DNA of 64,000 nt from Octopus sinensis (Eukaryota). The stretch covers positions 8,370,001-8,434,000 of the forward strand of contig NC_043023.1 of assembly GCF_006345805.1 (NCBI RefSeq). The letters run 5' to 3'. Below, piece by piece: positions 1 to 64,000 of this stretch (position 1 is its first letter; each line of letters begins with the position of its first letter). Below the pieces are notes generated by a model. That model was given only the letters and a program-made list of their open reading frames with translations, was not told the DNA's origin and searched no databases. The position numbers and the translations under genes are program-made.

Positions 1-105
1 GCATTTCAACGGGGGGGGGGGGATATCTAAATTTATTTATAAATAAATAAAGAGGTAGCGATAAAATGACTTAAGGTCAGCAAGAAAAATGGACACACAA
101 GCATG

Positions 106-169
<64 letters not shown>

Positions 170-813
170 CTTATAAACAAGGGCAAAAGAAAAGAATTCA
201 ATGCCAAATATGCCGAAATAGACTTAATCGTCAATAACCATATAATTTATCACTATAAGCACGCGTCTCGAAAGCAAGTTCATAGATATTTCTAAAAAAA
301 TTTCGTTATTATCGGATCGATCCCATTTCTGAGTTAATTCATTTAGAATTTTCTCGACATTAGCGATAAATACGATAAGAAAATAAATGAGATACTTACT
401 TGTACCTATGGAAGAAGTAAACACTAAGTCATGAGCACACTTAAGTACCCCAAATATATCCAAAAATAGAAATTCCGCAGCAGTGCTCGAGACACGTGTG
501 AACGGACTGAAAATTGTATGATTTAAAAGATTTCACGCTGTTTAGTTACTTATTTAGTAGTTGTAATTTATTTATTGAATTATTTATTGATACGGTTATA
601 CATAGGGTAAATGTGGTTGAAATTTGTGGTCTTTTAAATTTTTTTGTTCCCAAACAACACATATTTTAGTGCTGTTGACACCGCCGGAGTGAGGGGTAAT
701 GACCAGGTGTCGAAACCATAATGGTAACCGTGGGGTAGCTGATGATACAGGTATGTTGGATTGTTGCTATGGTTGTGGAATAGTATTATAACACACATCC
801 TTTTAATATATAG

Positions 814-858
<45 letters not shown>

Positions 859-1143
859 TGTGTGTGTTTGCGTGTTTGTGTGTCGGTAGATTAAATTTAC
901 GGTAAAATAACAGTCGAAAACAGGTGTTAAATTCAACGCTCGGGAAAGTGAGAAATTCTTTTACTTTCGAGCCTATGCTCCTCAACAGAAAGAGAAAGGA
1001 GAACATGAACAAAAAGGGATTAAAAATCTTGTCGATTTAGGGATCAAGCATGGCAACTGGTTAGGAAAAGCATAGCTTGATGGGAGAGATAGAGAGTCGG
1101 CGAGATAATAAACAACTGGAGATCCCAAAACAATGGTGTGCGT

Positions 1144-4100
1144 CCCAGTTATTATCCATTTGGAGGTCCGGACTGAACCAGACCCCGAGCAATTTAACCG
1201 GTCCGTCCATCCAGCGTCCCACTACTGAGCCGCAGTCGGACGGCATGGGCTTGCTTCTCCAGGTGCCGAGTAGCAAACCCACTGACTTTTCCGGGTTAAT
1301 TTTCGCTCCCCTCACCGTTTCGTATTTTCTTAGTGTCTCGCCTATCATCTGGATGTGTTTGTCGCTCGACACTATGACGGTGACATCGTCCGCATATGCC
1401 GACACGCTCGTCCCGCAACCCAGTTTCCGTGGGATGCCCCTCAGTGTTTCCAGCTTCCGCAGTAGCGGCTCGAGAGTCAATACATACAGAAGCGCCGACA
1501 GGGGACACCCCTGACGGACCGAACGCGTGATGTCAAACGGTTTCGACAGGTGACCGTTCACCCGAATCACCGATCGGATGCCGCTATACAAGGCAGCGAT
1601 CCAACCGCGGAAGACGGGACCGAAGCCAGTCGCCCTGAGGACGGCCGCCAAGTACCGATGGTCGACCCTATCGAAGGCTTTAGACCGATCCAAATTTATC
1701 ACCGCCCCACCCATGCCAGGATCCTTAACTACCCTGTCCATAATGTAGCGCATCAGATGGAGGTTATCATGTACGGTTCTGCCCGGCACGGCGCATGTTT
1801 GCGCCCTGTCGACCAGTTTACCAATGACAAGCGCCAATCTCTCGGCTATTACTTTGGCCAAAAGTTTCAAATCTGCGTTGAGCAGAGTGATGGGCCTGAA
1901 ATTATCTATAAAATTCCCCTTGTTTGGGTCCTTCTTCAGCAACGTCACTGCACCTCGGCTCACGAAACCGGGGATTCTCCCGTTTTGTTGCCAGTTGCAG
2001 TAGACTGGTGCTAAGAGGTCGCCAAACAAGTCTGGCATTTGACAATACAGCACGTAGGGTTAACCATCCAATCCAGGCGACTTATCCCTCGCGCAGCCCG
2101 CCATCGCATCCCGCACGTCAGCGGCTGTAATGGGACTTTCACAACACTCCGCTTCTCTTGCCGAGAGCCGCGGCAGGTCGGTCAGATAGGCCCTGAAATC
2201 CATCCCGCGTTCCGACCCACCACTCGCACCAAACAGTCGAGCAAAGTGCTGTTGAAAGGCCTCACACATCCTTTCGGGTTCGAGTAAACTGCATCCCTGT
2301 TGATCTATTAGAGACCGAATGGTGGCTCTGTTGCCACGCTGCGCCTCCGCTACCCGGGCCTCTCGCGCAGCTTCGATCCCTTCGTTCCTTAAGGCACGCA
2401 TTTTAGTTCTGACGACGCAACCTTCGTGCTTGGCGTTGAGGTGTTGGTCGAGGGCCATCCTCGCAGCCAGCACGTTGGTTGCGCTGCCAGTGGTAAGTGC
2501 CTCTTCTAGTTTCTTAACCAAGTCTCCCTCTACTCTATTTCGATCTATCGCTAATTCCTTGCTAAACCTAATTGATTCCGATTTTATTGCCATTTTTAGG
2601 GCGTACCACCAGCGGTTGTTAACGACGGCTCCCGTCAGCGCCCTCTTAATTAACTCGCTAATCCGGTTCCTGTAAACCTGCCGCGCTAAGAGCGACGTGT
2701 TCAGTTTCCAGTAACCGGGACCCTGTCTATGTGTCTTATCTAAGTCGAGCGTACACGTCACAAATTTGTGATCTGTGTAGCTGACTATTTTAAATTGTGG
2801 ACATCCTACACTATCCTTATCCGCTGTCCTGCATAGAATTCTATCTAGATAAGATCTCGACGATCCGACGCGGTTTGTCCAAGTCCACGTTGGCACGTTC
2901 GGATGGTCGAGTCGGAACCTGTCAGACAAGTGAAAATGTCTGAGTAGGTCTTTGAGGCACTTACACCCCCTTCTATTCCTATCCATTCCCACATAATCTA
3001 GATGCGTGTCCAAGGTAGCGTTCCAATCCCCTACTAACAGTAAAGGTCTAGACGTACCCAGGAAAACCTCTAGACGTCTGAAGAAATCCGCCCGACCCGT
3101 TAAGGACGGTGCATAAACTGCCATCAGACGGAATGCACACCCATTTCTGCCATCCACGTCCAAGACAACCAGCCTACCCTCCGGGTCTAGGAATATTGCT
3201 CTTACTTTTACATTTAAACTCTTTCGAAAAAGCACCGCGGTACCTCCACCACCCATGTTCGGCAGACAGGGAGAAAAATAAATGTCAAATTGATTGCCAA
3301 ACATGGACGCGAGGGCCCGCGGCTTGCTGAGTCTGGTTTCACTGATAGCTACTATATCCACGTTCAGTGACTTGATGTCGTTTAGAAGGTAACTTTGCTT
3401 CCAAGCTGACGCCAAGCCACGCGCATTCACACAACCTAATTTAAGCATAATTGACGTTTACGAAAATTGTGTTTCACACACTACATTGGAAGAGACAAGA
3501 GGCAAGAGGGAAGGTCACTTACTCATTTCGAAAGTTTCATTTTTCTTCTTCTTTTGTAGTGTCTTTGATGAGGTGTTTGTATAGTTTTTTGGAGAGGTAT
3601 CGTTGAAACCCGCCTACCGCATTTGGAAATATTGTTTTCAGTGTATGGTGTTGTGTTTGTGTTATGTGTACAATTCTTATGTGCTTCGGTGGTGTGGTGC
3701 GCGGATGATTGTTTGTCTTAAAGTCATCTTCACAGATGTCCGTGTTGGATGCAATCTAATCCATTAATTTTTTATTGTCTGTGTCTATTGCAGTTAGTTG
3801 TGTGTGTGGTTTTGCGGGTTCATTGATTTTTTGATTGTCTTGGGGGATGCTGTCCGGAGTTATATATCTCCCTGCCTTGCTTCCTTGTTTGGTGGGCTTT
3901 TTTGATCTTTTCCTTTTACCCCCTGTGGCTATTTGCCATTCCGTCGAACTTTTGTCGTCCGACGTATCAGAAGGGGGTAAAGGCAAAGCATTTGCTTTAA
4001 TATGTATGCTTGTAGAAATTGTTGATGTTTTGTGCGGTGTTTGTGTTGTTGTGGTGTTAGGGGTAGAATTTGTCTTCTCGTCACTGTTTTCTGTCTTTTT

Positions 4101-5581
4101 AATTGTCGTCCTCGGTGTTGGTGTTGGTCTATTTTTTGTTGGTTCAGCATGTTGAATTGGTTGCGACGTCAACGGTGATTGTGTTGGTACTGTTTCTTTT
4201 CTTGGGGATGTTGTTGGGGTTTGTTTGCTGGTTTGTTGTTTTTCTTGGCATTGTTCCATAATTGAGTGTGTTGGTGTTGGCAACAAGGGCTTTTTATTTG
4301 TTTTCTGATTTGTTCTTTCTTGTTTTCTCTGTGCCAGAGCGCACTTGGCAATTAACTGTTTTGGGCTGCCACAGTTGTAGCATCTAGGCTTTTTGCCTTC
4401 TGCTACAACATATAGGCTTTGCCCATTTTCTAAGTGGATCCTATCCGGTTGGTTCTCGATAGAGGCCCCCTCAATCTTGATGGTCACTACTATTGTTTTT
4501 CCACCCCAATTGTCGTTTAGGTATACGGCAGTCTCTAAAATATTTATAGTTTTCAAATGGTAACAGATTGCTCCTGTTATCCATTTGTTAGGAATCTCGG
4601 GGGTACATTTTTAATAGTAATTCTACTCACTCTCTGGCCTTTGTAGTACGGTACCATGATGATTTCATCATTTTCCAAAGACTCGGTAGAGTGAGCATTT
4701 GCCACTTCCTGGTTAGGGAAGCGGACCACTACTGAGTTAAACTGGGGACCCCAGTTTATATATTCTTTTTTTTCATTATGTTTTTTAAACATTTTTCTAT
4801 ATCCGTTTTTGTAATCTGTTCATTTTGTTTTTTGTTTTTTCTTATAATTTTATATATAATGGTCTTATTTTCTATTTGTTCCTTTATGTGTTGAGGTGTA
4901 TGCAGCACTAAATCTTATCCTCGGGTTGTAAAGAGAGCTCTCGTCTCTATCAACTCTTCATTTGTGAACTGTATAATTTCTTTTTTCTGACGCAGAGTGT
5001 CAGCGAAATTTACTGGTGTTGTTGATTCTTTTATATTAACATCTTCATTATTAGATAGTTCATTTTTAATGTTGTTCTTGTTGTTGTTGTTGTTTTTCTT
5101 AATAGTATTCGCGTGAGTTTCATTTTTATCATTTATGTTGGTGGTGGTGGTGGTGGTGGTGGTGGTGGAGGCGGTGGTGGTAGCAGTAGTAGTCTCGTTG
5201 TTGTTGTTAGTGGTGGTGGTGGTGGTGACAGCGCTGTTACCGCAAGTGGTTGCAGCGTTCACTACCACGTCATTCAGGTTTGCACTTTGCGTGCATAAGT
5301 TCATTTTTCTCCTAGCGTTTCACGACTAGGAAAATGCTGGTCCATAAAGGGACGCGACCAGCGTTCTACAATAAAATTTCTCGACATTTTTTAATGTCGA
5401 GAAGAAAATTACACATTAAATAGGGTTGAAACTGCCTCTAGGGGCAAATTTCTCCCTTGGAAAAGCACTCAAACGAAAGTTGGGTGCCTTACACACCTTA
5501 TTTACAAAAATGTACACAAAATATGGGCTATAAATAGTCAAAATAAACAATTATCTTCGGAGCCGAAGTGACAGCACGTCC

Positions 5582-5582
<1 letters not shown>
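1144..5582 (-). mobile_element. Tx1/L1-clade non-LTR retrotransposon, 5' end intact, 3'-truncated inside RT
   Basis: Broken ORF1 (5304-3756) with CYNCGSPKQLIAKC knuckle; ORF2 APE endonuclease (VNARGL, SETRL, GDWNA, YLDRI, TDHK) 3448-2060; single in-frame stop near 2060; RT (FRPITLLN, KAFDRVDH, RQGCPLS, YADD) continuing to about 1144. Confidence 0.95.
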
Positions 5583-5627
<45 letters not shown>

Positions 5628-5639
5628 TGATAGATTGAT

Positions 5640-5706
<67 letters not shown>

Positions 5707-5774
5707 GGATGGATAGATGGATGGATGGATGGATAGATGGACAGATAGATAGATAAATGGATAGATAGATAGAT
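5582..5774 (+). repeat. (ATAG/ATGG)n microsatellite at the Tx1 junction
   Basis: Direct reading of the tetranucleotide array. Confidence 0.95.
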
Positions 5775-7004
5775 GGTGAGCGTGCGGATGTGTATGTAAG
5801 AATGTGTAAGTGTGTGTGTGTGTGTGTGTGTTGATAGTGGCTAATGACTATGATGTGTGGATGTATGCGTGCGTAGATGTGTGCGTTTGTAGGGTGTGGG
5901 TGTGCGGATGATTGTGTATGGGTGTGTAGATGATGTTTGGTGGTCTGGGTGTTGGAAAGTGGTTAGTGCTAGTGCTAGCACAAGCACAGACACACAAATA
6001 TATATAGATTTATGTATATATTTGTGTTCCCTCAAGATCACCTAATAACCAATATTGGTGTTACACACCCTGTAACTTAGTGTTTCGGCAAATGACACCG
6101 AGAGAATAAGTGCTAGTCTTTCAACAAATAAATGCTGATCTCGTTTGGTTCTAATAAAGGCTCTAGCATGGCCATTGTCAAATTACTGAAAAAAGTACAT
6201 GTATAAACGTGTTACATACACACACACACACACATATAGATATATAGACACACGCAAATATATACATACATATATATATATATATATTGGTATATGTGTG
6301 TATGTGTTTACGTATCTGTCTGCCGATTGATAGATATATTGATAAAGTGATAGATGGATGGATAGACAGATAGATGGATAGATAGATAGATAAATAGACA
6401 GATAGATAGATAGGTAGATAGATAGATAGAGAGATAGATAGATAGATACATGTCTCCAGTTCTAGTTTAGTCTTCTTTACCCTTTTTATCTCATTTATCA
6501 ATATCATATCGTCGTTATTTTTATTCCTATTCTCATCCTTCTCTTTTGTTATAGTTTCAACTTTGTATATCAGCGTCATCCTTCTCTTCATCATTCCAAA
6601 TATTAAGAGCACCATCAGTAAATATTGTCATCATAATCATCGTCTGCGTCCTCGTAGTGGTTGTCACCATCATCGTCATCATGATCATCCTCATCATCAC
6701 CATCATCATCATCCATATCATAATCTGGAAACACAGGTGCAATGCCAGCAGACCGAAACAAATTCACCACTACCAAATCCGTCACCGTCAATGCCCTCAT
6801 CATAATAATTATCGCTTTCATAATCACTTAACACTCTGCCATACATCTTCATAATCTTCACTTATCATTTTCATAATCGTCTTCACCAAATTGTCTCACT
6901 TCTACCTATTTTTCTTCTATTTCAGCAGCTAATTCATTGGACATAATATTTGAAATATATGACTAATCACTTCTATGTTGTTTTGTTCATGAATTATCTT
7001 TCAG

Positions 7005-7076
7005 AGATCTATCCAATAATACAATCGTGAAAATTGAAAAAGGATCGTTTGCAAATCTTCCGAGCTTAAAAATTTT
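7005..7076 (+). CDS. LRR exon 1 (72 nt, phase 2-2) of spliced LRR/LRRCT/three-finger-domain gene
   Basis: tttcag|AGATCTATCC...AAAATTTT|gtaagt; translates DLSNNTIVKIEKGSFANLPSLKI(L), a typical 24-aa LRR; GACTAAT branch-like motif about 40 nt upstream. Confidence 0.9.
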
Positions 7077-7379
7077 GTAAGTTGAACCAGTCTTGTTCAT
7101 ACTATATTCCTGAGTATATATTTCCTCAAATTTAATATCTTTCTATCTTTCTTTCTTAACCTTCTTTTGCCCTTCTCTAACTCACATTATCTCTCTCTCT
7201 ATATATATGTATGTGAGTTGAGTGTGTTTGTGTGTGACGATGTGCGTTTAAATAGGTCTTTGTGTTCTACATCACTGTTTGGTATATTGTGAAAAGTGCG
7301 TATATAGTCATACGTATATTTATGTCTGAAATGTGTGGATAAATATATAGTCCTTTAATGTGTCGTCTTGGGCAGGAGA

Positions 7380-8990
7380 TATTAGACAATTCTGTGATGA
7401 TATCACGTTGTAATTTTTCCTCGATAAATGAGCAAAAGCTACATTTATCAAAGGAAGAACGACAGAAACATCCCGCAGAATGTCATAAAGCAATTAGAAC
7501 TAGCGGAGAGATACATGTACTTATCGGTATTTGAAGTGGACATGATAAAATATTCAGTGATGAGGGAAAGGATCAGAATAGAATATTATCTCAGGGTAAA
7601 AGCAATATTCAAGATAGAGCTGAATGCAAGAAACAGGATCGAAGTGATCAATATTTTGCTATACAAATCGTGATTTACAATTTCAATATCATTAACTGGT
7701 CAATTATTGAAATATGTAATCTTGACAGAAAAATACGAAAATTGTTGACAATGCATAGAATGCACCACACTAAGGCAGATGTAGAACGATTTTACCTGCC
7801 AAGAAAAGAGGGTGGCCGTAGCATTTACAATTAGAATTAACAATGGAGAGTGCCACAATTCACCGAAACACCTACCAAAACAACTCTAATGACTGGATAT
7901 TAAGAATTGTCTCAAAGCATGAAAACAAGAAAGTGTCATACAAAGTAACGAAGCATGCAAAGGAATATATAAACGAATTCCAAATACAACAAATCCCAGA
8001 GTTAGACGTACTAGAAACAAGCACAGAAAAATCTAAGCGAATGAAAGTACATGCAAAGAATCTGACTTAGATATTCTTACAGATAAATGTCAAAGAAAAC
8101 ATCTCAATGGCAAATACCCAAAGAGAGCTAATAGTACCGATGTGGAAAAAGCCATTACCCATCAATGGTTAGTGTTTTCTAGCTTAAAATCAGACACAGA
8201 CGGGTTTAATATAGCAGCTGAAGATCAAGGACTACCTACAAGAAACTACCATATTAAAGAACGGCAGTCACCCAGCATGTCTTGTATGTAAACAACAAAA
8301 TGAAACCATTGATCATGTTGTCTCCATGTGCAGTCTTCTTGTGCATACAGAATATCTCAACAGGCATTATTGAGCAGCACATCATATTCACTGGTTAATT
8401 TGCAAAAACATAGACGTGCCACATGATACAATCTGTTGGGGACACGAACACCCTCCAGTTCTTGAAGATGATCGCATCTTATCCTCTAGAACTTCGCCAC
8501 TCAAAGTGAAAGAAAGATAGATGCGAGTAGACGAGGCATTATATAGAAAAACTACAGGAAAAAACATGCCTCCTCATTTAAAACTGTCCCAATCGACATA
8601 AAAGTATCTGTCAAAACCTACAAAACTGAGCAAGTGTAAAGATCTTGAAATAGAAATTAGCAAAATGTGGAAGTAAAACAATGCCTGTTGTCATAGTTGC
8701 CCGAGGAATTATAGCAAAAGGCCTGAATCATACCTATCTCAGATACTAGGAAACCCCAAAATGGCAGCAACTCAAAAGATAGCGCTAATGGGAACCGCCC
8801 ATATCCTACGTAAAATACTGTGTATTTAATTTTAAGTTTTAAAACAAACTCATTTTCTTTGAACATCATTATGGTCATCTCCTTCAGGAAATCCCCAAAC
8901 ACCGCATTTTTTTCCTTATCTTCCTGCTTTTAATTCCGTCGATATATTAAAACTGTTATGGCTAGTCTCTTCTATTATTGAATGTGCTGA
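7380..8990 (+). mobile_element. Degenerate R4/Dong-clade retrotransposon 3' fragment (also at 14820-16790 and 22980-23680)
   Basis: Remnants RIEYYLRVKAIFKIELNARN, RKLLTMHRMHH, ERFYLPRKEGGR, AQDQ..TRNY, KYKDLEIEISKMW, similar to the element at 51103-55013. Confidence 0.85.
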
Positions 8991-8999
8991 TATGATTTC

Positions 9000-11000
9000 T
9001 CGCGTCACACCGCATTCTTATGAGCCGCCACCACAAAAACCTATTTCCATTTGAAGAAAAGACTGATGCAATGAATACCTTATATATAGGTCCTCTAGGC
9101 TGAAGCTTTGATACCATAAAATGATCCACGAATGAGATGTGTATCACCGAATCAAAACAAAGCAATTCTCTCACAATACACTACATGCATCTCCCAGAGG
9201 CAGATATAAATAAACTATACGTCCCACGTGAGGATGTAAGAGTGCGCAGAAGCTTCTGCCACTCTTGTAAAATAAGAGTAACCATAAGGTTAGATGACAA
9301 ACAAAAGAAAAGCAAAGACTCTCTATTAGTATGAAAGTAGTAAGACATACACACCTTTCTTTTTCAGTAAATTACTAAATCTTTCTTGCCACTTGCACAG
9401 TGAGGTGTTGTGGTGCTACCCAAATCAGGGTTTTGATCACATACATGTGAAGCCAAGAAATTCTCCACCGCGCTCCAATTCCGTGATGCATTACCCTCGT
9501 ACTGAAAGCCTCGCTAACGCAACATCTAATCACAGAGAACCAAGATTTCTCTGAGGCTGCTTATGAAGTGCTTCAAATTGTATTTTCCACTCAGGACTAC
9601 GTTGCTCAGCCTTTTTCACAGGAAATCGCTTCCTTCTCTTCAAGGAGGATATTGAAATGTCATGTTCGGAGAACTGCCAAATGATCCATGGCGGATGCTC
9701 TATATTTAACTCCAGGTCTTAAAATTACCGGGAGACATCACATGTCCACTGTAGATAGTCGCCTTTCAGAATCCTTGTTGCTTTCACAATTAGATTATGT
9801 GTCACTCCGGTTAAATTTAAACACCTTCCCCAGGTTTTTCACTGTCTTCTAGATGATGGATAATAAGGAATACCTGCTTTTAAGGCCAACTTTGTTGACT
9901 GACGAAGCTGAAACTCATGTGACTCCCTGTCATAAACTATTCAATTAATTTTAGGATCGTCCATGCCATTATGGCAGATGTTGTAAAGAAAGTTAGGTCA
10001 AGACTACGACTACAAGTACTCAATCTTCCTCGGTATGACTCAGCTTACAGGTGCAGTTTAGTATTCCCCCACTTTTCACTACATTCACTTGGGTGGTGTG
10101 GATTTCTCTCTCACCCCACCCTCACCGTCATTTTAAATGGAATTTTAAGGCTTCGATGAGAGTTTGATCGTATTATATCTCTCTCTTCAACCGTTCTGTA
10201 TTCTCCACCACACTACCTCTCAGCTTATAGCCTGTTCGCCAGGTCTTCTTAGTTCCAGTTCATTTGAATGGTTCCAACAAGCAAAATTTGTTGTGGGTTA
10301 CTGCGATCCAGCCTCTGGAAACACGACCGAATCCGGCTTCCTTCAGTGCAGGCGCCAACAGTTGGCATTTGATTAACACAAAATTAGGATTTCATTGGAA
10401 ACGCATTTGTTACTCATTCTGTCTGTGATGTACTGTGCAAGCAGGAACCTGTTGTGCTTAGATGATTTTGATATGGAATCTTCGGCATTTATCCTAATTA
10501 CGGGTCTCAAATTATTATCAAATACATTTTGTTCGAGTTGTTTCTCAACATTGCCGTGACCCCCACCTTTTATCAGGGCTAAGAATCATCTTGCTCTTCT
10601 TCCCTTTGCTGTAGACACCTGCCATTGCACTCACTGCTATTTATGGCAAATAATTTTAAACTGCGTAAGGCTGATCCTCAAGCCATGGCGACATCTAACC
10701 CGGCATCTCGAATACCGCAACAATTTTCCACCATTTGTAGAACTGCGTCGTTTCATTCGGGTGTTGCCGCAAGCCGTCTACGTAGACGGTTAAGAGCTTC
10801 ATAGTCAATGAACCACTAGCCTCCACAAAGTGATGCACGTAGTGTTCCCTAAAGGCCGCAAATATCTGCTTAGAATCGAAGAGAACGCATCTCACCTGAT
10901 TCATCAACACCAAATTATTTTCCGATGCCACGTTGCACCTACTCTTATTCACCCATATGTCGGACATTGTCATTAAAGCATGCAAAAATGAAAACAATCC
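9000..11000 (-). mobile_element. Highly degenerate non-LTR retroelement remnant, possibly REL/HERO-like (copy at about 16800-18850)
   Basis: Fragmentary RT-like translation (VKNLGKVF; a weak NAYGSIPH-like stretch); many stops. Confidence 0.3.
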
Positions 11001-11778
11001 TAGTGTTTACCGTTGGAGAAGCGGACAAGAGCCAATCTCGTCGGTGGCAGCGGCACTTGCAGTGTATTGGGTAGCCCCTTTATTCCCTCTAGAGTGTGTT
11101 TCTGTGTAGAAATATATATAAATTTATATGTATATAATTCATATTTGTGTGTGTGTGTATCTGTGTTCCTGAGCTTAAATCTTTTTCCCTACCCCTTCAT
11201 TTACTTATATATAAATTCACATATATAAAGGTGTTGATATAAATTCCAGGAAGCATGAGGGAAGGTGTTGTTTACACTGGTTCAGTTCACATCTAACTGT
11301 TGCAGACAGAAATTTAGTAGTAGTAAGGAATATAGGGAGGTAAGGCAAAGTAAAGGACATTATGGGGGAATAAGGGTGCCATAGACAAAGATTAGTTTGT
11401 TTCTGTGGTGATAGAAAATCTAGGTCCTGGAATTTATATCAACACCTTTATGGTTGGATTTAACTTTTCTGAGAATTTAATAATCATTTCAAGAATTTAA
11501 AAAAAAAACTGTGCATTGTTGGAAGACATATAAAGACTTCTTATTACCTTACTTCAAAGTCATAGAACTCACTCTGAATGCTTCATAAGGATATTTACAT
11601 TCTCTAGGATGGTTGGAAAACATATATGTGATTTAGCTGATGAATACTTGACATTATATTTGCTGTAATATTTGCAGCTTTAAATAAAAGTGTTCTCAGT
11701 ATGAAAACATTGTACCGAATTACTGATCCATTGTTGTTACTTTTTTCTTGGCTATATATATATATATATAAATATATA

Positions 11779-11826
<48 letters not shown>

Positions 11827-11831
11827 ATATA

Positions 11832-12415
11832 CAACTTATAAACAAGGGCAAAAGAAAGAGAATTCAATGCCAAATATGCCGAAATAGACTTAATCGTCAA
11901 TAACCATATAATTTATCACTATAAACACGCGTCTCGAAAGCAAGCTGATAGAAATTTCTAAAACAATTTCGTTATTATCGGATCGATCCCCATTTCTGAG
12001 TTAATTCATTTAGAATTTTCTCGTCATCAGCGATAAATACGATAAGAAAATAAATGAGATACTTACTTGTACCTATGGAAGAAGTAAACACTAAGTCATG
12101 AGCACACTTAAGTACTCCAAATATATCCAAAATAGAAACTCCGCAGCATACCTCGAGACACGTGTGAACGGACTGAAAATTCTCTTAGAGAATTCTCTTA
12201 TCGTATTTATCGCTGATGACGAGAAAATTCTAAATAAATTAACTCAGAATTGGGGATCGATCCGATAATAACGAAATTTGTTTTCGAAAATTCTATCGGC
12301 TTGCTTTCGAGACGTGAGCTTATAGTGATAAATTATATGGTTATTGACGATTAAGTCTATTTCGGCATATTTGGTATTGGATTATTTTTCTATTGTTCTT
12401 GTTTATAAGTTGCTT
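11832..12415. mobile_element. Foldback element with about 220-bp inverted arms (copy 19716-20295; left arm only at 170-370; diverged relative 48460-48725)
   Basis: 11832-12050 is the reverse complement of 12192-12415; the arm carries a CTGATGA...GAAA hammerhead-like motif. Confidence 0.8.
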
Positions 12416-13885
12416 GTAAATTTAACCTTTAAAGGCATTTTTTAACGTGCTGGCCATTGATAACATTTTTTCGAATATTTTATCCTATATTAGATGTAAA
12501 TTTAATACTATTCACTTCCGGACTCTCTCACTCTATGAGAACTTTCAGTCCGATCACACCTGTCTCGAGGTATGCTGTGGAAGTTAGTGTTTAGTCCTCC
12601 TATATATTGACTGATTGCACTATTGTGGTCATTAAGGTTTTACTTTCATATCATACTACGAAAGACGGTTAGAGATTATATTATATTTTTGTATGATTTT
12701 AAAAGATTTCACGCTCTTTAGTACGTATTTAGGAGTTGTAATTTCTAATTGAAATGTATTTATTGATACGGTTATACATAGGGTAAAGGTGGTTGAAATT
12801 TGTGGGTTTCTTTGATTTCTTTGTTCCTAAACAACACTTATTTAGTGCTGTTACACCGCCGGATTGAGGGTAGGACCAGGTGTCGAAACCATAATGGTAA
12901 CAGTGGCGTCGTGAGGTATGTTGGATTGTTGCTATGGTTGGTGGAATGTTATAGAAACAGATCCTTTTAATATATAGATGTGTGTGGGTTGTGTGGTTGT
13001 GTGTGGTGTGTGTCGTGTGTTGTTGCGTGTGTGTGTCGGTCGATGAAATTTACGGGAAATAAAAGTCGAAAAAGGTGGTGTAGATTCAACGTCGGGACTT
13101 GAGAAAGAGAACTTCTTTTACTTTCGAGCCTAGCTCCTCAACAGAAAGAGAAAGGCGAACATGAACAAAACGGGGACTTCTTAAAATCTTGTCGATTTGG
13201 GATCAAGCATGGCAACTGGTTAGGAAAAACATAGCTTGACGGGAGAGATAGAGAGTCGGGGAGATAATAAACAACTGGAGATCCCAAAGCAATGGTGTGC
13301 GTACGGATGTGTATGTAAGAATGTGTATAAGTGTGTGTGTGTGTATGTGTGTGTTGATAGGGGCTAATGACTATGATGTGTGGATGTATGCGTGCGTAGA
13401 TGTGTGCGTTTGTAGGGTGTGGGTGTGCGGATGATTGTGTATGGGTGTGTAGATGATGTTTTTTTGTCTGGGTATTGGAAAGTGGTTAGTGCTAGTGCTA
13501 GCACAAGCACAGACACACAAATATAGACAGATTTATGTATATATATTTGTGTTCCCTCAAGATCACCTAACAACCAATGTTGGTGTTATACACCCTGTAA
13601 CTTAGTGGTCCGGCAAAAGATACCGAGAGAATGAGTGCTAGTCTTTCAACAAATAAATGCTGGGCTCGATTGGTTCGAATAAAGGCTCTAGCATGGCCAT
13701 TGTCAAATTACTGAAAAAAGTACATGTATAAACGTGTTACATACACACACACACAAACACACACACACACACACAGAGATATATGTACACACACACACAA
13801 ATATATACTTATACATATTTGTATAGATAGATAGATAGATAGATAGATACACAGATAGATAGATGGATGGATAAATAAATGGATG

Positions 13886-13948
<63 letters not shown>

Positions 13949-13968
13949 GGATAGGTAAACAGACAGAC

Positions 13969-14040
<72 letters not shown>

Positions 14041-14427
14041 GGATGGATAACTTGATACATGTCTCCAGTTCTAGTTTAGTTTTCTTTACCCTTTTTATCT
14101 CATTTATCAATAACTGCTCGTCGTTAATTCTATTCCTATTCTCATCCTTCTCTTTTGTTATAGTTTCAACTTTGTATATCAGTGTCATCCTCCTCCTCAT
14201 CATCATTCCAAATATTAAGAGCACCATCAGTAAATATTGTCATCATAATCATCGTCTGCGTCCTCGTAGTGGTTGTCACCATCATCGTCATCATGATCAT
14301 CATCTTCACCATCATCATCATCCTTACAGTCATAATCTTAAACCAACACTGCAATGCCAGCAGACCGAACAACTTCATCACTACCAAATCCAGCCACCGT
14401 CAATTTTCTTCATTAATTATCTTTCAG

Positions 14428-14499
14428 AGTTCTATCCAATAATGCAATCGAGAAAATTGAAAGCGGATCATTTGAAAATCTTCCGAATTTAAAATTTTT
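14428..14499 (+). CDS. LRR exon 2 (72 nt, phase 2-2)
   Basis: tttcag|AGTTCTATCC...AAATTTTT|gtaagt; VLSNNAIEKIESGSFENLPNLKF(L). Confidence 0.85.
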
Positions 14500-17400
14500 G
14501 TAAGTTGAACCAGTCTTGTTCATACTATATTCCTGAGTATATATTTCCTCAAATTTAATATCTTTCTATCTTTCTTTCTTAACCTTCTTTTGCCCTTCTC
14601 TAACTCACAATCTCTCTCTCTATATATATATATGTATGTGAGTGTGTGTGAGTTGAGCATGTTTGTGTGTGACGATGTATGTTTACATAAGTCTTTGTGT
14701 TCTACATCACTGTTTGGTATATTGTGAAATGGGCGTATATAGTCATATGTATAGTTAAGCCTGAAATATGTGGATAAATATATAGTCCGTCAATGTTTCG
14801 TCTTGGGCAGGAGATATTAAACAATTCTGTGATGATATCACGTTGTAATTTTACCTCGATAAATGAGCAAAAGCTACATTTATCAAAGGAAAAACGACAG
14901 GAACATCCCGCAGAGTGTCATAAAGGAATTAGAACCAGCGGAGAGATACATATATTTATCGGTAATTGAAGTGGAAATGATCAAATATTTAGTGATGAGG
15001 GAAAGGATCAGAATAGAATATTATCGCAGGGTAAAAGAAATATTCAAAGCAGAGCTGAATACAAGAAACAGGATCGAAGTGATCTGTACTTTTGCTATAC
15101 CAGGCGTAATATGTAATCTTGACAGAAAAATACGAAAATTTTTGACAATGCGTAGAATACATCACCCTAAAGCAGATGTAGAACGATTTTACCTGCCAAG
15201 AAAAGAAGGTGGCCGTAACATTTACAATTTGAATTAACAATGGAGAGTGCCACAATTCACCGAAACACCTACCTAAACAACTCTCATGACTGGATGTTAA
15301 GACTTGTCTCAAAGCACGAAAACAAGAAAGTGTCATACAAAATAACAAAACATGCAAAGGAATATCTAAGTGAATTCCAAATACAACAAATCCCAGAATT
15401 AGACGTACTAGAAGCAAGCACAGAAAAAGCTAAGCGAATGAAAGTATATTTAAAGAATCTGACTTAGATATTCTTACAGATAAATGACAAAGAAACATCT
15501 CAATGGCAAATACCCAAAGAGAGCTAATAGTACCGATGTTGGCAAAGCCTGGTGACATCTGCCACGTGAATATAGACATCGATACATGAATTTTGTGAGA
15601 TGCTATCAGCCTTTTCCAAAGCTTCACAACTTCACTCAAGACATGAAACGAGACGTCCAGTGAGACGTTGAATCTCTTAACCGTGCAAGGCTAACCATTG
15701 TAGACGTGTGTTCGTCTTATAGTTTTTTTTATGAGCCAGTTGAACAAAATAGTGTGGTTTTACAGTTTGCTGGAAATAACAGCCAAACCTCTCTCATACC
15801 ACGGCCTTAATAGTTTTAAGGAAAGGGAAAAATAGACGTACTAGAAACAAGCACGGAAAAAGCTAAGCGAATGAAAGTACATGCAAAGAATTTGACTTAG
15901 ATATTCTTGCAGATAAATGTCAAAGAAAACATCTCAATGGCAAATACCCAAAGAGAGCTAATGGTACCGATGTGGAAAAAGCCATTACCCATCAATGGTT
16001 AGTGTTTTCTAGCTTAAAATCAGACACAGACGGATTTAATATAGCAGCTCAAGATCAAGTTCTACCTACAAGAAACTACCATATTAAAGAACGGCAGTCA
16101 CCCAGCATGTCTTGTATGTAAATAACAAAAGGAAACCATTGATGATGTTGTCTCCATGTGCAGTCTTCTTGTGCATACAGAATATCTCAACAGGCATGAT
16201 TGAGCAGCACATCATATTCAGTGGTTAATTTGCAAAAACATAGACGTGCCACATGATACAATCTGTTGGGGACACGAACACCCTCCAGTTCTTGCAGATG
16301 ATCGCATCTCATCCTCTAGAACTTCGCCACTCAAAGTGACAGAAAGATAGATGCGAGTAGACGAGGCATTATATAGAAAAACTACAGGAAAAAAGCATGC
16401 CTCCTCATTTAAAACTGTCCCAATCGACATAAAAGTATCTGTCAAAACCTACAAAACTGAGCAAGTGTAAAGATCTTGAAAGAGAAATTAGCAAAATGTG
16501 GAACAAAAACAATGCCTGTTGTCATAGTTGCCCGAGGAATTATAGCAAAAGGCCTGAATCATACCTATCTCAGATACTAGGAAACCCCAAAATGGCAGCA
16601 ACTCAAAAGATAGCGCTAATGGGAACCGCCCATATCCTACGTAAAATACTGTGTATTTAATTTTAAGTTTTAAAACAAACTCATATTCTTTGAACATCAT
16701 TATGGTCATCTCCTTCAGGAAATCCCCAAACACCGCATTTTTTTCCTTATCTTCTTGCATTTAATTCCGTCGATATATTAAAACTGTTATGGCTAGTCTC
16801 TTCTATTATTGAATGTGCTGATATGATTTCTCGCGTCACACCGCATTCTTATGAGCCGCCACCACAAAAACCTATTTCCATTTGAAGAAAAGACTGATGC
16901 AATGAATACCTTATATATAGGTCCTCTAGGCTGAAGCTTTGATACCATAAAATGATCCACGAATGAGATGTGTATCACCGAATAAAAACAAAGCAATTCT
17001 CTCACAATACACTACATGCATCTCCCAGAGGCAGATATAAATAAACTATACGTCCCACGTGAGGATGTAAGAGTGCGCAGAAGCTTCTGCCACTCTTGTA
17101 AAATAAGAGTAACCATAAGGTTAGATGACAAACAAAAGAAAAGCAAAGACTCTCTATTAGTATGAAAGTAGTAAGTCATACACACCTTTCTTTTTCAGTA
17201 ACTTCCTAAACCTGTCTTGCCACTTGTCACAGTGAGGTGGTGTGGTGCTACCCAAATCAGGGTTTTCATCACATACATGTGAAGCCAAGAAATTCTCCAC
17301 CGCGCTCCAATTCCGTGATGCATTACCCTCGTACCGAAAGCCTGTCTAACGCAACATCTAATCACAGAGAACCAAGATTTCCCTGAGGCTGCTTATGAAG

Positions 17401-19603
17401 TGCTTCAAATTGTATTTTCCACTCAGGACTACGTTGCTCAGCCTTTTTCACAGGAAATCGCTTCCTTCTCTTCAATGAGGATATTGAAATGTCATGTTCG
17501 GAGAACTGCCAAATGATCCATGGCGGATGCTCTATTTTTAACTCCAGGTCTTAAAATTACCGGGAGACATCACATGTCCACTGTAGATAGTCGCTTTCAG
17601 AATCCTTGTTGCTTTCACAATAAGATTATGTGTCACTCCGGTTAAATTTAAACACCTTCCCCAGGTTTTTCACTGTCTTCTAGATGATGGATAGTAAGTG
17701 ACCGCTACTGACTGAGGAATACCTGCTTCTGAGGCCAACTTTGTTGATTGACGAAGCTGAAACTCTTGTGACTCCCAGTCATAAACTACTCAAGTCACTT
17801 TAGGATCGTCCATGCCATTATGGCAGATGTTGTAAAGAAAGTTAGGTCAAGACTACGACTACAAGTACTCAATCTTCCTCGGTATGACTCAGCTTACAGT
17901 TGCAGTTTAGTATTCCCCCACTTTTCACTACATTTACTTGGGTGGTGTAGAGTTCTCTCTCACTCCACCCTCACCGTCATTTTAAATGGAATTTTAAGGC
18001 TTCGATGAGAGTTTGATCGTATTATCTCTCTCTCTTCAACCGTTCTGTATTCTCCACCACACTACCTCTCTGCTTATAGCCTGTTCGCCAGCTCTCCTTA
18101 GTTCCAGTTCATTTGAATGGTTCCAACAAGCAAAATTTGTTGTAGGTTACTGCGATCCAGCCTCTGGAAACACGACCGAATCCGGCTTCCTTCAGTGCAG
18201 GCGCCAACAGTTGGCATTTGATTAACACAAAATTAGGATTTCATTGGAAACGCATTTGTTACTCATTCTGTCTGTGATGTACTGTGCAAGCAGGAACCTG
18301 TTGTGCTTAGATGATTTTGATATGGAATCTTCGGCATTTAGCCTAATTACGGGTCTCAAATTATTATCAAATACATTTTGTTAAAGTTCTTTCTCAACAT
18401 TGCCGTGACCCCCACCTTTTATCAGGGCTAAGAACCATCTCGTTCTTCTTCCCTTTGTTGTAGACACCTGCCATTGCACTCACTGCTATTTATGGCAAAT
18501 ACTTTTACACTGCGTAAGGCTGATCCTCAAGCCATGGCGACATCTAATCCGGCATCTCGAATACCGCAACAATTTTCCACCATTTGTAGAACGGCGTAGT
18601 TTCATTCGAGTGTTGCCGCAAGCCGTCTACGTAGACGGTTAAGAGCTTCATAGTCAATGGACCACTAGCCTCCACAAACTGATGCACGTAGTGTTTCCTA
18701 AAGGCCGCAAATATCTGCTTAGAATCGAAGAGAACGCATCTCACCTGATTCATCAACACCAAATTATTTTCCGATGCCACGTTGCACCTACTCTTATTCA
18801 CCCATATGTCGGACATTGTCATTAAAGCATGCAAAAATGAAAACAATCCTAGTGTTTACCGTTGGAGAAGCGGACAAGAGCCAATCTCGTCGGTGGCAGC
18901 GGCACTTGCAGTGTATTGGGTAGTCCCTTTATTCCCTCTAGAGTGTGTTTCTGTGTAGAAATATATAAAATTTATATGTATATAATTCATATTTGTGTTT
19001 GTGTGTGTATCTGTGTTCCTGAGCTTAAATCTTTTTCCCTACCTCTTCATTTACTTATATATAAATTCACATATATAAAGGTGTTGATATAAATTCCAGG
19101 AAGCATGAGGGAAGGTGTTGTTTACACTGGTTCAGTTCACATCTAACTGTTGCAGATAGAAATTTAGTAGTAGTAAGGAATATAGGGAGGTAAGGCAAAG
19201 TAAAGGACATTATGGGGGAATAAGGGTGCCATAGACAAAGATTAGTTTGTTTCTGTGGTGATAGAAAATCTAGGTCCTGGAAGTTATATCAACACCTTTA
19301 TGGTTGGATTTAACTTTTCTGAGAATTTAATAATCATTTCAAGAATTTAAAAAAAAAACTGTGCATTGTTGGAAGACATATAAAGACTTCTTATTACCTT
19401 ACTTCAAAGTCATAGAACTCACTCTGAATGCTTCATAAGGATATTTACATTCTCTAGGATGGTTGGAAAACATATATGTGATTTAGCTGATGAATACTTG
19501 ACATTATATTTGCTGTAATATTTGCAGCTTTAAATAAAAGTGTTCTCAGTATGAAAACATTTGTACCGAATTACTGATCCATTTATGTTACTCTTCTCTT
19601 GGC

Positions 19604-19711
<108 letters not shown>

Positions 19712-19714
19712 ATA

Positions 19715-21209
19715 TACAACTTATAAACAAGGGCAAAAGAAAGAGAATTCAATGCCAAATATGCCGAAATAGACTTAATCGTCAATAACCATATAATTTA
19801 TCACTATAAACACGCGTCTCGAAAGCAAGCTGATAGAAATTTCTAAAATATTTCGTTATTATCGGATCGATCCCCATTTCTGAGTTAATTCATTTAGAAT
19901 TTTCTCGTCATCAGCGATAAATACGATAAGAAAATAAATGAGATACTTACTTGTACCTATGGAAGAAGTAAACACTAAGTCATGAACACACTTAAGTACC
20001 CCAAATATATCCAAAATAGAAACTCCGCAGCATACCTCGAGACACGTGTGAAGGGACTGAAAATTCTCTTAGAGAATTCTCTTATCGTATTTATCGCTGA
20101 TGACGAGAAAATTCTAAATAAATTAACTCAGAATTGGGGATCGATCCGATAATAACGAAAGTTGTTTTCGAAAATTCTATCGGCTTGCTTTCGAGACGTG
20201 AGCTTATAGTGATAAATTATATGATCATTGACGATTAAGTCTATTTCGGCATATTTGGTATTGGATTATTTTTCTATTGTTCTTGTTTATAAGTTGTTTG
20301 TAAATTTAACCTTTAAAGGCACTTCTTTAACGTGCTGGCCATTGATAACATTTTTTCGAATATTTTATCCTATATTAGATGTAAATTTAATACTATTCAC
20401 TTCCGGACTCTCTCACTCTATGAGAACTTTCAGTCCGATCACACCTGTCTCGAGGTATGCTGTGGAAGTTAGTGTTTAGTCCTCCTATATATTGACTGAT
20501 TGCACTATTGTGGTCATTAAGGTTTTACTTTCATATCATACTACGGAAGACGGTAGAGATTATAATTTTTGTATGATTTAAAAGATTTCACGCTATTTAG
20601 TTACGTATTTAGGAGTTGTAATTTACTAATTGAATTTATTTATTGATACGGTTATACATAGGGTAAATGTGGTTGAAATTTGTGGTTTCTTTGATTTCTT
20701 TGTTCCTAAACAACACTTATTTTAGTGCTGTTCACACCGCCGGATTGAAGGGTAGTGACCAGGTGTCGAAACCATAATGGTAACAGTGGCGTAGGTATGT
20801 TGGATTGTTGCTATGGTTGTGGAATAGTATTATAACACAGATCCTTTTAATATATAGATGTGTGTGTGGGTGTGTGTGTGTGTGTGTTTGCGTGTTTGTG
20901 TGTCGGTAGATTAAGTTTACGGGAAAATAAAAGTAAAAAACTGGAGTTAGATTCAACGCTCGGGAAATTGAGAAATTCTTTTACTTTCGAACCTATGCTC
21001 CTCAACAGAAAGGAAAAGGAGAACATGAACAAAAAGGGATTAAAAATCTTGTCTATTTAGGGATCAAGCATGGCAACTGGTTAGGAAAAACATAGCTTGA
21101 CGGGAGAGATAGAGAGTCGGGGATATAATAAACAACTGGAGATCCCAAAACAGTGGTGTGCGTACGGATGTGTATGTAAGAATGTGTAAGTGTGTGTGTG
21201 TGTGTGTGT

Positions 21210-21245
<36 letters not shown>

Positions 21246-21436
21246 GATAGGGGCTAATGACTATGATGTGTGGATGTATGCGTGCGTAGCTGTGTGCGTA
21301 GGTATGTTGTGTGCAAAAGACACCGAGAGAATGAGTGCTAGTCTTTCAACAAATACATGCTGGGCTCGATTGGTTCGAATAAAGGCTCTAGCATGGCCAT
21401 TGTCAAATTACTGAAAAAAGTACATGTATAAACGTG

Positions 21437-21506
<70 letters not shown>

Positions 21507-21714
21507 CACACACACACACACAAATATATACTTATACACATTGATATATGTGTGTATGTGTTTACCTATCTGTCTGGCGATTGATAGATACATTGATAAA
21601 CTGATAGACAGATAGATAGATGGATGGATAGATAGATAGATAGATAGATGGATAGATAGATAGATAGATGGATGGATAGATAGATAGATGGATGGATAGA
21701 TAGATAGATGGATG

Positions 21715-21749
<35 letters not shown>

Positions 21750-21770
21750 GGATAGATAGATAGATAGATG

Positions 21771-21817
<47 letters not shown>

Positions 21818-21835
21818 GGATAGATAGATGGATGC

Positions 21836-21880
<45 letters not shown>

Positions 21881-21918
21881 CTGATGGATAGATAGATAGA
21901 TAGATGGATAGATAGATG

Positions 21919-21981
<63 letters not shown>

Positions 21982-23850
21982 GGATAGATAGATAGACAGA
22001 TAGATAGATACATGTCTCCAGTTCTAGTTTAGTCTTCTTTACCCTTTTTATCTCATTTATCAATAACTGCTCTTCGTTAATTTTATTCCTATTCTCATCC
22101 TTCTCTTTTGTTATAGTTTCAACTTTGTATATCAGCGTCATTCTCCTCCTCATCATCATTCCAAATATTAAGAGCACCATCAGTAAATATTGTCATCATA
22201 ATCATCGTCTGCGTCCTCATAGTGGTCGTCACCCTCATCGTCATTATGATCATCGTCATCATCACTATCAACATCATCCTTATCAGTCATAATCTTAAAC
22301 CACACATGCAATGCCAGCAGACCGAAACAACTTCATCACTACCAAATCCGTCACCGTCAATGCCTACATCATAATAATTATCGCTTTCATCATCACTTAA
22401 CACAATGCCATACATCTTCATTATTATCTTCATAATCTTCACTTATCATTTTTACAATCGTCTTCACCAAATTGTCTCACTTCTACTTATTTTCTTTCTA
22501 TTTCAGCAGCTAATTCATTGGACATAATATTTGAAATATATGACTAATCACTTCTATATTATCTTTTGTAAATTATCTTTCAGACGTCTAGCCAATAATG
22601 CAATCGTGAAAATTGAAAATGGATCGTTTGCAAATCTTCCGAATTTAAAAATTTTGTAAGTTGAACCAGTCTTGTTCATACTATATTCCTGAGTATATAT
22701 TTCCTCAAATTTAATATCTTTCTATCTTTCTTTCTTAACCTTCTTTTTCCCTTCCCTAACTCACATTATCTCTCTCTCTATATTTATGTATGTGAGTTGA
22801 GCGTGTTTGTGTGTGACGATGTGTGCTTACATAAGTCTTTGTGTTCTACATCACTGTTTGGTATATTGTGAAATGGGCGTATATAGTCATATGTATAGTT
22901 AAGCCTGAAATATGTGGATAAATATATAGTCCTTCAATGTTTCGTCTTGAGCAGGAGATATTAAACAATTCTGTGATGATATCGCGTTGTAATTTTACCT
23001 CGATAAATGAGCAAAAGCTACATTTATCAAAGGAAAAACGACAGGAACATCCCGCAGAGTTTCATAAAGGTATTAGAACCAGCGGAGAGATACATGTACA
23101 TATCGCTGTTTGAAGTGGATATGATAAAATATTCAGTGATGAGGGAAAGGATCAGAATAGAATATTATCGCAGGGTAAAAGCAATATTCAAGATAGAGCT
23201 GAATGCAAGAAACAGGATCGAAGTGATCTGTACTTTTGCTATACCAGGCGTAATATGTAATCTTGACAGAAAAATACGAAAATTGTTGACAATGCGTAGA
23301 ATTCATCACCCTAAAGCAGATGTAGAACGATTTTACCTGCCAAGAAAAGAAGGTGGCCGTAACATTTACAATTTGAATTAACAATGGAGAGTGCCACAAT
23401 TCACCGAAACACCTACCAAAACAACTCTCATTACTGGATGTTAAGACTTGTCTCAAAGCACGAAAACAAGAAAGTGTCACATAAAATAACAAAACATGCA
23501 AAGGAATATCTAAGTGAATTCCAAAAACAACAAATCCCAGAGTTAAACGTACTTGAAGCAAGCACAGAAAAAGCTAAGCGAATGAAAGTACATGCAAAGA
23601 ATCTGACTTAGATATTCTTACAGATAAATGACAAAGAAAACATCTCAATGGCAAATACCCAAAGAGAGCTAATGTACCGATGTTGGCAAAGCCTGGTGAC
23701 ATCTGCCACGTGAATATAGACATCGATACATGAATTTTGTGAGATGCTATCAGCCTTTTCCAAAGTTTCACAACTTCACTCAAGACACGAAACGAGACGT
23801 CCAGTGAGACGGTGAATCCCTTCAGCGTGCAAGGACCACCATTCTCGACG
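19715..23850. repeat. Tandem segmental cassette A, copy 3 (head portion, one LRR exon)
   Basis: Homologous to 11830-15700. Confidence 0.9.
22584..22655 (+). CDS. LRR exon 3 (72 nt, phase 2-2)
   Basis: tttcag|ACGTCTAGCC...AAAATTTT|gtaagt; RLANNAIVKIENGSFANLPNLKI(L). Confidence 0.9.
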
Positions 23851-24200
23851 GACACTGGAAAGCGCTCCAGAAAAGCTACTAACATCTGCTTGCAATCAAT
23901 GAACACTCGCCTTTAGTGATTCATCAAATGTCAAATTTTAGTTTCTTGATCTGATGCAGCTCCATCCTTGGACCAATCAAGCGACTGATGGCAGCTTTGC
24001 TTTCACCCAGCTTTCATCGCATTTACTTGGACGGTGTAAAGTACATCTCCGTCAACCGTCATATTCCTTTTCAAACGGAGTTTTAAACATTCGATGAGAT
24101 TCTGGTAGAAGTCTCTGTCTCCAATATTTTCCATGTTCTCCGCCAAATACCTCTCCCTACTGTCTGTTCGTCAGCTCTTCTTTGTTCCCGTTCATCTAAA
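23690..24200 (-). mobile_element. Degenerate L1/Tx1-like ORF2 C-terminal fragment (partial copy 15540-15705)
   Basis: Weak translation resemblance (VFIDCKQMLVAFLERF...VVKLWKRL). Confidence 0.3.
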
Positions 24201-24454
24201 AGTTTCCAGCAGGTGACCGTTTGCATACATACGTGCATGTATACATACATACATACATACAGATACACACACACACACACACACATATATATTATATATA
24301 TAGAGAGAGAGAGAGGAGGGAGAGAGATGAGTATATTTTCCCTTGTTAACAATTAACACGAATAAATAGATAAATAATTACCAGGGTAGCAAATTACATA
24401 TATATATATACATATATATATGTGACCATAAAGTGACCATATACATACATACAT

Positions 24455-24532
<78 letters not shown>

Positions 24533-24569
24533 ATATATAACATATGTAATTTGCTACCCTGGTAATTAT

Positions 24570-25725
24570 GTTTCGATCAAAGATTGGTCCAGGCCATGTC
24601 TAACTTAATGGCACCACTTGATAGGATTATCAAAATCCTGTTTAAGTCTAGGTTTGTTTATGGTCCATTCAAGTAGTGAGTTTTTGTTGAGTGAGTTGTA
24701 TTCAGGTATGGGTGGCTTAGCCGGTATTCCTTGAAGAAATCTGTCCAGACTCCGTGTTAAGTTGATGGGATCCTCTTCCTCTTTGATCTCTTCCGGCACA
24801 ATGTTAAACAAGGCAGGGTCTGTTGAGGAAAAGAAATTATGTTGCAGTGAACCTATATGCTCTGATCCTGAATTGGGCAGGGGACGTGGTCCCAGCTTTG
24901 GATGAACCTTGAAAGTAATGCTCAGGTCGTTTGGGCAAAGTTGGCGGTATATTCTCCACATCGTACAAATGATGTACCACTTACGGCGACACTGGAGAGA
25001 GTAGAGTTTTAAGGCTTTAAGGCGGTCCCAATAATCGAGAGCAGTCATGCCTTCAATTCGTTTAGTGAATGCCTTCTGGGGTGATTCAATCCTCGAGATG
25101 TTTTTTCTTGTATGGGGAGACCACAGTGGGCAGCAGTATTCGAGTGTGGCCGTACAAAGGAGGAGAAAAGTGGTATGATGCCACCTTGTTCTCTGGACCG
25201 GAAGGTTCTTAAGTTCCAGGTGATCATCCTACGAGCTATATCAACCTTATTATTGAAGTGTGCACTCCAACTGAGATTGTCATCAAATATTACGCCCAGG
25301 TCTCTGATATTGATAGAGGCTGTGAGCGGTTCCCCTGAAGGAAGAGAATATGGCTGCTTTAGTGTGGACTTTCTTCCAAAATGCATCAGCTCAAATTTTC
25401 CCTCGTTCAGTTGAATTTTGTTTTTGTCTGCCCATAGACTCACAGTATACAGATCAGACTGGAATTGAGTTCAGTCCGCTTCTTCGTTGATGATTTGCTG
25501 GAGCTTAGTGTCATCAGCAAATATTTTCACTTTGCAGTAATGTACGACACTGGAAAGGTCATTTCTGTAAATTATAAAGAGGATCGGGCCCAAGAAAGTT
25601 TAGTGACTTTTGCTGGGCTTGTGTGGACTCCATCGACTACAACATGTTGTGTTCTATTCGCTAGGAAATACTTAATACAGTGCAGAAGTTTTGCACAGAT
25701 TCCAACATTTGCCAATTTTGAGAGT
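24570..25725 (-). mobile_element. CR1/Jockey-clade LINE, 5'-truncated
   Basis: LGPILF, KIFADDTKL, FELMHFG, IRDLGVIFDDNLSW, DYWDRLKALKLYSLQ. Confidence 0.9.
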
Positions 25726-25761
25726 AGGATCATTCGAAAATGTACCCAGATTAAGGGTTTT
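25726..25761 (+). pseudogene. 3' half (36 nt) of a seventh 72-nt-type LRR exon, decapitated at a CR1 junction
   Basis: AGGATCATTCGAAAATGTACCCAGATTAAGGGTTTT|gtaagctgg is homologous to the 3' half of exon 4 and its donor and intron (GSFENVPRLRVL); the 5' half is replaced by antisense CR1 sequence. Confidence 0.85.
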
Positions 25762-27011
25762 GTAAGCTGGATCAGTCTCGCTGATACGTTTTTGTTGACT
25801 ATATTTCTAAATATTTAATGTGTTTCCATCTTTCTTTCTCGTCATTCTTTTTAACATTCTCTAAACCCCATCCTCTGCGGTTGACATCATTGTTTCCTAT
25901 TATGCATGTGATTGAGACGGCGTGCTGGTAGATGTGTAATCACGTTGAACAAAATCTTGAGGTGCATTTCGTCCGCTTTTGATTGCTGAGTTCAAATTCA
26001 ACCGAGGTCAACTTCACCATTTATCTATTTGTAATCGATCATTAGACATAATCAGTTAGCAGCCTCCGCCAGCATTCCAGGACGTGTGCCTATGATAGGA
26101 AGGATATTATATAAGTGCTGGTATGTGCATATCTATCTTTCTGTCGCCGGATAATTATTCATTCCTTTCATTTCCTTCATTATCTTTTCCTTTACTGTTT
26201 TCCTATTGAATTAGAAATACTAAGCAGAACATAATGCATTTGTTTTATGCTTCCAAAGAATTTGACTGTTTACCGTCAGAAACACATTGGAATCAGAGGA
26301 CGAGTTGGAGAAAAGTTTGCATTTAGCAGAATCATGCATCTGACACTTTAAAAATGTCCTCCTTCTCTAGGTCTTTCTCAGAAGCCCCATTACACCTGTT
26401 TTGCTTACATGTTGCAGTAGTCATCTACAGAAAGAGCCTCGAATATGTCTAGCATATGTCAGAACAAATCGTGTCAGGATGATGGTGACATCTACTTAGG
26501 GCATCCCTTCATCGATTTTCGAAATTCCGCTGCTGTTTTGCTCTTTTGCTGAACAGCGTATCTTCACTCGAATGTCGCAGCAAGCCATCCTGGTAGACAA
26601 TAAAGCACATCCCTGACTATGAGCTACTGTGTTCCACAAAGAGCTGCGCGAAGTGTTCCTTAAAAGCCGAAAACATCTGTATAAGCTAAAGTAGCAGACA
26701 ACTCAACCGATTATAGCCCCAGGAGGACATCTTCTTCACTAATGACAAACTGTCTGTGTCTGATTTGTATTAGCGAAAGGAAAAAACCATTGCCATCTCT
26801 AGCCTTACGTGATACACATACACCCGCGTTTCGATGACGAGTTACTACCCAGAAATCAGGGCCTGTCTTTATTACGTAAAACCAGAGACGGGAACCATGA
26901 TATTAGCTCGCAAATAGAAGTAAGACACAAGTAGTGTGTCGTTTTGGCAGCTAGCGGAGATAGTATCCCGGAGCTATAGACAACAGTAGCATTATCCCTT
27001 ATGGAACCGAC

Positions 27012-27059
<48 letters not shown>

Positions 27060-27409
27060 TATATCCTTCACAATATATACATGTATATTTCACTTCATAA
27101 TTTTATTGTAATCTCCGCTTCCAATTCTATTTTTTGTTCCTGTATAATTTCATTATCGTCATAAGCATCATGGCTATGAACGCGACCATCACCGTCCTCA
27201 ACACCACATTCATTATCATCTCATTATCATCACAAACGACATCATCAGTGGTCAATATCTACAATGGATATTACGCCGACATTTTATAATCAAATCTGCC
27301 GATAAATGCTATAAACTCCACATTCAATCTGTAACTGATTGATGTTACAATTCTTTGGGACTATCCAGTATGTACAAACTGGACAATCAAAACTAAAAGA
27401 CCAAAACAG

Positions 27410-27700
27410 TAAAGTCTGTTTATTGATTGACGTGAGCATTCTGTGTGATCATGATATCTGAGCAAAGGAATTCGATAAGCTAAGAAAATATAACGATTTG
27501 CTAATGGAAATGGAAAAGAAGTGGCATATCAAGCCGGTTATAATACCACTGATTGCAGGATCACCTGGAATGGTCAAAAAGAAACTCTAAATTATTTGAG
27601 AACCATCCCTGGCTTCTCATTCATGCAGGAAGTGCAAAAGATCGTTTTTTTTAACTGCTACATCACACATACGGAAACGAGCATTGGCCTTTGGATTTCC
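27410..27700 (+). mobile_element. Very degenerate R4/Dong 3'-end remnant
   Basis: KEFDKLRKYNDLLMEMEK; IPGFSFMQEVQKIV resembles the REL endonuclease C-terminus. Confidence 0.5.
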
Positions 27701-28429
27701 TTGTTCTTTCCGTTTATTTTCTTTCTTTAATTTTACTTCTTCTTATCTCCCTGTCTTTTGTGAGATTTATCATCGAGTATTGATTTTGTGAATTAGTACA
27801 AGAGGGAAGTGAAGAGCATTTGAGGATGTCGAAGCTGCAAATGGGTGATGTATGTGATGAAGGAGCAGATCTTGGTAATAATGTAACACCTCGTAGAGAA
27901 CGCAAAACCGTTCTCTCCTCCTACACTGACGCCCTCGTGTTGCGTAGCTCATGTGATTATCCATGTTTTAAAACTTGTTATTAAAACAATAAATCTTCAC
28001 AATAATTGTCTCAATTGAAAAACATACGAATGTATTAGACAGTTTGTGTATAAAAGGTGTAAATATTTCAGAATATTCAAGGACACAGTATATGGAATAA
28101 GGAAGGAAGGGGTGATCTTATACTTGGTAGTGGGACGATGAAAATTGCACGCTGAAAAAAAATCAAACAGCGTTTCAACTCTGTGTGAATATATGTGTGT
28201 GTATGTAAAAGGGGAGTGTGTGTGAATGTGTGTGTGTGTGTATGTGTTTGTGATTGTGTGTGTGTGTGCGTGTGCTCTAGCATCTCTCATGCTCATGTTT
28301 ACATTCTGGTGTTCTGCTGAATTTTTTTTCTTGAGAACACACTGTTCGTGGTTAGGTGATTTGACTTCTATATCTAGCATATTAGGAGTTCACATTAGTG
28401 GTCATTCCTCTTAATTTGTATGTAATATA

Positions 28430-28468
<39 letters not shown>

Positions 28469-29050
28469 GGAGAGAGTGAAAGAAAGAGAGATAGATAGAT
28501 AGATAGATAAATAAATATATTGTATATGTGTGTATGTATAGATAAATATATTGATAACCATGATAACCATGAAAACAAACGATTGCCAAAATCCTCTTAT
28601 GAGAAGATGGTGATATGAGAAAAAATAAAAATAATGATGAAAATAGTGGTGTTTGTGATGTGTGTAGTTAGGTGAAGTTACGTGATGGTAGGTGATACGC
28701 AATATAAAGCACATGAGAGCGAGAACAAATATTCCGCTGACCTTTCAATATTATCTACGAAGCCACAAAAGAGAAGAAACGAAACAAAAAAAGTGGGTGA
28801 AAGCCTATAGGGGTGGATGTGCCCGAAAGAGTAAAAAGCAGCAGAAATCTAGAATTTAGAATTTATAAAATTTGTTGATCAATTTGTCAATGTTATGAAT
28901 TTCACCGTTCATTCACTTTGTCTTCTTCATGTTGTAGCTATTTTTTATCTTCTATTTCTTCCCTTCAATTTCTGCATCTTATTGTTTAGACATAATATTT
29001 ACATTTTTATGACTAAATTCTTCTATTTTATTTCTTATGAATCCCTACAG

Positions 29051-29122
29051 ACGTCTATACGGCAATAAAATCTCGAAAATCGAAAGAGGATCATTCGAAA
29101 ATCTACCCAGAATTTGGACTTT
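29051..29122 (+). CDS. LRR exon 4 (72 nt, phase 2-2)
   Basis: ctacag|ACGTCTATAC...GGACTTT|gtaagc; RLYGNKISKIERGSFENLPRIWT(L). Confidence 0.9.
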
Positions 29123-31200
29123 GTAAGCTGGATCAGTCTTGCTGATACATTTTTGTTGACTATATTTCAAAATATTTAATGTATTCCCATCTTTCTTTCT
29201 CGTCCTTCTTTTTAACATTCTCTAAACCCCATCCTCTGCGGTTGACATCATTGTTTCATATTATGCATGTGATTGAGACGGCGTGCTGGTAGATGTGTAA
29301 TCACGTTGAACAAAATCTTGAGGTGCATTTCGTCCGCTTTTGATTGCTGAGGTCAAATTCAACCGAGGTCGACTTCATCATTTATCTATTTTTAATCGAT
29401 GATTCGACATAATCAGTTAGCACCCTCCGCCAGCATTCCAGGACGTGTGCCTATGCTAGGAAGGATATTATATAAGTGTTGGTATGTGCATATCTATCTT
29501 TCTGTCGCTGAGTCACCGGATAATTATTCATTCCTTTCATTTCCGTCAGAAACACATTGTAATCAGAGTACGAGTTGGAGAAAAGTTTGCATTTAGCAGA
29601 ATCATGCATCTGGCACAAAAGTGTCCTCCTTCTCTAGGTCTTTCTCAGAAACCCCATTACACCTGTTTTGCTTACCCGTTGCAGTAGTCATCTACAGAAA
29701 GAGCCTTAAATATGTCTAGCATATGTCAGAATAAATCGTGTCAGGATGATGGTGACATCTACCTAGGGCATCCCTTCATCGATTTTCGAAATTCCGCAGC
29801 TGTTTTACTCTTTTGCTGAACATCGTATCTTCACTCGAATGTCGCAGCAAGCCATCCTGGTAGACAATAAAGCACATCGTGACTATGAGCTACTGTCTTC
29901 CACAAAGAGCTGCGTGAAGTGTTCCTTAAAAGCCGAAATCATCTGTATAAGCTAAAGTAGCAGACATCTCAAACGATTATAGCCCCAGGAGGACATCTTC
30001 ACTTAGCTAATGACACACTGTTGTGTCTGATTTGTATTAGCGAAGGGAAAAAACCATTACCATCTCTAGCCTTACGTGATACACACACACCCGCGTTTCG
30101 ATGACGAGTTACTACCCAGAAATCAGGGCCTGTCTTTATTACGTAACACCAGCTACGTGAACCATGATATTAGCTCGCAAATAGAAGTAAGACACAAGTA
30201 GTGTGGCGTTTGGCAGCTAGCGGAAATGTCATCCCAGAGCTATAAACAACAGTGGCATTATCCCCTATGGGATCGAATATATATCTATTATATATATATA
30301 TATCTCAAACGATTATAGCCCCAGGAGCGACATCTTCACTTAGCTAATGACACAATGTTGTGTCTGATTTTTGTATTAGCGAAGGGGAAAAAAACCATTA
30401 CCATCTCTAGCCTTACGGATACACACAAACCCGCGTTCGATGACGAGTACTACCAGAAATCAGGGCCTTGTCTTATTACGTAACACCAGCTACGTGAACA
30501 TGATATTAGCTCGCAAATAGAAGTAAGACACAAGTTAGTAGTGTGGCGTTTGGCAGCAGCTAGCGGAATGTCATCCCAGAGCTATAAACAACAGTGGCAT
30601 TATCCCTATGGATCGACATATATATTATCTATATATTATTCTATATATAGATATATATCCTTCACAATATATATATGTATATTTCACTTCATAATTTTCT
30701 TGTAATCTCCGCTTCAAATTCTATTTTTTTTACTTCTTTTATTTCATTGTGTTCATAAGCATAATGGCCGTGAAGGCGGTCATCACCGTCCTCAACACCA
30801 CATTCGCTATCATCTCATCATCATAATAAAAGAACATCATCATAGCATCATCTTCCTTCATCAGTCAACTGCTTCCAACACAGGATTATCAATCATCCAT
30901 CATTATACCTTCACTCCTCATTATCTTCAGCTTATCTAAAATTTTGCACATCCGACTTCCTTTTCTTCTACATCTACATACAGTTGATTAGACATATGCG
31001 TATTTAAAATTGTTTGGGACTAATCATTTTTTATAACCATTTCTCACAATTATCTTCCAACTTTCATCCTCTCTAACAGACGTTGTAATTTTTTCAAGAT
31101 TTATGCACGCCCTGATAGTGTCGATATCTTCATATCTATTTTGAGCGCAATCGGATGGAGGATGCTCAAGATCCTAGAAGACACACACACACACACACAC

Positions 31201-31254
<54 letters not shown>

Positions 31255-31929
31255 AACGCACACACACACAGAACGGATTTTATATTATAGACTAAAAATA
31301 TTATTTTTTGGTTTGTCCATTCATAATAAATGAAAATAATAAGTTCGTCTCTAGAGTAACTTCTTCAAGGAGTATATCCATTCAGGGACACCGGAGTACA
31401 TCCACGCAGGATCCTTCACCTCAAACTGTAAAGGGAGGTAACTAAATTGAGTTTGGCAAATTTGTTTGTCACTCAACAGTAGGTGAAAAAGAAAAAGAGA
31501 GAAAATCGTGTTCGTCTTCTAGTTTTTTTTTAGTTATACACACCAAAAATGAGCCAGTTGAGCAACACAGTGTGGTTTTTCAGTTTGCTGGAAATAAACA
31601 ACCAAACCTCTCTCATACCATGGTCTTGATAGTTTTAAGGAAAGGGAAAAATAGAATTAATGGTTTTTATATTGTTCGGATCTATGAATTTTATTATTAA
31701 TTTAAAGCTTTCGTTTATTACTTGATTAAAGAAATTGGGAAACTATTTTCTTGTCTTGGGATTCACGGTCAAAGGTCATGGTGGAATTTCGTGAAAAATT
31801 ACACAGATGTGTTGCTGGTTTTGTATTTTTCATAGCTCCCATGGTTACCGAGATAATCTACTATAATAATACTCTTGTGTTTATGAATGAAAAAGGAAGA
31901 GGTGATTGATGAATAAGGAAGGAAGGGGC

Positions 31930-32830
31930 AATCTCACACTTGGTAGTGGGATGATGAAAATTGCACGCTGAAAAAATTAATAAAACTGAGTTTTAACTCT
32001 GTGTGAATATATGTATGGAAAACCAGAGTATGTGAATGTGTGTGCGTGAGAGTGTGTGTGAGTGATTCAGTGTGTGCATATGAGTCTGTATGTGATTTTG
32101 TGTGTGATTTTGTGCGCGCGCAATGGAAGAGTGATGGTTAACAATCAACGCTGAAAAGAAAAAATCAAACAGCGTTTCAACTCTGTATTTGGTATTCACT
32201 TACCAGCTCATGTATTTAGTGACGGCCAGCTTTATGTAGCCTTAAGTCGCAAAAGAAGGAAGGAAAACTTAAAAATTCGTTTGAAGGAAACAAGCAGTCA
32301 AAGGAATTTAGTTGCCGATAGATTTTTCTTAAGTTTGGTTGTAAAAGAATTATTAAACTAAAAACTTGGGTTTGTACATTATCTACTATAATACTACACT
32401 TATGTTTTTCTCCGTCACAACACATGAATGAAAAAGGAAGGAGTGATAGATGAATAAAGAAAGAAAGACATGGCACATTTCGTTGTGGGATGATGGAAAC
32501 TGCACGGTGAAAAACATAAATCAAACAGCGTCTCAACTCTGTGTGAGTTTATGTGTGTGTATATAGAAGGAGGTATGTGAATGTTTGTGTGTGTGTGTGT
32601 GCAATGGAAGTGGGATGGTGAACATTCAACGTTGAAAAGAAAAATCAAACAGTGTTTCAACTCTGTGTGAGTTTATGTGTGTGTATATAGAAGGAGGTAT
32701 GTGAATGTTTGTGTGTGTGTGTGTCTGTGTACAATGGAAGTGGGATGGTGAACATTCAACGCTGAAAAGAAAAATCAAACAGCGTTTCAACTCTGTGCAT
32801 TTGGTATTTACTTGCCAGCTCCCTTATTTA
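31930..32830. repeat. Degenerate minisatellite-like array with conserved AAACAGCGTTTCAACTCTGT core (extra copy at about 28165)
   Basis: Core at about 31984, 32165, 32522, 32646, 32776. Confidence 0.7.
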
Positions 32831-33007
32831 GTCACGGCCAGCTTTATGTGGCCTTACGTAGAACACAAAGGAAAGAAAACTTAAAAATTCTTTTGACGGA
32901 AACAAGCAGTCAAAGGACATTAGTTGCGGATATATTTTTCACAAAAAATTAGTAATAAAAGAATTATTAAACCAAAATCTTCGTTTTGTAACTTATATAT
33001 ATATTGG

Positions 33008-33131
<124 letters not shown>

Positions 33132-33219
33132 TGTGAAATAGAAAGATGAATAATCTTGTAGTAGATTAATCAAAAGTTTAAACCGATACCTTAGTAGCAA
33201 AATCACAGCAGTAAACAGC

Positions 33220-36200
33220 ACGGTTGGAGGGGTACAACCTCTGGCGTTGCAACCGTGCGTTGGTGCAGATAATTGAAATTAAAACATTATTGGTGAATTG
33301 AAGAAATGGAGCTGAACGCAGATTGAACAGAAATCGTTTTATTTCATTCTACACGTGTTTCGAAAGGCACAAATTACCAAAATCCGATTGAATAATGGGA
33401 CCATATTGTGTCTTTCTCTTCAGGAAGAAAAAAGGAAATCCGTTGGAAAAACAAAAACAGAACAGAGGCGGAGCAAAAACAAATCGAACTATGCTCCTAA
33501 GAGCCCATGGCGAAACTGTTTATCAGTGTATGTTGAGAACCGGTGGCTGAAGAATTCAACGGGTCAGGCATCGGTCAATCATGTGGGTGAGGGTGTATAG
33601 ATGTTCTTTGTGACCGAGAATAAAGTTCTGACTATTTAAGGAATATTGGATGTTTTATAAGGGGCGAGAAAAAATCTACTTAGAGACGTGTGTGTGTGTA
33701 TACTGTTCTATATATGTGTGTGTTGGCGTAGGGGTAGAAAACATTTTTTGTGTACGTGTGTGCGTTTGATCGTTCGGCTGTCAGTGGCTACTGCCGTGAT
33801 AACCGTTGGGTGGCAGAAAGAAAAAAAAAATATATATATATTATGTTTTATGTGTGTGTGTGTTCATCTAAGCCTGCCTTGTCAAGGAAACCCCCCGCTG
33901 TGAAAAACCAAGCCCCGTTTGTCTTACAGGAGTAATTCCCCTTGCAGTGGTTAATCGTAGATATCTTAAAGGCTATTTCAGAATTTGTTACCAAGGGCTA
34001 TGGGTGCCGGTATTATTTATAAACGCTATTTAAAAGCCAGATAAGTGTAACGCCGCCAATGGGGGCATCGAAAAGCCGACTGTAAGAGCCCGTTTACCAT
34101 CCGGCCTCTGGAAAACAAAATATGGAAGAGTTCGGAGACACAAAGGTTGCACTGTCTTCTGCCCCTATCAAATGGGAGGGCCACCGACAAAAATTGACCA
34201 TTCCAGCCTATAGCTTAAGTTCGTATCCTTCAGTCGCCATATTAGCTTACTGAGTCCCGTGGTCTGGCGCTTGTTCACGTCCCGAAAAGTTGCGTAATGG
34301 TTGGAGACACGCAAAGACAATCTTGAGGATGATGCCCCTACATAAGTGAAGACATCTGAGTCCGTGTAAACCTTGCATTGGTAGACGGCGTTTTTGATCT
34401 TGGAGTTCGCCGACGTGAATCTTAATCTGCTAGGATTAGTTTCTGAAATTAGAACTGCGTTCCTGTCACTATATTCGCTCCGAGACCTGCAGCCGCTTAC
34501 TACTCTATTTTCCACTACGTCACTATTAACTATAGGAATAACCCCTGATTCTCCACTATCTATCAGAGTGCTGTCATTGCTACTGCCCGTGGTGCTGCTA
34601 TTGCGGAAAATGATGCTGGGGATGCTATTGGGGCTCTCTACCCTACTCCCATTGTTACCGTCAACCACAACACCCCTATTTATAACTATACCCCTAGTGG
34701 GTACTCCCTGGCTGGAGCTGAGATATGTGTCACTGTACTGGCTCTCATATCATTATTACTACTATAATTATTCCTACTGAGCATTAAACCGGGAGCGGAA
34801 GAGGCTGTGCCTCCGGAAAAAAAGGTGATAGGGTCTTAGTAAGTAGCCTATTATTATGGGAGGCGATTATCTGGGCGAGGTTTTTAGTGTTGGAGAAAGC
34901 TATCCTAACTTTATGTGAGTTAACCGTGGAGTAATATTTGGAATTTCTGGGGAAGTTATTGGCGATGGCTTGTCTAAACATGAGGGGGAGGTTAGTTCTA
35001 ATCTGCTTACCAAAGGGGATTACAAACCATATATGCTTATTCCTATCAGTGTGATGGGTCGGGACGCCAGCTCTCGCATTCGGGTGGTGATTCTCGGATG
35101 AATAACGGGTCTTGGGTTAGTGTAAGACCTCCCGGACCGATAATTATCCTTGTTCGCTAAATTAAATGCGGGAGCGACTACCCCGGCATCCGCCGCGCTC
35201 CCGTCCTTACTTAAAATGTTAATGTTATTATATACGGCCCTATCCTGATGACCGAATGATGGCATCGGAAGGGCCGGATCAATATAAATTACCTTCTGCC
35301 TATAACCGGCCTTGGATAGTGCGGTGTTATAAAATTCCGCTTTCTGCATAAAAATATCGGCACTGGCGGACAAGCCAGACAATCTTAGAGAGATGTTTTT
35401 AACCAAATTGTCTGTTACGGTTTGGCATGATTTGAGAAGACACTGACATACTTCAAATTAGTGGAAGGCTTATGGTAAGGGCAGTATGAGTCGCTATTAA
35501 GGTTAAGTGTAACGTCTAGGAAATTAGCCTTGGTGAGTTCATTATCAAAAACTATACTCATGCCCATTCTATTAAAAAACCTAGCTAACCTGCTCTTAGT
35601 TTTTCTGCACTATTCTGTTCGTGGTGTTTTGCAGGTAAAACAGACAATCGTCACCGATACAGGCCGCCCGCGATCTCCGGGAATTGGTCGGACAATTCGT
35701 AGAGAATATATATTCCGACCAAATCGGCTATCTGCGCACTATCCGAACTACCCATAGGCACATCAAATTCATTGGGAGTATCTTTACGGATCCACAACTT
35801 ATTATCAAACTTAATAAACGATTTCCTGGCAACTAAAATGATATCTATCTCTTCTCTGGTGAGGCCAGCCTTGTTGTGAGCATGCCAGAGGGCCTTATTT
35901 AGCACATAGCCTTTAAGATATCTACGATTAACCACTGCAAGGGGAATTACTCCTGTAAGACAAACGGGGCTTGGTTTTTTCACAGCGGGGGGTTTCCTTG
36001 ACAAGGCAGGCTTAGATGAACACACACACACATAAAACATAATATATATATATATTTTTTTTCTTTCTGCCACCCAACGGTTATCACGGCAGTAGCCACT
36101 GACAGCCGAACGATCAAACGCACACACGTACACAAAAAATGTTTTCTACCCCCACACACACACGTCTCTAAGTAGATTTTTTCTCGCCCCTTATAAAACA

Positions 36201-36570
36201 TCCAATATTCCTTAAATAGTCAGAACTTTATTCTCGGTCACAAAGAACATCTATACACCCTCACCCACATGATTGACCGATGCCTGACCCGTTGAATTCT
36301 TCAGCCACCGGTTCTCAACATACACTTGACATACAGTTTCGCCATGGGCTCTTAGGAGCATAGTTCGATTTGTTTTTGCTCCGCCTCTGTTCTGTTTTTG
36401 TTTTTCCAACGGATTTCCTTTTTTCTTCCTGAAGAGAAAGACACAATATGGTCCCATTATTCAATCGGATTTTGGTAATTTGTGCCTTTCGAAACACGTG
36501 TAGAATGAAATAAAACGATTTCTGTTCAATCTGCGTTCAGCTCCATTTCTTCAATTCACCAATAATGTTA
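33220..36570 (-). mobile_element. Penelope-like element (RT plus GIY-YIG) bracketed by about 690-bp inverted repeats
   Basis: RT motif FDVPMGSSDSAQIADLVGIYIL...GGLYR (35930-35650); endonuclease VYQCKV..YVGASS..R..NH..TGLSKLIW (34668-34168); 33284-33970 is the reverse complement of 35915-36568. Confidence 0.9.
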
Positions 36571-37034
36571 TATATATATATATATATTGACGGCACGGGT
36601 GCCGGCCTACCATATATATATATATATTTGTATATATATATATAAAAAGGGTGAAAATTGATAGTAATCAATTGAAACTAGTGGCTCAACATATTTAAAA
36701 AAATCAGAAGATTAAAAATTATATTACATACAAAATTAAGAGTGCGCATCCTGTGCCTGTGTCTAGTACTGGAAATTATGTTTTGTAAACGACAGACTAA
36801 GCTGATGAGCCTGCAGATATTTACGTGCGTAAATATTAACGAGCGAAACCATTGGTACATAGGTAATGGTTTTTTTTATTTCGTATGTTTTCATTTGTCT
36901 TGCTTATTTATACATTCTGGTTGTTTGCTGAAAGTTGTTTCTTGAGAACACACGCTTTGTGGTTGGGCAATATGACGTCAATATCTAGCATATTAGGAGT
37001 CCACTTCGGTGGTCATTGCTCTTAATTTTGTACG

Positions 37035-37074
<40 letters not shown>

Positions 37075-37079
<5 letters not shown>

Positions 37080-37555
37080 ATCCCTCAAGGTCGAGGATGA
37101 TGGTCTTAGCGCAAATTTACTGGTGAGTCCGTAGGTGACTGATAAGACCAATTCTTGCTTGAAAAGATCGGTCGCAGTGCGGACATCTAGTGCCGGAAAG
37201 ATGAGTCGCACGTGATTGTTGTTGGCGCTCATCCGTCGTCGTCTTTTTTCCTCCAGCTCTGCAGACCTTTTCGACTCGAAAGTCGCCGTTCCCCCATGGA
37301 TAGTGGTTTTCCAGAGTGGTCTGTTTTTTGCCGTTTCCTCCCAGTTAGTGAAGTCGATGTCACACTTTTTGAGGTTCGTTTTCGGGGAGTCCTTGTAGCG
37401 TTTCTTCTGGCCTCCTTTCGTACGCTTGCCGTCTTTGAGTCGGGAGTAGAAGATCTGTTAGGGAAGTCGTTCGTCTGTCATTCTAACATCAGCTGGGAAG
37501 ACAGAAGAACTAAATAGCGTGCTTCAAGAAGCAAAAACGACCAGCATCGAAGCCT
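37075..37555 (-). mobile_element. RTE-clade LINE 3' fragment with 5' inversion, inside (TA)n
   Basis: - strand DERLP.QIFYSRLKDGKRTKGGQKKRYKD...NRPLWK; + strand 37483-37555 [22 protein letters not shown] is the upstream RTE segment, inverted. Confidence 0.85.
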
Positions 37556-37620
37556 ATATATATATATATATATATACAAATATATATTCACACATATATA
37601 TATACATGTATATATATATT

Positions 37621-37706
<86 letters not shown>

Positions 37707-37896
37707 TTATCATTCATTTTCTACTTTTTGTGTTGTAGATAAAAGTTATAAATATACATGTATATATATATATATATATTGTTATTTATGCATTGGTTTA
37801 TGTCTATCACTGTTTGAGTTGCATAACAGTGGTTTTATCTCTAATTCATATTTATTATATATATATACATACAAACATACATATATATATATATTG

Positions 37897-37993
<97 letters not shown>

Positions 37994-39033
37994 TGAGAGA
38001 GAGAAAGAAAGAGAGATAGATGGATAAATATATTGTATACGTGTGTATTGTAATGTATGATAACCATGGAAACAACGATTGCCAAAATCCTCTTAATGAG
38101 AAGATGGTGATATGAGAAAAATAAAAATAATGATGAAAATAGTGGTGTTTGTGATGTGTGTAGTAGTTGAAGTTGCGTGGATGGTAGGTGATACGCAATA
38201 AAGCACATGAGAACGAGAACAAATATTCCGCTGACCTTTCAATATTATATACGAAGCCACAAAAGAGAAGAAACGAAAAAAAGTGGGTGAAAGCCTATAG
38301 GGGTGGATGTTCCCGAAAGAATAAAAGCAGAAATCTAGAATTTATTCACTTTTGTCTTTTTCATGTTGTAGCTATTTCTATCTTGCTCTGTGTGTCTGTG
38401 AATGTGTGAAGGTGCTTGAGAATATGAACTCCTGCGGTTGACATCATTGTTTCCTATTATGCATGTGATTGAAGCGGCGTGCTGGTAGATGTGTAATCAC
38501 GTTGAACAAAATCTTGAGCTGCATTTCGTCCGCTTTTGATTGCTGAGTTCAAATTCAAACGAGGTCGACTTCATCATTTATCTATTTTTAATCGATGATT
38601 CGACATAATCAGTTAGCACCCTCCGCCAGCATTCCAGGACGTATGACTATGATAGGAAGGATATTATATAGGTGTTGGTATGTGCATATCTATCTTTCTG
38701 TCACTGAGTCACCGGATAATTATTCATTTCTTTCATTTCCTTCATTATCTTTTCCCTTACTGTTTTCCTATTGAATAAGAAGTACTAAGCAGAACACAAT
38801 GCATTTGTTCTAAACTGAATTTCGTTGCACTCAATGACATTTTTATAATAGCATACAGAGAGGCAGATTTAAATATGCAGACTCTCTCTCACTCTCTCTC
38901 ACACACTCACGCACACACACACAACCACAAAACAATTTGTAGTCATACACATGCCTCACATACATATATATATATGTAAATATAGATGTGTTACAAACAT
39001 ATATATATATAGACGTATATATATGTATATATA

Positions 39034-39342
<309 letters not shown>

Positions 39343-40469
39343 TATATATATATATATATATATATATGAATTATAAAATTCGAGGAAAAACCTTTTATTG
39401 AATAAAATACATATTGTCATTAATAAAGGAAATATAATTAATACATGGAAATTGAGACTAAAATGTTGAAATGCATTAAAATATTACACGGCAGTACTTA
39501 TTCATATTAAACTATACATATATACATCAACATACATAGATAGATGCGTGCAGACCGCATACATATACAGACGTATAAATATAAAGCTAAAATATACACA
39601 GAATCTAGTTCGCACGCAAAACCACTGTATCTATAAAGACTATAAGCTAAAATCATGGATGGGGAAGGGGCGTTCTTATTTACGATATAAAGTTGAAGAC
39701 ATGGGTAAGGGAAGGGGGGACGTAAAGTTACAGGACTCTACAAGTAACGGAAAGTAAGATAGAGAAAACACGAAAGAAAGGAAGAGAGAGAAAAAAAAGA
39801 GAAGAGAGAAAAAAAGAAGGAAAAGAGTGGGGACGGAAAACGAAAGAAGAAAAATTATGTATACAAACTTCGTAATCACATATACTGACACATATATATA
39901 TAGAGACAAGTACGCAAACACACAAGTTCAAGTGGATACATACACATACAATATGGCGGTGCCCCAGCATGGCCACAACTCATTAGCTGAAACTGGAAAA
40001 ATCAAAATCAAATCAAATACAATTGTGTATGTATGTGCTTAAGTACAAACATACGCTCACTTACACATATACAAAGACGTGTGCTTACAAATACATATAC
40101 GTGGCTATACACATATTTACATCAAAATGCCTAGGTTTTGACAACATTGCTTTTTAAAAATGGTGAGTGTAATAATAAAAATTCTACGAAAGACATGTAA
40201 AATATAACACCCTATTTCGGATCATCTATAAATTAAATATCAAAGTAAGCCTATACAATATAATAACATGAAATAAACTAAGTCGAAGGTTTTTCCTATG
40301 GAATATGTAGAAATATTAACAAAATAAACAAAATATATGCACGAGACTTTGCTATACGGAATGAAATCTGCATAGCGCGAAACAAATCCATCGGTGCGTT
40401 TACAGACTAGTCCAAGAATCAAAAATCAAAATTTCAAAATTCAAAACTACAAAAAGACAAAATATACTC

Positions 40470-41125
40470 TATCCATATGCCATATTTATGTTTGACATTT
40501 TAAATTTGGTTGCGTGCCTGCATGAGTTCATCAGCTCACTTCTTTGATTCAAAGAATTATTGTCTTTGAATAAAATATACAGTTTCTCTAACAGGCAAAG
40601 ATTGCACTTAAAATTTTTCTTGTGCGCTCCATGTCTGTATGGTACCGCTCTGTCCAGAATGCTCCATGTCACGTTGAAAGGTGGTGTTTCCTTTTCTTTT
40701 AGTTCCCAGACATATTTTGCTAGGGTGCTCCTCTTCCTATTTTCTGGGTATCTAAATGGATTTTTATGCGAATAAAATCGCGTTTTAAATGAATTTTCTG
40801 AAGCCCCTGTATAGGTCTTGTATTCCGATGAGCCTTCTATTTGTACCTTGGCTCTATAAACGATCCCTTTTACTAGACATTTCCCTCCCAATGGACAGGA
40901 GGATTCATTTTTGAAATTGCATTTCTTAAGGGGCTCGGCACCATGCTTAATATCAATCAGATTCCTATTATGCTGGCTAATATAAGAGGCGAAATTTCTG
41001 CAACAAGAATAGCTAACCTTAAGGGTTCTTTTATTAAATATTCTATAGAATTTATGGTCCTGCTTAAAATGCCTAGAGACTAATTTCAAAAGTTCCTTAC
41101 CTATATTAGTCTTTACGGCCAAATT
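40470..41125 (-). mobile_element. Penelope-like element 3' part (GIY-YIG endonuclease)
   Basis: VKTNIGK..LKVSYSC..CPLGGKC..IVYRAKV..YTGASENSFKTRFYSH..TLAKYVWELK..CNLCLLEK..LNQRSELMNSCRH. Confidence 0.92.
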
Positions 41126-43625
41126 GAAAGCCCGACAAGAAGAGATCCAGTTTAGTTTTAAAGAAACCCACATCCACACCATGTAAGTGTCTTAGGCATT
41201 CAGGGAGGATGTTAAAGAGCTGTGGTCCTCTGAAACCCAAGCTGTTGCAGTATCTGGTCCTGTATTTTGATGGTGATGTTGGAATCTTTGGCACCATGCA
41301 GTGGCGCCCCGTTCTGCGGTTGGGGTAACTTTGAAAGCCAAAGTTTAGGACAAGACCCTCCAGGATTTTCCTGATGTATATCACCGCATATCTCTCCCGC
41401 CTCCACTCTAGGGAGAAGAGGTTTAATATTTTCAGTCTTTCCCAGTAGCTGATATTTTGCATTGAGACGATCTTCTTTGTAGCTTCTCTGAATTGCTTCG
41501 TGTTCTGCTGTTAGTTTTATATTGTGTGGTGACCATAGTTGGGAGCAGTAGTCCAAGCGGCTGAGGACGAATGCTTTCCAGAGGACCATCAGTGTCTCCT
41601 CTCTTCTTCTGAAAGTTCAGAGAATCCATCCAGCTAGCCGTCTGCATTTTATCACCAGATTAGTAATATGCACTTGGAAAGATGCATCATTGCTCATGTC
41701 AATGCCCAGGTCAGGCACTGATTTTGTCTCAGGGATTGCAATTCTTCCTGGGCCAGTGTATCCAGTCTGCACGTCGTTTACCTTTGTGTGCCAGTAGCGC
41801 AGGGTCTGGAACTTACCTGCATTAAACTGCATGTTGTTGTCCTCCGCCCACCTGTATATTTTATTCAACTCCTGTTGCAGATGCGCAATATTTTCAGGGT
41901 TTTGTATTGTGTGGGAGACTTTTGTGTCATCTGCATAGCTAGCAAGGGTGGCCATCGTAGCCACTGAAGGCATGTCTGAAAGGGCCACTATGAACAGCAG
42001 TGGCCCCAAGACAGTGCCCTGTGGAACACCGCTTGTTATTGGTGTTTCCTTGGAGGTGGCTCCATTGCTCACAACTGCCTGTCTTCTGTCTTTTAGGAAG
42101 TTGTGCAGCCACTCTCCAAGTTTTCCGCCTATGCCGGGACCACGTAGTTTGTGACAGATCATACCATGGTCGACTTTATCAAAAGCCTTTGCAAAGTCGA
42201 GATATATTACATCCACATTTGAGCCATTTAGTAGCTGTTTCAACACCCAGTCATAGTGTTGCAGGAGCTTTGTTAAGCAGCTTCTGCCTGGCCGAAATCC
42301 ATGCTGGGTGTCAGATAGCAAGTCATTTTCTTCAAGGAACATGATTAGTTTCTTGCGGACTATTCGTTCCATGACTTTGCTGATGTGTGAGGTCAGAGAG
42401 AAAGGCCTATAATTTTCAGCATCTGCTCTGCTATCTCCCTTATGGATAGGGCATACTACCCCCTCTTTCAATTTGACTGGGAGCTTACCACTTGCAAGGA
42501 AGCTCTGCAAAAGAAGCTGTAGCGGTTTTGCAAGGGCTCGTTTGCACGATTTGAGAAGGATCGCTGGAAATCCATCAGGTCCAGCAGCTGAGTTTGTGTC
42601 AATCTCATCTATGGCTAGTGTGATATCATCATCTTCAATGTTGATGTACTCAATTTTTGCCTCTTTGGCCGCAGGTAAAGTGGCAAAGAATTCTTCTGGG
42701 TTGTTTACTTGCCTGTGTCCTAGAGATGTAGTGAACACACTTTGGAAATGTTCGTTAAGTATTTCACTTATCCTCGTGGGGTTTCCTGTGAGAGAGCCAT
42801 CTTTTTGGAAGAGAGGTCCTATTCTCTGGTGCACTGTGGCTGTCTCTTTGGCAAACTTAAAGAAAGTTTTAGGGTTTGATTTTATATTTTCTATTACACA
42901 AACTTCTCTATCTGCTCTCTCCTATTCATGGGATTGATGCAGACTTTCTCAATTTCCATTAGCATTCTCTCGAGCCGAGACTTCTCACCACCTTTGGTGT
43001 GCTTGATCAGGCGGTTCGCAATCATTGTCCGTCGTCTCATAAGAATTCTCCTTTCTCTAGGGATCCTGTTTTTGTTTTTGTGTGCTGGCCCTGTACACTG
43101 GGACATATTTGTCACATATGGCTTGTATTATGGACATGAAGTGTTCGTGCTTCATGTTAATGTCCGGTGTGGAGAGACATTTAGGCCAATCCTGTTTGAG
43201 GATCTCTTTCGCAATCAACTTCCAGTTTGCTTTATGAAAGTTTAAGTTGGAGAGATGGTGGATGCTTCGTATAGGCTGTGTGGCTACGGGGGCTTTTGGT
43301 CCATACATAGACAGCTCTATTATGTTGTGATCCGAGATCATTGTCGGCATCACTTTAACATTATGGATAATATACATATTGTTTGTGAAGCAGAGATCCA
43401 GTATATTATCTGCCCTTGTTGGTTGCAGAGCTATTTGCTCCATGAAAGAGGCATTTGTGAGATGGAGCAGGGACTCAGCATGTGCCTGCTGATGGTGTGT
43501 CATCTCTGAGAGCATCTGGCCCCCAGGCCATTCCACATTGGGGAAGTTAATGTCACCCATGAAGTGTTGTTCAAGGTTTGTGAGGACTTCTTCTATTTTT
43601 GTTAGGCAGTCTTCAAACATGCCTG
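41126..43625 (-). mobile_element. CR1-clade LINE (partial endonuclease plus RT), truncated at both ends
   Basis: GDINFP, NILDLCFTN, SDHN; AAGPDGF, NYRPFSLTS, QHGFRPGRSC, YLDFAKAFDKVDH, GVPQGTVLGPLLF, YADDTK, SYWERLKILNL. Confidence 0.95.
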
Positions 43626-43776
43626 GGTGATATATATATTTTTGAGCTCATTTTTGTTTATCGCTCGAAAATTCACAGTTATTTGTAAAGGACCAAGCAA
43701 ACAAGTCAATTTTCAAAGGTGTAGCGTTTATACTAGTCTGGATAGAATTGACATATCGGTTCTATTCTAGCAAAAA

Positions 43777-43814
43777 CTGTCCGATGAACGGCAACGTGAA
43801 ACTCAGAGTAACAG
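43777..43814 (+). ncRNA. Type I hammerhead ribozyme-like motif (U4C variant)
   Basis: ctgt-CCGATGA-acg(gcaa)cgt-GAA-actc(a)gagt-A-acag: stems I, II (GNRA loop) and III all pair; GUA cleavage triplet. Confidence 0.65.
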
Positions 43815-44307
43815 GTTTTGTTGAATTTTCTGCTGCTTTAAATAAAGCATATTACTCTACCACTGGTATTTGAGTACTCTTTTTTCCACCTTGTTTCACA
43901 TTTATGTGTTTACTCCGGTATATATATATATATATACATACATACAACGCCCCCCATCCCATGGACGGTGCTGAGGTGTCAAACATTTAAACCAAAGTGT
44001 TTCAAAAAACTTGTCCGACCGTCCCATAGGCCTCCCCTTTGAGAAACACTGATTTAACCCAAATTTCAGACACCAGCAAAAGAAGAAATAAAGATAGACT
44101 TTTTTCTATTCCAAGAAAAACGATTTTTGCAAATGCACGTTCCCACGGCTTTATCGATCGCATACACACCTGAAATCGATTTTTGTAATTTTTTCAAAAC
44201 TTATGCATGCCCTGATAGTAGAAAATAGAAATAAACAGTTTTTGACTGATATTTCTAATTTTTCGGTATGTGGCTAAGCAACCTGTTGCCTGACCCTTTA
44301 TATATAC

Positions 44308-44442
<135 letters not shown>

Positions 44443-44520
44443 AGAGCAATATTAAATCTGTGAGTGAGACGTAAACAGTAGTAGCACGGAATCGTAAAGT
44501 ATATTTACCACGTAACGTAT

Positions 44521-44850
44521 CAGTCCCATAGGGAAGGATGCTTCTTCTTTTTATAGCCTCAGGAGGACATCTCCACTTGGCTAATGACACACTGTCTGTG
44601 TCTGATTAGTATTTGCGAAAGGAAAAAACATTGCCATCTCTAGCCTTACGTGATACACACACACCCAGGTTTCGATAACGAGTTACTACCCAGAAATCAG
44701 GGCCTGTGTTTATTACGTAAAACCAGAGACGGGAACCATGATATTAGTTCGCAAATACAAGTAAGGCACAAGTGGTGTGTCGTTTTGGCAGCGAGCGCAG
44801 ATGTCATCCCGAGGCAATAAACAACAGTAGCATTATTCCCTATGGGACCG
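44521..44850. mobile_element. MITE of about 330 bp with 22-bp imperfect TIRs (partial copies 26715-27010, 29975-30275, 30310-30615)
   Basis: CAGTCCCATAGGGAAGGATGCT ... AGCATTATTCCCTATGGGACCG. Confidence 0.75.
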
Positions 44851-45270
44851 ACATATCTATATATATCCTTCACAATATATATATGTATATTTCACTTCAT
44901 ATTTTTCTTGTAATCTCCGTTTCAAATCCTATTTTTTGTACTTCTTTTATTTCATTGTCGTCATAAGCATCATGGCCATGAACGCGACCATTAACGTGCT
45001 TAACACCACGCTCCTTATCATCTCATCATCATCATCATAAACGACATCATCATTAGCATCATCTTCACCATCAGTCAAATGCGTCACAAGTCATCATTAT
45101 CAATATCATCATAACCTTGACTTCTCATTATCTTCATTTTCATCAAATTTTTGCACTTCTACTTCCTTTTCTTCTACATCTACATCCAGTTGATTAGACA
45201 TATGCGTATTTAAAGTTTCGTGACTAATCATTTTTATACCATTTCTCACCAATTCTCTTCCAACTTACAG

Positions 45271-45342
45271 AATTCTAGCCAATAATGAAATCGCGATTAT
45301 TGAACATGGATCGTTCGAAGGTCTCATCAATTTAAAAAAGTT
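45271..45342 (+). CDS. LRR exon 5 (72 nt, phase 2-2)
   Basis: ttacag|AATTCTAGCC...AAAAGTT|gtaagt; ILANNEIAIIEHGSFEGLINLKK(L). Confidence 0.9.
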
Positions 45343-45450
45343 GTAAGTTTGATCTTCCTGATATTATTAATCTAATTGTATATTTCTACATATAATGTCT
45401 TCCCTTCTATCTTCGCTCTCTCTTTCATCCTCTCTATCAGACTTTCACTT

Positions 45451-45488
<38 letters not shown>

Positions 45489-46237
45489 TGGGTGTGTGCG
45501 CGCGCGCGCGCGGGGGTGTGAAAATAATTAAGAATATGAGTGTTTGTGATGTGATTTATATAAATTAATGTGAACAACGTAACAATTAACGATTAAAGAC
45601 AAAATTCCCCAATACGGGGAAAAGCTATGTAGGACAACGAGGGGAATTCAGAGATTCAGATCTAACTATATTCCACAATTAGGCACCAGTAATAAGAAGT
45701 AGAATACACATCCAGGTGCATTCCTCCTGTATGATAAGTAAATTGAAATATCCTATGGCAGAATTCGGAAAAATTCAACATTTTGACAACAAACGATACA
45801 TATAGAGACAGTTGCGTTTATTAGATTTCGCAGTATAAAGCCTACAATTGTTTCTATAATATTCACATAGATAACACCTTCAGTATACAGATGTAGCGGG
45901 AGCAACACTTAAGGTTGGTAAAATTGATGCAAACACAAAGATACAATGCTTATATACACATACATATATCTATACATAAATAAAAATATGATGAATCTGA
46001 ATTGTAAACTGAATTTTGTTGCATTCAATAACATTTTTGTAATTGCAGACAGAGAGGCAGATTTAAACATGCAGACTCTTTCTCACTCTCTCTCTCTCAC
46101 ACACACGCACGCACACACACACAACCACAAAACAGTTTGTAGTCATACACATGCTCACATACATATATATGTAAATATACATGTGTCACAAACATATATA
46201 TATATAGACGTATATATATATGTATATATATGTATAC

Positions 46238-46366
<129 letters not shown>

Positions 46367-46737
46367 CATATATATATATATACAAGGCCACCTCATCCCA
46401 TGGACGGTGCTGAGGTGTCAAAAATTAAAACCAAAGGGTTTCAAAAAACTTGTCCGACCGTCCCATAGTTCTCCCCTTTGAGAAACACTGATTTAACCCA
46501 AATTTCAGACACCAGCAAAAGAAGAAATAAAGATAGACTTTTTTCTATTCCAAGAAAAACGATTCTTGCAAATGCACGTTCCCACGGCTTTATCGATCGC
46601 ATACACACCTGAAATCGATTTTTGTAATTTTTTCAAAACTTATGCATGCCCTGATAGCAGAAAATAGAAATAAACAGTTTTTGACTGATATTTCTAATTT
46701 TTCGGTATGTGGCTAAGCAACCTGTTGCCTGCCCCTT

Positions 46738-46819
<82 letters not shown>

Positions 46820-47199
46820 CAATATTAAATCTGTGAGTGAGACGTAAACAGTAGTAGCACGGAATCGTACTTCTATAATTTCATTGTTGTCAAAAGCATC
46901 ATGGCCATGAACGCGACCATGAACGTGCTCAACACCACACGCCTTATCATCTCATCATCATCATCATAAACGACATCATTATTAGCATCATCGTCACCAT
47001 CAGTAAACTTCGTCACAACTCATGATTATCAATATCATTCTAACCTTCACTCCTCATTATCTTCATTTTCATCAAATTTTTGCACATCTACTTCCTTTTC
47101 TTCTACATCTACATCCAGTTGATTAGACATATGCGTATTTAAAATTGTGTGACTAATCATTTTTATACCATTTCTCACCAATTCTCTTCCAACTTACAG

Positions 47200-47271
47200 A
47201 AATCTAGCCAATAATAAAATCGCGATTATTGAACATGGATCGTTCGACGGTCTCACCAATGTAGAAAAGTT
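47200..47271 (+). CDS. LRR exon 6 (72 nt, phase 2-2)
   Basis: ttacag|AAATCTAGCC...AAAAGTT|gtaagt; NLANNKIAIIEHGSFDGLTNVEK(L). Confidence 0.9.
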
Positions 47272-47390
47272 GTAAGTTTGATCTTCCTGATATTATTAAT
47301 CTAATTGTATGTTTCTACATATAATGTCTTCCCTTCTATCTTCGCTCTCTCTTTCATCCTCTCTAACAGATGTTCACTTTGTCTATGTGT

Positions 47391-47431
<41 letters not shown>

Positions 47432-48401
47432 CATGCGCGGGTATGAAAATGATTAAGGATATGAATGTTTGTGGTTTACGTTTGTGATGTGATTTATATA
47501 AATTTATGTGAACAACGTAACAATTAACAATTAAAGACAAAATTCCCCAATACGGGGAAAACCCATGTAGGACGACCAAGGGAATCCAGAGATTCAGATC
47601 TAACAATATTCCACAATTAGGCACCAGTAATAAGAAGTAGAATACACATCCAGGTGCATTCCTCCTGTATGATAAGTAAATTGAAATATCCTATGGCAGA
47701 ATTCGGAAAAATTCAACATTTTGACAACAAACGATAAATATAGAGACAGTTGCGTTTATTAGATTTCGCAGTATAAAGCCTACAATTGTTTCTAGAATAT
47801 TCACATAGATAACACCTTCAGTATACAGATGTAGCGGGATCAACACTTAAGGTTGGTAACATAGATGCAAACATAAATATACAATGCTTATATACACATA
47901 CACATATCTATACATAAATAAAAAATATGACGAATCTGAATTGTAAACTGAATTTCGTTGCACTCAATAACATTTTTGTAATTGCAGACAGAGAGGCAGA
48001 TTTACAGATGCAGACTCACGCACACACACACACACGCACACACACATACACACACAAACACGAGCACACATACTCAACCACAAAACAATTTGTAGTCATA
48101 CACATGCTCACATACTTATATATGTAAATATACATGTGTTACAAACATATATATATATTATATATACACACGCAAATATATATACACGTGTTCACAGACA
48201 TATAAAGAAACATGAATATATATATAGACAATAATATATTATTATTTTTATAATTTGTATTCTTATCTTATATGTATTGAATTATAAGATATATATGTAT
48301 GCTATTAAGGTTCTCATTTTGTTAAATGAATATATAATCCAACATTCTAATATATGAAAGTTGATTAACAAACTAAATTTGTTTCTCAATTTTCTTATTT
48401 G

Positions 48402-48466
<65 letters not shown>

Positions 48467-48825
48467 ACAAGATAAAGGCAAAATAAAAATTCTAATGTCA
48501 AATATGCCGTAAAAAAGACAAAAAGACAAAAATTTATCGCTTAAGAGGGGAAAATTCTTATGAATTAACCCCGAAATTGGGACCAATACGGTAATAACGG
48601 ATTTTTTAGAAATTTCTGTCGGTTTGTTTCGAGACGCATAAATTATAATGGTTATTGACAATTTTTGTCTTTTTTTCGGCATATTTGGCATTACAAAATA
48701 TTTCTTTTGCCCTTATCTTGTAAATTATTTATAAATTTAACCTTTAAAGGTAATTCTTGATATGCTGGCCATTGATAAAAAATTTTTTTCCGAAAAAATG
48801 TTTATCCTACATTAGATATATATAT

Positions 48826-49330
48826 ACATGGGGTACCTAAAAGTAACCGAAATTATCTCTGTTGGGCAAGCCAGTTGTAGTTCAGGCTTCCTCTGCTAGA
48901 AGCCACTATCAGACATCAGTATGCCGACCGGCATTGTCATTTAGAGTCGTACTGCCACGTGATGTATCGTTGTTTTGCAGTGCTTCTCCTCTGTTTATTG
49001 ATTTTTTGCGATGGATGAAACGAGGGAACAGCGTGCATCCGGGAAATTCTGATTTCTGCTGGGGAAAACGGCGGCCGAAACTATTGTCATATTTGACACA
49101 ACTGACAAGGACGTTACCAGGAGCAAAGCACAAGTTTACAAGTTGTTTCCACACTTCAGGAATGGTCACTTGTTGCTTGAACAACAACTTCGTTCAGGGC
49201 GACCAATGACTTCCCGAAAGAATGAAAACATCACAAAAGTTCATGAACTCATCTTGGAGGACCGTCATCGAACAATTGAGAAACTTGTTGATACCACTGT
49301 TATGTGTCATAGTGCTCCTGCCGACGGATT
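48826..49330 (+). mobile_element. Mariner/Tc1 transposon 5' fragment (decayed transposase N-terminus)
   Basis: MDETREQRA..F.FLLGKTAAET...VYK.F..FRNG....LRSGRP.TS...NITKVHELILEDRHRTI. Confidence 0.85.
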
Positions 49331-49720
49331 GTTTTGTGCGAGGAATTGCAATTGAAAAGAGTTGCAGTGAGAGACACACAAGGAGACACAGATAGAGAGA
49401 GAAAGAGAGTTTCACACAGAAACATAGAGGAAGACACATTGTGTGTGTGTGTCTGTATGTGTATGCGTTTTCTTTTACCCCATCAGCACATTGATGGGGT
49501 GAGCGAAACACAAAAGTGTGTGACACAGAGAGAGATTGAGAGAGAGAGAGAGAGAGAGAAAAAGAGAGAGAAAATAGCACAGACAGACAGATACAGAGAG
49601 AAAAAGACAGTGTGCGTGTGTGTGTGCGTGTGCACACACACACGCACACATACTGTCTCTAAACGGATACCCTGTATTTGCGAAAAAAGAAATTTAGAAA
49701 TTTATCTTTGATTCTTTCAG

Positions 49721-49789
49721 AAATTTGAGCTACAACCGTTTACAAAAATTTGATGGCGCTTTCTCGTACCTTTCCAGCATATATGAGAT
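49721..49789 (+). CDS. LRR exon 7 (69 nt, phase 2-2)
   Basis: ctttcag|AAATTTGAGC...ATGAGAT|gtatgt; NLSYNRLQKFDGAFSYLSSIYE(I), a 23-aa LRR. Confidence 0.85.
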
Positions 49790-51037
49790 GTATGTACAAT
49801 AATACTCTTTATTTCTTGGAAATGTTTAACATTTTGTAAATCTAATAGCATAAAAAAAGATAATCAAATTCACAATTATTTAATGCAGTTGACAATAAAT
49901 AATGATGTGTTGGTTTACATTTTAATAAGTCAAAATTATTATTTCCGAGTATTGTGTTCAGTCATTGTAAAGTCTGCTTTCAATTGCATTACGGTTGGTT
50001 TGATCTAACTTAATCCATATAAATAAATACACGTAACGTTAGTGGCCATGTATTTACAGCCTTCACTAGATACGTCCCATTTGACTCTCATTTACGCCTT
50101 CTCCAGTTCCGTTTTAATTTCTATAGTTAGTACGCTGTGAGATTCTAGTACACCTAGGTACTGATAACTCTCGCATTGTTTCAGTGATTTTAAAGTCTGG
50201 TCATCTAGTAATTGGAGACTTTATTGCTGACCACTTGTCCAGTTTTATGACTAATACTGCACCCTTATCCATGAAAAATCCTATATCTATAAACTTGCTG
50301 AAGTGTTTTACAGTTTGTTTTAAAGAATATCTTTTTTTTATTCTTGCTAAAATGGTTCAGATCATCCATGAAGAGCAACTGTTAATTTTTCCTTTACTGT
50401 CTCTAAACTCATACCCTGTATTTGCGAAAAATATATCACTATTAATTTTTCCCCATGTTTATTATGAGTATTCCTTCACAGCCGTATGCCTCAGAAACTG
50501 AAAGTGCAAATCGTTGCTTTTATAGTTTCTACCGCAGTTCATGCATTCCTTTAAGACCAATTGTTACGTAGAATAAAACAACTATCCTAGCACCAAAATA
50601 TTCCGTCTAAACTGCTCTTCTGAAAGACACTTTGAAATCACTACCATCAAATTTTCGACACTAAAATACGCCTAATCTAGGATATAATGAAGTAATTTCA
50701 AGTGACTATGAATTTTCTTCTTATTTAAAGTGACACTTTTTTTTATTCAAGCTGTATGCTATTAGAATGTAGCGATGTAACAATTTTTCAGTTTTCACGA
50801 GAAGCATTTCACTTTTTGTTGTTATTAACACATGGAAAGAAAGAACATGAATGTCGTGACTCCTATACACTTGCTGAAATTATATTAATCCTCATTTCTT
50901 GTCAACTGCTGCAGGAGTTTTTCTCTTGTCTGAAGAGTATTCAGATAAAGTTCTGAATGACGGGTAGTCATGATAGGTATCCTGGGCTTCATATAATTTA
51001 CCCCAGTGCTACTGTGATGGCATGCACTGCTCTCTCA

Positions 51038-51102
<65 letters not shown>

Positions 51103-51103
<1 letters not shown>

Positions 51104-54100
51104 GGGGACGTTTAAGAGAGAACACCGGGGACGTTTAAGAGAGAACACCGGGGACGTTTAAGAGGAGAACACCGGGGACGTTTAAGATGTAAGAAGGAAA
51201 ATACAGAGCTCCGAAATCTATCCACAAACATCGAAAACAAGGACATCCTATGGAGCCAAAGATTTACTAACAAAGAATTGGACTGTATCCGTGTAAGTAA
51301 TACTAATTGAAATTTATTACTATTTTCGAAACGAAATGATGTATTTTGACTCGATATTATCTCCACCTCTAACACAACACATGTAAACATGCGTGGAACA
51401 TCACGATCATCCCCGACCTCAAACACCATGTACAAAGGAACTACGAAGAAATTAAATGCCACCGATACTATTCAACCCAAGAATAACAATCGAGCGGTAC
51501 GTATATTAAACTTACAACAAAAAATGTACGAAAAACTACACGTGCGAAATAATGTGACTACAGAAATAAACGGACCGGTACCCTACGAAAATGACGATCG
51601 TCAAAATAATGGGCCGGACGTTGTACCTCATGTCCTGCAAATAAAACCCAAAAGACGTAAATGGACACGTGAGGAATACATTTCTATCTTACACGTATAC
51701 TTCACAGCAGTACTCTACCCAAAAAATGAAAATACAACAACACATACATATAAAATATGGAAGGAAAATAATAGAGATATAGACTTGGATACAGCAATGA
51801 ACCCTAATAAATTAGCTAACGTACGAAGATACATTCTCAACACAAAATAAATATCAGAAATAGAAATAGAACACCTAAAAGAAAACATACACCAGGAAAA
51901 TGTAGATAGAAGCCATACAACAATGCCCAATAATATAAACACTGAAACTGTAAAACACGAAGACAAACGCAACATTCCCAACAAACACGATGTAAACAAC
52001 GAAGGGGAGCCTAATGATTATGATAATATAAAAAATAAAATAATCTTAGAACTGAAAATCACAGAGCCCAAAATGGACCACCGACCATACCTCCCAAGAA
52101 TAAAAATAAACGAAATAACAACACCAATTATAAACAGCATAAACCTAGCCGTCACTGAACTAGCCACCGAAACAAAAAAAAGTGATATCACTGAACTAAA
52201 TGACTTGATATACGCAGCAGCCACTGCAGCCACAAAAGAAGCTGGATACTCACCCAAACCCGCCCAAACAGGAGTACCACCACCCAAAAAAACCCTGTGG
52301 ATAAATAACATCCAAAACAAACAAAAAAAAATTAGAAAAGACCTGTCGATTCTTAATGAAATCAGCAAACAATCAACGCTACTGAGCAACAAAAAGAGAA
52401 CAAAAATGCTCCGCAAATATAACATCACAGAAAAAGATTTGCCGGAGATAAAAGAAAAGCTGAAGCAAGATATCCTTGCCAAAGCTCAAAGGATCCGCCG
52501 GTACGAGAAACGCCAACGCTTCTTTGAACAGAACAAAAAGTTCAACACCAACCCCAAAAAGTTCTACCAAGATCTGGGAAAAAATAAAATAGAAGTCACT
52601 GCAGCACCAACGGCAGAAGAATTGAAAGAATTCTGGAGAGAAATATGGTCGGCGAACGAACAGCCAAAAAAAAGGAGTATCAAAATAACAAACTCGGCAT
52701 CTGAACAACTTTGGACCCCCATAACAACTGAAGAGGTCACCCAGGCACTGCAAAAACTAAGCAACTGGAAGGCACCTGGGCATGACAAGATCCCCAACTT
52801 CTGGTTGAAATATCTAATAGGAATGCACAAAAAGCTGGCTGAAAACTTTAACAGCATACTAGCAGAGCCAGAGACAATGCCTGAATGGCTCACGAAGGGG
52901 AAAATCATCTTAATTCCCAAATCAAATGAAACAGAAAAACCAGAAAACTACAGACCAATAACCTGCCTCCCTACTATGTTTAAGGCATTTACTGCAGTGA
53001 TATCGCAAAGGCTGAACAAACACCTGGACGAAAACAAACTGTTTCCAGAAGAGCAGAAAGGATGCCGCAAAGGCTCATATGGCTGTAAAGATCAACTAAT
53101 GATTAATAAAGCCGTAACTGAAGACAGCCACAGAAAGAAGAAAGGCCTCAGTATGGCCTGGATTGACTACAAAAAGGCGTTTGATAGCATCCCCCACACA
53201 TGGATCCTTGAAACACTAGCCATTAACAAAGTAGCACCAACAATCATAAAATTCATAGAGCACTCTATGAATAAATGTCAAACAGTCCTACACCTCCAAA
53301 CAAAAGAAGGACTCATGAAAACCAAAGACATCCCCATCAGAAGAGGAATATTCCAGGGAGACACGCTCTCTCCACTCCTTTTCTGCTTGGCACTGTCACC
53401 TCTATCTGATATGCTAAATAGAACTGGATGCGGATATAAATGTTACGGCAAAACGATCAGCCACCTTTTATATATGGATGACCTAAAACTATACGCTGCA
53501 AATGACAAACAGCTGGAAACACTATTAAAGACAGTTCATGGAAATAGATATGAAATTTGGATTAGAAAAATGCGCCAAAGTAACCATGAAAAGAGGAAAA
53601 CTAGTTAAGAGTAACAACATCACACTAGATAAAACCAATGTAATAAAAGAATTAGACCAAAGCCAAACTTACAAATACTTAGGAATCCATGAACTAGATA
53701 AGACACAACACACACAAATGAAAGAGAAAATAAAAAAAGAATATTATAGACGAGTTAGATCAATACTAAAAACAGAGCTCAATGCTAAAAACAAGATAAT
53801 AGGTATCAACACTTTAGCTGTCCCAGTTATAAGTTACAGCTACAATATCCTTAACTGGACACGAAATGAACTGTTCAAAATAGATAGGAAAACAAGAAAA
53901 ATACTGACAGGATCTAGGATGCATCACCCAAAATCTGACATAGAAAGACTATATATACAACGTATAGAAGGTGGTAGAGGCCTTATACAGCTGGAAAACT
54001 ACTATAAAATAACCACCATAGGACTGCAAAAATACCTACTTCAGAAGGAAGGAAAACTGATCCAGATAGCAGCAAAACACGAGCAAAACAAAAAACTGTT

Positions 54101-55010
54101 CTCAGTATTTAAGGAAGCTGACAAATACAAACAAGAAATCATACCACCTAATAAACACGAAGAAGAAGAAGAAGATGATGAAGAAACAACAAAAGCTATA
54201 AAACAAATGAAATCCAAACTAAAAATAGAACAGCAACGAACCATGATAAAACGATGGCAAGAAAAGCCCCTTCATGGTAAATACTGCACTAAACTAAACG
54301 CAAAAGAAATAGACATAGAAAAATCCCAGCAATGGTTGAGAAGCTCAGGACTCAAAGCAGAAACAGAGGGATTTTTAATTGCAGCACAAGACCAAAGCCT
54401 CCCCACCAGAAATTACCAAAAACATGTAATGAAAAGAAATATTACAAGTAACTGCAGAATATGTGGAGATGGACAAGAAACAATAAATCATATTATCTCT
54501 AGCTGGTATAGGCACACACCAGAAAAGGTCACAGAAAACGAGAAAGCAACCATACTCTGGGATATGCCGATACACACAGATAGAGAAATTAAAGCCAACA
54601 GACCAGATATAGTTGTCAGAGATCATGAAGAAAAAAATGCTTTCTAATTGATGTATCAATACCGGCAGATGACAACGTGTCTCTAAAAGAAATGGAGAAA
54701 CTCTCAAAATACAAAGACCTGGAAATAGAGGTAACTAGAATGTGGAATCTGAAAACGGAAACAATTCCTATCATAGTAGGTGCATTAGGCATGATAAAAA
54801 AATATTCAGACAAATACATAACAAAAACACCAGGACTTACAAACACATATAACATACAGAAAATTGCACTACTAGGCACTGCACACATCCTACGCAGAAC
54901 ACTTTCCATACAATAACCATCAGAGCATCACAACAAATCACAGCACATACCCAAGGCACACAGAGCTGCGCTCGGTAGTGAAGTGAAAGCACGCTATAAA
55001 AATAAAACTA

Positions 55011-55013
<3 letters not shown>
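51103..55013 (+). mobile_element. Near full-length R4/Dong-clade (REL endonuclease) retrotransposon inserted in (TAA)n
   Basis: KRRKWTREE N-terminus; RT (WKAPGHDKIPNFW, NYRPITCL, WIDYKKAFDSIPH, GIFQGDTLSP, YMDDLK); CRICG..ETINHI, RPDIV, KYKDL; one stop, two frameshifts, small internal deletion; (AAT)n on both sides. Confidence 0.95.
51104..51187 (+). repeat. 23-bp tandem repeat (about 3.6 copies) at the R4 5' end
   Basis: GGGGACGTTTAAGAGAGAACACC x3 plus a partial copy. Confidence 0.9.
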
Positions 55014-55100
<87 letters not shown>

Positions 55101-55101
<1 letters not shown>

Positions 55102-55733
55102 GATTTGCCCCATGAAAAAAACTGGTGGGAACACAATCCACCTCCTGTGCTTGAAAATGACCACATCTCACTCCTCTGGAACTTCACCATTCAAACTGAC
55201 AGGAAGATAGATGCAAATAGGCCAGACATCATATTGAAAGACTTCAGACAAAGAACATGCCTCCTCATTGATATGACTGTCCCAATCGATATAAACGTAT
55301 CTGTCAAGACCTACCAAAAAGTGAGCAAATATAAAGATCTTGAAATAGAAATCAGCAAAATGTGGAAGCTGAAGACTAAAACAATACCTGTTGTCATAGG
55401 TGCCCTGGGAATGATAGCGAAAGGGACTGATTGCTACCTAACTCAGATACCAGGAAACCCCAAAATGGCAGAAATTCAAAAGATAGTGCTAATGGGAACT
55501 GCTCATATCCTACGCAAAATACTCTCTATGTAATCCCAAGGTTTAAAACAAACTTTTTTTTTTAATTTTAATTTTTTTTGTTTATTTTTTATATTTATGT
55601 ATTAGACATTCACTAGTACAACACCCCCCCCCCCCAAATATATGGCACAGAACTTCTAACCTGTTGTCTCTTGAGGTCTCTGGGTGAGACTTGGAGCCAA
55701 CTTGTACAGACATAAAGCAAAAGTCAAACATAG
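55101..55733 (+). mobile_element. Second, 5'-truncated R4/Dong copy (different subfamily) in the same (TAA)n
   Basis: LLWNFTIQTDRKIDANRPDII..LIDMTVP..KYKDLEIEISKMW; followed by (AAT/GAT)n to 55826. Confidence 0.92.
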
Positions 55734-55752
55734 AATAATAATAATAATGATA

Positions 55753-55801
<49 letters not shown>

Positions 55802-55853
55802 TGATAATAATAATAACAATAATAACTTTAAAAAGTTGTCTTTATAATTACAG

Positions 55854-56020
55854 TGACCTCAGAAACAATACAGACATGATGTGTGGATGTCAACTTCCAG
55901 CTATGTCAAATTATATAAAGAGTACATACAAGAGAACTGTGACAATTCTGGGCAAGTGTCACACAAATTTAGGCTCTAAAGATAAATTAATATCTATAAT
56001 GGAATATTCACAATGTAAAG
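55854..56020 (+). CDS. Last LRR plus LRR C-terminal cap (LRRCT) exon (167 nt, phase 2-1)
   Basis: attacag|TGACCTCAGA...TGTAAAG|gttagt; DLRNNTDMMCGCQLPAMSNYIKSTYKRTVTILGKCHTNLGSKDKLISIMEYSQCK; the CxC...C...C pattern follows xLxxN; the phase joins exon 7 to the next exon. Confidence 0.85.
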
Positions 56021-56134
56021 GTTAGTAAACTCTTCCTTACTTCTGTTGTTTGTTTTTACTTTTACCAATAACAAAACTTCAGGTCATTCTCTGCTACTCA
56101 AATTATGTTTTGAATCAGGGCCAAAAGATAAAGG

Positions 56135-56720
56135 CACCGGAGTGGCTGTGTGGTAAGTAGCTTGTTTACCAACCACATGGTTCCGGGTTCAGTCCCACTG
56201 CGTGGCACCTTGGGCAAGTGTCTTCTACTATAGCCTCAGGCCAACCAAAGCCTTGTGAGTGGATTTAGTAGATGGAAACTGAAAGAAGCCTGTCGTATAT
56301 ATTATAGGTTTAGGAGTGGCTGTGTGGTAAGTAGCTTGCTTACAAACCACATGGCTCCGGGTTCAGTCCCACTGCGTGGCACTTGGCCAAGTGTCTTCTA
56401 CTATAGCCTCGGGCCGACCAAAGCCTTGTGAGTGGATTTAGTAGACGGAAACTGAAAAGAAGCCCGTCGTATATATATATACGCATGTGTGTGTTTGTGT
56501 GTCTGTGTTTGTCCCCCTAGCATTGCTTGACAACCGATGCTGTTGTGTTTATGTCCCCGTTGCTTTGCGGTTCGGCAAAAGTGACCTATAGATTAAGTAC
56601 TGGGCTTACAAAAAGAATAAGTCCCGGGGTCGAGTTGCTCGATTAAAGGCGGTGCTCCAGCATGGCCGCAGTCAAATGACTGAAACAAGTAAAAAGAGTA
56701 AAAAAAAGAGAGAAAGAGTA
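56135..56720 (+). mobile_element. Two tRNA-derived SINEs in tandem (5' part 56135-56300, full copy 56311-56720)
   Basis: A-box TGGCTGTGTGG, B-box GGTTCAGTCCC, 3' tail GGCGGTGCTCCAGCATGGCCGCAGTC...AAGTAAAAAGAG; decayed relatives near 6000-6190, 13500-13710, 21320-21420. Confidence 0.85.
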
Positions 56721-57103
56721 TATAAAGAACGCTTTACCATCCACACCCTTCACAAATACCACGCCCCCCCACTACACACATGAACCCGCGTGCACACATG
56801 CATACACACATACACACACACACAGCGGCACACGGAGACAAACACTCATATTCTCTCTAAAGCACTCACAGAATCAACTGTACCACACAAACATAGATCC
56901 GCGCACACGGCCACCAAAGTGACTGCATGTATAAAAGCGTGCACACACATATCCAGATACACACATGCACATACCCTCTCTCTCTCCGTCTCCCTTATTG
57001 TTGTCTCTTATCTTTCGTTCTCTCTCTTTCACAATCCCATCGCCATCCATATAACATATATATACATACATATATATATACATACATACATACATACATA
57101 CAT

Positions 57104-57158
<55 letters not shown>

Positions 57159-57159
<1 letters not shown>

Positions 57160-57508
57160 TAATTGTTATCACCATATTAATATGGCAGTCTTATAGATAT
57201 AAGACTAAAAGCTGTAGCTGATTAGCTCCATGAGGCCATCGCCTTAAGATAGCTATTTGACACACAAACTGTGTCCATTATAACCTTCGAATAAGGGAGG
57301 TCAGCCGCTTCACACTGCCAGTCAGACAGCTACAGACGCGTTTCAGGGTATTTGCCCTTTGTCAATGTAGCGTAGTTCGAAGGTTATATTGGACACAGTT
57401 TGTGTGTCAAATAGCTATCTTAAGGCGATGGCCTCATGGAGCTAATCAGCGACAGCTTTTAGTCTTATATCTATAAGACTGCCATATTAATATGGCGATA
57501 ACAATTAA
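57159..57508. mobile_element. Foldback element, 133-bp arms around an 84-bp loop containing a hammerhead motif
   Basis: 57159-57291 is the near-perfect reverse complement of 57376-57508. Confidence 0.9.
57330..57370 (-). ncRNA. Minimal type I hammerhead ribozyme with compensated U3:A8 core
   Basis: - strand ctaca-TTGACAA-aggg(caaata)ccct-GAA-ac(gc)gt-C-tgtag; GUC triplet. Confidence 0.65.
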
Positions 57509-57564
57509 TTTCCAGTAACGCTGCCGTAATCTCTTTTAGAGAGACTTAGTAATTTTAATATTTC

Positions 57565-57643
<79 letters not shown>

Positions 57644-57836
57644 AGTGGAGTTTACCTGCGTTAAAATCCATTTATTTATTTATATATTATGCAAAAAATT
57701 CCACGTAAAGACGAAGTTTCTACCTTTAAAAATAAGGAGTTACAACCACTTTACTTGTGTGATTTTTTGCGACCCTGGTAACTATTTATTATTTTTTTTC
57801 GTGTTAATTGTTAACAAGGCAAAAATATACTCATCT

Positions 57837-57890
<54 letters not shown>

Positions 57891-58056
57891 AAAGTCAAAA
57901 TGCGATAAAATAAAATTAATTATTATCGCCGGTGTTCTAGCACAGGCCATATATTATTCATATATAAGTACATTAAAAGGCGAAGTATGTACTAGATACA
58001 CAGAAGCTTGATAAATTTAGTGAAATGAAAATAAAAACTTTTACTAACTCGGTTCA

Positions 58057-58127
58057 TCTTATACTGCAGTTTCGTCTTTTTCAGCAATAAAAATAATTTA
58101 TTTACTCAGGGTGACTCGTCAGTAAGA
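58057..58127 (-). ncRNA. Canonical type I hammerhead ribozyme, unit 1
   Basis: tctta-CTGACGA-gtc...gac-GAA-actgcagt-A-taaga; full consensus core; GUA triplet. Confidence 0.85.
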
Positions 58128-58454
58128 GCCCTGTTATTCTGAAATCGCACCTCAATAGACGCATGTGCGTCTACTAATTTGCTCTTTCTAACTAATCAGA
58201 TCACTGCGCAGACGCAGAACGTACCCGACAAACTAGGGATTTCTGGTATATAGTCTAACGCTCAAAATTTATCGAGAAATATGTAAACAAAGTTAAAATG
58301 CGATAAAATAAAATTAATTATTATCGCCGGTGTTCTAGCACAGGCCATATATTATTCATATATAAGTACATTAAAAGGCGAAGTATGTACTAGATACACA
58401 GAAGCTTGATAAATTTAGTGAAATGAAAATAAAAACTTTTACTAACTCGGTTCA

Positions 58455-58525
58455 TCTTATACTGCAGTTTCGTCTTTTTCAGCAATAAAAATAATTTATT
58501 TACTCAGGGTGACTCGTCAGTAAGA
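58455..58525 (-). ncRNA. Canonical type I hammerhead ribozyme, unit 2
   Basis: Identical motif 398 nt away. Confidence 0.85.
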
Positions 58526-58691
58526 GCCCTGTTATTCTGAAATCGCACCTCAATAGACGCATGTGCGTCTACTAATTTGCTCTTTCTAACTAATCAGATC
58601 ACTGCGCAGACGCAGAACGTACCCGACAAACTAGGGATTTCTGGTATATAGTCTAACGCTCAAAATTTATCGAGAAATATGTAAACAAAAT

Positions 58692-58800
<109 letters not shown>

Positions 58801-59251
58801 GAGAGAGAGAGAACTCAAAGTCTAGCAGACAAACAGACATATCTAAAACCTAGAAGTAGAGCAAAGCAAGGTGGTTGGATGATATACATAGTCTTAGTTG
58901 GTCGCGCTTGGAAAGTGTTAATGCGGTTTCTTCTGAGAGGACACTGTGAAGGAGCTGCCTGTGACATAACTTAAAAGATATTCCCAGGTTTTAACGGAAG
59001 CTAACTCTATAATAGCGTAATCATAACTTGGAGTAACTTCCCTCTTTGGATAATTGCAGGTCTTTGTGAAAGTGGGATATAGAAGCAACACAGCAATTAG
59101 GTTGCATGATTTTCTTAGTTGAATTTGTGACAAAACTGAAACATTTCCCAAAGAAAATTTTAAAAAAAGACGTGTATAGTTATAATTGATTATTTCCTTT
59201 ATTTATCTAACATACATTGATTCCAACACTATATTATTTTATATTCTGTAG

Positions 59252-59343
59252 GAAAGACGTTATTTCAAAAGAATTTACAGTGTCAAACATGTTCAGGGAT
59301 GACTTGCGATTATTTAGAAATGAGAAGTTGTCCAGGACTACTG
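59252..59343 (+). CDS. Three-finger (Ly6/uPAR-like) domain, N-terminal exon (92 nt, phase 1-0)
   Basis: tctgtag|GAAAGACG...GGACTACTG|gtaaaa; (G)KTLFQKNLQCQTCSGMTCDYLEMRSCPGLL; LxCxxC start typical of LU domains. Confidence 0.8.
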
Positions 59344-59459
59344 GTAAAATGAAATGTTACTTTCCTCCTCTCTATCAAAATATGTCCATAACCGTCAATA
59401 GCAACTCAGTATGACCAGGTAGCTTGAACCATGCTTTTGCTAATTGTTTTCGGTGACTA

Positions 59460-59691
59460 AGGCGGCGAGCTGGCAGACACGTTAGCGCGCCGGGCGAAAT
59501 GCTTAGTGGTATTTCGTCTGTCGCTACGTTCTGATTTCAAATTCCGCCGAGGTCGACTTTGCCTTTCATCCTTTCGGGGTCGATAAATTAAGTACCAGTT
59601 ACGCACTGGGGTCGATGTAATCGACTTAATCCCTTTGTCTCTCCGTGTTTGTCCCCTCTATGCTTAGCCCCTTGTGGGTAGTAAAGAAATA
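59460..59691 (+). mobile_element. tRNA-derived SINE (second family); decayed relatives at about 25915-26100, 29280-29470, 38470-38660
   Basis: GGCGAGCTGGCAGA head, B-box-like TTCAAATTCC, CCTTTCGGGGTCGAT core, AAAGAAATA tail. Confidence 0.85.
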
Positions 59692-60369
59692 TAAGTAGTC
59701 AGAAGGAAAACACCCTTTCGGTCTTCCAATTTCACGACTCAGTTGGGTGCCAAGGATATGAGAATTGAAGGCGAGAGAGAGAGAGGGACGACCAACTCAA
59801 AGCTGATACACATTTACAACAGAGCAGACTGGAATACTATATTAGGAAGTGTCGTGTTTAATTCACAAAGTATCAACCGGTCCGGGAATCGAAACCACAA
59901 GCTTCAGACTTGACTTTTTTCTCTTTGTCTCAGACAAACATCACTTTCAGTTGGGTGTATGAATGTATGTAACCACAAATCAGCTTGGACATAAATCCCT
60001 CTACATAAATGTAGCGACTAGCGTGGCCAGGACCTCTGGACTGCTCGCACTCACGTTCATAGTTGATGGCTAATATATTCTTATCTCGTAAAATGTTGTG
60101 TTTGGGCGATAGGGTTGCATTGTTATACTGGAAATACTTAAATTTCATAGTATAAACGGTTCTTTTGGCCCCTGCTGCACAAAGATCTGAAAGCACAACC
60201 ACCACACAGCGAGGGTGCCGAGTGGCTGTGTATGCTACAACAGAAAAAAAGGACGTCTCGATTTCTCCTGACGTCTGGCTGCTTTTTTAGGGACGTTCTG
60301 ATATTTACTAGGGGTATTTGGAACTGCATTTAGACGCAATACTAACGCAATAATAATGAAGAGGTTACA

Positions 60370-63000
60370 AAAACGTCAAAATCCCACTTAGAAGTTTTCA
60401 ACTGCGCCAGTGTGAACATCGGATAACAAGAGTGGGCTATCCAGATCGTCTGAGAAAGAGTAATGTGCTAGGCCAGAGGATAAGGAGAGTGTAGGATCTT
60501 TTTTTCAAAGAAGTCTACAAAACAGACAAATTATTGATCTACGCGGTCAACTAAAACCAGGTTCAAACGGGAACACAGTTACTGCAGGTTACAAGTGTCT
60601 CGACAAGGAGCAAGAATAATTTTACAGGAACAAGATTAATAAATTCGTTAAGTAGCAACTGATGGAAGTGACCATCAGTTGTTGGTAGTCGGATGTCTTT
60701 AGGAGGCCGATTAAATGAGAATCGAATGCATTTAGCAACGTGTTACTGACAGAAGAAAATAGAGTGAAGAGAAATCTAATGAGCATTAGAAGAGAATTAA
60801 TTGATAGAAGCATCGCGACCGACATGCTAGTGGCGACTTTGACCATTGACAAATGTTTCCTTGTAAAGCAAGAAGACTGTGCTCTCAGAGTAGAAGCTTC
60901 TTCGCTAAAATATGAAGGAACAAAAGCTGTTCGTTCGGCTCGTGTGGAAGATGAGCAACGTGGCAACAAAAATACAATCTGATCTTTTAGAGATCGAAAC
61001 GGCTACATACTGGTCGGTTCCGAACACTATGTGCAGCTTTCCAGCAGCACTTTCCGTGAGTGTTCGGAACAAACCGTAGATCGGAGAAGACAGGTGTACT
61101 TCAGTGTTTACTTCAATGACTACTGACACAGATATGAGTTGCAGGAAAAAAAAGCCGATTGCAGCAGATGAAATACTGGAGGTAACGAGCGCTTGCACAA
61201 GGCACAAACAGCTCGGGTTTCATAGTCTGCCTTCCGAGTGTTACAAATTCATGACAGATTTCTATGATGACCTTTTGAAAGACGTCTACTGCAGTTGGCT
61301 ACTGAACGGGAGAATCCCTAGCAGTATGAGCTGGGGAGTGTTAACGTTGTTGAGAAAAGAGATCATTATGGGAGACGTAACTAACAATTGTTGTCCAATA
61401 ACTCCGCTAAACACAGTATAATAGTTTAGCCAAGGTGTTAGCAAAATGGTTGGTGCTTGCCGTTAGTGATCTGGTCGAGGAAGTGCAAGAGTGTGTTATC
61501 ACGAAAAGGTCCACCTTCGAAACCTGCCAACTCATGCATCATATTGATGGAACAAAACTGGCTTCAAACACGGTCCTCATCAACAGGTTTCGACTGGGTC
61601 TACAATCATTATTTCGAACGTATACTAAAATCTGGTTAGTTCGATCCTGTTTATTTTCACAAGCTGAATCGCTGCAATGTACTGCAACACCTGCACTATG
61701 GTTAAGGCTAACTTCTTAAAAAACATAAATTCAATCAGTTCGACAGGGTTGCTCCCTCTTGCCTCTCTTGTAGGTCCTGGCTGTTGATCCATTACAGGAG
61801 AAGCTAGAATAGTTGAGGGGCATAACTTTCAAACAGCAAAAGCCTTGCCAGCACATGCCAACCACGCCATCATCATGGTATCGGATAACACCGATGGTAA
61901 AGGGTTTGCTATATTTTCAAAGTTTATATGGAAAGATGGCAAGGCTTAAAATCTACTCAGACAAGTTAGAGATCTTGCGAGTTTGTAGCTCGGCTTCTGG
62001 AGAGGTATGTTCATGCCAGGGAAGGGCGTCGTGCTATGCTAGACTTACAGACCGGTTAAGCTACTTGGGGCTTGGACAGCTTTTTACGTCCAGGCGGACA
62101 AAATTTGAGATATAACAATGAGCAGGGTCGCCAGTCTTATCCAAACATGGTCTGAAAAATACTGTGAAATTCTGGCAGACGTGACAAAGTCTCACCTTGC
62201 TTGTGTTATTGTTTAGCCAGACTGTAGTGCCTAGATCCAGTTTCCACGCGATCGGTTTGGAATGTCGTGCAAGGGGCGTGTTCCGTTCATCAGGTGCTCC
62301 ATCTGAAAAAAGAAAAGAGCGAAACTCTACCCTTGATATCTACGATGCCATCAGATGCTCAAACCCCCCAGATATGCGGATAACGAAATCGATAGATGTT
62401 TCTCTCCATAACGTATAGAGTTTTAACGGTGGAGAAAAGTAAATATATTCTCGCTGAATCTCTGGGTGCTGATAGAAATGGACTGCCTAGTCCGTTTCGG
62501 AGGAGTTTCGGATCGAAGTCTTCAATGGGACATTGGCAGAAGCCTTTGCTTTACATGTGCTGCGAACAGATGCTTCAGGTGCGACTTAAACTCTGCAAGT
62601 ACAGAAACATATTAAATGAGGCCGTCTGAGAGGCGCGCAGAGAGATGAAATCGTTCCTCATGCTCAGTGTCTGGGCAAAGCTGATTTGCAGAGTTATGGA
62701 ACAGCTGCCGTCACGTGTGGAACATATCCGGTTTATAGCGAAGTCTATCGCGAGGATTGACTCACTGACCTCTTTCTACCGGGCAGGCAAGGCAGTTTTC
62801 TTCTGTCTGGTAGTATAGTAAAAGAGTTGTGTTGATGGGATCGAAAGGTATGAGAACAGGTATCCTTCCTTTGTGATACTCTCTTCAATTTCTGACATTA
62901 TTTGCGTTTTGAAGATACATAGTATTATGCTAACAAGTTTGTTGGTACCCGGTTATGAGGGCGATTTTCTCTCCAAATTTCATGCGACAAAATTGCATTT
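60370..63000 (+). mobile_element. Old, heavily decayed Tx1/L1 ORF2
   Basis: CPITPLNTV, LAK.L...V.DLV, VRQGCSLLPLL.VLAVDPLQEKL; many stops and frameshifts. Confidence 0.75.
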
Positions 63001-63548
63001 TACTCCGTGCCTATAAAATATACACGTAGAATAGAAACATATATATCCGGTATCAATTTATACATGTCTTTGCTTTTGCATTGCAAGGCTTGAGGAGCCT
63101 ATTAAGACTACCGCTTTCTGTGACGTGTGCCGCTGTCTTTTTTCTGTTATTCATGAGGTTTGCATGCGTGGTTTTTCGTGTGTTTTCTGCACAAAATTTA
63201 AAGTCCATTCCGCTATTCAGCTATGGCTAAAGAATACTGCTTGTATCAGAGTAATTTGTAATATTTTGTGCTTTATTATGGGTGACAGAGCGGTGTGGTA
63301 TTGATATGTACCGTACTTCATTGGACGTATCATAACGGTGGATAGTGCAAACATTTATAACGCATCATGTATAAGTGGAATATGTCAATATATTATACAG
63401 GGGATGATTGAAACTAATCTCCCAACAGCTTTGTTTCAGTTTCATTTGTTGTCTTGAATAATTTTTGAAGTAAAGATTTGACTTTTACATGCTAAAAATC
63501 CTGCGTTGCTATTGTCGACGTTCGTTTGGTAGTATTATATGGCTGTTA

Positions 63549-63775
63549 AGGCAGCGAGCTGGCAGAATCGTTAGCAAGCCGGGCGAAATGCTTTGCGGTA
63601 TTTCGTCCGCCGCTGCGTTCTGAGTTCAAATTCCGCCGACTTTGCCTTTCATCCTTTCGGGGGTCGATTAAATAAGTACCAGTTAAGCACTGGGGTCGAT
63701 ATAATCGACATAATCCGTTTTTCTGTCCTTGTTTGTCCTCTCTGTGTTTAGCCCCTTGAGGGTAATAAAGAAATA
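63549..63775 (+). mobile_element. SINE (same family) with perfect 18-bp target-site duplication
   Basis: AGTATTATATGGCTGTTA at 63531-63548 and 63776-63793. Confidence 0.92.
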
Positions 63776-63808
63776 AGTATTATATGGCTGTTATCTTCAT
63801 TGTTACAG

Positions 63809-63992
63809 CCTCTCTGCCAATATGGGCTATCAGTGGATGGCAGTACATTGAAGTTTCAAAGATCCTGCAGCACATACAACAACTGCCTTGAAGCTTTCAG
63901 AAACAATTCCCTTACATGCAAAAATTGGTCCAATGGCACTGCTTGTGTTGCTTGTTGCAGAGACAACTTATGCAATAAGAATGATTTCCCTG
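63809..63992 (+). CDS. Three-finger (Ly6/uPAR-like) domain, C-terminal exon (184 nt, phase 0-1)
   Basis: ttacag|CCTCTCTGC...TTCCCTG|gtaagt; PLCQYGLSVDGSTLKFQRSCSTYNNCLEAFRNNSLTCKNWSNGTACVACCRDNLCNKNDFP; ends in the CCxxxxCN LU signature. Confidence 0.88.
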
Positions 63993-64000
63993 GTAAGTGT

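What the first reader, a model, noticed from the sequence alone, without database searches (positions are those of the whole stretch)
7005..63992. Hidden spliced gene with unusual LRR(n)-LRRCT-three-finger (Ly6/uPAR) architecture
Seen: ten exons with canonical ag/gt boundaries join in frame with compatible phases (2-2 x7, 2-1, 1-0, 0-1). The product is ...DLSNNTIVKIEKGSFANLPSLKIL VLSNN...IYEI DLRNNTDMMCGCQL...SQCK GKTLFQKNLQCQTC...CCRDNLCNKNDFP. None of the LRR exons appear in the ORF track. Established: 72-nt phase-2 single-LRR exons are typical of extracellular LRR receptors (LGR/RXFP, Slit-like), and CCxxxxCN ends LU domains. Inference: this is an extracellular recognition protein fusing an LRR solenoid directly to a 12-Cys three-finger domain, a combination I do not recognise from characterised proteins.
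Basis: partly seen in the sequence, partly recalled or inferred. Interest (0 to 1): 0.85.

Follow-up and report, generated by a model that had tools for sequence, protein, structure and literature searches.

The report
Octopus adhesion-GPCR ectodomain: LRR plus Ly6 domain
The ten small exons are real and encode the outer tip (leucine-rich repeats, cap and a Ly6/uPAR three-finger domain) of an octopus adhesion G-protein-coupled receptor; the family is already annotated across molluscs and already published as an octopus-specific expansion, so this is a correct reading of an ordinary, little-studied gene.

Summary
Ten + strand exons with ag/gt boundaries and compatible phases join into a 314-codon open frame: seven LRRs, an LRRCT cap and a 12-Cys domain.

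The Cys-rich domain is a genuine LU (three-finger) domain. A family profile hits human LYPD1 at E=6e-7, and an AlphaFold model (pLDDT 78) matches only three-finger structures.

The LRRCT-to-LU junction is supported. The orthologous O. sinensis model uses the same exons, more than 20 paralogous models join the two domains, and a 4.2-kb transcript contig carries both in one ORF.

This is not a free-standing LRR–LU protein and the architecture is not unrecognised. Homologues continue SEA-like – HormR – GAIN/GPS – 7TM, so they are adhesion GPCRs. Such models are annotated in octopods, gastropods, bivalves and an annelid. The octopus members are "group 3" of Ritschard et al. 2019.

The window holds only the middle of the gene; both ends lie outside it.

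One feature is worth noting: the LRR exons sit in recent tandem duplications, differ in number from O. sinensis, and diverge faster than their introns, almost entirely by amino-acid changes.

Verdict: a new member of a known kind, of moderate interest.

The parts
7005..7076 (+). LRR exon 1 (72 nt, phase 2-2): DLSNNTIVKIEKGSFANLPSLKIL
   Evidence: ag/gt boundaries and open frame. Orthologous exon in O. sinensis at L001 5362-5433.
14428..14499 (+). LRR exon 2 (72 nt), a tandem duplicate of exon 1
   Evidence: Lies in a 7.4-8.2 kb tandem unit. No separate counterpart in L001.
22584..22655 (+). LRR exon 3 (72 nt), a tandem duplicate of exons 1 and 2
29051..29122 (+). LRR exon 4 (72 nt): RLYGNKISKIERGSFENLPRIWTL
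   Evidence: No match in the O. sinensis contig.
45271..45342 (+). LRR exon 5 (72 nt)
   Evidence: Lies in a 1.9-kb tandem unit shared with exon 6.
47200..47271 (+). LRR exon 6 (72 nt)
   Evidence: L001 has four copies of this unit, two of them broken.
49721..49789 (+). LRR exon 7 (69 nt), the last repeat before the cap: NLSYNRLQKFDGAFSYLSSIYEI
   Evidence: Acceptor CAG at 49718-20 and donor gtatgt. Intact and 97.5% identical in L001 at 23718-23786, although model P0001 skips it. Homologous to the conserved last repeat of the paralogues.
55854..56020 (+). LRRCT cap exon (167 nt, phase 2-1), with the four Cys pattern CxC...C...C
   Evidence: The four Cys are at least 90% conserved in 23 relatives. 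Same exon as P0001 residues 73-128.
59252..59343 (+). LU domain exon a (92 nt, phase 1-0), Cys 1-4
63809..63992 (+). LU domain exon b (184 nt, phase 0-1), Cys 5-12, ending CCRDNLCN. The donor gt at 63993 shows the gene continues beyond the window.
   Evidence: 184/184 nt identical to L001. In L001 the next exon (start of the SEA-like domain) lies 3.3 kb downstream.
25727..25762 (+). Relic half-exon (GSFENVPRLRVL) with no acceptor; a partial duplicate of LRR exon 4 plus its downstream intron
5773..23850 (+). Tandem array of 7.4-8.2 kb units (88-95% identical) carrying LRR exons 1-3. The tail of a further upstream unit lies at 106-1143.
   Evidence: Self-comparison.
44938..48300 (+). Two 1.9-kb tandem units (88% identical) carrying LRR exons 5 and 6

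Best explanation
The ten exons are the middle of a large octopus gene for an adhesion G-protein-coupled receptor. It belongs to the lophotrochozoan LRR-LU-SEA-HormR-GAIN-7TM type, which in octopus is the 'group 3' expansion.

Shown here:
- The window encodes seven 23-24-residue LRRs, an LRRCT cap and, eight residues later, a 12-Cys Ly6/uPAR three-finger domain of the LYPD1/Lynx type, all in one reading frame.

Inferred from the ortholog and paralogues:
- Upstream of the window lie a signal peptide, an LRRNT and at least one more LRR unit.
- Downstream lie a SEA-like domain, a hormone-receptor-like domain, a GAIN domain with the GPS cleavage motif (C-x-C-x-HL|T/S) and tethered-agonist sequence (T/S-x-F-A-L-L-M-D), a secretin-type 7TM, and a cytoplasmic tail.

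Inferred from established adhesion-GPCR biology:
- The concave face of the LRR arc, together with the LU domain at its C-terminal end, binds a partner on another cell or in the matrix.
- Force or rearrangement transmitted through the SEA/HormR/GAIN stalk displaces the N-terminal fragment at the GPS. This exposes the tethered agonist, which activates the 7TM and G-protein signalling.

On how the gene evolves: each LRR is a symmetric phase-2 exon, so units can be duplicated, lost or skipped without breaking the frame. The window shows this happening, with recent tandem copies, copy-number differences from O. sinensis, and amino-acid-biased divergence.
For: Exon structure and frame:
- Splice sites, phases and open frame verified.
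- LRR_8 E=3.5e-50; the best solved relatives are LRR ectodomains.

LU domain:
- All 12 Cys are conserved in 27 sequences, 26 from molluscs and one from an annelid.
- Profile against PDB sequences gives LYPD1 E=6e-7 and LYPD6 E=9e-6. All 23 hits at E<=10 are three-finger proteins.
- AF2 model has pLDDT 78 and pTM 0.69. The Foldseek top 50 are all three-finger folds, headed by Lynx2 and Lynx1 at probability 1.00.
- An independent SSF57302 hit exists in a published InterProScan table.

One gene, not two:
- The window is colinear at 92-98% identity with O. sinensis contigs whose Gnomon model P0001 joins the same LRRCT, LU-a and LU-b exons and adds a SEA-like exon.
- More than 20 further octopus models join LRRCT to LU.

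Adhesion GPCR:
- Full-length homologues P0067, P0070, P0071 and P0072 carry LRR, then a match to the LU-SEA-HormR profile, then GPS and 7tm_2.
- P0071 is an uninterrupted 1155-aa ORF on a 4.2-kb assembled read contig, so it is a transcript.
- The same layout occurs in Haliotis, Dreissena, Saccostrea, Ylistrum, Nucella, Plakobranchus, Argonauta and the annelid Paralvinella.
- The C-terminal half is most similar to ADGRG6 and ADGRG2, at E=1e-66 and 6e-65.

Group 3 membership:
- The UniProt IDs of these O. bimaculoides proteins are listed as class B group 3 by Ritschard et al..

Functional constraint:
- LU-b is 184/184 identical to O. sinensis although dS is about 0.04.
Against: - The window ends 8 nt after the LU-b donor, and the orthologous contig ends 1.4 kb after the next exon. 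No SEA-2, HormR, GAIN or 7TM exon of this particular locus has been seen.
- Most octopus models of the family are fragments, so some loci may be truncated copies.
- No single-sequence Pfam hit exists for the LU or LRRCT parts.
- The SEA and HormR assignments are weak. SEA scores 5.5e-5 in one gastropod homologue. The best PDB profile hit is the SEA entry 1ivz at E=0.004, among noise. HRM scores range from 3.6e-5 to 0.4, below the curated cut-off.
- dN/dS against O. sinensis is 0.78 over 170 codons, which is also compatible with relaxed constraint.
- There are no expression data for this locus.
Confidence: 0.78

Rival explanations
1. A free-standing secreted, GPI-anchored or single-pass LRR-LRRCT-LU(-SEA) protein with no 7TM. 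This is essentially the first reader's reading: a truncated paralogue, or a soluble or decoy isoform of the receptor family.
For: - Many annotated family members end after LU or the SEA-like domain, for example P0002, P0004, P0012, P0014 and P0018.
- Nothing downstream of the first SEA-like exon is visible for this locus or its ortholog.
- Tandem gene families often shed partial copies.
Against: - Those short models mostly end in read-through or at contig ends, and several start inside the LRRCT exon at an internal Met. They look like prediction fragments rather than evidence of short proteins.
- Every model that extends further continues into HormR, GAIN and 7TM.
- The LU-b exon ends in phase 1 at a strong donor, and the ortholog continues into the SEA-like domain.
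- No hydrophobic GPI or TM tail follows the LU domain in any relative.
Confidence: 0.12
2. A non-functional, decaying duplicate (pseudogene or unexpressed exon array) inside a tandem cluster.
For: - dN/dS is 0.78 against O. sinensis. The LRRCT exon has 8 non-synonymous and 0 synonymous changes.
- There is a relic half-exon in the window, and there are broken LRR exon copies in L001.
- The structure differs greatly between the two genomes.
Against: - All ten exons keep an open frame, ag/gt sites, every Cys and the LRR consensus. The eight exons that have a counterpart in L001 (LRR1, 5, 6, 7, LRRCT, LU-a, LU-b) are intact there too.
- LU-b plus its flanks are 222/222 identical, where about 6 differences are expected at the local 2.7% intron divergence.
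- The substitutions avoid structural positions, which fits diversifying selection. Ritschard et al. report positive selection for group 3.
Confidence: 0.08
3. Two separate genes: an LRR protein ending at the LRRCT exon, and an independent Ly6-like gene starting between 56021 and 59251.
For: - Stand-alone Ly6 genes typically have a signal-peptide exon followed by two LU exons after a phase-1 intron. The phases here (1-0, 0-1) would allow that (knowledge).
- One fragment model is named 'ly6/PLAUR domain-containing protein 1-like'.
Against: - That fragment (P0014) itself begins inside the LRRCT exon.
- No model has its own signal peptide before LU.
- LRRCT and LU are contiguous in a transcript contig, in more than 20 models from several octopod species, and in gastropods, bivalves and an annelid.
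- The 3.2-kb intron contains only SINE-like and tandem repeats.
Confidence: 0.02

Closest known systems
Octopus-specific 'group 3' adhesion GPCR expansion (Ritschard et al. 2019, PMC6408891)
   Same: The full-length O. bimaculoides homologues of the window peptide (UniProt A0A0L8FLR8, A0A0L8HDZ7, A0A0L8GYR2) are listed there as class B group 3. That paper reports LRRs in some members, one Death domain (seen here in P0067), tandem location, positive selection, and expression in axial nerve cord, suckers and skin.
   Different: The paper's text does not mention the LU or SEA-like domains. Only one SSF57302 line appears in its supplementary table. The window gene is from another octopus genome and is not itself in that set. 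The exon-level LRR duplication was not described.
Vertebrate ADGRA2/ADGRA3 (GPR124/GPR125)
   Same: Adhesion GPCRs whose ectodomain starts with LRRs and an LRRCT and continues through HormR and GAIN to the 7TM. Many octopus members carry a precomputed PF26588 'ADGRA2/3 GAIN' hit, and one is named 'adhesion GPCR A3'.
   Different: ADGRA has an Ig domain between LRRCT and HormR. Here that position is filled by LU plus a SEA-like domain, and no Ig hit was found. The 7TM/GAIN half is most similar to ADGRG6 and ADGRG2 among solved receptors.
ADGRG6 (GPR126)
   Same: A SEA-HormR-GAIN-7TM core, which is the known ADGRG6 layout. It is the best sequence match for the GAIN/7TM half, at E=1e-66. NCBI names most members 'G6-like'.
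   Different: ADGRG6 starts with CUB and pentraxin domains. This family starts with LRRNT-LRR-LRRCT-LU.
LYPD1 (Lynx2), Lynx1 and LYPD6: single-domain Ly6/uPAR proteins
   Same: The same 12-Cys pattern aligns over the whole domain (E=6e-7), and these are the best structural matches.
   Different: Those are small GPI-anchored or secreted single-domain proteins. Here the LU domain is an internal module of a multidomain receptor, with no signal peptide or GPI signal of its own.
LGR/RXFP receptors and Slit-type LRR proteins
   Same: Extracellular LRR arcs built from one-repeat, phase-2 72-nt exons. LGR4 and LGR5 are among the best solved LRR matches.
   Different: LGR/RXFP have a rhodopsin-type 7TM and a hinge, with no GAIN/GPS and no LU. 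Relatives of this gene have 7tm_2 and GPS.

Membership tests
Extracellular 'typical' leucine-rich repeat proteins | Tandem 23-24-residue LxxLxLxxNxI repeats scoring above the Pfam LRR_8 cut-off | tested here: met
   LRR_8 E=3.5e-50, 168 bits against a cut-off of 27, in four stretches. PDB matches are LRR ectodomains at E down to 1e-48.
Extracellular 'typical' leucine-rich repeat proteins | C-terminal cap (LRRCT) with four Cys, CxC...C...C | tested here: met
   MMCGC...GKC...SQC follows the last repeat. The four Cys are at least 90% conserved in 23 relatives. The phmmer alignment to LRRC4B runs through the cap, query residues 90-241. Caveat: the Pfam LRRCT model gave no hit.
Ly6/uPAR (LU, three-finger) domain | Cys framework with N-terminal L-x-C-x-x-C and C-terminal C-C-x-x-x-x-C-N | tested here: met
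   LQCQTC...CCRDNLCN. There are 12 Cys, 9 invariant and 3 at least 90% conserved, across 27 sequences (26 molluscan, one annelid).
Ly6/uPAR (LU, three-finger) domain | Significant sequence similarity to bona fide LU domains | tested here: met
   Family profile against PDB: LYPD1 E=6e-7, LYPD6 E=9e-6 and 1e-5, then SLURP-1, CD59 and TGF-beta/activin receptor ectodomains. No non-three-finger hit at E<=10. Single-sequence Pfam gave no hit.
Ly6/uPAR (LU, three-finger) domain | Three-finger beta fold | tested here: met
   This is a prediction only. The AF2 model has pLDDT 78.2. The Foldseek top 50 are all three-finger folds; Lynx2 has TM 0.61-0.65 and probability 1.00, although E-values are only about 0.02.
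Ly6/uPAR (LU, three-finger) domain | Disulfide connectivity (four or five conserved bridges) | not testable with these tools
   Needs protein chemistry or an experimental structure.
Adhesion GPCR (class B2) | GAIN domain with a GPS motif directly before a secretin-type 7TM, in the same polypeptide as the adhesive N-terminal domains | not testable with these tools
   For this locus the sequence lies outside the window and outside the orthologous contig. The feature is met in homologues: P0067, P0070, P0071, P0072, P0082, P0084, P0085, P0088, P0089 and P0094 carry LRR, a match to the LU-SEA(-HormR) profile, GPS and 7tm_2. P0071 is a transcript.
ADGRA subfamily (GPR124/125) | Ig domain between LRRCT and HormR | tested here: not met
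   No Ig-family Pfam hit in any member scanned. The interval is LU plus a SEA-like domain.
ADGRG6 (GPR126) | N-terminal CUB and pentraxin domains | tested here: not met
   The N-termini of full-length homologues are SP-LRRNT-LRR.
ADGRG6 (GPR126) | SEA-HormR-GAIN-7TM core | tested here: inconclusive
   GPS and 7tm_2 are clear, and ADGRG6 is the best match. SEA is supported only weakly: Pfam 5.5e-5 in Haliotis, and a profile top hit on the SEA structure 1ivz at E=0.004 among noise. HRM is below the cut-off.
Octopus 'group 3' aGPCR expansion | Clusters with the O. bimaculoides sequences assigned to group 3 | tested here: met
   The profile seeded with the window's LU hits P0067 (1.9e-97), P0070 (1.6e-69) and P0072 (4.9e-51). 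The UniProt members of two of those clusters, and a cluster-mate of the third, are labelled 'B 3' in the paper's tables. No phylogeny was built.
   Relatives carry 7tm_2 and GPS, never 7tm_1.

The most novel reading that the evidence does not exclude
The LRR exons of this receptor family may be a fast-evolving recognition cassette. Symmetric phase-2 exons are tandemly duplicated together with their introns. They differ in number between close octopus genomes, and diverge 1.4-2.8 times faster than their flanks, almost only by amino-acid changes. They could also be skipped combinatorially without breaking the frame. Together this would give octopus neurons, suckers or skin a diversified set of LU-bearing adhesion GPCRs, a surface-recognition code alongside the expanded protocadherins. 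The Lynx-like LU module might in addition engage nicotinic-type receptors, including the octopus chemotactile receptors, as Lynx/LYPD proteins do in vertebrates.
Probability: 0.12. Interest if true: 0.75.

Novelty: new member of a known kind. Interest (0 to 1): 0.38.

Why it matters
The result places an unannotated stretch of octopus genome in a defined receptor family. It corrects the impression that an LRR–three-finger fusion is an orphan architecture. The fusion is the conserved N-terminus of a lophotrochozoan adhesion-GPCR lineage that expanded in octopods.

Two points may be useful to specialists. First, the Ly6/uPAR domain and the SEA-like spacer of these receptors are not discussed in the papers I could search. 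They redefine the family's ectodomain as LRR-LRRCT-LU-SEA-HormR-GAIN. Second, the locus shows exon-level tandem duplication with amino-acid-biased divergence. This gives a concrete mechanism for the positive selection reported for this expansion, and a tractable target for tests of ligand-binding diversification.

Tried and rejected
- Single-sequence Pfam on the LU and LRRCT parts, and on short paralogues, gave no relevant hit. A family profile was needed.
- The first AlphaFold run (LRRCT+LU, 23 octopus-only sequences) gave pLDDT 52.7 and was not used for fold search. A second run on LU alone, with mollusc-wide sequences, gave pLDDT 78.
- The SEA-like profile against PDB gave a SEA structure as top hit, but interleukin-2 and ZnT8 scored similarly. 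SEA is therefore reported only as 'SEA-like'.
- A search of the window for a signal-peptide or LRRNT exon found none.
- A search of the window and the O. sinensis contigs for SEA-2 and HormR exons found none.
- None of the 63 proteins retrieved by then (P0001-P0063) is encoded by the window itself. Only P0001 is close, at 86-98% per exon.
- Literature searches for LU, Ly6 or three-finger domains in adhesion GPCRs found nothing relevant. One search failed on syntax.
- A tRNA scan of the window found nothing.
- dN/dS over 170 codons (0.78) and Fisher tests on exon versus flank divergence (p=0.009-0.34) are suggestive only.
- The reading as two genes, and the LGR/RXFP analogy, were considered and rejected (see rivals and membership test).

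Full report
**Observation**

A mechanical scan for AG-72nt-GT segments with an LRR motif recovered six exons. Reading the boundaries gave ten exons with ag acceptors and gt donors. The exons join in one frame with no stop over 314 codons.

One correction is needed. The seventh LRR exon starts after the CAG at 49718-49720, so it is 49721-49789 (69 nt). This keeps phase 2-2. The last exon ends at 63992 in phase 1 before gtaagt, so the gene runs off the window. The joined peptide scores LRR_8 at E=3.5e-50. Its best solved relatives are LRR ectodomains: the IGF-binding-protein acid-labile subunit (IGFALS), TLR13, LRIG1 and LGR4/5.

**Source and ortholog**

A protein search with the LRRCT+LU segment found only octopus proteins. 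The best was P0001, 'leucine-rich repeat-containing protein egg-6-like, partial' from O. sinensis. It lies on two 44-45 kb contigs that are colinear with the window at 92-98% nucleotide identity. Its exons map one-to-one onto the window's LRR1, LRR5/6, LRRCT, LU-a and LU-b exons. It adds one more exon 3.3 kb downstream (GWTHSFELHLIF...) before the contig ends.

**The Cys-rich domain is a Ly6/uPAR domain**

- Pfam on single sequences was silent.
- An alignment of 27 family LU segments (26 from molluscs, one from an annelid) shows all 12 Cys conserved.
- A profile of that alignment against all PDB sequences hits human LYPD1 at E=6e-7 over the whole domain, with every Cys aligned. It also hits LYPD6 at about 1e-5.
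- All 23 hits at E<=10 are three-finger proteins: SLURP-1, CD59, TGF-beta/activin receptor ectodomains and snake three-finger proteins (the octopus-only profile behaved the same way).
- An AlphaFold model of the window's LU with this alignment reached pLDDT 78 and pTM 0.69.
- The 50 best Foldseek matches in the PDB are all three-finger folds, led by Lynx2/LYPD1 and Lynx1 at probability 1.00.
- Independently, the InterProScan table of Ritschard et al. lists a SUPERFAMILY 'snake toxin-like' hit at the same position of an O. bimaculoides paralogue.

**What the gene is**

Searching with longer paralogues and with an LU+SEA-like+HormR profile against 1.8 billion representatives showed that the LRR-LRRCT-LU block is the N-terminus of adhesion GPCRs.

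- Partial octopus models overlap to give SP-LRRNT-LRR(n)-LRRCT-LU-SEA-like-HormR-like-GAIN-GPS-7TM.
- Single full-length proteins carry the whole series. Examples are O. bimaculoides P0067 (which also has a C-terminal Death domain), P0070 and P0072, and P0071.
- P0071 is an uninterrupted 1155-aa ORF on a 4.2-kb contig assembled from a sequencing run, so it is an mRNA.
- The same order occurs in Haliotis, Nucella, Plakobranchus, Dreissena, Saccostrea, Ylistrum, Mizuhopecten (fragment), Argonauta and the annelid Paralvinella.
- The GPS reads C-x-C-x-HLT/S followed by F-A-L-L-M-D, the usual cleavage site and tethered agonist (read directly).
- The GAIN/7TM half is closest to ADGRG6 (E=1e-66) and ADGRG2 among solved receptors.
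- The SEA assignment is weak: Pfam SEA at 5.5e-5 in Haliotis, and a profile top hit on the SEA structure 1ivz at E=0.004 among noise. HormR is also weak.

**Relation to the literature**

Ritschard et al. 2019 described an octopus-specific class B 'group 3' of about 21 adhesion GPCRs. These have LRRs in some members and one Death domain. They also show tandem location, positive selection, and expression in axial nerve cord, suckers and skin. The UniProt identifiers of the full-length homologues found here are labelled group 3 in that paper's tables. The paper's text does not mention Ly6, LU or SEA. Searches for such a combination in adhesion GPCRs found nothing.

**What the window adds**

- Self-comparison shows that LRR exons 1-3 lie in 7.4-8.2 kb tandem units (88-95% identical). 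The tail of a further unit lies at the window start, which implies at least one more LRR exon upstream. Exons 5-6 lie in 1.9-kb units.
- The O. sinensis contig has one copy of the first unit type and no LRR4. It has four copies of the LRR5/6 unit, two of them broken. It also has an intact LRR7 exon that its gene model skips.
- The window has a relic half-exon at 25727-25762.
- Between duplicated units the exons differ at 8-14% of positions, against 4.5-7% in 900 nt of flanking intron.
- Of the 26 differing codons, 24 change the amino acid.
- Against O. sinensis, the LRRCT exon has 8 non-synonymous and 0 synonymous changes, while LU-b is 184/184 identical. Overall dN/dS is 0.78 with dS 0.04.

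This fits diversifying selection on the LRR and cap surface with constraint on the LU core. The numbers are small, however, and relaxed constraint is not excluded.

**Mechanism**

What is shown is an LRR arc, a cap and an LU domain in one frame.

From homologues I infer that the rest of the receptor follows.

From established adhesion-GPCR biology I infer three steps:

1. The LRR concave face, with the adjoining LU domain, binds an external partner.
2. The SEA/HormR/GAIN stalk transmits the force.
3. Release at the GPS exposes the tethered agonist and activates the 7TM.

Symmetric phase-2 single-repeat exons explain how repeat number changes without frame loss.

**Rivals**

- A truncated or soluble LRR-LU protein is possible (0.12), because nothing beyond the first SEA-like exon is visible for this locus.
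- A decaying duplicate is less likely (0.08), given intact frames, splice sites and Cys, and a perfectly conserved LU-b.
- Two separate genes is very unlikely (0.02).

**Verdict**

The architecture is real but is a piece of an annotated, published adhesion-GPCR family. The finding is a new member of a known kind, of moderate interest because of the undiscussed LU/SEA modules and the exon-level diversification.

Noticed in passing
window 1061-3448 (-), 41617-43620 (-), 51389-54647 (+): Non-LTR retrotransposon fragments inside the introns. Their ORFs hit RVT_1 (E about 1e-27 to 1e-31) and Exo_endo_phos. The first interrupts the upstream tandem unit.
   Followed up: partly
window 5582-5774, 6325-6448, 13823-14049, 21579-22010: Long (GATA)n/(ATAG)n microsatellites lie a few hundred bases upstream of LRR exons 1-3, one set per tandem unit. 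They create strong local GC/AT skew and long spurious minus-strand ORFs such as '[10 protein letters not shown]...'.
   Followed up: no
window 56139-56481 and 57881-58697: The LRRCT-LU intron holds two copies of a 174-bp SINE-like unit (93% identical) and 2.1 copies of a 398-bp unit (99% identical). ARAGORN calls no tRNA in the window.
   Followed up: partly
window 33280-33976 and 35906-36572: A pair of roughly 700-bp inverted repeats (94.6% identical) brackets a 2-kb segment of higher GC (0.45) that contains ORFs with no Pfam hit. It may be a foldback or DNA-transposon-like insertion in the 16-kb intron.
   Followed up: no
L001 23718-23786 (O. sinensis contig VCDQ01005335): The NCBI model P0001 skips an intact, 97.5%-identical ortholog of LRR exon 7 (cag...gtatgt, LNLSYNRLQKFDGAFSYLSSINEI). 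This is either a model error or exon skipping.
   Followed up: yes
L001 15165-21086 versus window 44938-48300; window about 10.6-39.3 kb: The two genomes differ in copy number. O. sinensis has four LRR5/6-type units, one with a 1-nt deletion and one with a lost donor, against two in the window. About 29 kb of the window, including LRR exons 2, 3 and 4, has no counterpart in L001. A 1.7-kb segment is inverted.
   Followed up: partly
window 55854-56020 versus L001 33272-33438: The LRRCT exon has 8 non-synonymous and 0 synonymous differences between the two genomes, all at non-Cys positions. The LU-b exon 8 kb away has no difference in 184 nt.
   Followed up: partly
P0067 (O. bimaculoides XP_014788728.1) residues 1203-1277: One full-length family member ends in a Death domain (Pfam E=3.3e-6) after a long STSQQ-repeat tail. 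That is an unusual cytoplasmic module for an adhesion GPCR. Ritschard et al. also noted it.
   Followed up: no
P0007, P0011, P0005, P0047, P0050, P0064 (octopus paralogues): Some models contain two LU domains or two SEA-like domains in series. This could reflect fused neighbouring tandem genes or real internal duplication.
   Followed up: no
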